Source: Candidatus Poribacteria bacterium (GTDB lineage: Bacteria; Poribacteria; WGA-4E; WGA-3G). From it: a stretch of DNA of 64,000 nt. Below are positions 1-64,000 of this stretch, one piece after another. The stretch is from contig OZ251518.1 of the NCBI GenBank assembly GCA_965242965.1, positions 2,752,001-2,816,000 of the forward strand, given 5' to 3'. Below the pieces are notes generated by a model that did no database searches, was not told the DNA's origin, and worked only from the letters and a program-made list of their open reading frames with translations. The position numbers and the translations under genes were made by a program. Within the stretch, counting starts at the first letter, position 1. Every line of letters starts with the position of its first letter.

Positions 1-1053
1 GACGATGTCGTAGCCTGGGAGGCACCGCGGAATGAAAACGGATTTACCGCGGCGGAGTGAGACATCGTCAAAAGCCCCGCGCAGTTTACCTTCGCCGCCT
101 AATGTGACGAGGCAATAAAACCCTTTTCCGGCGGGCATGCTGAGGGTTGAAGCCACTGTCAGCCGGGAACAACCGAAGTATTGCGATGCTTCCTCCGGCA
201 CAATCCGGTCTTCGCGGCTGTCGCCTTCTTCCCTGACGAGTGCAGGTGTGCGCCGGATGTAGTTGTTGAGGTAGTCCAAGTCTAGTTTGTCAAATTCGGC
301 GGCATCAACAGCCAGATCCCAGCCGAGTCCGAGGTGTCCGGCTTCTCTGTCGTATGGGAAACCCTCCCATTCGGCGAGGATGTTCCAATCGGTGGGTTCT
401 TGCGGTTCCAGCACGCAGAGTCCTGTGCCGAGTGAATGGACAATCGGCGTGCGTAAGAAGTATACTTCGCCCACCTTCGGTTCAACGACGTGCATGAGGC
501 TGCGCAGCGTTTGCACGTCCTGTGCTTCCATTAAGCGGCGGAAGTCTGCCTTGTCAACGGCTTCCTTCCATCCTATCCACGCTTTTGCGCCGGGGCGTGT
601 GCCGATGAGTATCCATGCCTCATTTTTGCCGAACGGCGAGTTGAGGTGTTCTTGCGCGAAGTCCGGGTTCGGATGCCAGTGTATGGGGATATGCGCCCCT
701 TCGCCGACATCGAAAATCTTGAGCAGCACTCCCAGGTCGGTGCCGTATTTAGCGACGTGCGCGCTGCCGAGGGTTTCTTCGGGGAACGCGTCCAACAGCT
801 CCTTCAGTAAGACGACTTCGCCGCTGGGGAGTTGGATGCGGCTTAAGCCTTTGTCCGGCGGATTCTCTCTGCCGGGGGTGATTGCCCGGTTCGTCGAGAA
901 AATCCATTCTTCGGAATAATAGTCGTCTTTAGGTTCTGGTTCGCCCATGAACTCGGCGCGAAGTTTTCCACCGTTATAGAAATGCAGATAGGTATTCGGT
1001 GCCAAGGCGATGGGCGCGGCTAACATTGATTTTAAATCGGTTTGTGATGCCAT
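1..1053 (-). CDS. Class I mannose-6-phosphate isomerase-like cupin protein (3' end runs off the window)
   Basis: Absent from the ORF track because it has no stop in the window. Manual translation from ATG at 1053 (RBS AAAGGA): MASQTDLKSMLAAPIALAPN...SEEWIFST...LLKIFDVGEGAHIPIHWHP...GKNEAW...IVHSLG...LEPQEPTD, matching PMI type I motifs. Confidence 0.75.
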   Translation of the reverse strand, partial: MASQTDLKSMLAAPIALAPNTYLHFYNGGKLRAEFMGEPEPKDDYYSEEWIFSTNRAITPGRENPPDKGLSRIQLPSGEVVLLKELLDAFPEETLGSAHVAKYGTDLGVLLKIFDVGEGAHIPIHWHPNPDFAQEHLNSPFGKNEAWILIGTRPGAKAWIGWKEAVDKADFRRLMEAQDVQTLRSLMHVVEPKVGEVYFLRTPIVHSLGTGLCVLEPQEPTDWNILAEWEGFPYDREAGHLGLGWDLAVDAAEFDKLDLDYLNNYIRRTPALVREEGDSREDRIVPEEASQYFGCSRLTVASTLSMPAGKGFYCLVTLGGEGKLRGAFDDVSLRRGKSVFIPRCLPGYDIV

Positions 1054-1081
1054 ATTGCTGTCCTTTTTCTGATTTTTTATT

Positions 1082-1171
1082 AGTTTAACATGTTACGCGG
1101 AATTTTGTCAAGTTTTTAATGTGGGGATTTTTTCGTTTGCGCTTGACAAACGCGGAAAGAGATGGTAAAAT
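1082..1171. promoter_or_regulatory. Divergent sigma70-type promoters
   Basis: Plus strand TTGACA(1143)-17-TAAAAT(1166); minus strand TTGACA(1111)-18-TAAACT(1087). Confidence 0.65.
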
Positions 1172-1237
1172 ATCTCTATCAACAAATCCCTGTAAAGGGC
1201 CGTGAGACGAATGACGCTAACCCGGAGGATAAAAGCG

Positions 1238-3430
1238 ATGAGATACTTCTTGGCACTCATAGCGATTTCGGTTTTGTTTTTCCCTAGCGGAAGCTGCGCC
1301 CAAGAATACACAACCTGGGGCTTACCCGACGGTGCAAGGGCTCGTTCTGGGAAAGGACGGATAACGGCTATCCGATTCTCTCCAGATGGCTCGCTGTTGG
1401 CAGTGGGGAGCACCGTAGGGCTCTGGCTCTATGATGCGCATACCGGTAAAGAGATTGCACTGCTGCGCGGCATCGGCGACACCAAGAAAATAGTCTTTTC
1501 TCCTAACGGTGAACTCCTTGCAAGCGCAGGCTGGGGCATCATTCAATTGTGGGATGTCGCCACATACAGCGAATTGCACACGTTCCCCAACAATATCACC
1601 TCTCGTTTGGGAGAGACGATGGCTTTCACCACGGATGGGAAAACGCTTATCTGTTTAGGGGGTAAATGGGAACCGCAGTTTCAGGCGTGGGACGTTCACT
1701 CGGGGGAATTGCTGCCAGATATTCCGGCGCGGAAACGCAGGGCTCTGCCGGTGAGAAAAGATGAGGAACTTAGCCTCACTGTTTCCACGGATGACCCGGG
1801 GCACCAGAAAGACCGGGGCTACTACGCTCAAGCACTTTCCCCGGACGGTTTACTCTTCGCCAGCGCGCCGCGTGGCATCACGATTATTGATGGGGTTTCC
1901 GATGGTGAGATTCGGTTAACGGACGTTAGAACCGGGGAGGTTATTCCAACGGCTATGCCCATGTTTGCCCTTGTTGACGGCATAGTATTTTCGCCGGATG
2001 GCAGAACGCTTGCCGACGTAGGAAGGCGGCACGGCATGAATTTGTGGGATATCCGCAGTAGCCGCAAATTGACTGCTATTAATCTCCCGACACGCAGAGT
2101 GAACGCGCTGGTATTTTCGCCGGATGGCAAAACGTTTGCAATTGCCAATGCGAAGACTGAGGTTCGGTTGCGCGAAGTAAGCACTGGCAAACGCATCTTG
2201 TCCTTCACATCGGAGCCTGCTCCCTCCTTACTGAGGACGGATGCGCTCGCTTTGGCATTCTCGCCAAATGGCGAAACGCTTGCCATCGCGACAGAAAGCA
2301 CCGTTGAAATGTGGGATGTCCACACAGGGCAACGGCTGTCAACCCTCGCCGAGCATCCGGCGATAGATACCCTGATAACGAATAACCAGAATTTTCTCAG
2401 TGTTGGTTTCCAATGGCGGGATATCCAGACAGGACAGATTCAAGCAGACTTGACACCTGGCGTAACTGCGCTTGTCTCATACGCTGAGGAGATAGAGGAC
2501 ATTTGGGCCGTCGCCTTATCACCTGATGGCACAACGTTCGCCACCGGAAGTGAAGCCGGTCTCCTGCATCTGTGGAACGCGCGGACTGGGGAACTTTTGT
2601 CCACTTTAAGAGGGCATACAGGTATCGTCACAGCATTGGCATTCACTGCTGATAGCGCACTGCTTGCGAGTGCTAGCAAGGATGGCACGATCCGGTTGTG
2701 GGCGGTAGCCACGGGACAACTGAAGGCAACGCTCACGGAGCATGATATTGGCGTTGCATTGGAAACTCAGCTGCATGTTAGGGCGGAAGTCCTGCAACCA
2801 TCGGAATTTGGCGAAAGTCAGGAGCCGGAACCATCGCAACCTGTGGAAGAATCTGAAGAGACTGAAGATGCGTGGAATTCCTTATTTGACGTGTTCGTTA
2901 ATAATCTCGCATTTTCGCCCAATGGCGCGACGCTCGCAAGCGCAAGTTTGGCTGGCACCATCTGGCTGTGGGAGGTAGACACCGCCCGATTGATAGCAAC
3001 CCTCAAAGAGCATGAGCCGTGGATGAAGGATTCTAGCGAATTCGCCAAGGTGGGATTGGCATTCTCCCCGGACAGCACGCGCCTCGCGAGTAGTAGTTGG
3101 GATGGCACCATCATGATATCGGGCATGATATCGGCGTTTCGCACAGAGGAGATGCCACTTCTCCTTCCGGGAAAAGCAGGACCGGAGTTTACGATACAAT
3201 TCACAGCTTTGGCGTGGGCACCGGATGGCACCCGACTTGTCAGTGGTAGCATGGCTGAAAGCCTCCAAATCTGGGATACGGAGACAGGCACCGAGTTGCG
3301 CACTATCCAAGGACATACGGGCGGCATAACTGGCGTGGCATTTTCGCAGAATGGCAAAACCGTCGCCAGTGCCAGTAAGGACGGGACAATTCTTTTGTGG
3401 GATTGGGATAAAATCACTGCAATACGGTAG
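1238..3430 (+). CDS. Secreted WD40-repeat beta-propeller protein
   Basis: Signal peptide after a GGAGGA RBS; N-terminal QEYTTWGLPDGARARSGKG; many AFSPDG...LAS...LWD repeats. Confidence 0.9.
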   Translation: MRYFLALIAISVLFFPSGSCAQEYTTWGLPDGARARSGKGRITAIRFSPDGSLLAVGSTVGLWLYDAHTGKEIALLRGIGDTKKIVFSPNGELLASAGWGIIQLWDVATYSELHTFPNNITSRLGETMAFTTDGKTLICLGGKWEPQFQAWDVHSGELLPDIPARKRRALPVRKDEELSLTVSTDDPGHQKDRGYYAQALSPDGLLFASAPRGITIIDGVSDGEIRLTDVRTGEVIPTAMPMFALVDGIVFSPDGRTLADVGRRHGMNLWDIRSSRKLTAINLPTRRVNALVFSPDGKTFAIANAKTEVRLREVSTGKRILSFTSEPAPSLLRTDALALAFSPNGETLAIATESTVEMWDVHTGQRLSTLAEHPAIDTLITNNQNFLSVGFQWRDIQTGQIQADLTPGVTALVSYAEEIEDIWAVALSPDGTTFATGSEAGLLHLWNARTGELLSTLRGHTGIVTALAFTADSALLASASKDGTIRLWAVATGQLKATLTEHDIGVALETQLHVRAEVLQPSEFGESQEPEPSQPVEESEETEDAWNSLFDVFVNNLAFSPNGATLASASLAGTIWLWEVDTARLIATLKEHEPWMKDSSEFAKVGLAFSPDSTRLASSSWDGTIMISGMISAFRTEEMPLLLPGKAGPEFTIQFTALAWAPDGTRLVSGSMAESLQIWDTETGTELRTIQGHTGGITGVAFSQNGKTVASASKDGTILLWDWDKITAIR

Positions 3431-3870
3431 GCGAGCCCTCCTGGTCTCGATGCAATAGACTCGTTCGGGTGCAGGCGCACCCGAACTACAGAGCGGTTCG
3501 GTGGACCGGAGCATGGCGAGGGACAGGCCCTCGCCCTACGGTGAAAGGGAGCCGTTCTGCGGCTAAGAAACCGTCCGGTTACCGTAGCGCGGGGGCCTGT
3601 CCCCCGCGAACGTCCCGTAGGCGAGCCCTCCTGGTCTCGATGCAATAGACTCGTTCGGGTGCAGGCGCACCCGAACTACAGAGCGGTTCGGTGGACCGCC
3701 GCATGGCGAGGGACAGGCCCTCGCCCTACGGTGAAAGGGAGCCGTTCTGCGGCTAAGAAACCGTCCGGTTACCGTAGCGCGGGGGCCTGTCCCCCGCGAA
3801 CGTCCCGTAGGCGAGCCCTCCCGGTCTCGATGCAATAGACTCGTTCGGGTGCAGGCGCACCCGAACTACA
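3427..3870. repeat. 190-bp tandem repeat (about 2.3 copies) built from REP-like hairpins
   Basis: Units start with GTAG at 3427, 3617 and 3807, are nearly identical and each hold four different hairpins. Confidence 0.9.
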
Positions 3871-4232
3871 AGGCGAGAGTGCGCGCTGTCTATAGTTCAG
3901 GAGTGCCTGCGCCTGACATGTTTGTGCTCAGGTGCTTGCACTTGATGTTTTCCCGGTAGGAGGGACATCCCTGTCCCGATACAAACCACATCAAGATCCG
4001 GCGGAAGAATTCGAGACCAGGAGGGCTCTCCTACACTTGATGTCCCGGTAGGAGGGACATCCCTGTCCCGATAGGAACCACATCGAGATCCGGCGGAAAA
4101 AATTCGAGACCAGGAGGGCTCTCCTACGGGGACATCGCTTGCATCGAGACCAGGAGGTCTCTCCTACTGGGGAAACGGAAGCACTCGGGGTGTCGCGAAA
4201 CCATTTTGACAACAACGAGTTATGAAACACCC

Positions 4233-5261
4233 TCATTTAAAAACCACAATCAATTTCCGTGCAACAGCATGTTGCGCAGCCGCCTTCGCATGAATAACCA
4301 AAATATACCGCCCATTGCGCACGAGGATATCCTCATCTGTCAAACCATCCCACTGCGCGACGTTGGGGCCGATAGAACAAGGCGCGTGATCTAAAAGCCG
4401 CCGAAGCCGCCTGTCTCGCAAATCAAAGATGTCCATCGTGACGAACGCTTGGACTGCATCCGGCGCGTTCAAGCGATAGATTATTGTGAGGCGATGCATG
4501 TCGGGCGCGAAAAAGACGCGCGGCGACAGTGTGACATTCTCAATTGTAAGACGATTGGAACGCAACATCTCGATTTTCGGTGCCATCAAGGTATAAACAC
4601 CTAAGTGGTTAATCGTGGCAGTCACGGTGCCTTGAAGCGCGTTCACTCGGCCGCTCAGCGGCACCCATCTTTTCTGGTAACGTTCCCAAAAATGGATGCG
4701 GGGTATTGCGGGTATCACCTCGCTATGCGCAAATCGTAATTGTGCAGGACGTTTCAAAACGAGTTTGTCAGGAGACAGCCGAATAACGCTGACGAGCCGC
4801 TGGGATTCTGACAACGGCAGCCCTGGCGGCGCGATAATCTCTACCGCTATCCGTTGTGGAGTTAAAAACGCATTCGGTGGAAATTCTATCTTGACCCCGG
4901 TGGGACTGCTGAAAGTCCCTCCCTCAATACCAATCGTTTGAGTGGCGGGGACAATTTTAATCGGCGCGGCTTGCTCTATAGAGGCACCCTTCGCTATAAG
5001 CGTCCCCTCGCCGACAAACACCGCCGTGAACACGGGAGGTTCGCCTGAAACTTTGCCTAAATTTCTGGAGATAAACCAGCGGACAGGAACGCGTTGTCCA
5101 TCGGTTGATACTGCCGTGAGGCGGTAAGCCTTGCCAGAGATGAGTTCGTAGGGAGGAGTCAGTTCCACTTCACCATCAAATAAGTGAATCTCGAACTCGG
5201 CGGAAACGGGCATGCACAGGGTTATTGTCAAGATAACGATTAGGCGCGAGATATTAATCAT
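4233..5261 (-). CDS. Secreted protein with ZU5/Ig-like region and C-terminal FlgD-like domain
   Basis: Signal peptide; IGIEGGTF..VKIEFPPNAF..TATINHLGVY (ZU5-like); VTMDIFDLRDRRLRRL..WDGLTDEDILVRNGRYIL (FlgD-Ig-like). Confidence 0.7.
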   Translation of the reverse strand: MINISRLIVILTITLCMPVSAEFEIHLFDGEVELTPPYELISGKAYRLTAVSTDGQRVPVRWFISRNLGKVSGEPPVFTAVFVGEGTLIAKGASIEQAAPIKIVPATQTIGIEGGTFSSPTGVKIEFPPNAFLTPQRIAVEIIAPPGLPLSESQRLVSVIRLSPDKLVLKRPAQLRFAHSEVIPAIPRIHFWERYQKRWVPLSGRVNALQGTVTATINHLGVYTLMAPKIEMLRSNRLTIENVTLSPRVFFAPDMHRLTIIYRLNAPDAVQAFVTMDIFDLRDRRLRRLLDHAPCSIGPNVAQWDGLTDEDILVRNGRYILVIHAKAAAQHAVARKLIVVFK

Positions 5262-5503
5262 TTCATTTTCACCGTAGCTATTTCCCCGTAGCGCGGGGGC
5301 CTGTCCCCCGCGATCTCACACTGTTACTTGAAAGACGTATTTTCATTTTCACCGTAGCACGGGGGCCCTCGGATGCCACACGCGCATCCGAGCGGGTTTC
5401 CCCCGCGATGCCTCGCTGTCACCGTAGCGCGGGGGGCCTGTCCCCCGCGATGCCTCGCCCAAGCGAACATGGCCCTCACCCACCGAAACTGTGGAGTCAA
5501 ACA

Positions 5504-7525
5504 ATGAATGCCCTTATCAAATTAGATCCGTTGTTAAAACCTTATGCGACACAACTGTCCCAGAGATACGCACGCTATCTCCAGCGCAAGACTGAAATTG
5601 AGAAGGCAGACAGCCAAGATGGCGGCCTCCTCGGACAGATAAGCCAAGGGCACCGATACTTCGGATTTACCCGCAGCGGCACCGGCATCTGGTATCGTGA
5701 ATGGGCCCCTGCTGCGCACGCGCTCTCCCTCATCGGCGATTTTAACGGGTGGGACCGCGGCGCACACCCGATGACGCGCGACGAATGGGGAGTGTGGCAC
5801 ATTTTCCTGCCAGATGGACTCCCTCACGGAAGCCGCGTGAAGGTGCATGTCGTCTCCGAACTCGGCGCGCGGGACAGGATTCCTGCCTATATCCAGCGCG
5901 TCGTGCAGGAAGGAGACGCTGCCTTCGTCGGGCAGTATTGGGCACCACCGAACCCGTATCAGTGGCATCACGAGTCGCCAGCGCGTCTGAAAAGGGCACC
6001 TACGGACCGCAGCGAAGGATTGCGGATTTATGAGGCGCATGTCGGTATGGCGCAAGAGTCAGAAAAAATCGGCACTTTCACTGAATTTACGCACAATATC
6101 CTCCCTCGCATTCAGGCACTCGGCTATAACGCCGTGCAACTGATGGCAATCATGGAGCATCCTTACTACGCGAGTTTCGGGTATCATGTCAGCAATTTCT
6201 TTGCGGTGTCAAGCCGATTCGGGACACCGGAGGAACTGAAGCACCTCATTGATACTGCACACAGCATGGGGTTGCTGGTTATCATGGATTTGGTGCATAG
6301 CCACGCTGTTAAGAATTTTGACGAAGGATTAAACCGTTTTGACGGCACCGAGCATCACTATTTTCACGCCGGGGCGAAGGGTGTCCACACCGCTTGGGAT
6401 TCGCGCTGTTTTGATTATCGTCAATATGAAGTGCTGCGGTTTCTGCTCAGCAACATCCGCTATTGGCTTGAAACCTATCGGTTTGATGGATTTCGCATTG
6501 ACGGTGTCACCAGCATGCTCTACGAAGACCACGGGCTTGGGCAGAAATTCACCGGTTACGATGACTATTTCAACGCGCAAGTTGAGTTGGATGCGGTTGC
6601 CTACCTCATGTTGGCGAATGAGCTCATTCACGCCGTGAACCCGAACGCTATCTCTATCGCGGAGGAGGTGAGTGGGATGCCCGGCCTCGCGCGCCCGACG
6701 GAAGAAGGCGGCCTCGGTTTTGACTATCGCCTCGCCATGGGCATCCCCGATTATTGGATTCAACTCATCAAGGAGAAATCAGACGAAGAATGGCACCTCG
6801 GCGAGATTTATGGCATGCTACTCAACCGCCGCGCGGGCGAAAAACACATCGCTTACGTTGAAAGCCACGACCAGGGTATTGTCGGCGATAAGACGCTTGC
6901 GATGCAACTGATGGACGCGGAACTCTACGAGAACATGAGCATCTTTTCGGAGAGCCCAGTCATCGCGCGCGGGATTGCGTTGCATAAACTCATCCGCCTC
7001 CTCACCTTTAGCCTCGGCGGCGAGGGATACCTCAACTTTATGGGCAACGAATTCGGGCATCCGGAGTGGATAGACTTTCCACGCGCGGGTAATAACGACT
7101 CCTATTACTATGCGCGACGGCAGTGGTCCCTCGGTGATAGCGACACTCTCCGTTACCAACATCTCAACGCTTTCGACGCGGCGATGCAACAACTCGATGC
7201 GCAGTTCTGTGTGCTAACGGATACCGACGTTCAGTTTCTCTTCATTCGCGAGGAGGCGAAGCAGCTCGTGTATGCGCGCGGCGGGCTCGTCTTCGTCTTC
7301 AATTTCCATCCGACAATATCCTATCGGGACTGGCGTATCCCTGTGCCACAATCTGCTGATTACCGCGTTGTCCTCAATACTGATGACATCGGGTATGGTG
7401 GACAGGGGCACGTTGCGGCAGATACACACTATCCGTGGCAGGATATTTCGATGGAGGGGCAGGCGCAGTCAATTCAGGTGTATGTGCCTGCCCGGAGCGC
7501 GCAGGTCTTGTCTCCGTTCCCGTAG
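5504..7525 (+). CDS. glgB: 1,4-alpha-glucan branching enzyme (GH13, GH13_8-like)
   Basis: YREWAPAA, IYEAHVGMA, EHPYYASFGYHV, FDGFRIDGVTSMLY, AEEVSG, YVESHDQ, NFMGNEFGHPEWIDFP. Start moved to the ATG after GGAG. Confidence 0.93.
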   Translation: MNALIKLDPLLKPYATQLSQRYARYLQRKTEIEKADSQDGGLLGQISQGHRYFGFTRSGTGIWYREWAPAAHALSLIGDFNGWDRGAHPMTRDEWGVWHIFLPDGLPHGSRVKVHVVSELGARDRIPAYIQRVVQEGDAAFVGQYWAPPNPYQWHHESPARLKRAPTDRSEGLRIYEAHVGMAQESEKIGTFTEFTHNILPRIQALGYNAVQLMAIMEHPYYASFGYHVSNFFAVSSRFGTPEELKHLIDTAHSMGLLVIMDLVHSHAVKNFDEGLNRFDGTEHHYFHAGAKGVHTAWDSRCFDYRQYEVLRFLLSNIRYWLETYRFDGFRIDGVTSMLYEDHGLGQKFTGYDDYFNAQVELDAVAYLMLANELIHAVNPNAISIAEEVSGMPGLARPTEEGGLGFDYRLAMGIPDYWIQLIKEKSDEEWHLGEIYGMLLNRRAGEKHIAYVESHDQGIVGDKTLAMQLMDAELYENMSIFSESPVIARGIALHKLIRLLTFSLGGEGYLNFMGNEFGHPEWIDFPRAGNNDSYYYARRQWSLGDSDTLRYQHLNAFDAAMQQLDAQFCVLTDTDVQFLFIREEAKQLVYARGGLVFVFNFHPTISYRDWRIPVPQSADYRVVLNTDDIGYGGQGHVAADTHYPWQDISMEGQAQSIQVYVPARSAQVLSPFP

Positions 7526-7561
7526 GGCGGGGGCCTGTCCCTCGCCATGTCACACTTAACC

Positions 7562-8100
7562 GAGGGTGTTTCATATATTGATGTCTTCCCGGTAGGAGAG
7601 ACCTCCTGGTCTCGATTGCTCCCCGTAGGAGAGCCCTCCCGGTCTCGATGTTCCCGTAGCGCGGGGGCCTGTCCCCCGCGTTGTGCCTCGTCAAGCGGTG
7701 GCGTTTTAGGTCCTTTAGGACCTACATGTCTATAGCAGCACGTGTCGGCCCGTTTTCAAGGTCCTTTAGGTCCTTAATAAAACACGCGCGGATCTGGCAA
7801 AAGCTATTAAGGACCTAAAGGACCTTAGTGTTCTTCGCGGGCGCGCGTGCTATAGACATTCAGGTCCTACGGACCTGAAGATAACCAGAGACGTTTTTTT
7901 CGTTCTCCCCTCTCTGTAGTTTGTGATCGCCTGATCACAAACGGGTCAGGATCAGGCGATCCTGACCTACAGGGGTGATGAGGTTTACCAGCCAAACGCA
8001 TGGCGAGGGACAGGCCCTCGCCCTACGTGAAGGGGCGGCGTTTTTTCACCGGAGCGCGGGGTCTGTCATCGCGACGTTGAGCGATTTATGAAACACCCTC
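7562..8100. mobile_element. MITE-like element with REP cargo (copy A)
   Basis: TIRs GAGGGTGTTTCATA / TATGAAACACCCTC flanked by direct repeat ACTTAACC (7554-7561 and 8101-8108). Confidence 0.8.
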
Positions 8101-8185
8101 ACTTAACCGAACGCTCGCGGGGGAAACCCGCTCGGATGCGCGTGTGGCATCCGAGGGCCCCGCGCTACGGGGACCGGGCAGCGGT

Positions 8186-9028
8186 TCATGTAGTCCGATT
8201 ATCCAGCGAATACTCGCGATTACCACCCGGGCCGCCGCCAATAGCCCATGTCCCTCGGAACAACGACTGCCGTTTCGGCGGCATTGTTTCTATCACCTCA
8301 TGGCTCAGATTGAGCCGATGCCACTGCGCCCAAATCGAGTTATAGCAGTTGAAAACGGCGCACCGCGGGTTATCCGGATTCGTCCAATCGTTCGCTGCAT
8401 GAACGAGACTCTCCGTGAAAATGACGACGGAGCCCGGCGGACAACTATATTCGTCCATTGCCTCGCGCATGTTCGCCTCCCACGGCGAGCCGCCGATGTT
8501 GGGGCGGTACGGGTCTGGGCCGCCGTAATTGAAATGTGCTTTGTGGGAACCGCTGAGGAAGGTGGTGCCGCCTTGTCCTGCCTTCACCTCCTCCAATTCC
8601 CACACGACGCGCGTCAATCCTGCGAAAATTTTCGCACCCGCAACCTGGTAGCGCATTGCGTTCGCTTGTTGCGGCGGCCGGACGACGTGCGGCAGTCCAT
8701 TATCCCCGCGCGTAGAAACGTCCCAGCCCGGCGGTCTCACCGTGGTAAACGAACCTTCGCATCGGAAGCCGTAACAGTCGTCTCTGACAAACGGCTCTTC
8801 AGACAAAATCTCGTTCAGAATGCCGACAATGGCGGGATGATCTAGCAGATTCTGCAGCGCGCCTTGGTAACTTTGTCTGGCACCGGCATACACTTCTGCC
8901 TTCGTCTCTTCAATTTCCGATGCTGATAAGATTTCCGGCAACAGAATCCAGCCGCGCAGATCGAAGAAAAACTTCTGCTCCGGTGTCATCTGCACTGGTG
9001 TATCGGTTCGGTTTTGCTTGGAGTTCAT
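8186..9028 (-). CDS. PhyH-family Fe/2OG dioxygenase (divergent)
   Basis: MTPEQKFFFDLRGW, GGTTFLSGSHK, PPGSVVIFTESLVHAA...PRCAVF. Confidence 0.8.
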   Translation of the reverse strand: MNSKQNRTDTPVQMTPEQKFFFDLRGWILLPEILSASEIEETKAEVYAGARQSYQGALQNLLDHPAIVGILNEILSEEPFVRDDCYGFRCEGSFTTVRPPGWDVSTRGDNGLPHVVRPPQQANAMRYQVAGAKIFAGLTRVVWELEEVKAGQGGTTFLSGSHKAHFNYGGPDPYRPNIGGSPWEANMREAMDEYSCPPGSVVIFTESLVHAANDWTNPDNPRCAVFNCYNSIWAQWHRLNLSHEVIETMPPKRQSLFRGTWAIGGGPGGNREYSLDNRTT

Positions 9029-9185
9029 CGTGTTTCCTCCTAAATCGGTTTTCCTTGCGGTTTATGTTATCAGAAATTGGCGATTTTTGCAAATCGTGGA
9101 AAAATTGCATGTGCCGCGAAAATGTGGTATAATATCTATCAAATATGGAGAAAAATGCACTTTACCGAAACATAAGGAGGACCTA

Positions 9186-10211
9186 TTGAAGTTCAACACC
9201 CTCTTTTTTGGCATGTTTTTGATATTCAGCACCGTCGCGAGTGTATCGGCGGATGCCCCCAAGTCGCGCCCAGATAGCCACGCGCCTATCGGTGTGATGG
9301 GGGAGCATGGGCATAAAAGTCGCGAAATCATGCTTGCTTATCGCTTCATGGGAATGCAAATGGAAGGCCTTCAGTCTGGCACAGAATCGGTTGAGGCGGC
9401 AGACGTGCTACATCATTTTATGGCAGTGCCAACACAGATGTCCATGCGGATGCACATGCTTGGTGCGATGTTCGCACCGCACGACCGGGGGACGCTCATG
9501 GTGATGACGAATTATCTCCAAAAACGCATGGACATGATGGGGGCGCACCACTCTACAGGCGGTGCGCACGGCCATGCTGCGATGCCCCATGAAATGTCCA
9601 GCGCGGGACTCGGCGACACCAAAGTGGAAGCGATACTCTCGCTGTGGAAAGGGCATAACCTGACGCTGATTGGCAACGCGGGTGTTTCGCTACCAACCGG
9701 TTCCATCGAACAGATGGGGGAGAACAAGCAGATTCTTCCCTATCCGATGCAACTAGGGAGCGGTTCGTTTGAACTGCGTCCGGGTGTAACGCTTGCAGGG
9801 TATCTCGGCTCCTGGTCCTACGGTAGTCAGTTGCGGGGCAGATTGCCACTCAACACGAACGCGCGAGACTATCAATACGGCAACGCTTACACGGCCACGG
9901 TGTGGGGCGCGCGGCGGTTGAGCGATTGGCTCAGCCTCGGTGCAAGACTCCGCTTTGCCCAGTGGGATACGTTCACGGGTAGCGATGCGGACTTGAATCC
10001 GATGATGAGTCCGAATCACCGGTCGGATTGGCGCGGCGGGCGGCAGCTCACACTGGCGATTTCCGGCAATCTGCTTGTGCCAACAGGTGCGTTAGCCGGA
10101 CAGCGGTTGGCTATTGAGTTTCAGCGTCCGATGTATCAAGACTTCACAGGGACACAACTCAAGACGACATGGGAGCTCATGTTCGGATGGCAATATGCCT
10201 TCCGGTTGTAA
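9186..10211 (+). CDS. Outer-membrane beta-barrel transporter-like protein, His/Met-rich (possible metal uptake)
   Basis: TTG start after AAGGAGG; signal peptide; RPDSHAPIGVMGEH; His/Met-rich loop; GLGD..GVSLPTGS..MQLGSG; aromatic C-terminal strand WQYAF. Confidence 0.7.
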   Translation: MKFNTLFFGMFLIFSTVASVSADAPKSRPDSHAPIGVMGEHGHKSREIMLAYRFMGMQMEGLQSGTESVEAADVLHHFMAVPTQMSMRMHMLGAMFAPHDRGTLMVMTNYLQKRMDMMGAHHSTGGAHGHAAMPHEMSSAGLGDTKVEAILSLWKGHNLTLIGNAGVSLPTGSIEQMGENKQILPYPMQLGSGSFELRPGVTLAGYLGSWSYGSQLRGRLPLNTNARDYQYGNAYTATVWGARRLSDWLSLGARLRFAQWDTFTGSDADLNPMMSPNHRSDWRGGRQLTLAISGNLLVPTGALAGQRLAIEFQRPMYQDFTGTQLKTTWELMFGWQYAFRL

Positions 10212-10233
10212 TCACATCATGGTGCTTTCACAC

Positions 10234-10635
10234 CCGTAGCGCGGGGGCCTGTCCCCCGCGATCTCTCGGTGAAAGGCAGCTCCGCGAGGGACAGGCCCTC
10301 GCGCTACGGTACAGCAGGTGGTGTCCGTTTTCCGTAGTGCGGGGACCTGTCCCCCGCGTTTTCTCGGTGAAAGGCAGCCTCGCGAGGGACAGGCCCTCGC
10401 GCTACGGCGCGACAGGCGGCAGGCGTTATCGTAGCGCGGGGGCCTGTCCCCCGCGTTTTCTCGATCCCCCGCGTAGCGCGGGGGCCTGTCCCCCGCGATC
10501 TCTCGGTGAAGGCAGCCTCGCGAGGGACAGGCCCTCGCGCTACGGTGTGACAGGCGGTGTGCGTTTAACGATGGCCTGCCTCGCGCTACGGTGCGGCAGG
10601 CGGCGTGCGTTTAACGATGGCCTGACCTTTCGCCT
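10234..10635. repeat. REP-like cluster between convergent genes
   Basis: Alternating GTAGCGCGGGGGCCTGTCCCCCGCG and inverted CGCGAGGGACAGGCCCTCGCGCTAC. Confidence 0.85.
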
Positions 10636-11638
10636 AACGCTTCGGACGCGCCGGCACCTGCGTCTCTGCGGATTCATAAATCAAATCCATCAGCTCCGAT
10701 TGGATAATGCCGTTCATCGGGCTAGTGCGCGGTTCGGCTCTGCCCAAAATGGCATCGATGAAGTTGTCATCCGGGTTACCGGCGTTCATCTCGTCGGTAA
10801 TCGGCGGCGGATCCAACGCCTCGTTGCCTTTCCAGACGCGAATCCAACCGCCACCCCAGCCATCAACTTCAATGCGGCCGTTATCAAAGACTAACGCCAT
10901 GTGCGTGCCGCCGGGGCTCGGACAATTGCCGCTGACAGCCATCGCCGCCAGCACGCCGTTTTCAAACTTGACGTTAATGGACGAGTTAATGTCCACCTCC
11001 CGACCCTGGTTATCCGTAAAAGCGTAGACCTCGGCGACGTTTGATTCCACTGCCCAGCAAAGGCTATTGAGGAGGTGCGCGCCGCTATCATACGCCTGTC
11101 CACCGCCGGAGAGTTTCGGGTTCTGCCGCCACGTTCCCGTCGTACCACCCTTCCAGCCCTGCGTAATGTAACCGATGACCAGCTCCAATTTCCCAAGTTC
11201 GCCGATGCGGATAGCCTCGCGGATGTAATAGAAATTCGCCGTGCAGGGAGTATTGTAGCCGATTGTCAGCACCAACCCGGTCTGCTTCACCTTCTCGGCG
11301 AGGGTGTAGGCATCCTGTGAAGAGGTTACCATAGGTTTTTCCATCAGCACGTGGCACCCTGCTTCAAGTGCCTGCATTCCCTGCTCAAAGTGCAAGGTAT
11401 GCGGCGTGGAAATGACGACAGCGTCCGGTTTCGTCTGCGCGAGCAGCGTTGCGATGTCGTCGTAGGCACCGGGCCGCGGGCTCAAGTCAGCCAGATTTCT
11501 GTCAATGTAGCCGTTGGCGATGTCGGTATTCACATCACAGGTGCCGACGATCTGGACATCGGGGTTTGCGTTCATGCGCCGTGCATGGCCGGAGGAATTC
11601 CCTCCGCAGCCAATCATGGCAAGTCGAATTTTAGACAT
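10634..11638 (-). CDS. Gfo/Idh/MocA-family oxidoreductase
   Basis: IGCGG Rossmann motif, STPHTLH, HVLMEKP, WRQNPKLSGGG..DSGAH. Confidence 0.92.
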   Translation of the reverse strand: MSKIRLAMIGCGGNSSGHARRMNANPDVQIVGTCDVNTDIANGYIDRNLADLSPRPGAYDDIATLLAQTKPDAVVISTPHTLHFEQGMQALEAGCHVLMEKPMVTSSQDAYTLAEKVKQTGLVLTIGYNTPCTANFYYIREAIRIGELGKLELVIGYITQGWKGGTTGTWRQNPKLSGGGQAYDSGAHLLNSLCWAVESNVAEVYAFTDNQGREVDINSSINVKFENGVLAAMAVSGNCPSPGGTHMALVFDNGRIEVDGWGGGWIRVWKGNEALDPPPITDEMNAGNPDDNFIDAILGRAEPRTSPMNGIIQSELMDLIYESAETQVPARPKR

Positions 11639-11815
11639 AGTTTTCTCCTATATCGGGACCGGGAGGTCCCGTCTACTGTTGTCGAGACCGGGAGGTCTCG
11701 CCTACGGTATTGCATCGAGACCGGGAGGTCTCTCCTACTGAGAAATCAAGACCCGAGGTCTCGCCTACGGAAAAAGCATTGAGACCCGAGGTCTCGCCTA
11801 CCGGGCGTTGTGCAA

Positions 11816-12604
11816 TTACAAATCTGCGAGGGTGAGCGCGCCCTCGCCAAATACGCGGTTAAAGGAAGAGCCGTGGCGCGACACCGTCTCACCATCCATA
11901 TAGCAGACGCTGAACGCGCGCCGCGGCATCTCGGTTTGGTTTGTGCCGGAACTGTGAAGCAGCCAGTTGTGAAGCAACACCACCTCACCCGCCGCTAATT
12001 CCAGCGGTTCCGGGGTAGATTCCGCGACGATTTCGTCAATGTGTTCCTGTGACAAGAACCCAGAACCGTGCGATGGGTTAATCAGACTGCTGTGCGACTT
12101 CGGAATAATATGCACGCAGCCGTTTGCAATCGTCGCCGGATCCAACGCGGTATAGATGGTAATCTGCGGATCTCTGTCCAGGTCCGTCCATCTATCTTGG
12201 TGCCACACGAGATACGTGCCTTCGTGCGCCGGTTTATTCATAAACATTGCGCGGAAACAAGCGACAGGTGTATCGTCACCGTAAATTTTCGCGCAGACTT
12301 CGCGGAAAACCGGTTTCTGAAGATACGCCAAAAAATAGGCATCGAGTTCCAGATTCTGGATTTTCCGATACAACAGCGTCGCGCCTTTATGGCCTCTAGA
12401 CTGCGGGCCCGGCGAATTCTTCCCCGGTTCCCGGTCCAACTGCATCATGATTTTCTCATAATCCAGCGGTGCTTTGCCGAGCATGATATCGTCCATGCGC
12501 TGTTGTAAATCGGCGAGTTCGGCATTGCTAGCCACCTGTCCAATGCGAACGTAGCCGTTCTCCCAAAAGTGTTCCCACTGTGCATCCGTGATATGCCGTT
12601 TCAT
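11816..12604 (-). CDS. PhyH-family Fe/2OG dioxygenase
   Basis: WHQD, ALDPATIANGCVHIIPKSH, LLHSSGTN..RRA; ATG at 12604 after GGAGG. Confidence 0.88.
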   Translation of the reverse strand: MKRHITDAQWEHFWENGYVRIGQVASNAELADLQQRMDDIMLGKAPLDYEKIMMQLDREPGKNSPGPQSRGHKGATLLYRKIQNLELDAYFLAYLQKPVFREVCAKIYGDDTPVACFRAMFMNKPAHEGTYLVWHQDRWTDLDRDPQITIYTALDPATIANGCVHIIPKSHSSLINPSHGSGFLSQEHIDEIVAESTPEPLELAAGEVVLLHNWLLHSSGTNQTEMPRRAFSVCYMDGETVSRHGSSFNRVFGEGALTLADL

Positions 12605-12719
12605 CTGTGCCTCCGAATGAGAAAGTCTGTTCTTCAATATAACAGAGTTCCGTGAATTTTGCAAGATACATTTGTTACAAGATGAAGATTTCCGCGTTTC
12701 CAAGCGGTTGCTGTGCAGC

Positions 12720-13925
12720 AGCAAAACGCCACGGTTACCGTAGCGCGGGGGCCTGTCCCCCGCGATCTCTCAAACAAAACGAAAAACGTCAGAAACTCCA
12801 GAGGCATGGACGTTTACTGTCACGATCGATGCATGGCGAGGGACAGGCCCTCGCCCTACGGTGATAGGAGGGGTGTTTTAGGTGCCGTAGCGCGGGGGCC
12901 TGTCCCCCGCGAAGCCTCTTGTTGTCTGAAGCAGGATTTACAAGATTTACACGATTTGCAGAATTATCTCCCGCGCAACGAGCATTCTTTTTGCAATGGA
13001 CACCTCTTCAGGTCCGTAGGACCTGCATGTCTATAGAAAAAACAGATCTGCCACCGTTTTCAAGGTCCGTTAGGACCTTAATGGAAATGGCAGCCGAGCG
13101 AGTCAAGGCACATTAAGGACCTAAAGGACCTTAGGTTCATCGTGTCGCACGGTGCTATAGACATTAAGGTCTTACAGACCTTAAGTCCCGAGTGGAAACG
13201 CCACGGTTACCGTAGCGCGGGGGCCTGTCCCCCGCGAGTGTTCGATCCAAACGAAAAACGTCGCGGTTACCGTAGCGCGGGGGTCTGTCCCCCGCGATCT
13301 CTCCGCCGAAACGAAAACGTCCGCAGCCCCAGAGGCATGGACGTTTACTGTCACGATCGATGCATGGCGAGGGACAGGCCCTCGCCCTACGCTGGGAGGA
13401 GGGGTTTTTTAGGTGACGTAGCGCGGGAGCCTGTCCCCCGCGAAGCCTCTTGTTGTCTGAAGGAGGATTCACAAGATTTACACGATTTGCAGGATTATCT
13501 CCCGTGCAACGAGCATTCTTTTTGCAATGGACACCTCTTCAGGTCCGTAGGACCTGCATGTCTATAGAAAAACAAACTGCCACTGTTTTCAAGGTCCGTT
13601 AGGACCTTAATGGAAATGGCAGCCAAGCGAGTCAAGGCACATTAAGGACCTAAAGGACCTTAGGTTCATCGTATCGCGAAGGCTATAGACATTAAGGTCT
13701 TACAGACCTTAAACCCCGAGCGGAAACGCCACTGTTTTCGTAGCGCGGGGGCCTGTCCCCCGCGAACGTTCAATCCAAACGAAAAACGTCGCTGGGAACG
13801 TAGCGCGGGGGCCTGTCCCCCGCGATCTCTCCGCCGAAACGAGAAACGCCCGCAGCCAAGAGGCCACGGACGTTTGCCGTTAAGACCGGCGCATGGCGAG
13901 GGACAGGCCCTCGCCCTACGATGAA
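12720..13925. repeat. Composite repeat block with an approximately 531-bp tandem duplication
   Basis: Segments at 12801/13332 and 13011/13542 are offset by 531 bp. Each unit holds GTAG REPs, CAGGATTT 9-mers and CTATAGACAT/AGGTCC..GGACCT elements. Confidence 0.85.
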
Positions 13926-13938
13926 CGGAGACAGTTCT

Positions 13939-15540
13939 CTATTTCCGAATCACCATCTTGCGGGTTGCTTTGAATTCTCCCGCGGTCAATGTGTAGAAAT
14001 AGACCCCGCTTGCAACGGGTTCTCCCTGTGCATTGCGGCCGTTCCAATAGGCTGCGCGAGAACGGTTTTGATAGATGCCCGCGGGTAGCTGACCGAGGTC
14101 TAACCTGCGGACGAGTTTTCCGTCTGCCGAATAGATAGAGACTGTCACCTCAGCGGGCTTTGCCAACTGATACGGTATCCATGTCTCTGGATTAAACGGA
14201 TTTGGATAATTCGCAAGCAGGACAGTCTCTTTCGGCTGTGCTTCAACGTGGATTAATGCCGCTAAGAGCCGTTCCAGCGCGGCGATCCCCGCCGGATCTG
14301 CATTCGCTGCCTTTGCATCACGGAGCCACCGCTGCACATCTGCTGCCTGTAGACTCCCGGTCTTGATGTTTTCCTGTGTCAACACAGGTGCACCCGCGGC
14401 CGCATCCACCGCCTCTGCCACAGCGATGAAATCATCAACATCAACCTTCCCATCGTTATTAACATCCGCCCTCCGGTTTGCACCGGCACCGACAGTCTTC
14501 CCGTAGTTCCTTGCTACCTCCACCAGATCGTTCACGTTGACTTTACCATTCCCTGTCACATCTACCGTGAGCAACCGCCACAAACTGATTTGCCTTCCAT
14601 CAGGCCCTCTACCGGCGAGAATCTGCCCATTCGACGAAAACGCTATTGACTTACTGATGCTGCCGCCTCTGTATCCCGTGAGCGTGGCTTTGAGGGCACC
14701 GGTGTTTGGATGCCATAGGCGGATGGTGCTGTCACTACTCGCACTCGCCAGCGTCTGCCCGTTCGGATGGAACGCTAACGTATAAACATCACCGGTATGT
14801 TTCCGCAGCACGCGCCGGGTGCCGTGCGTATCTGGATCCCAGAGGCGGATGGTGTGGTCGTTACTCCCGCTCGCGAGGATGCGGCCATCCGGATGCCACG
14901 CCACGCAGTAGACATTCGCCGTATGCCCCCGCAGCACGGCAAAGTTGATACCGTTGTTTGGATTCCACAACCGCACCGTGCCATCCAAACTCGCACTCGC
15001 CAGCGTCCTACCATCCGGACTCCACGCAACCGAGACGACACCGTTCGTATGCCCCCGCAGTGTGCGCAGATGCCGCGGGTTGGTTTTACTCACATCCCAG
15101 ATGCGGACGGTATTGTCCCAACTCCCACTCGCCAGCCGATAACTGTTCGGCTGGAAGGCGAGGCTAGTGACTCTGTTTGTATGTCCCGCCACGTCGCCGC
15201 GCCAGTCGCCATCGTCGCTATAGCGCATCCGAATGTCATGATTACCATGCCCACCATAGGCGATGAAGTCGGGGTCATGCGAGGGGAGCGCAACTGCGAA
15301 GACAGAATTCCCGACATCTTTTTTCCAGCGTTGTCTGCCTGTGGTGACATCCCAGGCGCGGAGGGTGTCGTCGCCAGCCCCACTGATGAGCGTCCCGTTA
15401 TCCTTGAAGGCTATCGCATAGACATTGTTCGTGTGTCCAGTCAAGGTATCGGTGTGGACGTATTGTTGTGCGGTGGCGGTCGTCACTGCCATCGCGGCTA
15501 TTAACACTAGCGTTAAAGTTAAAACCATTAATTTTTTCAT
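13939..15540 (-). CDS. Secreted WD40-repeat protein with dockerin-like and FlgD/T9SS-like C-terminal domains
   Basis: ATG 15540 after AAGGAG; signal peptide; GHT..WD repeats; DVTGNGKVNVNDL and DVNNDGKVDVDD; LLANYPNPFNPETWIPY...ASGVYFYTL..ATRKMVIRK. Confidence 0.9.
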   Translation of the reverse strand: MKKLMVLTLTLVLIAAMAVTTATAQQYVHTDTLTGHTNNVYAIAFKDNGTLISGAGDDTLRAWDVTTGRQRWKKDVGNSVFAVALPSHDPDFIAYGGHGNHDIRMRYSDDGDWRGDVAGHTNRVTSLAFQPNSYRLASGSWDNTVRIWDVSKTNPRHLRTLRGHTNGVVSVAWSPDGRTLASASLDGTVRLWNPNNGINFAVLRGHTANVYCVAWHPDGRILASGSNDHTIRLWDPDTHGTRRVLRKHTGDVYTLAFHPNGQTLASASSDSTIRLWHPNTGALKATLTGYRGGSISKSIAFSSNGQILAGRGPDGRQISLWRLLTVDVTGNGKVNVNDLVEVARNYGKTVGAGANRRADVNNDGKVDVDDFIAVAEAVDAAAGAPVLTQENIKTGSLQAADVQRWLRDAKAANADPAGIAALERLLAALIHVEAQPKETVLLANYPNPFNPETWIPYQLAKPAEVTVSIYSADGKLVRRLDLGQLPAGIYQNRSRAAYWNGRNAQGEPVASGVYFYTLTAGEFKATRKMVIRK

Positions 15541-15931
15541 GATAGATTTCTCCTTGTTATGCAAGTTCGCGGGGGACAAGTTCCCCCGCGCGATGTAAAT
15601 TGTGGGCAGGCTCGTGTGCCTGCCCGGGTGTTCCGTTGTCTGAATCAGGATTTTCAAGATTATAGGATTTCCAAGATGAGGGATTGCTTGTCATCGTAAA
15701 TCCTCTGTCGCGTTAGGAACGATTTCCCTGATTGCGATTTCTACGAGAGGCCGCCTTGGCTAAGCGATGCTCTCCTAATCTTGTAAATCCTATAATCTTG
15801 TGAATCCTGATTCAGACAGTTAATTGCATCGTCACCAGACAACGTGTCTGGGGTTACGGCGGGAGGTTGCGGGTGCCTTTCGGCGATGCAGTGCCTCCCG
15901 TAAACGTGGAAACGTTCCAAAGTTCACGCGC

Positions 15932-17452
15932 TCAGTCTTCATCGCGGCCCGTTAGCAGGTTCCTGATGGATTCCAACAATGGAGCATCAATGTCCACACC
16001 GTAACTTGTTAGCAGGAGCCTGATGTATTGCAGCAATAAAGCCTCAATGTCCTCAATGTCCACATCGCGGCCTTCCGTTAACGTCCTGAGGATTCGTAAC
16101 AAAACCTTAATGTCCTCGTTGAGGTTTATGGATTCCGGCAATGAAGCCTCGTCCCCATCGTAGATTGCTAGCAGGTTGCTGATGGTTTTCGGCAATGAAG
16201 CCTTAATATCTTCATCGCGGCCTTCCGCTAACGTCCTGATGCCTCCTAACAAAACCTCAATGTCCTCGTCAAGGTTTTTCGTTAGCAGGTTGCTGATGGA
16301 TTCCGGCAATGAAACCTCAATGATTCTCTCAAAGGCTTCAATGCTCCCATAGCGTTCGTAAGTGAATCCACCAACGAGATTTGCCCCCTTTACCCTGGCA
16401 ACAATCAAGTCAACTATGGCTTCCGTCCATTCGTGTTTGTGGATTCGCGCCATGCCGCGGTGGTAATAAATCTCGGCTTCGTTTGAATTCGGCAGCCTGA
16501 GTGCCACATCGCAGTCCGCAATCGCTTCGGTATACATGCCGATTTTGCAGTAGGCACGACTACGATTATTATAGGGCGGCGGATAATCGGGTTTCTGCTC
16601 TATCGCCCGGGTATAACACTTAATAGCTTCCCGTTTTGCCTGAAGAAGCGTTCCTTCGTCGGGATAAAGTTCTCCTTCCCCTTCCCCCGCTCTGCTTTCC
16701 CAAACAAGCCCCTCACCATATGCACGGTAGGCATCCTGATGGATTCGCCGGTTTGTAATAAATCCGTGAATATCGTTGTAGATAGTTTGAGCCTCTATAC
16801 CGTGGAAGTTTCGCAGGTACGCAAGCATGGTCCCTTTGAGGGCTGCGGGAACACAGACGATGCATACATTTTCATTCTCCGGGCCAATAAAGCCCTCAAG
16901 CGGCCGAATGAAAACGCTCTTCTGGGCTTGAACACGATGGCGGGGCTCTTCTGGCATCCAAACCATCTTGTTCACCTCCTTGGTTCTTTTCAGCAAGATA
17001 ACTCTGCCTGGTTCGTTGGGAGAACCGTCACAGGCAAAGAAGAGTGCGATGCGGTAATCAACGGTAAAATCTATCAGGTTCGTATCGCCGCCGTAGTGCT
17101 TGAGTTGGGCTAGGATTGAAAAATCCTTATCCCTATCTGTTGTCATCGATACTTCAAAACGCTTAAGCGGACTAAGTTGACGCGTAGACTTATCGATAAT
17201 CCCGAGGTGCGGCTTCGCATCGTGCAGTAATTCCAGTTGGATATACTCTATTTGAAATTGTTTCAGCGAAAGTTGCTGCGCAATCTCAGCGTATTTGCGG
17301 TAGAGACTTGAAGATACGCGCCCACAGTATGGGGCTTCCAAATGGCGTTTGGGTTCGCCGCGGTAGAGGTACGCGCCACCAAGTGAGTTCTCCTCTATTT
17401 CGCGGATGATGCCTTGGACTGCGTCCAGATCGGATCGGTTCAGCGTGTTCAT
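15932..17452 (-). CDS. FRG-domain protein with TPR repeats and a repetitive C-terminal tail
   Basis: YLYRGE, LAQLKHYGGDTNLIDFT..IALFFAC, RVQAQKSVF (FRG); TPR AIKCYTRAIEQKPDY..YNNR; RBS AGGAG. Confidence 0.85.
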   Translation of the reverse strand: MNTLNRSDLDAVQGIIREIEENSLGGAYLYRGEPKRHLEAPYCGRVSSSLYRKYAEIAQQLSLKQFQIEYIQLELLHDAKPHLGIIDKSTRQLSPLKRFEVSMTTDRDKDFSILAQLKHYGGDTNLIDFTVDYRIALFFACDGSPNEPGRVILLKRTKEVNKMVWMPEEPRHRVQAQKSVFIRPLEGFIGPENENVCIVCVPAALKGTMLAYLRNFHGIEAQTIYNDIHGFITNRRIHQDAYRAYGEGLVWESRAGEGEGELYPDEGTLLQAKREAIKCYTRAIEQKPDYPPPYNNRSRAYCKIGMYTEAIADCDVALRLPNSNEAEIYYHRGMARIHKHEWTEAIVDLIVARVKGANLVGGFTYERYGSIEAFERIIEVSLPESISNLLTKNLDEDIEVLLGGIRTLAEGRDEDIKASLPKTISNLLAIYDGDEASLPESINLNEDIKVLLRILRTLTEGRDVDIEDIEALLLQYIRLLLTSYGVDIDAPLLESIRNLLTGRDED

Positions 17453-17881
17453 TCGCTTCTCCTTCTCCTAAAATACAAGTTGGTTTGGCTGTAATGCCTG
17501 AGTGAAAAAAACACCTGTCCACATCGCGTCGCTGCCGCCTTGTCCACTGATACCTTTCCATTCGTGGGCCCTATCAGCGTCTTTTCCCGCGGGCGCGCGT
17601 CCGCCGCGCGCAGATGCGCCGCCCCAACACCAGCGACGCGCAGAAATATCCGACTGAAACGAGGGAGGACAAACGTGAGAAGCAACGATGGAACCGGGAG
17701 CAACAGAAAATGTGGCAGGGAAATGCATCGGGCCAATCCCGATGCAACGAAAATAACCCGCCACGCAAAGAATGCGTGCGGGGTCGATGACAAAATGACG
17801 ACGAAAGTCGCCGCTGTCAAGTGAATAAACTTTGCTTAACGCCTGTGGGTGTCGGGGGGGGTCGAGCCTCCCCTCCGGGCA

Positions 17882-18013
17882 TTAAGCCGAACGGGAACGC
17901 GGCGTGACGGCGCGACAAACGGGCATAGACGCACGGCAAGCGCGCATCTCGCGGCGCCCAAGCAGGTCTACGGCGACCTCGTTAGCAATGGCATAATCAA
18001 TTCGCTGGTTCAC
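17882..18013 (-). CDS. Putative 43-aa small peptide (MNQRIDYAIANEVAVDLLGRREMRACRASMPVCRAVTPRSRSA)
   Basis: GTG start preceded by AGAGGA, directly downstream of three promoters and a 5' hairpin. No homology recognised. Confidence 0.4.
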   Translation of the reverse strand: MNQRIDYAIANEVAVDLLGRREMRACRASMPVCRAVTPRSRSA

Positions 18014-18087
18014 GGTATCGTTCCTCTGTTCGGTTTTGGTCTCGCGGTGACGCGTTTTTTTTCGCGCACATCACCACGTTTGCATTA

Positions 18088-18292
18088 ATGATAAACGAAC
18101 ATGCAATAAATGTCAAACATTTTTTTGCGAAAAATCGTGGAAATGTTCACAATTAACCATATTCTACATGAATTTCGGTTTTTTGTCAACGTTTTTCTGC
18201 GAAAAATCGTGAAAACAGTTAAATTCACGCGAAAAATCGTGAAAAATGTTTAAAACTGAGTTTATTTTAGCAAATGTCGCATTTTTTGTCAA
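18088..18292 (-). promoter_or_regulatory. Three tandem sigma70-type promoters
   Basis: TTGACA-17-TAAAAT (18292-18264), TTGACA-17-TAGAAT (18189-18161), TTGACA-17-TATCAT (18116-18088). Confidence 0.75.
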
Positions 18293-18319
18293 GGGTATTT
18301 CGCGAAAAAAACGCTGCTG

Positions 18320-19350
18320 CTACCGTAGCGCGGGGGCCTGTCCCCCGCGAACGTTCGATCCAAACGAAAAACGTCGCTTGGAACGTAGCGCGGGGGCCTG
18401 TCCCCCGCGATCTACCGACCTAAACGAAAACCGTCCGCAGCCCAAGGGCCCCGGACGGTTTCTGTTAAGACCGAGGCACGGCGAGGGACAGGCCCTCGCC
18501 CTACGATTCGGGGGGACGGTTCGGACAACTAGGAAAGAAAAAGCATATTAAGGTCCTACAGACCTTAGCGTGCCGTGCGTTGCAGCTGCTATAGACATTA
18601 AGGTCTTACAGACCTAAAGAGACTTTCGGCGCAATAAAAACCCCTAATCTTGAAAATCTTGGAAATCTTGGAAATCCTGCTCCAGACCGAGGCATGGCGA
18701 GGGACAGGCCCTCGCCCTACGGTGATAGGGGCAATCAAGCATGGCGAGGGACAGGCCCTCGCCCTACGGTTCAGCGGCGTGGTTCGGATAGCCACGAGAT
18801 AAAACGCACATTAAGGTCCTACAGACCTTAGCGTGCCGTGCGTTGCAGGATGCTATAGACATTAAGGTCTTACAGACCTAAAGAGACGTTTTATCGCGAT
18901 AAAACCCCCGAATCTTGCAAATCCGGAGCAGGATTCTCACGGTCACACCTGTCAAGACAATCAGGTTTTCCTGATTGTCCCTCTTCAGGTTTCCCTGATC
19001 GTCCCTCTTCAGGTTTCCCTGATCGTCCCTCTTATCACGATTCTCACGATTATAGGTTCTGATGCACCAACACCCCGTGGCCTGCCACAACCGCGCCGGC
19101 GTACCAGATCCCTAATCCTGTGAAATCCTGTGAAATCTTGGAAATCTTGCAAATCCTGCTCAATCTTGCTCATCTTGAAAATCTTGGAAAATCAGAGCAG
19201 GATTATCACGGTCACGCCTGTCAAGACGATCAGGTTTTCCTGATTGTCCCTCTTGACAAGATTTCCAAGATGAAGACGCTAATCCTGCTAATCTTGAAAA
19301 TCTTGTAAATCCTGCTCATCTCTTGAAAATCTTGTAAATCCTGCTCATAT
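18320..19350. repeat. Composite repeat region: REPs, duplicated CTATAGACAT elements, 24-bp x3 tandem repeat, AATCTTG/AATCCTG 9-mer arrays
   Basis: Duplicated block at about 18545 and 18810; CAGGTTTCCCTGATCGTCCCTCTT-like units at 18962, 18986 and 19010; runs of AAATCTTG/AAATCCTG at 19115-19347. Confidence 0.85.
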
Positions 19351-19407
19351 TCGGCGAAGCGGAGTTCTATCTATATCCGCCTGTGTTTTCAAAAGAACAT
19401 TTTTCAC

Positions 19408-19436
19408 TTGACAAAAAACGGAAAATAGGCGACAAT
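19408..19436 (+). promoter_or_regulatory. Probable sigma70 promoter of the Omp85-like operon
   Basis: TTGACA-17-GACAAT about 60 bp upstream of the 19499 start. Confidence 0.5.
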
Positions 19437-19498
19437 TTTCTTACTCGGACTGAATCGTCCTATAACAACAAAACCTTTGTTGATTACGGAGCTCTGCA

Positions 19499-21328
19499 AT
19501 GAAAAATGTTTCCCTTATCCTCTGGCTCCTGCTGTGCATCGGGCAGGGAGTCGTCAGTGCCGAGACAGGCACGGTGGCGTTTGATTACCCGGACGCGCCG
19601 GAGCCGCTCTTCCAACTCAACTTCAATCGGGAACTCATCGCGCTCGTCACAACTGATGAACGCTTCAGAGCAGTGGAGAACCTGTCTCTCCACACCTACG
19701 CTGCCGAGGATGACGTTTTCGATGCATTCGTCCGTTATTACGGGGAAACGTTGAAGGCGAATGGGTGGCACACCTTCGCGGAAGCAGAGGACATGCACAT
19801 CTACGTTCTGGCAGCATCGGATTTACCGGGCATCTTCGCCATTGTGAAAAACGGCGCAGAGGTATCGCTACTCAACATCGTCGGCGCACTGGCAGAAAAC
19901 CGTATGGCGGCAGTGCTGCGTAACCTCCATCTGCTCGGCATTGAGATACCCGCGCTGAAATCGCTTAAAGGACAAGAAGCCGCAAACGAGGAGGTTCCGA
20001 CAGCATCGCGCGACTCAGTGAGTATTTCAACGGCAGCCAACCCAACTCAACCTGCATCGCCATCGAAAACCTTCACTTACAAACCGGATGGTGGCATAGG
20101 CGGACCCGGTATCAGGTTCAACCGTGTCACCGGTTGGGAACTCAGTGCCATGTTCAATTACAGGATACCGGGTATCCCAATTTCAGACGATAAGCAAAAA
20201 CCGAGAATTGATGGCATAGCGGGTTATGGGTTTGGGAATAGGCTACTCAGCTATGACATTACCCTAGACATGCCGCTGATGTCATATTCACGAAAACAGG
20301 TGAGTGCTTCGGGTGGAACGATAACCCGGCATAGGATATTCGGACTCGGATTAAGGGCGAAAATGTTTCGCAAAATGGATGTCATTACCCCAAACATTGC
20401 TATCGCCCAACGCGCGGACGCTAGCAATCCCTTCGGGCTCTTGTATAGCCTCTTCGGTGGGGCAGACCTGCACGACTACTACCTACGAAACGGGTTTGAG
20501 ATAGGGCTCCGCTGGGAAGGCGGACGACAACAAGTTCCGATGCATGCCGCCACGCTGACGTTTTTCGCCGAGACGCACGAAAGCCTCCCAAAAAGCACCG
20601 ATTGGCATTTCCTCAATTGGCAGTCAGCGCGGAAAGCGCGGGAAAATCCGGAGATAACGGATGGGCGGATGCGGAGCATCGTCTTGCAATACGATTTCAA
20701 CACGCGGGCGTTGAAAGAGGATGAACTCGCGCGCAGCACAAACCATCACCTTGAAGACAGGCAAAATACGCAGGCTTTGCAAGATGCGATTGCGCACAGC
20801 AAACTGCATCACCTCGGGTGGCACAACACGTTCCTCGTTGAGTCTAGTCAGCCCGCGCTCGGCTCAGATTTTGATTTTACGCGGTATCAGCTGCACCTAC
20901 GGTATGCACATCCGTTAGGCAGCCACCACATCCGGGCGCGGGCGATAGGCAGTTTTGCTACAGCCGCCTTGCCAATTCAACGCCAATTCGCTATCGGCGG
21001 ACCTGGGACGCTGAACGGTTATCCCCTCTATGAGTTTGCCGGCGACCGGGGTATCCTCGCCAACGTTGAATTTTTCTATCGGGTGCCTAATATATCTGCC
21101 CCTGCATTTCAATTTGAGTCTGATTTCCCGACTTTTGTCGTGCCGTTTCTTGATAGCGGACAGGTATGGAATGCACACGGTGAAAATGATGCCTCTGAAC
21201 TGAAAAGCAGTGCCGGCATCGGCCTGCAAATCGGGGAAGACAATTTTATTTTACGCGGCAACGTTGCGAAAGCGTTTGAAGCAAAACAAGGGATGCAATT
21301 CAATCTAATCTGGTTTTACAGTTTTTAG
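19499..21328 (+). CDS. Omp85/BamA/TamA-like outer-membrane barrel with DUF4252-like N-terminal domain (paralog 1)
   Basis: Signal peptide; FNRVTGW, SDFDFTRY, FAIGGPGTLNGY (VRGY-like loop), PFLDSGQVW, SAGIGL; terminal Phe. Confidence 0.7.
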   Translation: MKNVSLILWLLLCIGQGVVSAETGTVAFDYPDAPEPLFQLNFNRELIALVTTDERFRAVENLSLHTYAAEDDVFDAFVRYYGETLKANGWHTFAEAEDMHIYVLAASDLPGIFAIVKNGAEVSLLNIVGALAENRMAAVLRNLHLLGIEIPALKSLKGQEAANEEVPTASRDSVSISTAANPTQPASPSKTFTYKPDGGIGGPGIRFNRVTGWELSAMFNYRIPGIPISDDKQKPRIDGIAGYGFGNRLLSYDITLDMPLMSYSRKQVSASGGTITRHRIFGLGLRAKMFRKMDVITPNIAIAQRADASNPFGLLYSLFGGADLHDYYLRNGFEIGLRWEGGRQQVPMHAATLTFFAETHESLPKSTDWHFLNWQSARKARENPEITDGRMRSIVLQYDFNTRALKEDELARSTNHHLEDRQNTQALQDAIAHSKLHHLGWHNTFLVESSQPALGSDFDFTRYQLHLRYAHPLGSHHIRARAIGSFATAALPIQRQFAIGGPGTLNGYPLYEFAGDRGILANVEFFYRVPNISAPAFQFESDFPTFVVPFLDSGQVWNAHGENDASELKSSAGIGLQIGEDNFILRGNVAKAFEAKQGMQFNLIWFYSF

Positions 21329-21369
21329 GAAAAAAAGTTATCCAAAAAACGTAGTCATCGCCAACGGCG

Positions 21370-22695
21370 ATGACGGATTACGTAAAGAAACCTCCTTTGC
21401 AGAGAAAACCTCTATCGAACGCCATGCGAACAACAAAAATGCGAAAACAGATAAACCGCTCCCTACTCATCTCACTGGCTATCCATATCGGCTTGATGCT
21501 AGCGGTATCGCCGTTCCTCGTGAACCATCTCCATGAAACGAAGGGAAGCATTTCCGTTGAGATACTCAAGCCGGAACCCGAGAAACAGCGGCGGCAGCGC
21601 GTGCTGCAGCAACGTCCGCCGGTGACTCCGCAAGTTTCCAAACAGGCAGAAGCATCGCTGTCTGCGCCGGCTGCGTCAACTTACGCGCCACAAGTCATCG
21701 CGCCCAAAGCACCGCAGCACGCGGATGTTGCCCCGGAGATAGTCACGCACGCCGAGATACCGCAGACAGACGCGCCGGCTCTCCCAAATGCGAGTTTTGG
21801 CGATGGGAAGACAGCGGCGGGTCCGGTTGTCATTGAAGGTTCGCAGGGTGCAGGATACGGCGGCCCCGGTGGGCGTGGCACCGGCGGCAGCGGCAGCGGA
21901 AACGGCATCGGCGGACGCTTTATCAAACGCACGCAGGCAGACGAACCGGGGTTAATTGACATTAAAAATACCGGTACGGGGCTCGGCATTTTTGACACTA
22001 CCGTGATGCCGGGACACGGATTAACCGCCGATGTCTACGTGCTTGAAGGGGGTAGTTCAGCCTTCTCTGTTTATGTCAACGATGAACGGGTGCTACATAT
22101 CGGCAACGGGCCCATTGCGGTGATGCCTAACTTTGAACTTTTGACACCCATCTATACGTTTGTAACCGCAAATCTAAATGTGCCGCCGAGAGAGTATACT
22201 GAGGGATTTCCCTCTCCAAAACAGCAGAATATCGTTGAGAATTTCGCTATCCGCTTTCGCGGGCAACTGGCAGTTGACACGCCGGGGGAATGGACGTTCG
22301 CGCTTTATTCGGATGACGGCTCAAAGTTGTTCATTGATGGACAACTCGTTGTCGATAACGACGGTATCCACGCACCGCGGTTTGAAGGAGGTAGCGTGAA
22401 GTTAACAGCAGGTATGCATCCTGTTGAGATTCACTATTTCCAAGGCCCGCGACATATCATCGCGCTGCAATGGTTCTATCTCCCACCAAACGGATTTCCA
22501 GATGGCGAAGCCCGGCACTCCCAAAGCCAACGATTCACAAGCGGCACACAAAATTCCCATCACCATTCGCTCACTACCGCTGGGAGGATTGTGCCGCCGG
22601 AACTTATCTATGCACCCGGCGCGACTCGCGTTCCGGATGCGTTGAAGAAGTTGCAGCAGCGGCTCAGCGAGGTTAAGAAGGAAGAAAAACGGTAA
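21370..22695 (+). CDS. Membrane-anchored PA14-domain protein with TonB-like N-terminus
   Basis: Single TM helix with SLAIH (SxxxH), Pro/Gly-rich linker, PA14 motifs NFAIRFRG, FALYSDDGSKLFIDG, DNDGIH, HPVEIHYFQ. Confidence 0.8.
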   Translation: MTDYVKKPPLQRKPLSNAMRTTKMRKQINRSLLISLAIHIGLMLAVSPFLVNHLHETKGSISVEILKPEPEKQRRQRVLQQRPPVTPQVSKQAEASLSAPAASTYAPQVIAPKAPQHADVAPEIVTHAEIPQTDAPALPNASFGDGKTAAGPVVIEGSQGAGYGGPGGRGTGGSGSGNGIGGRFIKRTQADEPGLIDIKNTGTGLGIFDTTVMPGHGLTADVYVLEGGSSAFSVYVNDERVLHIGNGPIAVMPNFELLTPIYTFVTANLNVPPREYTEGFPSPKQQNIVENFAIRFRGQLAVDTPGEWTFALYSDDGSKLFIDGQLVVDNDGIHAPRFEGGSVKLTAGMHPVEIHYFQGPRHIIALQWFYLPPNGFPDGEARHSQSQRFTSGTQNSHHHSLTTAGRIVPPELIYAPGATRVPDALKKLQQRLSEVKKEEKR

Positions 22696-22819
22696 CCCAT
22701 TTTCACCCGTTCTTTCACCGTAGCGCGAGGGCCTGTCCCTCGCATCGCATACACCGTTCTTTCACCGTAGCGCGAGGGCCTGTCCCTCGCATCGCATCAG
22801 AATGGAAAGGAGATCTCGC

Positions 22820-25264
22820 ATGAAGCCCGCTATAGCCTTTAACAACCTTTATCGGAATCGGTGCCTTGCCTTCATCGCGTTCCTGTTGCTAAGCTGTCAG
22901 CCGACGCACGCGCAATCAGCACTCGGCTACGTCGCGTTCGATTGCCCGAATGCGCCAGCCGCCGAATTCCAATTCGATTTGGATAAACGCGTCATCGCGC
23001 TCGTCACGGAAGACCCGGGTTTTAAAAGCATTCCATTGTTCAAGACGTTGGAGGCTTTACACCTCCGCCACTACCGAAACCGAAACGTGGATTTGCCGGA
23101 GATGCATCGGTATTATCGCGAGGTGCTAACCGCGCTCGGTTGGAACCGGCTCAAGGAGGCCGTTCCGAAAACCGATTCGGAACTACATCTCTATACGCTT
23201 CGGCAAGGCGACAGCGTCTTCGGCATTTTTGTCATCGTCGAAAGTGATGGAGGCGTTTACCTGATTAACATCGTCGGCGAGATGCCGGCGGGACAGGTGC
23301 GCGAACTGTTACGCAACCTCCAACTCCTCGGTATTGAAATCCCTGAACTGATGACGCTAGGACAACTCACTGAGGTGCAGATTGTGCAGCTCCCGAAAGA
23401 ACAGGAGCCAGAAAAAACCGCGCCGAGGAAAGCAGAAACCGGCGAAGAGGAACCGTCATTGACTGAAAGAACCGCGCAGCCTTCTCTCAGCAAAGAAACG
23501 CGAGCCCCCTCGCCGTGGAGCTACCAAGGCAAGCCGATTTATGTTCTTAGTTATGTTGGCACACCAGAGCAGCACGCCACGATGAGCAAGGTGCTTAGTG
23601 AGGGTTCAGGAGACATCGAAAAGGTGCTGCCAGTCATCCGCACGCTCATGCATCCAAAGCCGATATCTCTCCGAGTTGAAGGAGAAGGCACTGAACGCAC
23701 GGCTGTCATTACCGTGGTGGCACCGGCATACAGACTGAAATCGTTGACGATTTCCGAATCCGGGACAGTCCGAGAGCAAGAATCGGTGGATGCACATTTA
23801 GGTGGGAATCAAGGCAGGGAGAGCTCACCTACTGCAACGCGGTTTCGGGATGCAGGCGCGCCTATTCATGAACTGCACATCCGAGGGAATCAGAAAATCG
23901 AGGAAGCACACATTCGGAAGACGCTTAACAATGCCTCACCGGACATTGAAAAGGCATTGGATACGCTGTTTCGCGCGATGCCCTATTTTCATCAGGTGAA
24001 ATTGGATATTAACAAGGAAGGCGCGAGGCGCATCGCGACTATCACCGTTGACGAAAAACGGCTATCTACTGATGCATACCTCGGGCTGAATCCACCGTTC
24101 CGTTCGGGGTTTAACCGCGTTACGGGATGGAGAATCGGCACGGGCTTTGAAGTTGGGAAACGCAAACAGGTAGGACCGCTGTGGATGTGGAGCATCGAAG
24201 AACGGGAGGGCAATCCTACATCAAAACTTTTTGGGAAGGTAGATTATGCGTTTGGCAACCCGCGTCTCCACTACCGAGTCGGTGGAACTGCGAATTGGGG
24301 AAAACCTTACGTCTGGAATCTGGGGCTAACCGCACAAATCCATCGCGATACCGCCGTCATTGCCCCGGAAATTTTTCCGCATAACACCCGCGGTCTTTCC
24401 CAATTTTATCGTGTTTTGGGGGGACTCGATTTTCAGAACTACTATTTGCGGCAAGGCGTTGCGCTCGCCTTCCGATGGACACCGGTGATGCCGACGCACG
24501 CGTTCAAAATCAGCATGGCGGCAGAAACTCACGATAGTCTGCAAAAAAGCACGGATTGGACTGTCGCCAACTGGACATCGGCGCGGGAAACGAGAGGGAA
24601 TCCATTGATAACCGCCGGGGACATGCGGAGCCTCGCGTTCCAATACGATTTTAACACGCGAAACAAAAATCTCGGTTGGCACAATACACTCCTCGTTGAG
24701 CATAGCAACACCGCCTTCGGTTCCGATTTCGATTTCACGCGAGCGCAATTGCATTTCCGCTATGCCTTCCCACTTGGCAGCAACCGCATCCGCACCCGAT
24801 TGTTGTTGGGTTACGCGAACGCGTCGCTGCCACTCCAACGCCAATTCGTCGTCAGCGGAACGGGTGGGTTGCGAGGATATCCGCTGTTCGCCCCTGCAAA
24901 CGAGTCGGAAAGGAGAACCACTTCAAATTGGTATCGGCACTCCCTCTATGCCTTTGCAGGCGATGGCGGCTTTCTGTTCAACCTTGAATATCACTATCGG
25001 TTGTCAAACCTATTCAATCGCGACTTTTTCAACGCTATGTTTGCGGTTTTGTTCCTTGACGAGGGACAGGTGTGGCATGAAACCGATAAAAATTTTCGCT
25101 TTGACCCGGAGGCGAATATCGGTATCGGTTTCCAACTCGGCGAAGAGGATGCCGTTTTCAGATTGAACCTCGCTACACCTTTGCGCGCCAATTCGCCTGC
25201 GAACAAGCGGCTTTCGATGGGCTCCGGGTTTGTCATCACCTCCATCTGGTATCAGGATTTTTGA
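22820..25264 (+). CDS. Omp85/BamA/TamA-like outer-membrane protein with DUF4252-like and POTRA-like domains (paralog 2)
   Basis: Same N-terminal domain as 19499; IHELHIRGNQKIEEAHIRKTL (POTRA-like); FNRVTGW, GTGGLRGY, FLDEGQVW; terminal Phe. Confidence 0.72.
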   Translation: MKPAIAFNNLYRNRCLAFIAFLLLSCQPTHAQSALGYVAFDCPNAPAAEFQFDLDKRVIALVTEDPGFKSIPLFKTLEALHLRHYRNRNVDLPEMHRYYREVLTALGWNRLKEAVPKTDSELHLYTLRQGDSVFGIFVIVESDGGVYLINIVGEMPAGQVRELLRNLQLLGIEIPELMTLGQLTEVQIVQLPKEQEPEKTAPRKAETGEEEPSLTERTAQPSLSKETRAPSPWSYQGKPIYVLSYVGTPEQHATMSKVLSEGSGDIEKVLPVIRTLMHPKPISLRVEGEGTERTAVITVVAPAYRLKSLTISESGTVREQESVDAHLGGNQGRESSPTATRFRDAGAPIHELHIRGNQKIEEAHIRKTLNNASPDIEKALDTLFRAMPYFHQVKLDINKEGARRIATITVDEKRLSTDAYLGLNPPFRSGFNRVTGWRIGTGFEVGKRKQVGPLWMWSIEEREGNPTSKLFGKVDYAFGNPRLHYRVGGTANWGKPYVWNLGLTAQIHRDTAVIAPEIFPHNTRGLSQFYRVLGGLDFQNYYLRQGVALAFRWTPVMPTHAFKISMAAETHDSLQKSTDWTVANWTSARETRGNPLITAGDMRSLAFQYDFNTRNKNLGWHNTLLVEHSNTAFGSDFDFTRAQLHFRYAFPLGSNRIRTRLLLGYANASLPLQRQFVVSGTGGLRGYPLFAPANESERRTTSNWYRHSLYAFAGDGGFLFNLEYHYRLSNLFNRDFFNAMFAVLFLDEGQVWHETDKNFRFDPEANIGIGFQLGEEDAVFRLNLATPLRANSPANKRLSMGSGFVITSIWYQDF

Positions 25265-25266
25265 AC

Positions 25267-26028
25267 ATGCGATTTTTAACAGTCTTTACACGCGAAAAAA
25301 TATGGCACGCCTTCATCGGAGTCGCGCTCCTACTCCTATGCGGAGCTCCCGCGCTGCCCAACGGCGAAAGCGAACGGTATGATTTCACCTTCGTCCGCCT
25401 CAAATACGGAGGGCAACTCACTCGGCGGAGTAGTTGGCGGGTGGATTGGCCCGCGTCCGACAGGAATTTCATCTGGCAACTCCGAAAACAGACGCATATC
25501 GATGCCAATCCGCGCGAAAAGATTCTTGAGGTAGGTTCGGAGGCACTGTTCCTCTATCCGTTCGCGTATATGTTGGAAGTGGGAAGTCTTCGGTTGAGCG
25601 ATGCAGAGGCGGCAAATCTGCGGGAGTATCTTTTGCGAGGCGGGTTCATTTTCATTGACGATTTCCACGGCGAACGCGAATGGCGGCTCTTTTATCGGGA
25701 GCTGAAAAAGATCTTTCCGGAACGTGAACCGGTGGATATTCCGATTTCGCATCCTATCTTCCGCTGCTTCTTCAAAATTGACAAATTGATGCAGATTCCT
25801 GGTCTGCGTTCGCTTTTCAGCGGCCGCACCTACGAACGAATTGATGGGTATCCTGCCTACTGCCGCGGTGTATTTGATGACAAAAACCGGCTCATGATGA
25901 TAATCCACTTCAACAGCGACTTAGGCGATGCCTGGGAGCATGCCGCTGAAGATTTTTATCCGCGCGAGTATTCGGATATGGCGTTGAAAATGGGGATTAA
26001 CGCCGTTGTCTATTCGCTCACGCATTAA
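25267..26028 (+). CDS. DUF4159-family protein (paralog 1)
   Basis: FTFVRLKY, WRVDWP, YPFAYM, LREYLLRGGFIFIDDFHG, HPIF, SDLGDAWE, MGINAVVYSLTH. Confidence 0.85.
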   Translation: MRFLTVFTREKIWHAFIGVALLLLCGAPALPNGESERYDFTFVRLKYGGQLTRRSSWRVDWPASDRNFIWQLRKQTHIDANPREKILEVGSEALFLYPFAYMLEVGSLRLSDAEAANLREYLLRGGFIFIDDFHGEREWRLFYRELKKIFPEREPVDIPISHPIFRCFFKIDKLMQIPGLRSLFSGRTYERIDGYPAYCRGVFDDKNRLMMIIHFNSDLGDAWEHAAEDFYPREYSDMALKMGINAVVYSLTH

Positions 26029-26079
26029 ATCGTTTTTCCACAGTGACATCCGTTGACTGAATATGTTATCATGTTACCT

Positions 26080-26973
26080 GAGAGTGTTTCATATTTCGAT
26101 GCGTTCGGTAGGAGAAACCTCCTGGTCTTGATTTCTTTGCTGTAGGAGAGACCTCCCGGTCTCGATGCTGCCAGACTTGCAAACTACAACGGTAGGCTTA
26201 TTCTCTTGGGCAGGCGTGCCTTCTCTTGATCCGTTCGGGAGCGGGTGCTCCCGAACTACAGATCCGGGGCATGAGCATGATCGCGGGGGACAGGCCCCCG
26301 CGCGACGATAAAAAACGGCCCCTTGCCGCGTAGGGCGAGGGCCTGTCCCTCGCCAAGCACCGGCGGGGGACAGGCCAAGCAGGAGCAGGATTTACAAGAT
26401 TATCACGATTAGCAAGAGAGGAGCAGGAGACTGTAGTTCGGGAGCACCTGCTCCCGAACGGGACATGGCGAGGTGGACCTCTTCCGGGCCCGTAGCGCGG
26501 GGGCCTGTCCCCCGCGATCGCACGATCTGCGAGAAAAACCACCCGCCAGCCAAAGCCGTTTCCTGTTCCGATCGAGGCACGGCGAGGGACAGGCCCTCGC
26601 CCTACGGGCCGCGGCACGTTTTTTCATAGTAGCGATCGTCCGACCCGCGCGAAAAACGCACGCAGACTAACGCTATTTCCCTCCCGACCGAGGCACGGCG
26701 AGGGACAGGCCCTCGCCCTACGGTCAGCGGCAAGTTTTTCTACCGCAATCGCCCGACCCGCGCGAAAAATGCACACCAGCCAAAGCCGTCTCCCGTTCCG
26801 CGCCGGCGGGATGGATTCTGGATCCTAAAAAAATTTAACTAGGAAAGAAAAAAGCAGTGTGATATACTGTTCATGTCAGGAAACTTCATAGGGTGTCTCC
26901 TAAAATGTTTTTGGTTCTTCATGCTAGGATACTCCATCTCCTAACGTTTTTCAACGATTTATGAAACACCTTC
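26080..26973. mobile_element. MITE-like element with REP cargo (copy B)
   Basis: TIRs GAGAGTGTTTCATA / TATGAAACACCTTC flanked by direct repeat ATGTTACCT (26071-26079 and 26974-26982). Confidence 0.78.
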
Positions 26974-27019
26974 ATGTTACCTGGGCTCAATAACATACCA
27001 TGATGGAGGGAAATCTCTG

Positions 27020-28153
27020 ATGATTATTAAACGGCTCATCGCCCAAAATTGGCGGAATTTTCAACACATTGATGTCCAGTTAAGTGAACGGCAGTTCATC
27101 GTCGGGCCGCCTGCATCGGGCAAGTCCAATCTGCTTGACATTTTTCGATGCCTGCGTGAGATTGCAGCAGAAGAAGGCGGCTTCCAGAACGCCATCGCCG
27201 CGCGCGGCGGCACCGCGCAAATCCGATGCTTCACCGCTAAACCCGATGCAGCCATCGCACTTGAACTTCACCTCGCGCCCAACGCAGCAGCACCGGCGAC
27301 ATGGCGATATGCCATCGGCTTCTGTCAAGTGCCTCCGACGCTCACGCATGAACGGGTGTGGCACGGGAATAAACTGCTGCTCGCACGCCCAACTGCAGAA
27401 GACGCAAACACGCCTGAGAGGCTCCACCAAAGTGCTTTGGAACCGAATAACTGCAACGCCGATCTTGACGAACTCACACTTTTTTTACAGTCAATCACCG
27501 AGTTGCAGGGGGCACCAAAACTCTCCGAACCTCCCCATTTGCTTCAGGAGACCGCGGCGAATGGACACCCTTCACGGACGATGCTGAACGGATTGCTTGA
27601 AAGAATCGCCACTGCTGACGAAGAAACTCGCCGGGCACGCCTGAAAACGATTGAAGAGGGACTCACCCTGGCAGTGCCACAGTTTGCGCAATTGGCATTT
27701 ATACGCGATGCTGTCACGGGGCATCCACATTTGCAGGCCCGGTATTCGCATTGGCCCCCACAGGCGGGGTGGCAGCGCGAAGACCTGTTTTCCGATGGCA
27801 CGCTGCGGCTCATCGGATTGTTGTGGGCACTGCTTGAAAGCGAGACGGTGCTCTTGATAGAGGAACCAGAACTTTCGTTGAATCCTGAAATTGTCTCGCA
27901 ATTCGCACCGATGTTCTGGGGAATGCAAGCGCGGAAAGAACAACAGGTTTTGATTAGCACCCAAAGCGATGTGATGCTGGCAGAACCCGGCATTGATAGC
28001 ACGGAGGTGCTCATGCTCACACCAACAGAAACGGGGACAGCGGCGAAATTAGCCGCCGATATTGAGGACGTGCAAGCCCTTCTGAACGCAGGACTTACAG
28101 CGGGCGAAGTCGTGTTTTCAGGATATGCCGAACCACTGAGTTTATTACAATGA
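27020..28153 (+). CDS. AAA_21/ABC-type (SMC/RecF/OLD-like) ATPase
   Basis: NWRNF, Walker A GPPASGKS, signature FSDGTLR, Walker B LLIEEPE; RBS GGAGGG. Confidence 0.85.
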   Translation: MIIKRLIAQNWRNFQHIDVQLSERQFIVGPPASGKSNLLDIFRCLREIAAEEGGFQNAIAARGGTAQIRCFTAKPDAAIALELHLAPNAAAPATWRYAIGFCQVPPTLTHERVWHGNKLLLARPTAEDANTPERLHQSALEPNNCNADLDELTLFLQSITELQGAPKLSEPPHLLQETAANGHPSRTMLNGLLERIATADEETRRARLKTIEEGLTLAVPQFAQLAFIRDAVTGHPHLQARYSHWPPQAGWQREDLFSDGTLRLIGLLWALLESETVLLIEEPELSLNPEIVSQFAPMFWGMQARKEQQVLISTQSDVMLAEPGIDSTEVLMLTPTETGTAAKLAADIEDVQALLNAGLTAGEVVFSGYAEPLSLLQ

Positions 28154-28806
28154 GTTTAAACAGAGTTATCCTGGCAGTTGAGGACAGGTTGAGCGAAGCC
28201 GTTGCGACGAAAATTCTCAATAATTCGGGTTTTGAAATCGTGAGAAAATCGGGGCAGCCAAGAGGTTCTCTCCTGAAAGGAAAATCGCACCTCCAAAAAA
28301 TAGCACCGGAATTCAACCGTTCCGCCGCAGGCCCCAACTATTTCTTTATGTTAACAGATTTAGATTCTCCCCAAGATTGTCCTGCGAACCTGATTCAATC
28401 TTGGGTGAGAAGCCCACTACATCCTAGATTTTTCCTGCGCGTTGCAGTGATGGAAGTAGAATCTTGGGTGATGGCAGACCGGATAGCTATCGCGGCATTC
28501 CTAGAAATACCACTCGCTCAGGTTCCCTCTCGGACAGACGAAATCCTTCATCCCAAGGAATTTCTCGTGTCATTTGCCAGGAAGAGTCCCTCCGCCAAAT
28601 TACGAAAAGAGCTCGTTCCGGGAAGAGGCAGACGCAGCTTAAACATAGGGCCGGGATATAACAGGTGCCTGAGCGATTTTGTCAGCGACGCTTGGGATTT
28701 AGCACGCGCCGCCGCTGTCTCACCAAGCCTGAAAAGAACAGTAGACCGGCTCCACAGCGCACAACCGGCGCAAGCAACACAAAGCAACGTAGACGTTCCC
28801 TCATGA
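28150..28806 (+). CDS. DUF4276-like TOPRIM-fold protein, coupled to the ATPase
   Basis: ATGA overlap; LAVED, LTDLD (DxD), EVESWVMAD, PKE, SPSL. Confidence 0.75.
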   Translation: MSLNRVILAVEDRLSEAVATKILNNSGFEIVRKSGQPRGSLLKGKSHLQKIAPEFNRSAAGPNYFFMLTDLDSPQDCPANLIQSWVRSPLHPRFFLRVAVMEVESWVMADRIAIAAFLEIPLAQVPSRTDEILHPKEFLVSFARKSPSAKLRKELVPGRGRRSLNIGPGYNRCLSDFVSDAWDLARAAAVSPSLKRTVDRLHSAQPAQATQSNVDVPS

Positions 28807-29561
28807 AAACCCTAATGCTTTTGGCGATTTTCTCACTTTTTTGGATTTCTGCCTCGTTCCCAGATGAAATTTATGATGCCGAAACGCCGCGGCCCACAGC
28901 GGAAAACCACAGCTATGACTTCACCTTTGTCCGTCTCAAATATGATGGCGGTTTTTGGCGGCGCAGTGGTTGGCGGGTGGATTGGCCCGCGTCCGACAGG
29001 AATTTTATCTGGCAACTCCGAAAACAGACGCACATCAATGCCAACCCGCGCGAAAAGATTCTTGAGGTAGGTTCGGAGGCACTGTTCCTCTATCCGTTCG
29101 CGTATATGTTGGAAGTGGGAAGTCTTCGGTTGAGCGATGCGGATGCAGCCAACCTACGAGAATATCTCCTACGCGGCGGCTTCCTCTTCATTGACGATTT
29201 TCACGGCACAAACGAGTGGAAAACTTTTTACCAGCAACTGAAGAAAATCTTCCCGAAGCGCGAACCGGAAGACATCCCCATCTCGCATCCGCTTTTCCGA
29301 TGCTTCTTTCGCATTGACGCACTGATGCAGATTCCCTCGCCGAACGCGCTCCGCAGAGGCAGAACACACGAAAGCAATGGATACAACGTTCGTTGCCGCG
29401 GTGTTTTTGACGACAAGAACCGGCTCATGATGATGATTAACTTCAACACAGACATCGGGGACGCGTGGGAACATGCGGCGGAACCCTCCTATCCGCGCAA
29501 ATATTCGGATATGGCGTTGAAAATGGGGATTAACGCCGTTGTCTATTCGCTCACGCATTAG
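28803..29561 (+). CDS. DUF4159-family protein (paralog 2)
   Basis: ATGA overlap with the upstream gene; signal peptide; close paralog of 25267..26028. Confidence 0.85.
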   Translation: MKTLMLLAIFSLFWISASFPDEIYDAETPRPTAENHSYDFTFVRLKYDGGFWRRSGWRVDWPASDRNFIWQLRKQTHINANPREKILEVGSEALFLYPFAYMLEVGSLRLSDADAANLREYLLRGGFLFIDDFHGTNEWKTFYQQLKKIFPKREPEDIPISHPLFRCFFRIDALMQIPSPNALRRGRTHESNGYNVRCRGVFDDKNRLMMMINFNTDIGDAWEHAAEPSYPRKYSDMALKMGINAVVYSLTH

Positions 29562-29613
29562 CACTTTGCGAAATCCTTAAACCTTTTGTGTCAAACGCAG
29601 GTCTAAATAAAAT

Positions 29614-29886
29614 GAGGGGGTTTCATAAATCGCTCAACGTCGCGGGGGACAGGCCCCCGCGCTACAGTAACGGGAGGGTTTCTGAGTCGAAAAACGGCCC
29701 CCTTCCGCGTAGGGCGAGGGCCTGTCCCTCGCTATGCGTTTTGCTGCCAGACCGCATCACCCCTGTAGGTCAGGATCGCCTGATCCTGACCTGTTCGGGA
29801 TCAGGCGATCCCGAACTACAGCAGTGGGCCCGATGCCTTTCGGCATTCGCCCGCCCCCAAGGGGGATAGATTTATGAAACACCTTC
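29614..29886. mobile_element. MITE-like element with REP cargo (copy C)
   Basis: TIRs GAGGGGGTTTCATA / TATGAAACACCTTC; flanking duplication imperfect. Confidence 0.6.
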
Positions 29887-29922
29887 ACATAAATCCTAAC
29901 ACTTAAAACGGAGGAAAGAACA

Positions 29923-30690
29923 ATGCTTACTCGCAAACAGAAGTTAGATTTTTATGAAAACGGCTATATCACCATCCCCGGCGTTGTGCCCAAGTTAATG
30001 GTGGATGCCGCCCGGCAAGCGATTAACCACTCTATCGGGGCTGTCGGGATGGACCAGGGAGATCTGGAACGCTTCCGCGCGCAGTCATATTGCAGCGAGA
30101 TTCGGAACGCGCCACAGCTCGTCGCTCTCTACGCGAAAACGCCTGTCCGTGAAATCGCAGAATCGTTGATGGGCGAAGGGAACGTCAACGTCCCCGGTTC
30201 GGCGCAGATTGCGCTGCGGTTTCCGGGGCCATTGCACACCGATCCGAATGAACCGCGCGGCCATCTTGATGGATTAGGCAGCGGCACGAACGGCATGGAG
30301 AAAGGGGTTTATCGGCGCGGGTTTACTGCACTCGCTGTCGTCTATCTAGCAGATGTGCCTGAGCCGTATAGCGGCAACTTCACCGTGTGGCCGAAATCGC
30401 ACAGCTTCTTCGCCGATTATTTCAAGAAGGAGGGACATGAACTGTTAGCGAACGGAATGCCGCGGACTGAACTTCCGGAAGGACCCAAGCAGATAGTTGG
30501 CAAGGCAGGCGATGTCGTGTTGACGCACCATCAGATAGTCCACACGGCGGCACCGAATGCAGCGGCGGACATCCGATACGCGGCCATCTTCCGACTCCGT
30601 CACGTCGACTGCGAGAAAAACGGCTACGATGGCTATACTGACATCTGGCGCGAATGGCCGGGGATTCAAGAAGTGGTAGCGAGTGCATAG
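29923..30690 (+). CDS. PhyH-family Fe/2OG dioxygenase
   Basis: FYENGY, GHLD, GNFTVWPKSH, AGDVVLTHHQIVHTAAPN..IRYA; RBS GGAGG. Confidence 0.88.
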   Translation: MLTRKQKLDFYENGYITIPGVVPKLMVDAARQAINHSIGAVGMDQGDLERFRAQSYCSEIRNAPQLVALYAKTPVREIAESLMGEGNVNVPGSAQIALRFPGPLHTDPNEPRGHLDGLGSGTNGMEKGVYRRGFTALAVVYLADVPEPYSGNFTVWPKSHSFFADYFKKEGHELLANGMPRTELPEGPKQIVGKAGDVVLTHHQIVHTAAPNAAADIRYAAIFRLRHVDCEKNGYDGYTDIWREWPGIQEVVASA

Positions 30691-30696
30691 CAGACG

Positions 30697-30723
30697 GTAG
30701 GCGCGCTTTCAAAGCGCGCCTAC
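30697..30723. terminator. Perfect hairpin between convergent genes (possible terminator or minimal REP doublet)
   Basis: GTAGGCGCGCTTT-C-AAAGCGCGCCTAC, 6 bp after the stop; no U tract. Confidence 0.4.
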
Positions 30724-30873
30724 AAACAAAACACATCAAGACCAGGAGGTCTCTCCTACCCGAAGAATCAAGACTGGTAGGCGGGACATCCTTGTCCCGA
30801 TACGAAACACCAACAAAACACATCGAGACCAGGAGGTCTCTCCTACCGGGAAGACATTGATATATGAAACCCC

Positions 30874-33800
30874 TCACTTCACCACCAACATCTTCCGCGT
30901 CGCTGTGAAATTGCCTGCAGTGAACGTGTAGAAATACACCCCACTTGCCACAGCCTCTCCCGCAGCGTTTCTGCCATCCCAATACGCCGCACGGCCGCGG
31001 ATATGATAGATGCCCGCCGGCTGATAGCCGAAATCTAACCTCCGAACCAACTGCCCATCGGCCGCATAGATAGAGACGCTGACTTCAGCAGGCACGGACA
31101 ATTGATACGGTATCCACGTCTCCGGGTTAAACGGATTCGGATAATTCGGCAAAAGTGCTGTATCCTTCGGCGTTAACACCGCCAAAAGGTAGTGGAGGAA
31201 GAGGACACCGCGCTGATATTTCGCATCGGTGCCGTTCGGTTGCATCGCCTGCGCCTGCGCAAGCCACTGTTGCACCATGGCCGCGGTCGGCGCGTGAGAC
31301 AGCTGCACCTCCACAGCCGGTGCCCCTGCTGCGCCACCCGCTAGCGCGCCAGCCACCAAAACCAGATCCGCGATGTTGACAAAGCCATCACCGTTGAGAT
31401 CTGCAGGATTCCCTGCATCCCGTTCCCCAAAACGGGCGGCGATAAACGTCAAATCCAGAATGTTCACGAGGCCATCGCCGTTGGCATCTTGCGAACCGAC
31501 AACGATGTTCAACTCCGGCGGCATCACATGGAGTGTATCACCAAAACGCGTCCCTGCCTGAAAGTTCTCCAGCGTCACCCGGCTGTTCCCTTTCCCGATG
31601 ACAGTGAAATTCACCGAGAGCAAGGTGCCGTGTGGAAACCCCTTGTCTCTGGAGAGTTGGACAGACTTTAACCCGATAATCTTACCGGTGCGATTCTCGA
31701 TGGTGCCCTCGTCAAAGAAGGTCGCGCCATCGTTCTGCTTCAGAAAATCGCCTTCGCTGACCTGGGTGGCTTCTAACACAGCGGGATTGAACGTCAAATC
31801 CGCTTGCCACCCCTTCAAATCGGTGACGTTTGCTGTATTCAACGAGAGCGTGAACGTATCTCCCACCTCAAACTCCGTTGCATCGGTGGAAAAGGAGAAG
31901 TTGAGACTCGGACGGAACAGGGTGTATATCGCGTCAGGGGCAAACCCAAAGAAGCCGCTAAACCCACCATGCCCACGGTTGTCAACGGCGACTAGCAAGG
32001 CGTTTTTCCCTTGCTTCAACGTGACAGGGAAGAAATCTTGGTAATCGCCAGCCCCACGGTGAACGAGTGCCTGGTGAACCAATTCACCGTTGAGCCAGAC
32101 TTTGACAGCATCATCGCTTCCCACGAACATCGTCGTCTGCTGTTCCTTCGGCGTATCTAAGAGGATAGAACCGTAGACGATATGGTCGTAGATTTCCTCA
32201 CGTCTTCCCCATCCGAGGGATGCAGTCATGTCATTGATATTGTCCCAACCGGTGGAGGAGAGTCTGTGGGCTCTCCATTTGCTCTCTCCGACGGCTTTGC
32301 CTTCCATTGCACCGGTAGTAGCCACCCTCAGTTCTGTTACGTCACCGCCACTGGCTCGTGCGAGAAAATCGGTGCGGCTATCCAGTCGTGTTCCGGGAAC
32401 GAGCACCCATAACCACGGCCCCGTGATTTTCGGGCCGCCTGATCGGTATCCAGGGTTTTCGGTGAGAATCACGTTCGTCTTCTCGCGTAACCCTTGCAAG
32501 GCAGAGAAGTCGGCTATCTTGTTGTTACGGAGGTTCAAATATTCCAAGTTGCGTAATTCAGCGAGTGGGGACACGTCCACTATTACGTTTGCTTGCAGCT
32601 CTAAACCCCTTAGATTGACGAGACGGGCGAGCGGGGATACATCAGCAATTTTGTGTCCATAAAGTTTCAAGGTTCTTACACTTGTTAAGCCACTCAACGG
32701 GGAAAGGTCTGATACCGAGCCTGAACCGATGTGAACAAAATCTAGGATCTTTAATCCAGCCAGCGGCGAGAGGTCTGATACGGGGCCTCCATGCATCACA
32801 ATCGATCTCAGTTTTCGCAATTTCGCCAGAGGTTTCAGGTCTGAGATACGCGTGTCGAAAGCTTCCAGTCTGCTTAGGCTGAGCATCCCGGAAATCGGCG
32901 AAATGTCGGAAACGGGATTCCCATTAATCCCTAACCCATCTAATTTCACTAAGCCGGAGAGTGGGGATAAGTCGGTTATCCGATTCTCCTCCAATCCTAA
33001 CCACCCCACGTTGATTAACTTTGCCAACGGGGACACGTCGGTTATCAGATTATCTCGCAACTTGATATTCCCCAGACGCGTGAGGTTTCGGAGCGGCGAG
33101 ATGTCCGTTATCAGATTGTGACGCAACTCCAGCAGCCCCAGATTCGTGGCGAATTCTAATCCTGTCAAATCACGAATGCCTTTGGAATCGGCGTGCAATT
33201 CCCTTAATCGCAGCATATCCTCCTGCGTGAGTTGGACATTTTGCGGTTTGCCGAGAGTCTTGTGAATCACTGCACGTAACTGCAGGTCTGGGATATGAAC
33301 CCCTGAAACCGTCGGTGTTCCATCGTCAACAGGAATGACGACAGGGTCCTCGGACAACAGTGCGGCAACGAGGGTGCTGAATTGCGATGTCCAAGTATCT
33401 CGTTGCACGCGCCCGGTTTCCAACAGGAGTGATTCCAATCCGAGGGTTTGCAATTTCCCCTCCCGAATCTCTCGTTGGAAAATAGGCGTTGCGTAACCGA
33501 CAGCGGCGGCAGCGTGCGCCGCATCTAGCGGCTCTTCAAACCGCTGATGGAACCGTTCTACCGGCTCAATGCCGCCGAAGATACCGCCAGCCGCTTCCAA
33601 TGCCGTTTGGAACCGTTGCATATCCTCCGCCACAAGTCCGTCCATAACTGCTTGTTCAACATAGAGCCTGAGTGCTTGTTCGATATCATAAGGCGGATTC
33701 ACTTGTTGCTGCTGTTGCTCAATCACTGCCCGAACGCCGTCCTTAAACGCCTTCATTCCTTCGGTGTGGCACCCGATACAGGACAACCCGTTGTGAACCA

Positions 33801-34983
33801 CCGGATCTCGGGCCGCCGGGTTCGAGACAATGTCCACTGGTGCTTCATCCAGCCGCGTGCCTGCCGCCGTGACAAGGAAATAAGCCTGTAAGCCGTTCGG
33901 CAAATTGAAGATAATCTCGCCGCCATCATGATTGAACGAAAGTGGGTGCGTGAAGACGTTCTGATTGCCGACATTCCCTGCAAAGTCGTAGGATTTCCAA
34001 TACGCGCCATACTGCGAGCGGTGTCGTTCCACGACGCGGTTATTCTGCGAGACGCGGGATTCATTGAACCCGGCGCGCCAGACGCGCACACCGGGAGCAT
34101 CCTGGAGATTGCGTGCCACGTTCACCCCCAAGCGCGTTTCCAACTCGCGGGCTGTCTCGGGCAAATCGAGGATGTCGTGATAAAGCGGCGGCAAGGAAGC
34201 AGTCGCCAGGAACCAGTCCACCTGCACAAACGGCACCGCGCAGTCCATCTCTTGCTGCAGCGTTTCATAAACCGTTGGATTAGCGTAATCAAACGCGTAG
34301 GGATAGACATCCTCTATCTGTGTCCATGCCTCGGTGAGATCCCATTCGTAAGCGCGCAAATCAATGTAGAAAAGCGTTTCGGCTGCGTCAATGGGCTCCG
34401 GCTTAAGAATCTCGGCTCCCCATGAGAGGCTGTTAATCAGTTTAGAAAGCGCGCGACGATAGGCATCAAGTATCTCGTCGGTTTCACCGGCGTTGTAGAG
34501 ATGCGTCATTGTGAAATAGCGCGCGAAGGGCCGGTTAAACGGCGTGAGCTCCTTCACATGCCGTTCAATAGCGGTGAGCATTGCATCCGGCGTGATGAGG
34601 TCGCGTTGCGGGGGGGAGCCTACCCAATTGGGTGCCCCCACTTCAATCCAGCGGCGCACGATACTGAGTTCCACATCGGTGAGCGGCGGCTTGTTTAACG
34701 GCATTCTGGTCCCGCCGGCGTTGTCGCTGAGGAGCCGCTTGTAAAACTCCGATGCATCCGCATCGCCGGGGACGACTGTCCCAGAAGCCATCAAGATGTC
34801 ATGAGGGTCCACAGTCAGCACGTCCGCATGGACGCGATTTGCGCCGTGGCAGTCAATACAGTGTTGCTCAAAGATGGCGCGCGTATGAAGTGCCAGCGGC
34901 TGTTGCGCGTTCGCACTAACGCAGACAACGGCTAGCACGCTGACGGTTAAAACAGTTAACGTAAGATATTTGAAGTTTTTCAT
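30874..34983 (-). CDS. Secreted c-type cytochrome / LRR / cohesin / dockerin-like protein with FlgD/T9SS-like C-terminal domain
   Basis: Signal peptide; CIDCH with VVPGDADASEFYKR..RMP (planctomycete cytochrome c-like) and CIGCH; internalin-type LRRs; GSDDAVKVWLNG; FEVGDTFT..WQADLTFNPAVLE (cohesin); DANGDGLVNILDL; LLPNYPNPFNPETWIPY. Confidence 0.85.
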   Translation of the reverse strand: MKNFKYLTLTVLTVSVLAVVCVSANAQQPLALHTRAIFEQHCIDCHGANRVHADVLTVDPHDILMASGTVVPGDADASEFYKRLLSDNAGGTRMPLNKPPLTDVELSIVRRWIEVGAPNWVGSPPQRDLITPDAMLTAIERHVKELTPFNRPFARYFTMTHLYNAGETDEILDAYRRALSKLINSLSWGAEILKPEPIDAAETLFYIDLRAYEWDLTEAWTQIEDVYPYAFDYANPTVYETLQQEMDCAVPFVQVDWFLATASLPPLYHDILDLPETARELETRLGVNVARNLQDAPGVRVWRAGFNESRVSQNNRVVERHRSQYGAYWKSYDFAGNVGNQNVFTHPLSFNHDGGEIIFNLPNGLQAYFLVTAAGTRLDEAPVDIVSNPAARDPVVHNGLSCIGCHTEGMKAFKDGVRAVIEQQQQQVNPPYDIEQALRLYVEQAVMDGLVAEDMQRFQTALEAAGGIFGGIEPVERFHQRFEEPLDAAHAAAAVGYATPIFQREIREGKLQTLGLESLLLETGRVQRDTWTSQFSTLVAALLSEDPVVIPVDDGTPTVSGVHIPDLQLRAVIHKTLGKPQNVQLTQEDMLRLRELHADSKGIRDLTGLEFATNLGLLELRHNLITDISPLRNLTRLGNIKLRDNLITDVSPLAKLINVGWLGLEENRITDLSPLSGLVKLDGLGINGNPVSDISPISGMLSLSRLEAFDTRISDLKPLAKLRKLRSIVMHGGPVSDLSPLAGLKILDFVHIGSGSVSDLSPLSGLTSVRTLKLYGHKIADVSPLARLVNLRGLELQANVIVDVSPLAELRNLEYLNLRNNKIADFSALQGLREKTNVILTENPGYRSGGPKITGPWLWVLVPGTRLDSRTDFLARASGGDVTELRVATTGAMEGKAVGESKWRAHRLSSTGWDNINDMTASLGWGRREEIYDHIVYGSILLDTPKEQQTTMFVGSDDAVKVWLNGELVHQALVHRGAGDYQDFFPVTLKQGKNALLVAVDNRGHGGFSGFFGFAPDAIYTLFRPSLNFSFSTDATEFEVGDTFTLSLNTANVTDLKGWQADLTFNPAVLEATQVSEGDFLKQNDGATFFDEGTIENRTGKIIGLKSVQLSRDKGFPHGTLLSVNFTVIGKGNSRVTLENFQAGTRFGDTLHVMPPELNIVVGSQDANGDGLVNILDLTFIAARFGERDAGNPADLNGDGFVNIADLVLVAGALAGGAAGAPAVEVQLSHAPTAAMVQQWLAQAQAMQPNGTDAKYQRGVLFLHYLLAVLTPKDTALLPNYPNPFNPETWIPYQLSVPAEVSVSIYAADGQLVRRLDFGYQPAGIYHIRGRAAYWDGRNAAGEAVASGVYFYTFTAGNFTATRKMLVVK

Positions 34984-35062
34984 TGAAAAGTTCCTTTTAT
35001 CTCAAAGCGGTTGGGCTCGGGCTGCGCCGCAGAAAACCCAACCTTGGTGTTCATAATTATTT

Positions 35063-35499
35063 GAGGATGTTTCGTAAATCCGTGTCGGAGATCTCTTCCA
35101 GCCTCGATGCAAGCAATGTCCCTGTAGGAGAGACCTCCTGGTCTCGCTCTTAGGTCCGTAGGACCTTAATGTCTATAGCACGCGCAGACGCGAAGAATGC
35201 TAAGGTCCTTTAGGTCCTTAATAGTTTTTGCCAGGGCCGCGCGTGTTTTATTAAGCTCTGTAGGTCAGGATCGCCTGATCCTGACCTGTTTGTGATCAGG
35301 CGATCACAAACTACAGAGGGGAAACACACCTCTTGACGATGGAGATCGCGGGGGACAGGCCCCCGCGCTACGGGCGGAGAAAGCCCTAGAGAAAATCGAG
35401 ACCCGAGGTCTCTCTTACCGGGAAGACATCAAGACCCGGCGGGCTTTCCTACCCCAGGAGGACTCCCCTACCGAACGCATCGAAATATGAAACCCACTC
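35063..35499. mobile_element. MITE-like element with REP cargo (copy D)
   Basis: TIRs GAGGATGTTTCGTA / TATGAAACCCACTC flanked by direct repeat AATTATTT (35055-35062 and 35500-35507). Confidence 0.75.
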
Positions 35500-35501
35500 A
35501 A

Positions 35502-37967
35502 TTATTTGCTTATCAGCATCTTCCGCGTCGCCGTGAAATCGCCCGTGGTGAGCGTATAGAAATAGATGCCGCTCGCAACCGGTTCACCGAGTTCGTTTCT
35601 CCCATCCCAGTACGCCGCACGATGCCGCGCTTCATACCGCCCGAGGGCTCGATGCCCTAACGTTAACGTCCGAACTAAAGTGCCATCAACAGCATAGAGC
35701 CGCACCGTCACCTGCGCCGGTTCAGAAAGATGATACGGTATCCACGTCTCCGGATTAAACGGATTCGGGTAGTTCGGTAGCAAGGCTGTCTGTGCCGGAC
35801 GCAGCCGGGAGAGAAGCCGTTGGAGGTTAACGATGCCTTTGTAGAACGCAGCTGTCCCGTCGTGGACTGCCTGCGCTTGTGCAATCCATATCTCAAGCGC
35901 GGCTGGCGTAATAGCCGAGGGTGCGGCGGCTCCCGCTAATTCGTCAATACTTTCTGCGACAAGCCCCAGGTCCAACTCACTCACTTTTCCATCGCCGTTG
36001 ATATCCGTGCGCGGGTTAACGAGTTTTTTGGTGCCTAATTCGCGTGCCACGAGAATCAGATCGAGAATGCTCACCTGTCCATCTGAATTCACATCTGCCA
36101 CAAGTGGCGGGTCGCGCACAATAATAGGGCGGCTTTGCGGTGGGAGCACCGTCCAATCCGTGCCGCCTTCAAATCCAAAAAAGCCGCTCCACCAACCCCT
36201 GTCCTCGTAAACCGCAACCAATAAAACGTTTGTCCCCTGACGCAGCGTAACGGCGACATCCTCCTGATACCCTTCCGATATCCTATCTACAGGATTGTTG
36301 TGAACCAATCGTCCGTTGAGCCATACCTTGACTGCCCCATCGCTTCCCACAAACAGCCGTGTCTGCTGCGTGCGCGGTGCATCCAAGGTTAACGAACCGT
36401 AAGCCACGTGAAAATCGACGTTGTCTCTTCCGAGCCCGGCGGCGTTCACTACGTCATTGATGTTATTGCCGCCTCTGGCAGCCAGTCTCCCGGCTGTCCA
36501 GACTTTCTCCCCTACAGGCTCTCCCGCTATCGCTCCTTCATCTGCAATTTGCGGCTCGGTTACCGCGCCGTCGCTCATTTGAGAGAGAAAATCGATGTCG
36601 GAAGAAGCGGCAGCTGGTGCTAACATCCTCCCCGTCGGAGCGATAATCCACAGCCACGGCCCTGCGATGTGCTTCGGCGTGGCGCGCGTGGCACCGGGGT
36701 TGTCGTGCCGAATGATAGCGACGCGCCGCGAAAACGCAGACAACGGCGAAAAATCCGATATCGCGTTGTCCTCCAAGTTGATAGATTGCACATTGGGTAA
36801 GGCTGCGAGCGGCGTGACATCCGATACCTCGTTGTGCTTCAGACTCAGGTGCGTCAATCCTGTTAAACTCGCCAACGGCGAAATATCCCTGATGTCGTTG
36901 TCAACAAGATAAAGTTCTCTTAATCCGGTAAGTCCTTCCAAGGGCCCGAGGTCAGATATGTTTGCACCACAGATATCTAACTCTCTTAGCCGTGGCAAGT
37001 CGGCAAAACCGGTGAGGCTGTAAATCGGCGTGCCCCACGAGCGAAAACGTTCCAAGCGTTCCAAACCCGCCAATGGTGCCGAGTCGAATCCCACGTTGTC
37101 GCTTATCCACAAGCCTATCAGATTTTTGAGATTCGCGAGGGGTGTGATGTCCGATATCACGTTATTGCTGAGCTCAAGCCTTCCCAAGTTGGTTAAATTC
37201 GCGAGGGGTGTGATGTCGGCTATCAAATTCCCTTCCAGTCCTAGGTGCCACAATCCGGTTAAACTGGCGAGTGGCGTGATGTCGGATAGCGCGTTGCGCC
37301 GCAAACCTAAATGTCCCAATCCGGTTAATTCAGCGAGCGGCGTGATGTCCGATATGGTATTGTCACTAAGCCCCAGTTCTACCAAGCCACTCAACCCGGC
37401 GAGCGGCGAGACATCCACTATCGCGCATTCGTCCAGCCATAACTCGCGCAGGTGGTTCATTCCCGAAATCGGAGTCAAATCGGACACTGGATTGCCGCTG
37501 AGGCCGACTCCATCTAACTTGCCGATGCTGGCGATGGGTGTTAAGTCGGTAATCGCGTTCCACTCGAGCCCGAGCCACTCAACGTTGACAAGTTGTGCGA
37601 GCGGTGTGATGTCGGATATCTCGTTGTCGTTCAGCTTGATATTATCCAGCGCGAAGAGCCCTGCCAGCGGCCCGAGGTCGGATATTGCGTTGCGGCGTAG
37701 CTCCAGCCGTTCCAGATTGACAGCGAATTCCAAACCAGTCAAGTCGCGAATCTTCCTGCCATCGGCATCAAGCCGGTGTAGTCTCGCCATGTCCTCGCGT
37801 GTGATTTGCTCGCCTTTCTCCTTGTCGAGGTGTGCTGCAATAGCGGCGCGGAGGTTCGCGTCGGGGATGTTCACCACTTGCGATTCTGCGTGCGGCGGCA
37901 TCCAAAGCACCATCGCGCATCCAATGAGTGTAGAAGCGAATATACGGAAAGTTTTCAGTAGTTTCAT
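35502..37967 (-). CDS. Secreted internalin-like LRR protein with dockerin-like and FlgD/T9SS-like C-terminal domains
   Basis: VNIPDANLRAAI cap; 22-aa LRRs (N.ISDITPLA.L..L..L.L); DVNSDGQVSILDL; LLPNYPNPFNPETWIPY. Confidence 0.9.
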   Translation of the reverse strand: MKLLKTFRIFASTLIGCAMVLWMPPHAESQVVNIPDANLRAAIAAHLDKEKGEQITREDMARLHRLDADGRKIRDLTGLEFAVNLERLELRRNAISDLGPLAGLFALDNIKLNDNEISDITPLAQLVNVEWLGLEWNAITDLTPIASIGKLDGVGLSGNPVSDLTPISGMNHLRELWLDECAIVDVSPLAGLSGLVELGLSDNTISDITPLAELTGLGHLGLRRNALSDITPLASLTGLWHLGLEGNLIADITPLANLTNLGRLELSNNVISDITPLANLKNLIGLWISDNVGFDSAPLAGLERLERFRSWGTPIYSLTGFADLPRLRELDICGANISDLGPLEGLTGLRELYLVDNDIRDISPLASLTGLTHLSLKHNEVSDVTPLAALPNVQSINLEDNAISDFSPLSAFSRRVAIIRHDNPGATRATPKHIAGPWLWIIAPTGRMLAPAAASSDIDFLSQMSDGAVTEPQIADEGAIAGEPVGEKVWTAGRLAARGGNNINDVVNAAGLGRDNVDFHVAYGSLTLDAPRTQQTRLFVGSDGAVKVWLNGRLVHNNPVDRISEGYQEDVAVTLRQGTNVLLVAVYEDRGWWSGFFGFEGGTDWTVLPPQSRPIIVRDPPLVADVNSDGQVSILDLILVARELGTKKLVNPRTDINGDGKVSELDLGLVAESIDELAGAAAPSAITPAALEIWIAQAQAVHDGTAAFYKGIVNLQRLLSRLRPAQTALLPNYPNPFNPETWIPYHLSEPAQVTVRLYAVDGTLVRTLTLGHRALGRYEARHRAAYWDGRNELGEPVASGIYFYTLTTGDFTATRKMLISK

Positions 37968-38089
37968 TCAGTTTTATCTCCGCTTGTGTTAAGAAATGCC
38001 CACTGTTTTGTCCCTGCACGTTGAGGGACAAGTTTCCCTCGTCCTACGGGTGTGAGTGTTCAGTGGGAAAAAGATTCAATCTGATGTTC

Positions 38090-38118
38090 ATTTTACGCAA
38101 TTTATGTGTAAATGTCAA
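38090..38118 (-). promoter_or_regulatory. sigma70 promoter for the LRR genes
   Basis: TTGACA-17-TAAAAT on the minus strand. Confidence 0.65.
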
Positions 38119-38502
38119 GTTTTTTAAAGAACACCGCCGTTTTCCCGTAGCGCGTGGGCCCTCGGATGCCATACGCGCATCCGAGCGGGTTTCCCTCGCG
38201 ATCGGGGCACGGCGAGGGACAGGCCCTCGCCCTACGGTAAAGGGAGCCGTTTTGGATACCGTAGCGCGGGGGCCTGTCCCCCGCGAACGTCCGGTAGACC
38301 GCAGCATGGCGAGGGACAGGCCCTCGCCCTACGGTAAGCGAGGCCGTTCTGGATACCGTAGCGCGGGGGCCTGTCCCCCGCGATCGTTGCATGGCGAGGG
38401 ACAGGCCCTCGCCCTACGGTAAAGGGGCGGCGTTTTTTCTTGCAATTTATCTTCATTTACGTTAAAATACTCATAACCCAATCAAAATACGGAGGAAAAA
38501 CA

Positions 38503-41500
38503 ATGCTCAACATCAAACCCACACACAAACCCATAAAAAACTACTACGCTGAACTTGGACGCTATGCAAAACTCGGCGCGCAACATGAAGGTGCCGTCCG
38601 CGTCGCCTTCCAAAACCTGTTGCAACATTACGCAACACTGCGCAATCTCACGCTGATATGCGAAAAAACCCGCACCACACCCAACGGCAACCACATCCGC
38701 ATCGATGGCGAAATCGTCACCGACTTCGGACTCATCTTCGGCCACTGGGAGGCGAAAGATCTCCTCGATAACCTCCCCACCGAAGCGCAACAGAAATTTG
38801 CCACCGGCTACCCCGCCAAAAACATCATCTTCCAAACGCCGCACCGCGCCATACTCTACCAAAACGGCGCGCTTATCTTGGATGTAGACATCACCGAGCC
38901 GCGCAATCTCATCCAACTCCTTGAAACCTTCTTCGCCTACACGGAGGAAAATCTCGCCGAATGGGATGCCGCTGTCAACACATTCCAAGATACCATCCCC
39001 CAACTCGGCGCGAAATTGGAGGCACTCATCCAAACCGAACGCCAGAATACCCCCGAATTCCGCGAGGCGTTCGCGAATTTCCATCAGCAGTGCCGAGACG
39101 CGATCAACCCCAACCTCGCCGAGGCGGAAGTTGAACGGATGCTCGCGCAACATCTCATGACTGAGCGCATCTTCCGCACCGTCTTCAACAATCCCGATTT
39201 CACTCACCGCAATATCATCGCCCGCGAAATCGAGAAAGTTGTGCGCGTGCTAACCCAACATGCGTTTGACAGGCATCAGTTCCTCCAAAGTCTCAATCCG
39301 TTTTACACCGCGGTTGAACGAACGGCGGCGAACCTCACCGATTTCTCGCAGAAGCAAGATTTCCTCAACACCCTTTACCAACGCTTCTTCCAAGACTTTT
39401 CTGTCAAGGATGCCGATAGACACGGCGTTGTCTACACCCCGCAACCTATCGTCGATTTCATGGTGAATAGCGTCCAACATCTCCTGAAAACCCACTTCGG
39501 CAAATCGCTGTCCGATGCAGGGGTTCATATCATCGATCCCTTCGTCGGCACCGGCAATTTCATCGTGCGGCTGATGCAGGACATCCCCGGCATCGCGCTG
39601 GACAAAAAATATAAAGGTGAGCTCCACTGCAACGAGGTGATGCTTTTGCCTTACTACATCGCCACGATGAACATCGAACACGCCTATTATGAAAAAATGG
39701 GGCGATACGAACCTTTCAAGCACATCTGTTTCGTTGACACGTTCGATACCTTTGGGCTCATGGACGCGCCAAACCAGACCGGGGAATTCGCCTATTTTAC
39801 GCCGGAGAATACGATGCGCGTTCGAGAGCAGAAGGAAACACCGATGTTCGTCGTCATCGGCAATCCGCCCTATAACGCGAGTCAGTCAAACGAGAATGAT
39901 AACAACAAGAACAGACCGCATGAGGCTGTCGACAACCGTGTGCGCGCCACTTACGTCGCCGCCTCCACGGCGCAGCTGAACAATAAGGTCTACGATCCTT
40001 ATGTGAAATCCCTCCGGTGGGCATCGGATAAAATCGGGCCAGAAGGCATGATCGCTTTCGTCACGAACAACGGTTTTATTGATGGCAGGATGTTTGATGG
40101 ACTGCGGCAATGTCTCGCCGAGGAATTTGACGTGCTCCACATTCTGGACCTCGGTGGCAACATGCGCAAGGGACAACCCGGCAACGCCAATGTGTTCGGC
40201 ATTACCGTCGGGGTGAGCATTAATCTCTTGGTGAAGACAAAGGGCCCTCGGCAAGGGCCTGCGCGCATTCTCTATAGCGATGCGGCGGCGGCACTCCCGA
40301 AAGAACGCACCTTCCAATTTTTGGCAGAGAACGCACACGTCGGTAATCTGAAATGGCGCGAGATTCAACCGAACGCGCGCCACATGTGGCTCACTGACGG
40401 ATTTGCAGCCGATTTTAACACGTTCATCCCGATGGGCAGCAAAGCCGCAAAATCGGCGAAAGGCGCAGTAGAAGGCACACTCTTTAAAACTTTCAGTCTC
40501 GGTGTTTCCACGAGCCGCGATGCATGGGTTTACAATTTCAGTCAGGAAAAGTTGACAGAAAACATGACGCGGATGATGGACAACTACAATAGTGAAGTAG
40601 CCCGATGGGAGAGACGGCACAACCGAGGCATCAACGTCAAGGATTTCGTGGATACCGACAAAACGAAGGTGAAGTGGAGCCGAAGTCTCATGTCCCAGTT
40701 GAGGCAGGGCAAACTCGCTGCGTTTTCGCCGGAAAAAGTCCGCACGTCACTTTACCGGCCGTTTACGAAATCGTGTCTCTACTTCGATCGGACGATGAAC
40801 GAGTGCGTCTATGTAATGCCATCCATCTTCCCGACACCGGAAACCGAACAGGAAAATCGCGTGTTATGTGTCAATCTGACACAGGAAAGACCTTTTACTT
40901 GTCTGATGGCCAACTGCATTCCGTCAAGTATTATGGCAGGTGGATTCGGTTCTCCGACGCAGTGCTTCCCCTTCTACACCTACGACGAGGATGGCACCAA
41001 CCGCCGAGAAAACATCACCGACTGGGCATTATCCCACTTCCGCACGCATTACGCCGACGAAACCATCACCAAATGGGACATTTTCCACTACAATTACGCG
41101 CTCCTGCATCATCCAGAATACCGCGAGACGTATCAAGTCAACCTCAAGCACGACTTGCCGCATCTCCCCTTCGCCCCGGATTTCTGGGGGTTTGTGAACA
41201 TCGGGCGCGCTTTGGCGGACATGCATGTCAATTATGAAACCCTTGACGTGATGCCAAACCTCATTGAAACCCCGCCGCTCAATTGGCGCGTGGAGAAGAT
41301 GGAATTATCCAAAGACAAGACGGAACTCCGCTATAATGAATCCTTGACGGTGGTGGATATCCCTCCCGAAGTGTTGAGTATCGTTTAGGCACGCGTTCTG
41401 CGTTAGAGTGGCTCATCGATCGGTATCGCGTCAAACCCGATCCGAATGGGAGTGGTCTTGTCTCGGATCCGAATGGTGAAGATGGGCAATATATCGTTCG

Positions 41501-41573
41501 GTTGGTCGGGCAAGTGATGCATGTGAGTGAAGAGACGGTGCGGTTGGTTGGGGAGTTGCCGCGCCTCACGTAG
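38503..41573 (+). CDS. Type IIG/ISP-like fused restriction endonuclease and N6-adenine methyltransferase, with apparent frameshift near 41375
   Basis: RIDG..WEAKD nuclease motif; GVVYTPQPIVDF, DPFVGTGNF, IGNPPY; LYRPF, DIFHYNYALLHHPEYR (type ISP C-terminal region). The conserved tail EYRLGTRSALEWLIDRY continues in another frame to TAG 41573. Confidence 0.82.
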
Positions 41574-41891
41574 GGCGAGGGCCTGTCCCTCGCCATGCTT
41601 CCAGAAGGCATCGGGCCCATCTCTGTAGTTCGGGAGCGCCTGCTCCCGAACGGGTCAGGATCAGGCACTCCTGACCTACAGGGGTGAGGCGGTCTGACTC
41701 TCCTACGGCGCGCGATCGGCCGTTCGCGGGGGAATCGAGACCGGGAGGTCTCTCCTACGGGACGCTCGCGGGGGCCTGTCCCCCGCGCTACGGGAACCGG
41801 ACGGTGTTTCATAACTCTGTAGTTCGGGAGCGCCTGCTCCCGAACGGGTCAGAATCAGGCGATCCTGAACTACAGAGGTGAGATTTGCATC

Positions 41892-42392
41892 TTATAGAAA
41901 TTTTTCCAGATACACCGCATCATAGAAGCACCCATCAAGTTTGACATGTTTTTTGGCGATGCCGACTTTCTCAAAGCCGAGTTTGCCATAAAACCGGAGA
42001 GCCCGCGCATTATGTGCCAAAACCTGAATGGCGAGCTTCACGTAACCGTTATCCCGCGCAAATGCAAAAGAGGCTTCCGCGAGACGCTGCCCAATTTGAT
42101 ACCCGCGAAAATCAGCGCGAACCCACGTTCCCACCGTGCCAACGTGCCGCATCGAATCGGTATAGTCGGCTAACCCATCGGGCTCAATGACTTGGACACC
42201 GGCGATTTCCGCATCAACTTCGGCGACGAACATAGCACTCCGCGCCCCTAAACCGGAGATGAACGCGTGCTCCTCTGCCGCCGTAAACGGATTCGTTAGC
42301 GCAGTCCATCGTCCTTCCAGAATAACGGCGTTCATCACGGAGACAACCGCCTCTGCGTCGTCAGGGGTCGCTTTTCTGATTAAGGCATCCAT
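41892..42392 (-). CDS. GNAT-family acetyltransferase
   Basis: IRKATPDDA, FRGYQIG, NARALRFYGKLGF. Confidence 0.88.
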   Translation of the reverse strand: MDALIRKATPDDAEAVVSVMNAVILEGRWTALTNPFTAAEEHAFISGLGARSAMFVAEVDAEIAGVQVIEPDGLADYTDSMRHVGTVGTWVRADFRGYQIGQRLAEASFAFARDNGYVKLAIQVLAHNARALRFYGKLGFEKVGIAKKHVKLDGCFYDAVYLEKFL

Positions 42393-43135
42393 CTCGTTTT
42401 TAGCCGTCCCCACGTTGTCGTGACTTTGCCGGCAGGTTTGACAGGCAGCTGGATGCCGTTTTTCATATCGCTTTGAATCTCGTCGGCAGAAAGCGCGATG
42501 CCCAGAATCTGAAGTTCATCAATAAAGCCATCAATACCGTTCCCGATGCGAAGCGGCGCGTCGTTGGTTTCAGGGTTCTTCGTAAAATCGCCTGAGCCCT
42601 CTTCCTTGCCATTAATATAGAGTTTCAACGCAGTTTTATCATAAGTTAGTGCAACGTGATGCCACTTTTCGTCAACGACATCGGTCGCGCTCTCCAATTC
42701 AACAGCATCCGTATTTCCGCCGCTGGCAAAAATACCGTAAACCTTGCCTCCCCACATTTTGACGGTGTAGTTGCGGGTAGCCCTGTCATTGCCGACTTGT
42801 TTGTAGGCGATGTTCTGTTCGCCGCCGCCCGTATCGCTGAGGAACTTAACCCACGCAGCGACGGTGAAGGTTTCTAGGTTCAATTTATCGGTATGTGCGA
42901 CCTCCAGATAGGTGCCGGGCTTGAAACCGACTGCCTTTCCGATTTTGCCTTCATCCCATTCCAGTTTCCCACCGACGACTGTCGCGGTATGTCCATGTCC
43001 GGAACTATCCGCCGCTTCATCGCCTTGTCCCTCATCAAAGAACCAAATGCCGACGGCATCGGGGTGCTGCGCGTGCCCCAACGCGCATATCGCGAAGAGG
43101 GACAACATCATTATTAAACATAAATTAGACTTCAC
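42380..43135 (-). CDS. Secreted LamG-like jellyroll protein with PVKPAGKVTTTWGRLK C-terminal motif
   Basis: WFFDEGQG, GKIGKA, FTVAAWV, WHHVALTYD..LYING, FIDELQI. Confidence 0.88.
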   Translation of the reverse strand: MKSNLCLIMMLSLFAICALGHAQHPDAVGIWFFDEGQGDEAADSSGHGHTATVVGGKLEWDEGKIGKAVGFKPGTYLEVAHTDKLNLETFTVAAWVKFLSDTGGGEQNIAYKQVGNDRATRNYTVKMWGGKVYGIFASGGNTDAVELESATDVVDEKWHHVALTYDKTALKLYINGKEEGSGDFTKNPETNDAPLRIGNGIDGFIDELQILGIALSADEIQSDMKNGIQLPVKPAGKVTTTWGRLKTRWMP

Positions 43136-43424
43136 AAAAACCTCCTATAGCCATTCACGAATCCTGAAACTTCAGAAAACAATTAGGGCATTTTTCCCGC
43201 GTGTGATGACACGAGAACCGCTTTGGAAACGTTGGACGGGGGCCTGTCCCTGCGAGGTAGGAGAGACCTCCCGGTCGCGATGCGTTTGTTGGTGTTTTTA
43301 TCGGGACAAGGATGTCCCGCCTACCGGAGGAGGCGAGACATCCCGCGTCTCGATTCCCCACTTCGTCAGGCACGCGAGGGACAGGCCCTCGCGCTACGGG
43401 CCAGGCGGACCGGTGCGGGCCGGT

Positions 43425-44261
43425 TTAGGAATACCCGCCGAAACCCAACAGCATCCGTTCCTCCAGGTCTGCCTCTTTGAGGAAGGCATGCGTTAAACCA
43501 TCTGCCGGCTGTTCGCCACCGTGCGGCGATTTACGCAGCCACGTCGGCGTATAACTCAAAATTAACATTCGACGCTTGGCTTTCAACGTCGGCATCCCAC
43601 GATGCCACAGGTTACCGTGAATCAAAACCGCGCCGCCTGCCTTGACTGAGACCTCCACCTCACCTTCGATCGGTTCGTAGGTATCGGGCACGACTCTATC
43701 AAGCCAATTGTGCGAACCGGGGACGACTGCCACCGTACCGGTGTCTGCGTTCAGTTCATCGAGGTAGATAAGGCAGTCAATGCAGTGCGGCTGCGAGAAC
43801 CACGGGGGCAGCGGATTAGAAATCACCCGCAGGTGTTGATGCCACGGAGTCTGCTGCTGCCTATCCTCGCCGGGGTAAGTGATACGTGCGCTCAGCCCGC
43901 GTAAGCGCACCAGCGGTCCCATCATCGCCCGCGCAATGGACAACGTCGGCTGGAATTTCAACAATTCTAGAAACGCCGGATCTTTGTCCATTAAGTGGCG
44001 CGGAATGAACCCCCATCCCCGTTTGCTAGAGATGGCGTTATCCCGTTTCTCCCATTCGCGCGTCTCCAAACGTTCCAGCGCGTCGCGCAATTTTTGGAGT
44101 GCCTCGCCTTGGAAGAGCCTCTCGCGAATCAGATACCCCTTCTCGGCGAACGCCTGCAACTCTTCTGCCGTGGCATGCACCTCTATGTCCCAGTGCCGCC
44201 CCGTTTCGCCGCTCGGATTGTGAGAGTTCAGGACTTCATAATGAATTGTATGTGGATGCAT
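43425..44261 (-). CDS. PhyH-family Fe/2OG dioxygenase (HxH variant)
   Basis: FAEKGYLI, PWHQH, IYLD..VVPGSH, HGNLWHRG..RR. Start at 44261 or 44279. Confidence 0.85.
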   Translation of the reverse strand: MHPHTIHYEVLNSHNPSGETGRHWDIEVHATAEELQAFAEKGYLIRERLFQGEALQKLRDALERLETREWEKRDNAISSKRGWGFIPRHLMDKDPAFLELLKFQPTLSIARAMMGPLVRLRGLSARITYPGEDRQQQTPWHQHLRVISNPLPPWFSQPHCIDCLIYLDELNADTGTVAVVPGSHNWLDRVVPDTYEPIEGEVEVSVKAGGAVLIHGNLWHRGMPTLKAKRRMLILSYTPTWLRKSPHGGEQPADGLTHAFLKEADLEERMLLGFGGYS

Positions 44262-44877
44262 CTTTTTCTCTATAGACATTAAGATCGCGAACGACCTTTA
44301 CGTATTGTCCTATAGCGTCTGTAGGTCAAGATCGCCCGATTTTGACCCGTTCGGGAGCGGGCGCTCCCTAACTACAGAGTTAGGAAACACCGTCCGGTTA
44401 CCGTAGCGCGGGGGACAGGCCCCGCGAGTTTTCGGTAGACCGAGGCATGGCGAGGGACAGGCCCTCGCCATACGATGAAAGGGGCCGTTCTACTGTGAAG
44501 AAACCGTCCGGTTACAGTTATGAAACACCGTCCCGATACCGTAGCGCGGGGGCCTGTCCCCCGCGAGTTTTCGGTAGACCGAGGCATGGCGAGGGACAGG
44601 CCCTCGCCATACGATGAAAGGGGCCGTTCTACTGTGAAGAAACCGTCCGGTTACCGTAGCGCGGGGGCCTGTCCCCCGCGAGCGTCCCGTAGGAGAGACC
44701 TCCCGGTCTCGATTCCCCGCGAACGTCCGATGACGCGCCGTAGGAGAGGCAGACCGCCTCACCTCTGTAGGTCAAGATCGCCCGATCTTGACTTGTTTGC
44801 GATCAGGCGATCGCAAACTCCAGAAGCGGATAACCACGGTCTTGGGATTTCTAACTCCGCCTATCCTCCGTTCAGCA

Positions 44878-45663
44878 TCACGGCAAATAGTCACCCGGTA
44901 TCCGCGACATCGGATAATTTGCATCGGCATCCCGATTCGCGACCGGCTCAGGAATCTCATCATTCCAATAGTCCGGGACGGTATTCGGGCGGCTGTGCCA
45001 TGCGAGGATCAAGGTTCGGCGCACATCGGTATAGTTTTTGTAAGCGGAGTGCAAGATCCGCGCGTCCGCCAGCACGAGAGAACCCGCCTTCACACAGACA
45101 TCGACCTGATCTGGATGATCACTGAACATCACGGGGTGGTTTTCTTCAATAAACCGTGCCCCCTGTTCATGCGCCGGCACCAAGATGTCGTGTAGCGCGA
45201 TGCGCTTGCGATGCGTGCCAGGAATTACCTTAAGACAGCCGTTCTCCGGTGTCGTATCGGTAAGATAGTAGTTCAAAAAGATGGTCTGCGGCCAGGGGGC
45301 GCAACTGAGCGGGTCATTCCAACGCATCCAGTCTTGGTGCCAGTAGAGTGCCGGTGCGCCCGGGTCTTTCGTCAAGATGATAATCCCGCCTGCGGTTGTG
45401 AAATCCCCGAACCCGATTTGTTCCAGTGCATTGCGCGCTGGTTGCCATTCCAGCAATTTCTGGATGTGCGGATTATCCTCGCCGCGGACATTCACGTGCT
45501 GTCCCTGATAAATTACATCATCGGGTTGCACGTGTCCTGCGATGAGGCGTTCGGATTCGTCGCGGAGTTCCTGCAAGAATTCCTCGCTTAAAATATCGTC
45601 AATAACGCAATAGCCGTCGTGAAGCATTTGCTCCCGTTTCGCTAAGGCGATTTCAGGTGTCAT
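44878..45663 (-). CDS. PhyH-family Fe/2OG dioxygenase
   Basis: WHQD, NGCLKVIPGTH, DARILHSA..RR. Confidence 0.9.
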   Translation of the reverse strand: MTPEIALAKREQMLHDGYCVIDDILSEEFLQELRDESERLIAGHVQPDDVIYQGQHVNVRGEDNPHIQKLLEWQPARNALEQIGFGDFTTAGGIIILTKDPGAPALYWHQDWMRWNDPLSCAPWPQTIFLNYYLTDTTPENGCLKVIPGTHRKRIALHDILVPAHEQGARFIEENHPVMFSDHPDQVDVCVKAGSLVLADARILHSAYKNYTDVRRTLILAWHSRPNTVPDYWNDEIPEPVANRDADANYPMSRIPGDYLP

Positions 45664-46340
45664 TCGGCTTGCTCCTTTTCTATAACCTTTCAGGTCCTCG
45701 TGCAGTAGGACAGACCTCCCGGTCTCGATGCATGCGGTATCAAGACCTAAATATCCCTCCTACCGATAAATTTGTTTTATTTTATCATGATTAGCATAAG
45801 AAAGCAAGCGTTTTTTTAATTGTCTGGAGCAGGATTAGGAGCAGGATTTACAAGATTTACAAGATTAGGGGTCCGGGTCTCCAACCGATTTTTGTGCAAT
45901 GGGAAACGTCCCTCCCAACGTAGGGCGAGGGCCTGTCCCTCGCCATGCTGCGAGCGTCACAAAAAACGTCCGCGGCCCCTGGGCATCGGACGTTTTTCGT
46001 ATACGGAAGTAGGAAACCGTCCCCGTTAACCGTAGGGCAAGGGCCTGTCCCTCGCCATGCTGCGAGCGTCACAAAAAACGTCCGCGACCTCTGGGCCTCG
46101 GGCGTTTTTCGTGCAGGTCGGACGATCGCGGGGGACAGGCCCCCGCGCTACGGTGAAGGAAGGTTTTCGGCACGACACAGAATACCGCACCCTCGCGGGG
46201 GACAGGCCCCCGCGCTACGGTAACAGGCGGGTTTTCGGCGCAACACAGAGGCAGACACGCGCACTACAGAAAAAAATCACATCCACAAGATTATTCCTAA
46301 TCCTGAAAATCTTGAACATCTTGAAAATCCTGCTCCTGGC

Positions 46341-46370
46341 TTGACATTTATTCCCCTTCCATGCTATACT
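46341..46370 (+). promoter_or_regulatory. sigma70 promoter (extended -10)
   Basis: TTGACA-18-TATACT with TG-n before the -10, followed by AGGAGG RBS. Confidence 0.65.
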
Positions 46371-46392
46371 TTCCAAAAGGAGGTATTGCATC

Positions 46393-47226
46393 ATGGAAAC
46401 CACTGGAAAAACCGTTAACATCCCGATATTGGAAATTTCAGCGCAGGAGCGCGACGAAGAAAAACTGACGCAGGAAAGCCTCGCAGCGGCGGCGCGGCTC
46501 TTACGCGAAACAGGGTTGGTTGTCATTGAAAACGTTCTGCCTCACGACTGGATTGCTGAACTGAACGTCGCGATGCAAACCGTGCTTGACAACGAAGGCA
46601 AATCACAGAACGGCGAGCACCCGATGCTCAAAATGCCGTTCATGGACGCGCGCATTATCGACAACCCGTTCGCCATGCCGATTCTGAAAGCGGCGATGGG
46701 TGAGAAAATTTTCGCCTATCTGCCATACGGATGCAACACTACCATCCCCGGCTGCGGCACGCAACACATCCATCGCGATTCAGGACAACTCTTCCCCGAA
46801 CTGCCGTTCGCGCTGCCCGTTTCGACGATTGTCGTGAACATCCCGCTTGTCGATTTTACGGTGGAAAACGGCGCGACCGAGGTATGGCCCGGCACGCATC
46901 TCATCGTTGATGATACGGCAGTGCGCAACACCCCCTATCATGTCTGCACTGAGGAACGCGCGGCGACACTTCCCTCGTTTCAACTAGAGATGCCGGCTGG
47001 CTCGGTTGTGGTGCGAGATATGCGCTGCTGGCACCGCGCCATGCCGAATCGGACGCAGACTATCCGACACATGCTCGCGCTCGTCTATTTTCGCAGGTTT
47101 CACCACCTCCCTGATGCACCGAACATCTTCCACCCCCAGGTCTCGGCAGAGATGTGGGAAAACCTGTCCAAAGAAACGCAGGAGATGTATCGGTTTCAAG
47201 CGCGCGTTACGCACGGAGAAAAATGA
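46393..47226 (+). CDS. PhyH-family Fe/2OG dioxygenase
   Basis: QHIHRD, NGATEVWPGTH, RDMRCWHRAMPN..IR. Confidence 0.9.
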   Translation: METTGKTVNIPILEISAQERDEEKLTQESLAAAARLLRETGLVVIENVLPHDWIAELNVAMQTVLDNEGKSQNGEHPMLKMPFMDARIIDNPFAMPILKAAMGEKIFAYLPYGCNTTIPGCGTQHIHRDSGQLFPELPFALPVSTIVVNIPLVDFTVENGATEVWPGTHLIVDDTAVRNTPYHVCTEERAATLPSFQLEMPAGSVVVRDMRCWHRAMPNRTQTIRHMLALVYFRRFHHLPDAPNIFHPQVSAEMWENLSKETQEMYRFQARVTHGEK

Positions 47227-48113
47227 TGAAACGCACTCTGCTCATTCACCCCGATACGCCGGGACTCCAACGGGAGCACGGCTTCTCGAATATTAACGGT
47301 CCTTCACTCGTTCGCGTGCCAGATTGGGTGGAGAACCCGTTGGGTAAATACTATCTCTACTTCGCGCACCATCGTGGTGCATACATCCGCTTGGCTTATG
47401 CCGATGCAATTGAGGGCCCCTATACCGTATACAACCCCGGCGCGTTGCATCGGGACAATACCGTATTCCAAGGGCGGGACCACGTCGCGTCACCGGATGT
47501 TCACATTGACGAAGAAAATCGCCGATTCTTCATGTATTTCCACGGAACTTATGGCGGCGGACAGGCAAGCAGCTGGGCAACTTCTACCGATGGCGTGCAT
47601 TACAGTGCAGCGGAGGCACTGGAGAAAGGAAACGGTGCCTATTTTCGCGTCTTTTGGTGGCACGGGCATCCGTATGCGACGCACCACGGCTGGCTGAGCC
47701 GGGCAAAAACATCGGAATGGACAGCGGCGTTTGAGCAGCGAGATACACCGCTCTTCCCGCGCAAATCGGCGGAAGACAACACCGGTTTCCCGCGCCACAC
47801 GGCGAATCATCTGGTAGGCGATACGCTCACCGTCTATTATTCGCTCTACGGCGATAGTCCCGAACGCATCCGAAAAAGCACCGTGCAACTGACAGACGAT
47901 TGGAATAACTGGCATCCATCGCCGCCGATTGAGGTGCTAGCACCGAAGCATGATTTTGAGGGAGTCGATTTGCCGATTCAGCCATCAACAGGTGGGTTGG
48001 ACCGGGAGCGCGTGCATGAACTTCGCGACCCGGCCATTTATTGTGAAGGCGATGAAACGTGGCTGCTCTACTCGGTGGCAGGCGAACAAGGCATAGCGAT
48101 AACGCAATTGTAG
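47223..48113 (+). CDS. Five-bladed beta-propeller glycosidase-like protein (GH43/GH117/GH130-like)
   Basis: NINGPSL, YYLYFAHH.G.YIRLAYAD, HVASPDV, ELRDPAIY. Confidence 0.65.
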   Translation: MMKRTLLIHPDTPGLQREHGFSNINGPSLVRVPDWVENPLGKYYLYFAHHRGAYIRLAYADAIEGPYTVYNPGALHRDNTVFQGRDHVASPDVHIDEENRRFFMYFHGTYGGGQASSWATSTDGVHYSAAEALEKGNGAYFRVFWWHGHPYATHHGWLSRAKTSEWTAAFEQRDTPLFPRKSAEDNTGFPRHTANHLVGDTLTVYYSLYGDSPERIRKSTVQLTDDWNNWHPSPPIEVLAPKHDFEGVDLPIQPSTGGLDRERVHELRDPAIYCEGDETWLLYSVAGEQGIAITQL

Positions 48114-48130
48114 GCGCGCCCGGATGCCTT

Positions 48131-48316
48131 TCACGAACGTTTCTCGATGAGTCTACCGATGAAAAAGACTAAGATGCCTAGCGTTAAGAAGCCCATCTCA
48201 ACGCCCATCGCTTTCGCCTCGCTGTAACCGAAAGGATTGGCACAGCCGAGATAGAGCCCCGCGCCTAAACACGCGATGCCCATCAGTTCTAGAGTTTTGC
48301 CGATGTAGTAATACAC
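48131..48316 (-). CDS. Small two-TM membrane protein
   Basis: GTG start with GGAGG RBS; two hydrophobic helices. Confidence 0.65.
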   Translation of the reverse strand: MYYYIGKTLELMGIACLGAGLYLGCANPFGYSEAKAMGVEMGFLTLGILVFFIGRLIEKRS

Positions 48317-48625
48317 GCGTCCTCCGCGTAAGAAAATTATTAGTCCGAGGGACAGGCACTCGGCTTGCCCCGGCGATCGCGGGGGACAGGCCCCCGCGCT
48401 ACGGTGAAAAAAAACGCCGCCTCACCGTAGGGCGAGGGCCTGTCCCTCGCCATGCACCGGTCTATCAAACGATCGCGGGGGACAGGCCCCCGCGCTACGG
48501 TATCGGGACATTTTCTTCACAGAACGCCCCCGCCTCACCGTAGGGCGAGGGCCTGTCCCTCGCCATGCTGCGGGCCACCGAAAACTCGCGGGGGACAGGC
48601 CCCCGCGCTACGGGCCAAGGGCGTT

Positions 48626-49339
48626 TTAATAAAGACTCTTGATGCGGCCCCACTGAATCAGTTTTTGTTGTGTATTCGGTTGAATCTCCGCCGTGAAAAC
48701 CAGGTCTGGGAGCATGCTGTTATCCGACGTGTAACCTTCGGGTGCCCACGCGATTTTGTTTTGCAAGCGGCCGCCATCAACGTCGTTATAGGCGATACCA
48801 AAGCCGAGCGTATTGCCCTTCTCGGCGAGCGCGTCAAGCCGGAAACTCAACTCGCACGTCTTCCCATCGTTTCCCCACGCGACGCGCGTCAGGGGCGATT
48901 TCAGGGCGTTCGTCTCCCGTCCAATCGGGATTTCATAACGGTAGAGTTCGTCCTTGTATCCCGAATGATGCGGGTCCAAGTAGAGCACGAGATGGTCTTC
49001 ACGAAGAAGCTTGGCTTCATGCGTCTCAAGGCTGTCGTCCGCTATTTCAATGGCGATGTAGAGGAATCCGCTCCGCCAAACCGCGGCGAACGTGCCGGTG
49101 AAATCATCGGATTCGGGCCACGGGTCGCCGGTTATCGCCTCTTGTGTCAGTTTACCTGGGTCCGCGTCCTCCCAAACCGGGTCATCGAGGTAACCGTCCA
49201 CGATGGGCGCGACGGGGACGAGTTCAGCGTTGTATTGGAAATTGTGAAGTTTTGCACCGGTGATATGCCCTAACGCATAAGGCATCGTTATCATCAGAAA
49301 TAGTGCTACCAGAATTGGCTGTTTTTTCGTGTGCATCAT
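48626..49339 (-). CDS. Secreted CBM9-like (DOMON-like) sugar-binding protein with WGRIK C-terminal motif
   Basis: APIVDGYLDDPVW, LYIAIEIADD, GFGIAYNDVD; tail KLIQWGRIKSLY. Confidence 0.75.
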   Translation of the reverse strand: MMHTKKQPILVALFLMITMPYALGHITGAKLHNFQYNAELVPVAPIVDGYLDDPVWEDADPGKLTQEAITGDPWPESDDFTGTFAAVWRSGFLYIAIEIADDSLETHEAKLLREDHLVLYLDPHHSGYKDELYRYEIPIGRETNALKSPLTRVAWGNDGKTCELSFRLDALAEKGNTLGFGIAYNDVDGGRLQNKIAWAPEGYTSDNSMLPDLVFTAEIQPNTQQKLIQWGRIKSLY

Positions 49340-49471
49340 TTCCTCCTTGCCCAAGATTTCGCTTTTTCTATATTATACCCTAAAAGCGGTTCGTTTTTCA
49401 AGATAAAAATGCAATTATGGGGAGCCGACGTGCAAAATTGCAGCGGAATTCAAAGATTTTTTGAATTTCGG

Positions 49472-49500
49472 TTGCAATTTGTCAAAAAATCTGTTATACT
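49472..49500 (+). promoter_or_regulatory. sigma70 promoter of the ftsH operon
   Basis: TTGCAA-17-TATACT with extended TG. Confidence 0.55.
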
Positions 49501-49559
49501 TTTAAGCAGGTTTTACGAATCGCAATTTTGCGTGAGTTCAGATTTTAACAGAGAGGCAT

Positions 49560-51578
49560 TTGGTTGTGAATAAAACGAAAAAGAATATGGTGTTTTGGTG
49601 GGTGGTTCTGGCAGGCGTTGCTAGCCTCGCCATTTTCCAGCTCATCAACAGCAAAGAACAGGTTTACACGCTGGAAACCTCTACTTTTCACGAATATATT
49701 GAGGAGAGTCCCACCTACTTCCTAGGGGGGCTGCTTCTGGATGAGGAATGGGTTGAAGGCACGTTTCACCCGGAATACATCGTTCAAATCAGGGGCGATC
49801 TCGAGGCACGCGAGAGGGAGCAGCAAAAAATCGCCGAAGCGGGCACACCCGCAAAGGATCGGAAATCCGAGCCCGACGAGGAACCGAAAGACGATTCCGA
49901 CGAAAAACAGCAGGAACCCAACCTAACCGGCATCACTGACGACTGGAAGGGTGACTTCAAAGTCAGCCGCGACAAAAACGAGGACTATAGTCTCCAAGAG
50001 AAACTTGATGAAAATCAGATTCCGTATGACGTGAAGTCCGGCTCTAATTTCACTCAGTGGTTGTTCGTCTTCGGGACAACCGTGGTGCCGCTGCTCATTT
50101 TCTTAGGGCTGATGATCTTCTTGTCCCGGCAAATGCAAGGCAGTGGGAACCGCGCGCTCTCTTTCGGGAAAAGCCGCGCCCGGCTTCATTCAGACACACA
50201 GGAAAAGGTGACGTTTGAAGATGTCGCCGGGGTTGATGAGGCGAAAGAGGCCCTTGAGGAAGTTATCCAATTCCTCAAGGCACCCAAGAAGTTTGAGAGA
50301 CTGGGCGGCAGAATCCCGAAAGGCGTGCTGCTCATGGGACCGCCCGGCACCGGGAAAACCGTCCTGGCCAAAGCCGTCGCGGGCGAAGCAGATGTCCCGT
50401 TCTACAGCATCAGCGGCTCTGATTTCGTCGAAATGTTCGTCGGTGTCGGCGCATCTCGCGTGCGCGACCTTTTTGAAACCGGCAGGAAAAACGCGCCTTG
50501 CATCATTTTCATTGACGAATTAGATGCCGTCGGACGGCACAGAGGCGCGGGCATCGGCGGCGGACACGACGAACGCGAGCAGACCTTAAATCAACTCCTC
50601 GTGGAGATGCAGGGGTTTGACGCATCCGAAGGTGTCATACTCATCGCCGCAACGAACCGCCCGGATGTCCTTGACCCGGCACTGCTACGCCCAGGCCGAT
50701 TTGACCGGCAAATTGTCGTAGATCTGCCGGATGTCCGCGGTAGGGAGGCTATCCTCAAGATAAAAACACGCGAACCTTACAAAGTCTCCGATGATGTCAA
50801 TCTTGAAATTTTGGCGAAGGCCACACCGGGCTTCTCCGGGGCAGACCTCGAGAACGTCACCAATGAAGCCGCACTGCTCGCCGCTCGACACGACAAAGAA
50901 CAGATTGACATGGCATGCTTTGACGAAGCGAAGGACCGGGTGCTGATGGGGCCCGAACGCCGAAGCCTTGTCATTAGCGAGGAAGAAAGACGCATCACCG
51001 CTTATCACGAAGCGGGACACGCACTCATGTTGCACTTCGTCCCAGAAAGCGATCCGAACTACAAGTGCACTATTGTCCCACGCGGGCGCGCACTCGGCGT
51101 TACGGCGAAGTTACCGCTCGAAGAACGGCATAACATGAGCAAGAAGGGGCTCCTCGCGCACATTATCTTCGCGCTCGGCGGCCGCGTCGCTGAGGAGATA
51201 ATTTTCGGCGAGCAGACGACTGGCGCGCAAAACGATTTCGAGCAGGCAACGCGCCTCGCACGCCGGATGGTTACGCAGTGGGGAATGAGTCACCTCGGCC
51301 CGCTTACGTTCGGTAGAAGAGACGAGCAAGTCTTCCTCGGAAAAGAACTCGCAGTCCATCAGGATTACAGCGAGGAAACCGCCATCAAGATCGACCAGGC
51401 GGTATACGACATCGTGATGGAATGCTATAAAAAGGCGCGCTCCATCTTGGAAACCAATCTGGACGGGTTAAAGCTGCTCGCCGACGCGCTGTTAGAGCGT
51501 GAAACACTCGTCACCGAGGAAATCGACGAAATCCTGGGACCGCGGCCGCAGCTCCCTGACAAACCGATAGATGTATGA
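49560..51578 (+). CDS. ftsH: ATP-dependent zinc metalloprotease FtsH
   Basis: Two TM helices, [39 protein letters not shown]. Confidence 0.97.
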
Positions 51579-52399
51579 ATTGCCGCGGAAAAACGCTCAC
51601 TTTTGGAGAATACACTCACGTGATGGGCATTCTGAACGTCACGCCGGATTCTTTCTCCGACGGTGGGCATTACCTTGACGCTGCCCGGGCCGTCGCGCAT
51701 GCCAAAGCGATGGTAGAGGAAGGCGCAACGCTCATCGATATCGGCGGCGAGTCCTCGCGCCCGGGGGCGATGCCGGTGCCTGCAGAGGAAGAGTTGGAAC
51801 GGGTTGTGCCGGTTATCCGCGCGCTTGCCGATGCCGTTGAGGTGCCACTCTCAGTTGATACCTACAAAGCGTGTGTCGCGCGGCACGCGCTTGAAGCAGG
51901 CGCGCACCTGGTTAATGACATCACGGCATTGCACGGTGACGCGGAGATGGCCTCTGTCATCGCCGAGATGGGTGCCGGTGTAGTCTTGATGCACATCCAG
52001 GGGACACCGCGCACCATGCAACTGGCACCGCATTACGAAGATGTCGTCGGCGATATTCGGCAATGGCTGCAGAAACGGGTTCAATTGGCAGAAGCGAGTG
52101 GCATTGCACCAGAATGCATCATTGTTGACCCGGGCATCGGATTTGGGAAGACCGCGGCGCATAATCTGGAAATCTTGAAACGGCTTGACGCATTCCGCGC
52201 CCTCGGCAAACCGATGCTCATCGGCACCTCACGGAAAGCCTTCATTGGGAATGTGTTGGCTCTTCCCGTAGAAGAGCGTGTTGAAGGCACCGTTGCGACG
52301 GTGTGCTGGGCCATCGCGCACGGCGCGGATATCGTGCGCGTTCACGATGTCAAAGCCACCGCACGCGCCGCGCGCATGACAGATGCACTCTATCGGTAA
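51575..52399 (+). CDS. folP: Dihydropteroate synthase
   Basis: [42 protein letters not shown]. Confidence 0.97.
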
Positions 52400-52446
52400 T
52401 TTATGGAAAAAGATTTTGACGAAACGAGTGAAGATGAAGAAAGCCG

Positions 52447-52839
52447 ATGCATCACCAAACAATTCACGGGACAGGGATTGACATCGTCGAGGTAGCGCGC
52501 ATCCGAGATGCCGCCCACCGATGGGGCGACACGTTTGAAAGACGAGTCTTCACCGAACATGAACTCGCGTATTGTGGGAAACCACCCTCGCGATATTGGA
52601 GACTCGCCGCCCGATTCGCCGCCAAAGAGGCGACGCTGAAAGCACTCGGCACAGGCTTAACCACCGGTATGCGCTGGCGAGATGTAGAGATTCAGGCAGA
52701 TACCGCCGGAAAACCGGAACTCGTCCTGCACGGCGAAGTTCAGCGGTATGCAGACGAACTCGGCATCGGCACCACGTTCGTCACGATGTCTCACACGCGG
52801 AAGTATGCAGTCGCACACGTGACATTTTGTTACGCATAA
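52447..52839 (+). CDS. acpS: Holo-[acyl-carrier-protein] synthase
   Basis: GTGIDIVE, ARFAAKEATLKALGTG, GKP, SH. Confidence 0.95.
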   Translation: MHHQTIHGTGIDIVEVARIRDAAHRWGDTFERRVFTEHELAYCGKPPSRYWRLAARFAAKEATLKALGTGLTTGMRWRDVEIQADTAGKPELVLHGEVQRYADELGIGTTFVTMSHTRKYAVAHVTFCYA

Positions 52840-52856
52840 GCACTATTCCTTTAACT

Positions 52857-52985
52857 GAGGGTGTTTCATAACTCAAGAAACCGTCCGGTTACCGTAGCGC
52901 GGGGGCCCTACGTGAAGGGGCGGCGTTTTTTCACCGCAGCACGGGGCATGTCACCGCAACGTTGAGCGAGTTATGAAACACCCTC
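52857..52985. mobile_element. MITE-like element (copy E, shortest at 129 bp)
   Basis: Perfect TIRs GAGGGTGTTTCATA / TATGAAACACCCTC flanked by direct repeat CTTTAACT (52849-52856 and 52986-52993). Confidence 0.82.
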
Positions 52986-53049
52986 CTTTAACTAACCCGT
53001 GCAGTAGGAGAGCCTGCCTGGTCTCGATGCAAAAAAAGAGGAAAACACA

Positions 53050-54153
53050 TTGAAATATCATCATTGGGTCAGCTACCTCATCTGCCTTCTATCCGTTTGG
53101 TGCGGGGTTGCCTCGGCTGCAAACACCACAGCGGCGGCAGACCGGTTTCTCAAACAATTGCTCAGTGCTGAGCACCACGGCATGGGCGGCAGTTTCGTCG
53201 GCGTGACCCGGGGCGCGAATGCCCTCGGCAGTAATCCTGCAGGCATTAGCGTTGCGGAGGGGAGTCGGTTTGCCATTCATGCGCGCCGTTTTCCGCGCAC
53301 CATCGCGACAATCTCAAGGCGAGATGCGCTATCGGCTAACGTCTACAACGACGATAGGCAGTATGAACAGCGCGCCGGCGGCATTCAGACGTTGAACTGG
53401 GCATTTCCGATGGGAGCGGCTGGCACGCTCGGCTTGGGCTTCGCATTCGCGCAAGAGGGTGCGTTTCGCCGCGTCAATCATGAAGGAACGGCTCTCAACA
53501 GCTTTCCAGAAAACAACATCGCGCTCGGACTCAGTTACGGTATCCACCTCTTCGGCGGCACTGGGATAGGGTTTGATGCGAAGTGGCTGCGCTCCAAAGT
53601 CGCCGATGCCGCTGGCAATGAACACCTGGGGCACGGCTATGCCTATAACGTCGGCATTATCCAGCAGCTCGGCGATGCCATTCAGGTTGGGGTTGTGGTG
53701 CGGAATTTGAGCAACGGGTTGTCGTTTTCCGATACAACTATCCCGCGTGCAATGCAACGCGATGTCGTCGCCGGTATCGCCTATCGCCGTCAGATTTCAG
53801 ATGTCGCTTTCCGCATTGGACTTGATGCGCATCCCCCGTTTCGCGACGGTATCCGAGCGAATCTCGGGGCTGAAGTGTGGTATCGCGAACGCATCGGTTG
53901 CAGCATCGGCTACCTGCGCGACACTGAGAAGCGTTATGCTTCCGTGCTCATCCTAGACACAGAGACTTTTGAAACAGAGGAGCGGCTCTGGAAAGCGGAA
54001 GGGGTGTGTTTCGGGCTCGGTGTGAGATTTGGCAGTCTAATAGTGAACGCCGCCTATACGCCACAATTCACCCCCATCGCGGCGGAGGACGAACGCGTCC
54101 ATATTGCCCAAGGCGAAGCAAATTATACGTTCTCAATCGGGCAAGTTTTTTAA
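53050..54153 (+). CDS. PorV/PorQ (FadL-like) family outer-membrane beta-barrel
   Basis: Signal peptide; GMGGSFVG...ALGSNPAGI N-terminal motif; alternating beta strands; terminal Phe. Confidence 0.7.
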   Translation: MKYHHWVSYLICLLSVWCGVASAANTTAAADRFLKQLLSAEHHGMGGSFVGVTRGANALGSNPAGISVAEGSRFAIHARRFPRTIATISRRDALSANVYNDDRQYEQRAGGIQTLNWAFPMGAAGTLGLGFAFAQEGAFRRVNHEGTALNSFPENNIALGLSYGIHLFGGTGIGFDAKWLRSKVADAAGNEHLGHGYAYNVGIIQQLGDAIQVGVVVRNLSNGLSFSDTTIPRAMQRDVVAGIAYRRQISDVAFRIGLDAHPPFRDGIRANLGAEVWYRERIGCSIGYLRDTEKRYASVLILDTETFETEERLWKAEGVCFGLGVRFGSLIVNAAYTPQFTPIAAEDERVHIAQGEANYTFSIGQVF

Positions 54154-54161
54154 TTTTGTTA

Positions 54162-54758
54162 ATGATGAATGACGATTATAGAACGGTGGCAGGCATTGCC
54201 AACGCCAAACATAGCGTCAAAAAATCGCGATTCTTCGGTGAGGCGACAGCGGTAGATAGCACAGCAGCAGTGAAAATGTTTCTTGGCGAAGTGCGGGAAC
54301 GGTATCGCAAGGCATCGCACTACTGCTACGCTTACAGCATCGGCAGTGGCGCGGAGAAGCGCGACTATGCCACCGATGCCGGTGAACCGACGCATTCAGC
54401 GGGGCCACCTATCCTTGCCGCGATTCAGGCGAACCAATTGTCTAATACGCTCTGTGTCGTTACGCGATATTACGGTGGTATCAACCTCGGCGTTGGCGGG
54501 TTAATTCGGGCTTACGGACGGTGCGCGCGGGAATGCCTCCAAAACGCCACTATTGAAACGCGTATCGCATATCAGGAGTTGCAGTTCAAGGTGTCTTATG
54601 CGCACATCGGCACTGTCGTGAACCGATGCAAACGCATAGGAGGCGAGGTTCTCAAGATTGACTATACCCCAAAGCCGCTCCTCACGTTGCGTATCCCGCG
54701 AAGCGCGGTGGGAACGTTGCAATCACAACTGCAAAGCATTGCAAACCGTGTGCAGTAG
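54162..54758 (+). CDS. yigZ: YigZ/IMPACT family protein
   Basis: KKSRF, ASHYCYAY, DAGEP..SAG, VTRYYGGINLGVGGLIRAY. Confidence 0.9.
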   Translation: MMNDDYRTVAGIANAKHSVKKSRFFGEATAVDSTAAVKMFLGEVRERYRKASHYCYAYSIGSGAEKRDYATDAGEPTHSAGPPILAAIQANQLSNTLCVVTRYYGGINLGVGGLIRAYGRCARECLQNATIETRIAYQELQFKVSYAHIGTVVNRCKRIGGEVLKIDYTPKPLLTLRIPRSAVGTLQSQLQSIANRVQ

Positions 54759-54881
54759 GAGGGACATCATCTCACGCGTCTCTGGCGATGCATCGTCTTT
54801 GCATTGCAAACCGTGTGCAGTAGGAGGGACATCCCTGTCCCGATACCTTGCAATCACAACTGCAAAGCATTGCAAACCCTG

Positions 54882-55853
54882 TCAGGCGGAAGTCCGCGTT
54901 GCAATAAAAACGCGTCGAACGAGGTTCTGCTTAGGCACCGGAATAATCTTCTCAATCCGATAACCGGCATCCGCCAGCGGTTGACGCATATCGCGAATAT
55001 CAATCAACCCGATTTTGGGGGCGCAGTACCGCAGGTTCGCCAAAATCGCTGCATCCCGAAAGGTATCTTTGACAAGGGCAATGCCGTAGGGCAAATCTGT
55101 GGCAATGGCACTGAATTTACCACGAATCTCTCGCGCATCGCCTAAATGCACCGCTGCGTTGAGTCCAAAATGCGCCAGATTCTTAGTCGTCGCGCCTACC
55201 ATCCGCGGGTTGATGTCGTAACCGAAGGTTTTGATGCCGAGATGCGCGGCGGAAATGACTATCGTGCCTGTGCCGCAACACGGCTCGAGTAACGTGAATT
55301 CGGCATCCGTTGTAGAGGGAGTGTCCGCAACTAAATTGACAAGGCCGCGCGCGAGCCGCGCTGGTAACGAACTAGAAGTCACATGCGGACGTTGGTTATG
55401 CGCCTGCCACGCGCCATCGGATTCGGAGAGGAGCCGCCCGAACCATAACCGCTCTTCGGTAACAACGGTAGGGAAGACAACTTTTGGCTGCGTCAGATTC
55501 GGTTTACCGCCGATGACACCGCCAATTTGTCTGCCGAGTTCCGTGGTGCTTACCTGAAGGTTCCGCGGCTTCTTCACAATAGATACCCGAAACGCATCGG
55601 CGTGTAAATCGGCAGCACGAATTTGCGCGCAAAGTTCCGCTACGCTTGTCGCCTCAAAAAGCACTTCGGTGCAACTCTTGAGATACGCGCCCCGGCGCGC
55701 GTCAACACACATTTCTGAAATGGCGATGCCGTGTGAATCGGGGGTGGATGCCGTTAAGGCAAAGCATTCAGCCGCCACTAATTCCGTGAGGAGGTTTGGC
55801 ATCGCCATGAGATAAAGGTAACTTTGCATTCTTTTGTATCCCGCAATGCGCAC
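54882..55853 (-). CDS. THUMP-containing RNA m2G methyltransferase (Trm11/Trm14/RlmL-like)
   Basis: SLPARLARGLVNL, EPCCGTGT, GYDIN, IATDLPYG. Start uncertain. Confidence 0.75.
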   Translation of the reverse strand: MRIAGYKRMQSYLYLMAMPNLLTELVAAECFALTASTPDSHGIAISEMCVDARRGAYLKSCTEVLFEATSVAELCAQIRAADLHADAFRVSIVKKPRNLQVSTTELGRQIGGVIGGKPNLTQPKVVFPTVVTEERLWFGRLLSESDGAWQAHNQRPHVTSSSLPARLARGLVNLVADTPSTTDAEFTLLEPCCGTGTIVISAAHLGIKTFGYDINPRMVGATTKNLAHFGLNAAVHLGDAREIRGKFSAIATDLPYGIALVKDTFRDAAILANLRYCAPKIGLIDIRDMRQPLADAGYRIEKIIPVPKQNLVRRVFIATRTSA

Positions 55854-55956
55854 GGCACCGGTTACTCGCGCCGATAGCGTTCACTTACCAGGCCGTCTAG
55901 ACGTTTATACCGCGTCGTTGTAAAAATTGCAATTAACCAGCAGAAAGGAACTTTTC

Positions 55957-56793
55957 ATGTCACAACTTGAGAAAATTCGGATTGGACACAGCCCCGATTC
56001 CGATGATGCATTCATGTTTTATGCCCTGGCCAAAGGGCTGATTCCGACTGAACCGTTTGAAATCGTCCACGTCATTGAAGACATTGAGACATTAAACCGG
56101 CGCGCACTTGTCGCTGAGTTGGAAGTCACCGCGATTTCCGTTCATGCTTACGCCTACGTCGCCAACGATTATATTTTCATGCCTTGCGGCGCGAGCATCG
56201 GCGATAGATACGGCCCCCTCGTCGTCTCCAAAGAACCGATGGCCAGCGTCGCCGGCAAGCGCGTCGCCATTCCCGGTGAAATGACAACCGCCTATTTGAC
56301 GATGCGGCTCTACCAACCCAATTTTGAGGCGGTAACATGCCGTTTTGACGAGATTCTCGCGGCAGTCCAGCGCGGCGACGTTGATGCCGGGCTCATCATT
56401 CACGAAGGACAGCTCACCTACGAACGCGAGGGATTCCACAAAATCGTTGACTTAGGAGAGTGGTGGGACGACGAAACCGGTTTGCCGCTCCCTCTCGGCG
56501 CGAACGTCATCCGCCGGAACCTCGGCACCGAGAATATTCAGAAAATCACTGCGTTGCTTAAAGAGAGCATCCAGTATTCGCTAGAGCATCGGGAACGCGG
56601 GCTTGAATACGCAATGCTTTACGCCCGCGACATGGAGACATCCCTCGCCGACCGGTTTGTCGGCATGTATGTGAACCACTACACCCTCGATTACGGTGAA
56701 AAAGGAAAAGCAGGCGTGCGCGAACTGCTCATCCGAGGACACGAAGCAGGTATCATCCCGCACCGCGTGGATGCCGACTTTGTCACGTTGTGA
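55957..56793 (+). CDS. mqnD: 1,4-dihydroxy-6-naphthoate synthase (futalosine menaquinone pathway)
   Basis: GHSPDSDDAFMF, DIETLN, YGP, AIPG..TTA, IIHEGQLTY, DLGEWW..TGLPLPLG, MYVN. Confidence 0.9.
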   Translation: MSQLEKIRIGHSPDSDDAFMFYALAKGLIPTEPFEIVHVIEDIETLNRRALVAELEVTAISVHAYAYVANDYIFMPCGASIGDRYGPLVVSKEPMASVAGKRVAIPGEMTTAYLTMRLYQPNFEAVTCRFDEILAAVQRGDVDAGLIIHEGQLTYEREGFHKIVDLGEWWDDETGLPLPLGANVIRRNLGTENIQKITALLKESIQYSLEHRERGLEYAMLYARDMETSLADRFVGMYVNHYTLDYGEKGKAGVRELLIRGHEAGIIPHRVDADFVTL

Positions 56794-56802
56794 GGAACCC
56801 CC

Positions 56803-57009
56803 ATGGACACAAAACGCCGCAGACAATTCCAATTAGAAGACGCTAACGGTAAAAAACTGGCGACAGGCGTGCTCTATGAAGAAGGGAACGTGCAAATCCT
56901 GTGGCGCGCTGACATCGGCTGGACAGCGGAGCAATACTCCTCTGCAACTCCCCTTTTAAATTTGATGCCGGGGATTGCCGTGCTCCGTCTTTCCGATGCT
57001 GAAAATTAA
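56803..57009 (+). CDS. Small hypothetical protein
   Basis: GAGGA RBS directly after the mqnD stop; protein-like composition. Confidence 0.6.
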   Translation: MDTKRRRQFQLEDANGKKLATGVLYEEGNVQILWRADIGWTAEQYSSATPLLNLMPGIAVLRLSDAEN

Positions 57010-57011
57010 CT

Positions 57012-57378
57012 GAGGGTGTTTTATATTTCGATGCAATACCGTAGGAGAGACCTCCTGGTCTCGCTTGTCCCGTAGCGCGGGGGCCTGTCCCCCGCGAGCG
57101 TTGGATGACGCGAGCGATGGCGAGGGACAGGCCCTCGCCCTACAATCAAGTGCCGTTTTTTTCACCGTAGCGCGGGGGCCTGTCCCCCGCGAACTACGAT
57201 GAAGGGGGTGATTTCTGCCGCCGCGGCCCCGGGAGGCGCGCCGCCCTATTGCATCGAGACCAGAGGTCTCTCCTACCGGAAGAAATCGAGACCAGGAGGT
57301 CTCTCCTACCGGTCCCCGTTTTTTCACCGTATCGCGGGGCCTGTCCCCGCGACGTTGAGCGAGTTATGAAACACCCTC
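57012..57378. mobile_element. MITE-like element with REP cargo (copy F)
   Basis: TIRs GAGGGTGTTTTATA / TATGAAACACCCTC; no clear target duplication. Confidence 0.6.
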
Positions 57379-57405
57379 ACTATAATATCCGCCGACAGCT
57401 CCACC

Positions 57406-57441
57406 GATAGATGGGCAGATTTCTCCATCTGTCCATCTATC
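57406..57441. terminator. 15-bp stem hairpin between convergent genes
   Basis: GATAGATGGGCAGAT-TTCTCC-ATCTGTCCATCTATC, 11 bp beyond the 57453 stop; no U tract. Confidence 0.5.
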
Positions 57442-57452
57442 CATGCCTTCCC

Positions 57453-58343
57453 TTAACGCAACCGCTTGTCTGACAATTTGATAAGTTCGCCACTCTCCTG
57501 CGCGATATACAGATAGCCGAGCCCATCCAAGACAACCCCCTCCTGTTCATCGCCCGGTAAGAGATACCGGCTCAACACCGTTCCATCACGCTTAAGCTCC
57601 ACCAAAAGGTTCGTCGTATCGCTAATCAACACCAAGCAATCTGCGCGCTCATCGTAGGCCAGCCCAGAGATGTCAATGAAGTCCATCCGATGGAAACCGA
57701 CGATAGTCCCCGCTGCCCTTCGCGCCTGCGAAGAGCGCAGCGGCACAACCACTTCACACACAACCGATGGTTCACCGAGCGGTTTCAAACTAAACGACTG
57801 ATTCCCTACCCAAAACGTGCCTCCCTCTGGATGCGATGCGTCCGGCACAAAAACAATCGCCTCGATGCCCATGCCTCCCTTTTTCAGCAGTTGCGTCCCC
57901 TCAAAATCCCGCGCAATCTTGAACTCTCGCCGAACCTCCAACACGCCCGGGTCAAACTCCAGAATCGCCTCCTCATCTTCAACAGCAACATAGAGCATAC
58001 CTGTCGCCGGGTTCACCGTGATGCCCTCCAAATCCCGTCCATTCACCCGTTTCGATTGCACCAGCACGCCATCGGTTGGGTTTACCTCATAGATACTCCC
58101 CGAATCGTCGGCGACAAATAGGCTCCGGCGCATCGGATGATACGTGATCCCCGAAGGTTCAGCAATGTCCGCTTGGCTGATATTGCCCATCCAATGATAG
58201 GGCAGCGCGACGGGACGCGATGCCGCTGTCCGTTCCCTCACAGTCTGTTCTACCGTCACCAGAAAGTAGACGAGGGCGGCACTGAGCCCGATAATCAAAA
58301 TAATCATGAATGCTCGCTTATAAGACATCGAAAAATCCTCCAC
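57453..58343 (-). CDS. SdiA-regulated (YjiK-like) beta-propeller protein, membrane anchored
   Basis: N-terminal TM; EPSGITY, DLEGIT, GIEAI, DISGLAYD, EGVVLD..LYIAQE. Confidence 0.78.
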   Translation of the reverse strand: MEDFSMSYKRAFMIILIIGLSAALVYFLVTVEQTVRERTAASRPVALPYHWMGNISQADIAEPSGITYHPMRRSLFVADDSGSIYEVNPTDGVLVQSKRVNGRDLEGITVNPATGMLYVAVEDEEAILEFDPGVLEVRREFKIARDFEGTQLLKKGGMGIEAIVFVPDASHPEGGTFWVGNQSFSLKPLGEPSVVCEVVVPLRSSQARRAAGTIVGFHRMDFIDISGLAYDERADCLVLISDTTNLLVELKRDGTVLSRYLLPGDEQEGVVLDGLGYLYIAQESGELIKLSDKRLR

Positions 58344-58459
58344 CTTGCATCCGGCTGCTGTCTATGCATACTTTACCACATTTTTCTCGCAGTAGCAAGC
58401 AAAAAATTCTCAAAATCAGAGAGCTCATACCAACTGATAAATCACCGAAAAAAAACTCC

Positions 58460-58488
58460 TTGACAATTTTTTGACATTTTTATATAAT
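58460..58488 (+). promoter_or_regulatory. Perfect-consensus sigma70 promoter upstream of the crystallin-flotillin genes
   Basis: TTGACA-17-TATAAT. Confidence 0.75.
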
Positions 58489-59015
58489 AATCATAATGTC
58501 AGATATAGGGATTTTCGCCGCCCGTAGCGCGGGGGCCTGTCCCCCGCGTTGTCCATCGTCACGATGTGTGTTTCCCCGCTGTAGTTTGTGATCGCCTGAT
58601 CACAAACAGGGCAGGATCCGGCGATCCTGCCCTACAGAGCAGAGCCTGGCGCGCGAACGATGGCGAGGGACAGGCCCTCGCCCTACGGTAACGCACGCCG
58701 TTTTTTCCGTAGGGCGAACGATGGCGAGGGACAGGCCCTCGCCCTACGGTGAGGGGGGGGATTTTCGCCGCCCGTAGCGCGGGGGCCTGTCCCCCGCGAT
58801 CGTTGGATTCCGCGGGCACGCACGATGGCGAGGGAAACCCGCTCGCATGCGCGTGTGGCATCCGAGGGCCCACGCCCTACGATGAAATCGAGACCAGGAG
58901 GTCTCTCCTACAACGAAAATCGCAAAAAAAAATAGGCATGCCCTCGGGTTTTGCGAAGACCCGAGCGTCACAAGGTTCTAGGAACATTATTAACTCATAA
59001 AAAAAGAGACAACTC

Positions 59016-60431
59016 ATGACAAACATGCCCCGGCTCGTCGTTGAAGTCTTTGAACACGTCAATTTTCACGGACGCAAAGTCACACTCACCGACTCCATCC
59101 CCAACACCGCTGAAATTGGCGCGCAAGACATCATTTCGTCAATCAAGATTTACAAAGGCCCTGGGTTCAACGCATCGCCGAACTACAAAGCCGTTTTTCA
59201 CGAACACGAGAACTATCGTGGGCGGCGGCTCGTCCTCGCCCCCGGGTTCTACCCCAACATTCACGAGATACCGTACAACTTCGGGGATGCCATCACGGCG
59301 ATAAGTTTCAGTCCCTCCGCGCATCCCACACCGCCGGAGTATGGCGCAATCCCCGTGATTATTGAAGTCTTCCGCGATGTCGATTTCAGTGGGCAGCGGA
59401 GCGTCATCATGCGCGATGTCAGCTCCATGTTTGACATCGGCATGAACGACACCATTACTTCGATTCGTATCCAGCGCGGACCCAGTTTCCCCTTTCGCGG
59501 GTGTCACGTCATCTTTTATGAACACGTCAATTTTGAAGGGAGGCGGCTGAATCTCAACCTCAGCACACAAGAATTCCAACTCGCTATCCGGAACCTCCGG
59601 TCGCTGCCACATTCACAATCCTTTTCCGACATCATTTCCTCCGTGAAGATTGTGCCGTCCGGTGCCTTCCGCGTCCTCATTGTCGTCGGCGATAACCAGA
59701 CTGAGGAGCCCGCCGTGCTTGAATCGCTCACGACAGTGGAGGGACTAGAATTCCAATTTACCACCGTGCATATCAACGACAATCCAGACAACCATGGTGA
59801 TGCCAACAACGCCGTGAAACTCTCCAGCGTCACGCTGGCAGAATACGATATTATCTGGTTTACTTGGTTCGCGACCGGGCACGATGGCGAATATTTTGTG
59901 GAAGATGCCGACGCGGCAATTCAAGACTTTGTCCGGAAAGGCGGCATCGTCTGGGCATCCGCCATGGATAACAATATCACACCACCTGATGGCGTGCATA
60001 CCACCGAACCCAGTTGGCGCGGCGATTGGCTGCCTGTAGAGCGGCACCCCATCACCGTAGTCAACTCCTCCGATTGCAACGTCAGGATTACAGACGATGG
60101 GAGGAAAACCGGGCTGTTTACTTGGCCGCATAAAATTAATGTCGATACGCTCATTACCGATGATCATTGGGTAACAGACGACCCGAGTTACCGCAAATTG
60201 GCAGTCCGAGAGGACAACGGCGATGCCATCAGCGTGCAGCTGCAGTGGGGTGAAGGCTACTACGTCGCTTTCGCCGTGGACACGGGGGATGCCTTCCGCA
60301 CGGCGATAGCCAAACCGCTTATTGAAAATACCCTCTGTTATTTAGCGAACCTCGCGTGGCAGGCTTCGCCGCGCCAGCCGCTCAAGGGACGATACCGGAC
60401 GCAACAGAGTAGCATGTCCATGTTCCGCTAA
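59016..60431 (+). CDS. Beta/gamma-crystallin repeat protein with C-terminal glutamine-amidotransferase-like (ThuA-like) domain
   Basis: Four Greek-key motifs (FEHVNFHG..ISSIKI; HEHENYRG..ITAISF; FRDVDFSG..ITSIRI; YEHVNFEG..ISSVKI); LAEYDIIWF..IQDFVRKGGIV; no signal peptide. Confidence 0.8.
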   Translation: MTNMPRLVVEVFEHVNFHGRKVTLTDSIPNTAEIGAQDIISSIKIYKGPGFNASPNYKAVFHEHENYRGRRLVLAPGFYPNIHEIPYNFGDAITAISFSPSAHPTPPEYGAIPVIIEVFRDVDFSGQRSVIMRDVSSMFDIGMNDTITSIRIQRGPSFPFRGCHVIFYEHVNFEGRRLNLNLSTQEFQLAIRNLRSLPHSQSFSDIISSVKIVPSGAFRVLIVVGDNQTEEPAVLESLTTVEGLEFQFTTVHINDNPDNHGDANNAVKLSSVTLAEYDIIWFTWFATGHDGEYFVEDADAAIQDFVRKGGIVWASAMDNNITPPDGVHTTEPSWRGDWLPVERHPITVVNSSDCNVRITDDGRKTGLFTWPHKINVDTLITDDHWVTDDPSYRKLAVREDNGDAISVQLQWGEGYYVAFAVDTGDAFRTAIAKPLIENTLCYLANLAWQASPRQPLKGRYRTQQSSMSMFR

Positions 60432-60617
60432 CCTTGAAACCGGTTACCGTAGCGCGGGGGCCTGTCCCCCGCGAATGTGAAGAAACCGTCCGGTTACCGT
60501 AGCGCGGGGGCCTGTCCCCCGCAAACTGCCAACAATCTTGAAACTCAACATCGTAGCGCGGGGGCCTGTCCCCCGCGAGCGTCCAATAACAAACGTCATG
60601 AGAGGAACACTCCAAAA

Positions 60618-63452
60618 ATGCGTTTTATAGCCGTTTTCGTTTTCTTAATTGCTGTCGCCCTCGCCGTCGGATGGTTTACTTACCAAAACCTTGACAGCTT
60701 CGCACAGGGACAAGTCATGCGTATCTTTGGTGCCATCGCTGCTGTCCTCGTCGCTATCCTCGTCGCTTTCGCCGTGACCGTCATCCGCTATCGGATACCG
60801 AAAGCGGATATCGCCCTCGTGAGGACCGGTGGCGCGCGCGAGAAAATCCGCATCACCGGCGGCCTCTGGGTAAACACCATCATTCACGAAATCAAGGAAA
60901 TCTCCCTCAATACCATAAGAATTGAGGTAATCCGAGAAGGACCGGAGGCATTGATTACCTACGATTTCAACCGTGGTGATGTTGAGGTAGTCTTCTACCT
61001 GAAGGTGGAGCCGGTAGAGAATGCTATCCTCCGCGCAGCGCAGGCACTCGGCGATAAATCGATGACTCCCGAAACCGTGCGCGAACTCATCGAACCCAAA
61101 CTTGAAGGCGCGCTCCGAAGCGTCGCCGCCGAAAGTGAAATCCAGAACCTACTCCAAAAACGCCAAGAATTCGCCGATAAAGTGCAAGCCGCCTGCGGTG
61201 AAGACTTGGAAACACAAAACGGATTGACACTCGAAACCGTCTCGATTATCCGAGTAGATCAGACACCGGTTGAGACGCTGGACCCGGAGAACCGATTCGA
61301 TGCTGTCGGTATCCGTGAAATTACCGAAATCACCGCCGATCAAGAACGCGAAAAAGCACGCATCGTCTGGGAAAAAGAGGTAGCGATTGTTCGCATCGAG
61401 GTGGATGCACGCATTCAGCAATTGGACGCGGAACAAGAACAGGAATGGGCCCAGTCAGACCAGCAGCGGAATATCGCTCTCGTCGCCGCCGAACGACAGG
61501 CGGAAACCCTCAAGTTTCAATATGAGATGGACCAGGGTGTCCAAGAGCGCGAATACGAAATGAAACAGGAGGTTGAGAAAGCGCGCATCGCTCAGGAACA
61601 GGCTGTCCAAGAACGTGAGATTGAGATGAACCGCGACGTGGAAGTCGCACGCGTGCAACAAGAACAGATCGTCGCCGAACGCGAAATCGAGAAAAACCTC
61701 ATCGTTGAGACGCAGCAGATTGAGCAGTCTAAAGTCGTCCAACTCGCCGAGATTGAGCAGCATCTCGCCGTGCAGATGCAGAAAATCGAGCAGGAGCAGC
61801 AACTCGCCGTTCGCGACATTGAGAAGCAGCTCACCGTTGAGAAGGCGCGCATCGCCCAAGAAGAGGCGGTATCCTTACGCGATATTGAACGCGACTTGCT
61901 CGTTCAAACCGAACGCCTCGGACAGGAGCAACAGGTGCAACAACGCGAGATTGAAAAGAATCTCGTCGTCGAAACCGCCCAGATCGATCAGCTCCGACAA
62001 GTCGAACTCGCCGAGATTGCCAAAATCCTCGCCGTGGAAGTCACCCGCATCGTCCAAGAACAGCAGGTGGAAACGCGCGACATTGAGAAGCAGCTCTTCG
62101 TAGAGAAGGCGCGCATCGCCCAAGAAGAGGGAGTCTCCTTACGCGATATTGAACGCGACTTGCTCGTTCAAACCGAACGCCTCGGACAGGAGCAACAGGT
62201 GCAGCAGCGCGAGATTGAGAAGAACCTCGTCGTCGAAACCGCCCAGATCGATCAGCTCCGACAGGTGGAACTCGCCGAGATTGCCAAAATCCTCGCCGTA
62301 GAGGTAACGCGGATTGCGCAGGAACAACAGGTAGAGACGCGTGATATTGAGAAGCAGCTCTTCGTAGAGAAGGCGCGCATCGCTCAGGAAGAGGGAGTCT
62401 CCATACGCGATATTGAACGCGACTTGCTTGTCCAAACCGAACGGTTAAGTCAGGAGCAACAGGTGCAGCAGCGCGAGATTGAAAAGAATCTCGTCGTCGA
62501 AACCGCCCAGATCGATCAGCTCCGACAGGTGGAACTCGCCGAGATTGCCAAAATCCTCGCCGTAGAGGTAACGCGGATTGCGCAGGAACAACAGGTAGAG
62601 ACGCGTGATATTGAGAAGCAACTCTTCGTAGAGAAGGCGCGCATCGCTCAGGAAGAGGGAGTCTCCATACGCGATATCGAACGCGACCTGCTTGTCCAAA
62701 CCGAACGCCTCGGACAGGAACAGCAAGTGCAACAGCGCGAGATTGAGAAGAACCTCGTTGTCGAAACCGCCCAGATCGACCAGGTTCGGCAAGTTGAACT
62801 CGCCGAGATTGCTAGAATGCTTAACGTGGAACAGTCCCGAATCAATCAGGAATTGCGCGTGACGTTGAGCGACGAAGATAGGAATATCGAAGTCGCCCAG
62901 AAACAGCAGGTGACGGCACTCGCGGAGAAGGAGCAGTTGCTTGCGGAAGCCGAACGCATGGGTGCCGAGGTGAACGTCACAGCAACGGAGCAGGTGAAAG
63001 AGGCGGAGTGGCAGCGTGAAGTCGCCATCATCGGTGCGGAGGCGCAGGCGCAGCCGATTGAACGTCTCGCCGATGCGGTGCTTGCCGAAGCGCGGGCCAA
63101 AGCGCAAGGCGAGATGGCGGAATACGAAGCGCGCAACGTCGCCGAACAACGCGTCCTCGTGCAGGAGGCAATCTTGGAGCTCATTGAGGAAGCACCGGAG
63201 ATTATCGAGCAGATGGTTAAACCCGTTGAGAAGATCGACAGTATCAAAATCTTGGACATGGGGAATACCGATGGGCAAGGCGGCATCAACCGGAACAACA
63301 TGGGCAAACTGGCGAACGCGCTGCTTGACACCGGGGTGATTTCTCCGATGCTGAAGGAGTTGTTCAACTTCGCCGATGTCGATGCACAGCAGATTACCGA
63401 CAAAATCGCTGAGTATCTGGCAGACCTGGTGAATAGCCCGAATGCCAGTTAA
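60618..63452 (+). CDS. Giant SPFH/flotillin-family protein (944 aa) with expanded coiled-coil repeats
   Basis: Two N-terminal TM helices; ALVRTG, EISLNT, LEGALRSVAA, NGLTLETVSI, NRFDAVG (SPFH); C-terminal PVEKIDSIKIL (flotillin). Confidence 0.9.
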   Translation: MRFIAVFVFLIAVALAVGWFTYQNLDSFAQGQVMRIFGAIAAVLVAILVAFAVTVIRYRIPKADIALVRTGGAREKIRITGGLWVNTIIHEIKEISLNTIRIEVIREGPEALITYDFNRGDVEVVFYLKVEPVENAILRAAQALGDKSMTPETVRELIEPKLEGALRSVAAESEIQNLLQKRQEFADKVQAACGEDLETQNGLTLETVSIIRVDQTPVETLDPENRFDAVGIREITEITADQEREKARIVWEKEVAIVRIEVDARIQQLDAEQEQEWAQSDQQRNIALVAAERQAETLKFQYEMDQGVQEREYEMKQEVEKARIAQEQAVQEREIEMNRDVEVARVQQEQIVAEREIEKNLIVETQQIEQSKVVQLAEIEQHLAVQMQKIEQEQQLAVRDIEKQLTVEKARIAQEEAVSLRDIERDLLVQTERLGQEQQVQQREIEKNLVVETAQIDQLRQVELAEIAKILAVEVTRIVQEQQVETRDIEKQLFVEKARIAQEEGVSLRDIERDLLVQTERLGQEQQVQQREIEKNLVVETAQIDQLRQVELAEIAKILAVEVTRIAQEQQVETRDIEKQLFVEKARIAQEEGVSIRDIERDLLVQTERLSQEQQVQQREIEKNLVVETAQIDQLRQVELAEIAKILAVEVTRIAQEQQVETRDIEKQLFVEKARIAQEEGVSIRDIERDLLVQTERLGQEQQVQQREIEKNLVVETAQIDQVRQVELAEIARMLNVEQSRINQELRVTLSDEDRNIEVAQKQQVTALAEKEQLLAEAERMGAEVNVTATEQVKEAEWQREVAIIGAEAQAQPIERLADAVLAEARAKAQGEMAEYEARNVAEQRVLVQEAILELIEEAPEIIEQMVKPVEKIDSIKILDMGNTDGQGGINRNNMGKLANALLDTGVISPMLKELFNFADVDAQQITDKIAEYLADLVNSPNAS
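61780..62815 (+). repeat. 264-bp (88-aa = 4 x 22-aa) intragenic tandem repeat, about 3.5-4 copies
   Basis: VS(L/I)RDIERDLL codons recur at about 61869, 62133, 62397 and 62661. Confidence 0.9.
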
Positions 63453-63454
63453 AC

Positions 63455-63905
63455 GAGGGTGTTTCATAAATCGCTCAACGTCGCGGGGACAGCCCCCCGC
63501 GATACGGTGAAAAAACGCCGCCCCTTCATCGTAGGGCGAGGGCCTGTCCCTCGCCATCGCTCGCGTCATCCAACGCTCGCGGGGGACAGGCCCCCGCGCT
63601 ACGGGAACACCTAAGAAATCGTCCCCTTCACGTAGGGCGAGGGCCTGTCCCTCGCCATGCGTTTGGCTCGCAGACCGCATCACCTCTGTAGGTCAAGATC
63701 GCCTGATCTTGACCCGTTTGTGATCAGGCGATCACAAACTACAGAGAGGGGTGAACGAAAAAAAACGGCGCGCGTGCTTTTAGGTCCTAAAGGCCCTAAA
63801 ACGCCCCCTCTTGACGATGGCGTTCGCGGGGGACAGGCCCCCGCGCTACGGTAACACCTAAGAAATCGTCCCCTTCACGTAGGGCGAGGGCCTATCCCTC
63901 GCCAC
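63455..63905. repeat. Left TIR of the MITE-like family plus REP cluster
   Basis: GAGGGTGTTTCATAAATCGCTCAACGTCGCG begins 2 bp after the flotillin stop; no right TIR seen. Confidence 0.7.
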
Positions 63906-63952
63906 GCCAACCTATAAGGGCAGCTTGCTATATCTGTCCACCGGAGGGAGAT

Positions 63953-64000
63953 ATGGATAGACTGAAACAAAACATCGCCGATACACTCCAATGCTTGGCA
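63953..64000 (+). CDS. 5' end of a gene running off the window (MDRLKQNIADTLQCLA...)
   Basis: GGAGGGAG RBS followed by ATG and an open frame to the window end. Confidence 0.45.
   Translation, partial: MDRLKQNIADTLQCLA

Follow-up and report, generated by a model that had tools for sequence, protein, structure and literature searches.

The window, a 64-kb stretch of contig OZ251518.1 from Candidatus Poribacteria, was scanned for a GAGGGTGTTTCATA-type 14-mer with at most two mismatches and 17 matches were obtained, compared with 0.32 expected and a maximum of 3 in 100 shuffles. The initial annotation had described six inverted pairs of such ends, four of them with exact flanking repeats, and orphan ends at 4221, about 30863 and 63455. 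All pair coordinates and orphan ends could be recovered (Table 1). The flanking repeats of copies 7562, 26080, 35063 and 52857 are real, and no exact flanking repeat was found for the pairs at 29614 and 57012. The orphan end at 30863, which has a 1-nt deletion, is not picked up at the two-mismatch limit.

Table 1. Transposon copies, orphan ends and variant ends in the 64-kb window.
Feature	Position	Strand	Description
MITE copy, 539 bp	7562-8100 (with flanks 7554..8108)	.	8-bp duplication ACTTAACC at 7554-7561 and 8101-8108
MITE copy, 894 bp	26080-26973 (with flanks 26071..26982)	.	9-bp duplication ATGTTACCT at 26071-26079 and 26974-26982
MITE copy, 273 bp	29614..29886	.	canonical 266-bp 'A-B' subfamily, two REP doublets
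MITE copy, 437 bp	35063-35499 (with flanks 35055..35507)	.	8-bp duplication AATTATTT at 35055-35062 and 35500-35507
Smallest MITE copy, 129 bp	52857-52985 (with flanks 52849..52993)	.	8-bp duplication CTTTAACT at 52849-52856 and 52986-52993
MITE copy, 367 bp, D-A type	57012..57378	.	
Orphan end	4221..4234	-	subterminal module 'F' (35 genomic copies)
Orphan D-type end	30863..30876	-	1-nt deletion in the TIR (TATGAAACCCCTC)
Orphan A-type end	63455..63900	+	canonical backbone into which one additional REP doublet is inserted, then unrelated REPs until the next gene
Three GACGGTGTTTCATA (GACGG) variants	41800..44532	41800+, 44381-, 44519-	outside the family proper; absent from the initial annotation

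Copy 7562-8100 has the TIR+REP-c module ('D') at its left end and the ATCGCTCAACGT module ('A') at its right end, and it is the only window copy located in a multi-copy REP composite, in the spacer of which it sits. Apart from its right-hand ∼125 bp, copy 26080-26973 consists of REP arrays, and copy 35063-35499 has two mismatches in each TIR. Module 'F' of the orphan end at 4221 has a GTTGTCAAAA tract in common with the left end of the parent insertion sequence (IS) described below. Read against the 266-bp consensus, the orphan at 63455 is without a right end. The GACGG variants, an end type with 15 copies genome-wide, surround ordinary genes resembling acetyltransferase, lectin-like and dioxygenase genes as read from the ORF translations, and no flanking duplication was found at any of the three.

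Across the 5.7-Mb genome 1026 ends were identified with at most two mismatches to the 14-mer, 530 of which are exact, and conservation of the terminal inverted repeat (TIR) reaches approximately position 21. By stack pairing, 628 of these ends form 314 convergent pairs with a median element length of 386 bp, and 398 (∼39%) are orphans under the pairing rule. The median gap is 430 bp when a plus end is followed by a minus end, compared with 4558 bp for the reverse order. The ends are mostly paired and convergent, as predicted for a MITE. Exact flanking duplications of 7–11 bp could be observed in 102 of the 314 pairs (4, 65, 27, 4, and 2 pairs with 7, 8, 9, 10, and 11 bp, respectively), far over the chance rate of 0.6 exact per 314 that was obtained by re-pairing left and right ends. 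When one mismatch was tolerated, 145 pairs had a duplication vs. 5.3 expected; an exact duplication is retained in just 32% of pairs. The outer flanks of paired ends identify the palindromic octamer A-n-T-T-A-A-n-T as the target, and the same profile was obtained from the outer flanks of 333 orphan ends.

The shared subterminal ATCGCTCAACGTCGCG tract pointed out by the initial annotation represents one among several end modules that recur, and it is present at 276/1026 ends. Most common is the D-type module, in which a short, constant spacing separates a REP from the 14-mer (329/1026 ends). The modules occur as A-B (66 pairs), A-D (65), D-D (41) and many minor combinations. Intact duplications were found at about equal frequency in A-B (26/66, uniform class), A-D (24/65) and D-D (12/41, hypervariable) pairs, which counts against a variability that simply grows with time since insertion, since the variable classes should then keep fewer.

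Sites with a single target copy were identified, both orthologous and paralogous. In the congener G002, orthologous empty sites were found for window copies 26080 (one ATGTTAC) and 52857 (one CTTTAAC), and paralogous single-copy target sites correspond to the elements at genome positions 4648026 and 301847. The reverse case, a private insertion in the congener G001 at a site that is empty in the present genome, was also observed. For three other window copies the spacers were strongly diverged in this comparison. The reconstructed pre-insertion site of copy 7562 has 222 other genomic matches at ∼90% identity, and because of their variable spacers it does not qualify as a clean empty site. The 52857 site is spanned without the element by a contig, ∼98% identical to the window, from a public sponge-associated run; in this contig 37 different letters replace window positions 52856-53048. 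The absence of copy 52857 from this contig and the private G001 insertion point to fairly recent mobility, which makes an extinct transposase a poor explanation. At two sites occupied in both the present genome and G001, end modules and interiors differ; the junction is offset by 1 bp at one, and at the other the present genome shows a flanking repeat of 20 bp and an end that is truncated. These copies may be independent hot-spot insertions.

A transposase gene bounded by the same TIRs, which the initial annotation had proposed to look for, exists in related genomes, and only its decayed remnants are found in the present one. In a relative (G022), seven 1107-bp elements of identical sequence were identified that have the same ends and are flanked by 8-bp duplications. 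The parent IS is ∼1.1 kb long, has 17-bp ends GAGGGTGTTTCATAAAT and contains one ORF for a DDE transposase of 332–353 aa. The G022 ORF matched PF13612 with 39.1 bits (cut-off 27) and also PF01609, and transposase homologues in the protein collection bear PF13612. Where public records name this transposase, it is as 'hypothetical protein'. Of 78 related loci from public genomes (almost all under the title Candidatus Poribacteria), 36 show two TIRs spaced by 900–1800 bp, and 20 of these 36 have exact 8- or 9-bp duplications. The parent IS is common in other Candidatus Poribacteria.

The family resembles IS982-family/PF13612 (DDE_Tnp_1_3) insertion sequences and their derived MITEs in the size of the parent, its single ORF and short TIRs, a DDE domain over the Pfam cut-off, the short target duplication and the presence of non-coding deletion derivatives reduced to their ends. 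Unlike in IS982 insertion sequences, the parent transposase scores 54.9 bits with the NCBIfam IS982 model, below the equivalog cut-off of 130, and the ends begin with GAGGG, whereas ISfinder reportedly lists AC as the start of IS982 ends. In contrast to usual IS-derived MITEs, the genome with the burst itself yielded no parent element: in a profile search of the present genome no match was obtained for PF13612, PF01609, PF12762, PF00872, PF03400 or PF01610, and no intact parent transposase was found in this genome or its two congeners. A tblastn search of the present genome with the parent transposase returned only fragments of 24–54 aa adjoining TIRs. A remnant of the IS lies in the window, where positions 26845-26973, the right-hand part of copy 26080-26973, align to the parent left end through the start codon and span the ribosome-binding site, the ATG and the first transposase codons. 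The assembly (94.7% complete, 2 contigs) contains no transposase, so that the mobilising enzyme is deduced from relatives belonging to other genera. As no intact gene was found in any of the three genomes of the genus, the family is now probably immobile or dependent on an unassembled transposase copy.

The DDE-type MITE reading of the initial annotation is thus supported by shared TIRs, paired convergent ends, duplications over chance, empty sites, small size without a transposase gene and an autonomous, transposase-bearing element with the same ends in relatives. It is concluded that the bracketed blocks are real miniature transposons derived from a small insertion sequence of sponge-symbiont bacteria.

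The interiors of the elements were compared by their REP layouts. REPs are GTAG-tagged, GC-rich hairpins in high copy that form inverted doublets, and they could be both seen in the sequence and counted. Among the 314 pairs 261 distinct layouts were found, 244 of them unique, and 209 copies have no collinear full-length relative. The claim that every copy carries a different cargo therefore holds for the six window copies and most of the genome, but not for one subfamily of ∼65 copies with a single layout: two clusters, of 38 and 27 copies, represent the two orientations of a single 266-bp consensus that carries two REP doublets. As these doublets occupy fixed places in ∼65 copies, some REPs have travelled as cargo. 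Small families with non-canonical layouts (7, 5, 4, 3, 3, and 2 copies) indicate that variant interiors also transposed. In 63 backbone copies with a median identity of 92% to the 266-bp consensus, 43 insertions of at least 20 bp were identified, nine of which contain REP arrays and were each found at one locus only. These unique insertions and the orphaned ends point to later remodelling.

In passages of PMC3733652 and PMC10969869, classical MITEs (Correia/NEMIS, RUP, ERIC, Nezha, Chunjie) share with this family small size, TIRs, duplications, intergenic location and high copy number, and their copies are described as variants of one sequence, whereas here most interiors are unique and made up of elements of a different mobile family. 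The words 'REPIN', 'cargo' and 'passenger' do not occur in the passages obtained from the 2024 MITE review (PMC10969869). With REP/BIME/REPIN systems and their RAYTs, as described in parts of PMC3116915, PMC3337134 and PMC3733652, the present REPs have in common GTAG hairpins, inverted doublets, mosaic arrays, thousands of copies and a RAYT-like gene among REPs. They differ in that at least nine motif families with more than 10,800 units are present in one genome, many of them between DDE-type ends, and in a 29-bp hairpin nested in the loops of other REPs. The one RAYT-like (Y1/HUH) gene was identified as a PF01797 match in an open frame, with g-type REPs on its flanks. A second PF01797 match, in a broken gene next to a TnpB-like ORF, looks like an IS605-type element and was rejected as a RAYT.

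Overall, IS-derived MITEs with REP cargo and later REP remodelling are in our view the probable explanation; read most simply, the data reflect an overlap of two independent mobile systems in a REP-saturated genome. The MITEs would descend from the 1.1-kb IS with a PF13612/IS982-like DDE transposase, and it would be this enzyme, supplied in trans, that cuts at the MITE ends and inserts the element at A-n-T-T-A-A-n-T, where a staggered cut of 8 bp (in some cases 9 bp) leads to duplication of the target. The REP hairpins would represent a separate, older mobile system of the genus with at least one RAYT gene. REPs may have entered source copies and then spread along with the MITEs, as in the 266-bp subfamily, and interiors would vary because these abundant hairpins were carried inside and later rearranged the copies. 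Doublet insertion, tandem duplication, loop insertion and deletion at the REP level, presumably driven by RAYT activity and taking place after insertion rather than in short-lived source copies, would keep rewriting resident copies, so that most have a unique interior and many have lost one end.

The initial annotation had proposed a two-tier system in which the element either disperses REP cassettes or is a landing pad remodelled by REPs. Both halves of this alternative have some support, dispersal through the cargo of the 266-bp subfamily and remodelling through the unique insertions and the ∼39% orphans, but they do not amount to a coupled system. Under such a coupling the MITE would be a long-range vehicle that seeds REPs at new intergenic sites, with local expansion after, and REP success would depend on the DDE element. 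This would fit the two doublets placed at ∼65 loci by the 266-bp subfamily, the 2,000 of 10,803 counted REP units (18.5%) that lie in paired elements making up 2.76% of the genome, and the concentration of some REP types in them (f 36%; g, e, and h 26–27%). Moreover, the MITE burst and a ∼3–5-fold excess of the commonest REP over the congeners (2368 vs. 759 and 477, with 0–1 in 23 other relatives) coincide in the present genome. We nevertheless regard the coupling as improbable: 81% of the REP units lie outside paired elements, their density inside is only ∼1.4–1.9 times the value for the remaining non-ORF DNA, as delimited by a crude ORF mask, and IS-bearing relatives in other genera are without the commonest REP. 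This REP is genus-wide while the MITE burst is largely of this lineage; the three genomes have 530, 5, and 1 exact TIRs, respectively, and G002 combines its 477 REPs with the single TIR. With more than 10,800 REPs, most of them outside and genus-wide, the MITE is not their main vehicle. Insertion sequences that target REPs were reportedly described by Tobes and Pareja in 2006, and as there, DDE elements and REPs are physically associated here; unlike there, the target is an AT-rich octamer and the REPs are inside the element, not around it. That the 14-bp ends are instead a REP-associated motif moved by an HUH/Y1 (RAYT) enzyme, with no DDE transposition, is very hard to maintain. D-type ends and the RAYT-like gene speak for it, but in many related genomes without these REPs a DDE transposase gene lies between the same ends, and the 8-9-bp duplications, the palindromic target and the empty sites are unlike HUH single-strand transposition, for which target duplication is not known.

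Alternatively, any two nearby inverted ends in REP-rich intergenic DNA may have paired before transposition and moved whatever lay between them. This is rather unlikely, although a limited set of end modules is combined in several ways, non-canonical layouts form small families, and variable classes keep intact duplications as often as the uniform class. Two TIR-bounded intervals of 2902 and 3920 bp with exact 8-bp flanking repeats, which contain genes for ankyrin-repeat and restriction-modification-like proteins, also favour it, but they are near chance, with ∼0.5 expected (∼0.13% per pair for ∼370 long combinations), as are six long intervals with one mismatch vs. ∼5 expected. A precedent is given by the Tn3-derived TIMEs, mosaic non-autonomous transposons described in PMC4133298. 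TIMEs resemble the present family in combining fixed ends and variable cores, in their AT-rich targets and in being mobilised in trans; they differ in transposase superfamily and duplication length, and their cores are captured plasmid segments or genes, whereas here they are REP arrays. Pre-transposition pairing is further opposed by the 209 copies without a collinear relative and by the rarity, under stack pairing, of the internal extra ends expected of composites, and the unique REP-array insertions in an intact canonical backbone are more simply explained as in-place events.

Within the favoured reading of REP cargo and later remodelling, the 29-bp hairpin could be located in the loops of the backbone REPs in 14/63 and 8/63 copies. 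On the backbone tree 11 changes were counted for 14 carriers compared with a shuffled mean of 12.8, and as this tree of ∼210 columns is poorly resolved, the scattering of carriers is weak evidence. We tentatively raise the possibility, doubtful as it is at present, that REP-type hairpins enter at preferred places beside or inside existing REPs, with the 29-bp hairpin entering REP loops repeatedly and independently. The MITE backbone would then be a natural recorder of REP mobility, in which the pre-insertion sequence is given by the consensus and REP events may be read to the base. If true, this would mean a hairpin-loop-directed insertion mode for HUH-associated repeats and a three-level nesting of selfish elements, with the hairpin in a REP, the REP in a MITE and the MITE in the genome.

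The 14-mer GAGGGTGTTTCATA was found 17 times in the window when up to two mismatches were allowed, compared to 0.32 matches expected from shuffles. The six inverted pairs, three orphan ends and four exact flanking repeats of the initial annotation were all recovered at their positions, and three of the 17 matches were GACGG variants (see table). In the whole genome (5.7 Mb, two contigs; the window is C1:2752001-2816000), 1026 ends were identified, of which 530 were exact, 370 had one mismatch and 126 had two. By arithmetic, ∼36 chance matches are expected, nearly all in the two-mismatch class. The median distance from a + end to the next - end was 430 bp, versus 4558 bp from a - end to the next + end. 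Pairing the ends like brackets over at most 3 kb resulted in 314 pairs and 398 orphans, the latter being an upper bound, because the scan covered only ungapped matches with up to two mismatches and so missed partners like the end at 30863. In 102 of the 314 pairs, the element was flanked by exact direct repeats of 7-11 bp (4, 65, 27, 4, and 2 for lengths of 7 to 11 bp, respectively), whereas random left/right re-pairing resulted in 0.6 per 314. When one mismatch was tolerated, 145 pairs had flanking repeats versus 5.3 after re-pairing.

The eight bases outside the ends have a palindromic A-n-T-T-A-A-n-T profile, which was found equally at paired ends and at 333 orphan ends (at most one mismatch). 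Therefore, the orphans are the remains of true insertions. Targeting of promoters was rejected, as no position within 70 bp, beyond the 8-bp target, carries 0.08 bits or more. A weak enrichment of TTGAC was observed at 33-35 nt outward from the end, where it starts in only 24 of 900 flanks, and therefore the AT-rich target may coincide with the promoter -10 region in a minority of cases. Every defining feature of MITEs that was tested here was observed; the family is a real, very large MITE family, and the DDE-type mechanism proposed in the initial annotation is largely right.

Pre-insertion sites were identified both in relatives and within the genome. In the congener G002, which has 76-88% identity to this genome over aligned stretches, the flanks of two window copies abut (see table). 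The site of the copy at 52857 was also bridged without the element by one contig of the public run X5, with 65 differences over ∼3.9 kb. Four public runs were compared, the contigs of which mostly break at repeats, and evidence was taken only from this bridging contig. Three of the 102 reconstructed pre-insertion sites matched elsewhere in this genome across the junction, two of them cleanly: that of the copy at genome position 4648026 (AGTAAAGT, 92.8% identity over 139 bp) and that of the copy at 301847 (GATTAAC). The apparent empty site of the copy at 7562-8100 was not accepted as clean, because the REP composite that holds it occurs in 222 other copies and has a variable spacer. The reverse case was also found, a 198-bp copy in G001 with an empty site in this genome.

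Coordinates of the elements and neighboring features, as window positions or, with C1, as contig positions in this genome (G001 and G002, congeners; X1 and X5, public sequencing runs, X5 being sponge-associated)
Feature	Position	Observation
MITE copy	7562-8100	Spacer too diverged to call in G001 and G002
Loop hairpin	8109-8175	29-bp hairpin inside a REP, as in 266-bp family copies
MITE copy	26080-26973	Flanks abut in G002 with a single ATGTTAC
MITE copies	29614, 35063 (starts)	Spacers too diverged to call in G002
Paralogue of the gene in C1:188873-192792	38356-41562	86% identical; adjacent to the end variant at 41800 (GACGG)
GACGG end variants	41800, 44381, 44519	Located around ordinary genes; no flanking repeat
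MITE copy	52857-52985	Flanks abut in G002 with a single CTTTAAC
MITE copy	57012 (start)	Spacer too diverged to call in G002; X1 and X5 contigs match the window to 57004, followed, right at the start of this copy, by 47 and up to 213 unlike letters; close strains seem to differ here too
Orphan end	63455	266-bp backbone plus one extra doublet, without right end
TIR-bounded interval	C1:188873-192792	3.9 kb; gene for a 1035-aa restriction-modification-like protein; exact 8-bp flanking repeat, which may be due to chance
Nine-copy repeat family	C1:1120154-1122179 and eight other places	88-90% identical over ∼2 kb
Transposase fragment inside TIRs	C1:2371353-2371746
MITE copy	C1:3012258-3012735	Left end truncated, ∼11 nt short; flanking direct repeat of 20 bp (one mismatch) instead of 8 bp as usual; at this target, the copy in G001 is ordinary, with an 8-bp duplication
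L001, IS605-like unit	C1:3123891-3127127	408-aa TnpB-like ORF beside a Y1 transposase gene disrupted by two TGA stops (second Y1 match)
L002, RAYT-like gene	C1:3146083-3149418	Open frame of 368 codons, with translated REP arrays over its first two thirds and the gene at its end; automatic annotation would therefore make the gene too long

To find a parent, 40 relatives were scanned for the exact 14-mer. In G022, a relative from another genus of the same family, seven pairs were found, each 1107 bp apart. The ends of this element are perfect over 17 bp, the duplication is 8 bp long (AGATAATT at the one copy read), and there is one ORF of 353 codons, homologues of which mostly have 332 residues. 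The transposase matched PF13612 with 39.1 bits (cut-off 27) and also PF01609, and scored 54.9 bits on the NCBIfam IS982 model, below the cut-off of 130. From these profile matches the parent is classified as IS982-like by Pfam, outside the stricter model of NCBIfam. The motifs DNGY and R/K-x3-E...K were seen in the transposase sequence and are putatively catalytic. A search with one genome per species identified 78 loci, almost all from records titled Candidatus Poribacteria. At 36 of them, the TIRs form a pair with a spacing of 900-1800 bp, with exact 8- or 9-bp duplications at 20 of these 36, and the 42 loci without such a pair mostly encode transposases with at most 47% identity. At E ≤1e-10, the transposase was found in 6/9, 3/9, and 1/2 genomes of three other genera and in none of the three genomes of this genus. 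The right-hand 125 bp of the window copy 26080-26973 align to the left end of the IS, over a stretch that includes the ribosome-binding site and reaches the start codon, and this connects the MITEs and the IS by descent.

Family searches of this genome found neither PF13612 transposases nor those of IS1595, IS4/IS5, IS256, IS1 or ISL3, and the only traces of the transposase were fragments of 24-54 aa directly inside TIRs. Candidates for an autonomous copy were rejected. Convergent TIR pairs 0.9-8 kb apart, with exact or one-mismatch 8-mers, contained ordinary genes without transposases, and their number was near chance. Repeats of at least 700 bp, identified by self-megablast, were paralogous gene families among the matches listed; the nine-copy family, the only one inspected, encodes large secreted-looking, surface-protein-like products and does not represent an IS.

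The interiors of the elements consist of GTAG-tagged hairpins, for which nine motif families with 10,803 units were found genome-wide. Paired elements hold 2,000 of these units (18.5%) in 2.76% of the genome. With a crude ORF mask, REP density was 12.8/kb inside the elements compared to 6.9-9.4/kb in other non-ORF DNA, thus the elements are only moderately richer in REPs than other spacers of this genome. The commonest REP has 2368, 759, and 477 copies across the genus (three genomes), compared to 0-1 in each of 23 other relatives; the numbers of exact TIRs in these three genomes are 530, 5, and 1. The counts for G001 may be low, because its assembly is fragmented into 210 contigs with 86% completeness. 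One RAYT-like gene, with REPs on its flanks, was identified in this genome.

The 1026 ends were assigned to a few subterminal modules, A (276), D (329), B (144), and others. Most pairs were combinations of A-B (66), A-D (65), or D-D (41), with 3 A-A and no B-B. The A-B class is one 266-bp family, the clusters of which (38 and 27 copies) are mutual reverse complements. Its two REP doublets at fixed places were copied along with the element, so those REPs were cargo. When 63 copies were compared with the 266-bp consensus (median identity 92%), 43 insertions of at least 20 bp were observed, nine of which contain REP arrays, each at a single locus. In addition, a 29-bp hairpin was found in the loop of one backbone REP in 14 copies and of another in 8. 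This hairpin (core CTCGGATGC...GCATCCGAG; ∼600 copies genome-wide) takes the place of the loop, at a fixed position, in two different REP types, resulting in a palindrome within a palindrome. Its carriers were no more alike than non-carriers (0.872 versus 0.867, reached by 348 of 2000 shuffles), and were neither a clade nor clustered on a weakly resolved backbone tree, which is suggestive, at this low resolution, of an insert that does not mark a subfamily. The REP-array insertions, the loop hairpins and the orphan at 63455 are best interpreted as changes that occurred in resident copies.

Among 65 A-D copies 63 different layouts were found, and among 41 D-D copies 41; 209 of all 314 copies had no full-length collinear relative. 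Copies were clustered by single-alignment coverage, since summed BLAST coverage joined almost all of them through the REPs that they share. A simple decay clock is argued against by the similar frequency of intact duplications in the variable classes and the uniform class, and by small families of 2-7 copies, which show that variant interiors moved too. Two loci carry a copy in this genome as well as in G001. There, the ends share a target or are offset by 1 bp, modules and interiors differ, and one copy of this genome has a truncated end and a flanking repeat of 20 bp; this could reflect remodelling since the split, or a hot spot that was reused. The initial annotation had proposed a two-tier system, in which a DDE element disperses REP cassettes or serves as a landing pad that REPs remodel. 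Both carried and later-added REPs are evidenced here, while a coupling of the two tiers was not.

Tn3-derived TIMEs (PMC4133298) resemble this family in their fixed ends and variable cores, and BIMEs and REPIN clusters (PMC3116915; PMC3733652) resemble its cores. The covered passages of a 2024 review of prokaryotic MITEs (PMC10969869) do not mention REP cargo. A literature search for REPs in Poribacteria, MITE-REP chimeras or REP-filled MITEs, with most subscription journals outside its reach, found nothing relevant. The present analysis newly contributes the statistics for the whole genome, the target palindrome and the empty sites, the parent IS together with its absence from this genus, and direct evidence that REPs were both carried and added later.

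MITEs and REPs are textbook elements that are usually treated apart, the former with DDE cut-and-paste and the latter with HUH/Y1 enzymes. Here, one genome has about a thousand DDE-type ends with interiors built of REPs. To our knowledge, the mode of insertion of REP doublets is still unsettled. In a multi-copy backbone with a known consensus, gain or loss of a REP is a readable event with exact junctions, and this question thus becomes testable from sequence alone. The IS family is common across Poribacteria, and in one lineage it left a non-autonomous burst, with the autonomous copy gone from the assembly.

Follow-up and report, generated by a model that had tools for sequence, protein, structure and literature searches.

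In a 64,000-nucleotide stretch of poribacterial DNA (hereafter the window), we found two adjacent genes encoding a beta/gamma-crystallin protein and a flotillin with a long, repeat-built stalk. On balance we favour, by a modest measure, the explanation that they make up the leading two-thirds of a flotillin operon specific to Poribacteria, under a conserved consensus promoter, and that this operon would specify a membrane-anchored flotillin cage or tube together with soluble clients. The host genome is a Candidatus Poribacteria MAG of 5.70 Mb in 2 contigs. The features of the locus are listed below with the evidence used to define them:

58460..58488, + strand: consensus sigma-70 promoter TTGACA-17-TATAAT (12/12 positions match)
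58500..58900, no strand: GC-rich REP-like hairpin cluster between promoter and start codon (sequence and motif census)
59016..59654, + strand: two beta/gamma-crystallin domains with four Greek keys, residues 1-213 (Pfam Crystall E 1.3e-19, two stretches)
59655..60365, + strand: ThuA-like / class-I-glutamine-amidotransferase-like domain, residues 214-450 (AF2, Foldseek, VIA-align)
60351..60398, + strand: conserved C-terminal tail LAWQxSPRQPLxGRxR, residues 446-461 (alignment of 17 orthologues)
60440..60590, no strand: three REP hairpins in the 186-nt crystallin-flotillin spacer (sequence)
60618..60803, + strand: N-terminal membrane hairpin of the flotillin, two hydrophobic segments, residues 1-62 (19-residue hydropathy windows)
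60795..61358, + strand: SPFH / Band_7 domain, residues 60-247 (PF01145 E 4.3e-15, 56.6 bits vs cut-off 23.6)
61533..62852, + strand: stalk of 20 in-register 22-aa repeats, i.e. five modules of 88 aa (ABCD, 4 x 22), residues 306-745 (TRF, shift identity)
63036..63368, + strand: Flot C-terminal domain, residues 807-917 (PF15975 E 1e-19, 71.3 bits vs cut-off 27)

Promoter and gene order of the unit

The site at 58460-58488 is the only perfect promoter match in the window, in which six matches with at most one mismatch were found as compared to 0.03 expected from shuffles; the perfect TTGACA-17-TATAAT promoter that a first-pass annotation of this DNA had read in front of the crystallin gene was thus confirmed. 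Upstream of orthologous crystallin genes (within 800 nt), the best site was perfect in 37/80 loci and carried one mismatch in 24/80, and in most loci the end of the -10 element lies about 50-57 nt before the crystallin ATG. Here the promoter is 527 nt away from the ATG (59016), compared with ~50 nt in most relatives, because of the REP-like hairpin cluster. No terminator-like site was found in the 186-nt crystallin-flotillin spacer; this spacer has a median of 63 nt in relatives, and the second gap of the unit, from flotillin to the third gene, has a median of 85 nt. The spacing and the promoter suggest that the three genes are co-transcribed. Against a single transcript in this genome stand the REP hairpins in the spacers, the third gene's distance of 5.3 kb and its own perfect promoter; a restriction-modification gene is inserted between it and the flotillin. 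Short contigs from four runs of four studies end at REP elements and inside the repeat array, and none spans the array or either spacer.

The third gene lies outside the window and encodes a Cys-rich zinc-ribbon protein of 431 aa, whose orthologues often carry an inserted beta-sandwich domain. Searches with this protein returned weak zinc-ribbon hints only from Pfam (E 0.015-0.6), no match from NCBIfam and no usable match from the ESM Atlas. Crystallin, flotillin and third gene keep the same order and strand in 17/17 loci of three families despite differing flanks; one family has them separated by just 24-26 nt and 11 nt. Of 80 further species, 79 have the flotillin directly downstream of the crystallin gene, and the third gene was located in 76. 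The pair, for which the first-pass annotation had called for a synteny check, is thus conserved in 17/17 detailed loci and 79/80 further species; it holds as a same-strand, closely spaced crystallin-flotillin arrangement but belongs to a unit of at least three genes. In deep poribacterial lineages (L166, L168), the Cys-rich core likewise clusters with a long flotillin and crystallin proteins. A survey of 151 genomes from the phylum matched the third gene in 120 of them and the orthologue of the crystallin-ThuA protein in 118, counts that overstate the support because related genomes are not independent; three genera (g7, g10 and g11) yielded neither. In the genome G069, each of the three genes carries frame changes while 7/7 downstream neighbours align in a single frame. 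The three genes are inherited together and, in G069, apparently broken together, the latter in one assembly in which sequencing error is possible.

The crystallin/ThuA-like protein

The first gene (59016-60431) encodes a protein of 471 aa, which we read as cytosolic and whose ThuA-like domain we read as non-catalytic. The Greek-key signature [YFWH]xxxx[YFW]xG is found 4/4, at residues 12, 62, 119 and 168, one of the four having His at the first position, and no hydrophobic N-terminus was detected in the 471-aa protein, whose first beta-strand begins at once. The Pfam Crystall match together with these observations upholds the earlier description of a signal-less protein with four Greek keys. 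The canonical Ca2+ motif is N/D-N/D-x-x-S/T-S in both Greek keys of a domain, according to the available text of PMC3551895. Measured by this criterion, it occurs solely at residues 144-149 (NDTITS, Greek key 3), where it is kept in 17/17 orthologues, and neither domain has it in both Greek keys. The remaining three motifs, QDIISS, GDAITA and SDIISS, are off-canonical at position 1 and/or 6 and retain the Asp/Asn and Ser/Thr positions. The calcium responsiveness proposed by the first-pass annotation would thus depend on one canonical motif of four. The protein thus resembles microbial beta/gamma-crystallins such as Protein S, spherulin 3a and vibrillin, as far as these are covered in the available text of PMC3551895, in its Greek-key signatures and one canonical motif, and differs from them in its fusion of a pair of crystallin domains with a ThuA-like domain, in lacking a signal peptide, in the place of its gene within a flotillin operon and in the degeneracy of three of four Ca2+ motifs.

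Modelling of residues 214-471 with AF2 on a more diverse alignment gave a mean pLDDT of 89.1, whereas a whole-protein prediction from 17 close orthologues had a mean pLDDT of 51 and was unusable. The domain model matched class-I-GATase-like folds in Foldseek (probability 1.00, E ~1e-7) and in VIA-align (Z 13-15), supporting the GATase-like domain that had been noted from the sequence. The top VIA-align matches were ThuA-like proteins (Z 15.1 with rmsd 4.2 and 205 residues aligned for the first, Z 15.0 for the second), and the fold is shared with the ThuA-like/class-I-GATase-like structures 1t0b, 4jqs, 3rht and 2gk3 (Z 14.8-15.1 over 191-205 aligned residues); unlike these, to which sequence identity is 6-13%, the family shows no conserved catalytic Cys-His-Glu triad, there being no invariant or near-invariant Cys or His in a 34-sequence family alignment. 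Sequence searches gave Pfam ThuA (PF06283) at E 0.022-0.064 and ~14-15 bits, below the cut-off of 33.4, and the domain profile gave chance-level matches only among PDB sequences, a ThuA-like protein standing at E 0.66. With 42 representatives at E<=1e-3 in a set of 1.84 billion proteins, the family is rare, and stand-alone relatives of the domain bear signal-like N-termini. In the conserved C-terminal tail, L446, A447, W448, Q449, S451-L456, G458, R459 and R461 are invariant in 17 orthologues. The pLDDT falls below 50 at residues 455-471 (domain residues 242-258), predicting disorder, and we infer that the tail may be a docking peptide.

The flotillin and its modular stalk

The second gene (60618-63452) encodes a flotillin of 944 aa. 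We chose the ATG at 60618 because orthologues begin there (MRF/MRL...); an alternative GTG at 60477 would yield 991 aa. Hydropathy windows of 19 residues above 1.6 start at residues 1-7 and 29-43, and a basic stretch (RYRIPK...) follows the second hydrophobic segment, so that by the positive-inside rule the protein would face the cytoplasm. Both Band_7 and Flot exceed their Pfam cut-offs and the annotated length of 944 aa was correct from the orthologue-backed start, while the FloT equivalog NF058507 of NCBIfam was not reached (23.9 bits vs cut-off 700). By phmmer, residues 67-387 align to flotillin-1 of 9bq2/9l3g (E 0.002) and residues 738-893 to residues 248-398 of flotillin-2 (E 0.011), both weakly; a profile of the flotillin alignment found nothing among PDB sequences at E<=0.001. 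Beside this flotillin there is no NfeD or YqiJ gene, nor is either among the gene families common to the 17 loci. The only NfeD Pfam matches of the genome are at C1:3.937 Mb and a YqiJ_N gene is beside another flotillin, in agreement with the earlier remark that no NfeD-type partner is adjacent. That second flotillin is an ordinary one of 619 aa, with the YqiJ_N gene adjoining it, at C1:2.09 Mb.

The stretch aligned to flotillin-1 (to residue 387) and the stretch aligned to flotillin-2 (from 738) have the repeats between them. The array makes up 440 aa of the flotillin; at the DNA level TRF reports a period of 264 nt with 3.8 copies and 91% matches, and the self-identity of the stalk is 0.70 at a shift of 88, 0.41 at 22 and 0.10 at 7. 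The 22-aa repeat stalk recognized in the first-pass annotation is real, with 20 in-register repeats over residues 306-745. Residues 240-830 contain 1 Pro and 9 Gly, and with the standard helix rise of 0.15 nm per residue the helix length of 70-80 nm calculated earlier is sound as an upper bound. Modules 2-5 share 80-94% DNA identity, the differences being mostly synonymous (synonymous/non-synonymous codon differences between modules of 13/2, 16/6, 22/8, 23/8, 27/8 and 27/13), which places the modules under purifying selection.

The number of modules varies between genomes. Among 79 loci we counted two modules in 13, three in 57, four in 3 and five in 3, with 3 loci unresolved at N gaps; the usual form has three modules and 766 aa. 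Flotillin lengths in single-contig genomes were 942, 854, 766, 755 and 687 aa. What had been termed a giant flotillin is accordingly the five-module end of a ladder of two to five modules. Five-module forms occur also in G002, G005 and three further species, and four-module forms in single-contig genomes. Length changes amount to whole 88-aa modules or 11-residue steps, therefore preserving helix register. Inner modules are 92-100% identical in G005 and, for most pairs, 84-94% in G000, as compared to 70-81% between these genera. Longer relatives comprise a flotillin of 1208 aa and a gap-containing open frame of at least 1386 aa; at E<=1e-30 no relative above 1652 aa was found, which is weak evidence of absence.

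A membrane-anchored wall and its alternatives

The hydrophobic periodicity of the stalk is strong at 5.5 residues and also present at 2.75, weak at 3.67 and absent at 3.5, i.e. there is no heptad signal. Within the 22-aa repeat, hydrophobic residues form two stripes, positions 3 and 14 versus positions 8, 12 and 19, which are ~130-165 degrees apart. This geometry is compatible with a wall helix of an SPFH complex lying side by side with its neighbours, although a barrel wall, a fibrous tether and a folded-back bundle look alike from a monomer sequence. In the explanation that we favour, the flotillin would be anchored in the cytoplasmic membrane by its N-terminal hairpin, leaving its SPFH domain and stalk on the cytoplasmic side. 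One long helix would make up the stalk and pack against two neighbours, so that a single layer of helices forms the wall, as it does in solved SPFH cages, and the Flot domain would close it. Each 88-aa module might add up to ~13 nm of wall, giving cages or tubes of stepped height by species, and the soluble partners might dock on or in the scaffold as clients or adaptors, in the usual place of NfeD/YqiJ. Some observations fit this uneasily: partner domains such as crystallin, ConA-like, LamG, discoidin and ThuA-like domains are more typical of sugar-binding or secreted proteins, and the signal-like N-termini of stand-alone ThuA-like relatives sit badly with a cytoplasmic client. A complex prediction of flotillin residues 57-300 and 746-944 with the whole crystallin-ThuA protein (score 0.00, mark 0.32) speaks neither way on binding.

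The protein could instead be an ordinary flotillin microdomain scaffold, its neighbours merely co-transcribed or loose clients and its module number drifting neutrally by unequal crossing-over in the 264-nt repeat, with no structural consequence of weight. The Band_7-to-Flot spacing of two-module forms (~294 aa) is near the 264 aa of the canonical paralogue, and inner modules are homogenised within genomes as recombination-driven turnover would give; yet the trio is kept across families with differing flanks and in deep lineages, its genes carry joint frame changes in G069, the modules are under purifying selection and the length steps keep helix register, so that we consider this account unlikely, if worth keeping in mind. 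We give less credence to a stalk that, as a low-order coiled coil or folded-back helix, serves as a fibrous tether or spacer and holds a cytoplasmic structure, for instance a granule, a microcompartment or a second membrane, at a set distance from the membrane with partners at its tip. Periodicities of 11/22 residues are known also in fibrous right-handed coiled coils, and stepwise length changes are typical of molecular rulers. In addition, the human flotillin complex at times touches a second membrane with its narrow end (available text of PMC11260169), and bipolar granules and expressed microcompartment genes are described in Poribacteria (available text of PMC5087111). The angle between the stripes and the strong 5.5 / weak 3.67 periodicity, however, fit packing between two neighbours better than a single-core coiled coil, and conservation extends to both end domains, SPFH and Flot, by which the cage is closed in solved complexes.

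Slightly less probable again is the form in which the first-pass annotation had cast the locus, a calcium-responsive vault-scale cage whose loading or assembly is regulated by Ca2+ binding to the crystallin. Conservation of the motif in Greek key 3, and of Asp/Asn and Ser/Thr in the other three, speaks for it, but three of four motifs depart from the canon, nothing links Ca2+ with the flotillin, and the cytoplasm is a low-Ca2+ compartment. That annotation had also named an assembly artefact as the undoing of its proposal. Short-read assemblies of relatives do break within the array, with N gaps in L115, L116 and L157. On the other hand, the host genome is in just 2 contigs, the modules differ by 6-20% in DNA, mostly at synonymous positions, and multi-module forms recur across genomes, which leaves an artefactual array highly improbable.

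Returning to the proposed membrane-anchored cage or tube, its gene arrangement is reminiscent of bacterial flotillin-NfeD operons (B. subtilis floT-yuaF, E. coli yqiJ-yqiK), in which a flotillin sits in a small operon with dedicated partner genes. It differs from them in having soluble partners, a crystallin/ThuA-like and a Cys-rich zinc-ribbon protein, with no adjacent NfeD/YqiJ, and in that the stalk is modular and variable in length. By analogy only, a large wall that would be built of repeats and accompanied by dedicated soluble proteins resembles the major vault protein and the vault with its minor proteins; vault walls, however, consist mainly of repeat beta-domains topped by a short cap helix, and the particles are usually free, unlike the proposed membrane-anchored scaffold. 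The closest counterpart is the eukaryotic flotillin-1/flotillin-2 complex (9bq2, 9l3g), the best, though weak, sequence match among solved structures, which shares the SPFH domain, the Flot-type C-terminal domain and, on the reading proposed here, the long wall helix. According to the available text of PMC11260169, 44 helices of 186 aa form its wall, a right-handed barrel one layer thick and 22 nm high, heptad repeats are absent as they are here, and the length of the SPFH protein sets the size of the complex in the authors' view. By the same text, the human protein has a wall helix of 186 aa with charged clusters and A/G-E repeats, lipidated SPFH1 domains for membrane attachment and two paralogues in a hetero-oligomer, whereas the poribacterial unit has ~570 Pro-free residues, two hydrophobic stripes in a strict 22-aa repeat, a two-segment hydrophobic hairpin and a single flotillin gene.

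We found no publication in the literature describing this crystallin-flotillin-zinc-ribbon cluster of Poribacteria; one candidate for a paper on flotillin and crystallin, PMC12981691, was rejected, as the word there is 'crystalline'. The partner set, a crystallin/ThuA-like and a Cys-rich zinc-ribbon protein instead of NfeD, is unlike any flotillin partner found and might reveal how SPFH scaffolds recruit soluble clients. More boldly, and with the odds against it, the locus may encode an SPFH nanotube or cage whose height follows module number in digital steps (2-5, possibly at least 8 in the 1208-aa flotillin and the gap-containing open frame), with lectin-like clients docking through the conserved C-terminal tail, and thus a new bacterial cytoplasmic compartment. 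If so, it would be a natural molecular ruler, and the compartment may be connected with features resembling compartments that have long been under discussion in Poribacteria, uncultivated and abundant sponge symbionts whose cell plan has long been debated. Judging from solved SPFH cages, wall-helix length would determine how large the enclosed membrane patch and compartment are; the near-isogenic flotillins with 2, 3, 4 and 5 modules of identical type constitute a natural series for this relation.

A conserved three-gene cluster

The first-pass annotation had proposed a calcium-responsive, vault-scale cage made by a pair of genes, crystallin and giant flotillin, and each element that it listed was recovered by ORF table, Pfam, TRF and promoter scan. 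The main features in the window's own genome (G000; L015 is an extracted locus that continues the window) are:

58460-58488, + strand: sigma-70 consensus promoter, matching at 12/12 positions in the promoter scan
59016-60431, + strand: crystallin-ThuA protein, 471 aa, with two stretches matching Pfam Crystall and four signatures of Greek keys
60618-63452, + strand: flotillin, 944 aa from its ATG start, which agrees with the MRF/MRL start of orthologues
63954-64000 and L015:7954-11552 (G000:C1:2815953-2819551): insertion between flotillin and third gene, with a 165-aa ORF from 63954 and a 1023-aa Eco57I/MmeI-like restriction-modification gene
C1:2820781-2822076, outside the window: third gene

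The window covers C1:2752001-2816000 of this assembly, which comprises 5.70 Mb in 2 contigs and is 94.7% complete. Runs from four studies (one labelled sponge metagenome) contain contigs that match the unique parts of the crystallin-ThuA and flotillin genes at 95-99% identity.

ORF clustering of 17 twenty-kb loci revealed exactly three protein families in 17/17, invariably arranged as crystallin-ThuA, then flotillin, then Cys-rich protein, with flanks that vary between the bacterial families. In 79 of 80 additional species the flotillin comes after the crystallin gene, the remaining locus stopping at a contig end, and the third gene is found in 76. Crystallin and flotillin are conserved neighbours, and the proposed two-gene unit has to be replaced by one of three or more genes. 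Median gaps in relatives are 63 and 85 nt. One family has gaps of 24-26 and 11 nt, and there the trio is preceded by a second crystallin protein (crystallin and DUF1349). The conserved protein downstream of the flotillin in relatives has 431-450 aa. Its core consists of an N-terminal Cys-rich domain and a C-terminal zinc ribbon with an invariant CxxC...CxxC. The beta-sandwich in the middle is inserted: some lineages lack it, and in others it is unannotated or of discoidin or LamG type. A survey of 151 genomes of the phylum detected the third gene in 120 and a crystallin-ThuA orthologue in 118; the same three genera and one further genome yielded neither. Deep lineages retain the cluster: locus L168 carries a crystallin-DUF1349 protein, a crystallin bearing two ThuA-like domains, a flotillin spread over two ORFs and the Cys-rich core, and locus L166 carries both crystallin proteins, a 1208-aa flotillin (L166:10144-13770) and the Cys-rich core.

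At the spot between flotillin and third gene, other ORFs are inserted in the same-genus genome G002. Upstream of the cluster, the window encodes a divergent SdiA-regulated/phytase-like protein with an N-terminal membrane segment (57453-58343, - strand), conserved in the window's family (12/17 loci) and not beyond. The end of the third gene is overlapped by a gene for a 765-aa M6-peptidase-like protein with a FlgD-Ig/CHU_C-like end (L015:14013-16310), which follows the third gene in the window's family only (13/17 loci) and not in the other two. In genome G069 (locus L171, G069:C1:4932000-4951900) all three operon genes shift frame, one also with a TAG, and 7/7 downstream neighbours align in one frame; this single assembly hints at joint loss or pseudogenisation of the trio, and assembly error may also account for it.

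Full-text searching gave no paper on Poribacteria together with flotillin, and none of the matches listed for flotillin, crystallin and operon concerns this cluster, as judged by title and start of abstract. The accessible part of a paper on Poribacteria compartmentation (PMC5087111) mentions neither SPFH nor 'band 7'. In public records the proteins are entered as 'SPFH domain-containing protein' or 'hypothetical protein'.

The flotillin stalk and its modules

The best-supported reading of the cluster is a lineage-specific SPFH scaffold in which the number of stalk modules would set the height of the wall and dedicated soluble partners would take the place of NfeD/YqiJ. The gene content and its conservation, the length ladder, selection on the modules and the periodicity are established, and the cytoplasmic topology, the barrel, its height per module and the docking of partners are inferences. 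The long flotillin is an extra, specialised paralogue and not the sole SPFH scaffold of the cell, since the genome also carries an ordinary flotillin and other Band_7 proteins:

L013:5988-8634 (extracted locus; G000:C1, about 2.09 Mb): canonical flotillin, 619 aa, Band_7 and Flot, with a YqiJ_N-type gene directly upstream

In addition, at 3.94 Mb two NfeD matches adjoin a weak Band_7 match, and at 4.53 Mb there is a gene for a stomatin-like Band_7 protein.

Residues 1-62 of the long flotillin hold two hydrophobic segments followed by a basic stretch, an arrangement from which the positive-inside rule predicts a cytoplasmic SPFH domain and stalk. Through residues 306-745 the stalk runs in unbroken register as 20 repeats, each of 22 aa, and these make up five 88-aa modules in which four distinct types of repeat (ABCD) recur; self-identity of the stalk is 0.70 at a shift of 88, 0.41 at 22 and 0.10 at 7. 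Within the repeat, hydrophobic residues occupy positions 3 and 14 as well as 8, 12 and 19. On a helix that makes 6 turns in 22 residues, the two sets line up as straight stripes separated by about 130-165 degrees. Hydropathy has spectral peaks at periods of 2.75 and 5.5 residues and no signal at 3.5. A single-core coiled coil would show one stripe; two are required of a helix that packs against a neighbour on either side, as in a sheet or barrel. Residues 240-830 contain one Pro and nine Gly. At the standard helix rise of 0.15 nm per residue, one module would span no more than 13 nm, or about 8 nm with helices tilted as in human flotillin, and the Pro-free stretch would reach about 86 nm at the most, so that the helix of 70-80 nm proposed earlier is an upper-range estimate.

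Weak phmmer matches align residues 67-387 with flotillin-1 (E 0.002) and 738-893 with flotillin-2 (E 0.011) of the solved complex, which places the stalk repeats between the two aligned stretches. In the accessible text of PMC11260169, the wall of the human complex is a single-layer right-handed barrel of 44 helices with 186 aa each, the basket has a height of 22 nm and tapers from 32 to 19 nm, and the authors state that SPFH length determines complex size. The wall of the long flotillin would be a barrel of this kind, heightened by its modules.

Orthologous flotillins form a ladder of lengths (678-702, 755-792, 854-856 and 942-944 aa). Of 79 loci, 13 have two modules, 57 have three (30 of these exactly 766 aa), three have four and three have five; the remaining 3/79 went without a module count owing to N gaps. 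Single-contig genomes encode flotillins of 942, 854, 766, 755 and 687 aa. In one family, lengths of 755 and 766 aa differ by 11 residues, with half-repeat phase kept. An open frame of at least 1386 aa with a 100-N interruption was also seen in one short-read assembly (L157:7676-11836).

It is very unlikely that the repeat array is an assembly artefact. Modules 2-5 in the window's genome are 80-94% identical in DNA, and synonymous/non-synonymous differences between module pairs are 13/2, 16/6, 22/8, 23/8, 27/8 and 27/13. That the differences are mostly synonymous shows purifying selection on the modules and argues against the artefact; the repeats are real. Module 1 is orthologous between genomes (81-89%). 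Inner modules are closer within a lineage (92-100% in genome G005, 84-94% for most G000 pairs) than between genera (70-81%), a pattern that points to recurrent expansion or gene conversion.

The crystallin-ThuA protein

AF2 of the whole 471-aa protein with 17 close orthologues gave a mean pLDDT of only 51. A search with the C-terminal 258 residues against 1.84 billion representatives found just 42 relatives at E<=1e-3, and 19 of these with 14 orthologues and the query made a 34-sequence alignment from which AF2 modelled this domain alone with pLDDT 89.1 and pTM 0.87. Foldseek matched the model to class-I-glutamine-amidotransferase-like folds (E about 1e-7), and VIA-align ranked ThuA-like proteins first (1t0b, Z 15.1; 4jqs, Z 15.0), followed by 2gk3 and 3rht (Z 14.8); weak Pfam hints (ThuA, DUF4159, LBP_M, GH42M) point in the same direction. 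The family alignment holds no invariant or nearly invariant Cys or His, and therefore the glutaminase triad is not conserved. 'GATase-like' thus describes the fold and probably not the chemistry.

The last 17 residues are predicted to be disordered in the domain model. Overlapping this end, residues 446-461 (LAWQxSPRQPLxGRxR) are invariant or nearly so in 17 orthologues and are a candidate docking motif. Stand-alone relatives of the domain (250-280 aa) have signal-like hydrophobic N-termini, and they end in a common AVEPxxKLxxxWGxIK-type tail. In the family alignment, this tail is matched by the conserved SPRQPLKGRYR of the operon protein.

The canonical Ca2+ motif, N/D-N/D-x-x-S/T-S as defined in the accessible text of PMC3551895, occurs in Greek key 3 only, in 17/17 orthologues; the other three keys read QDIISS, GDAITA and SDIISS. 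One of four motifs is thus canonical, and calcium control of the system is weakly grounded.

A crystallin paralogue at L014:7210-8604 (extracted locus; G000:C1, about 713 kb) has two crystallin domains fused to a DUF1349/ConA-like domain and lies amid sugar-metabolism genes. Proteins of this type occur inside the flotillin cluster in one family and in deep lineages.

Promoter, leader and REP-like elements

The promoter ahead of the crystallin-ThuA gene is the only perfect sigma-70 match in the 64 kb, where sites with at most one mismatch number 6 against 0.03 expected. Its distance of 527 nt from the start codon is due to a cluster of REP-like elements, GC-rich and palindromic, in the gap, and three further REP-like hairpins fill the 186-nt spacer between crystallin-ThuA and flotillin, in which no terminator-like site was found. 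Among 80 orthologous loci, the best candidate promoter in the 800 nt upstream is perfect in 37 and has one mismatch in 24, mostly about 50-57 nt before the ATG. REP insertion has stretched the leader and spacers of the operon in G000.

58528, 58662, 58723, 58778, 60453, 60557, 63535, 63578, 63636, 63825, 63883: examples of REP-like elements (window positions)

The elements belong to two GC-rich palindromic families in intergenic regions across the window, CGCGGGGG-loop-CCCCCGCG and GGCGAGGG-loop-CCCTCGCC, with 38 and 27 copies, respectively, in 64 kb by motif census. Over these elements, the summed depth of contigs from four runs is 100- to 10,000-fold that over flanking genes. A second perfect TTGACA-17-TATAAT, at L015:11732-11760, precedes the displaced third gene by about 1 kb and may restore expression of that gene after the insertion.
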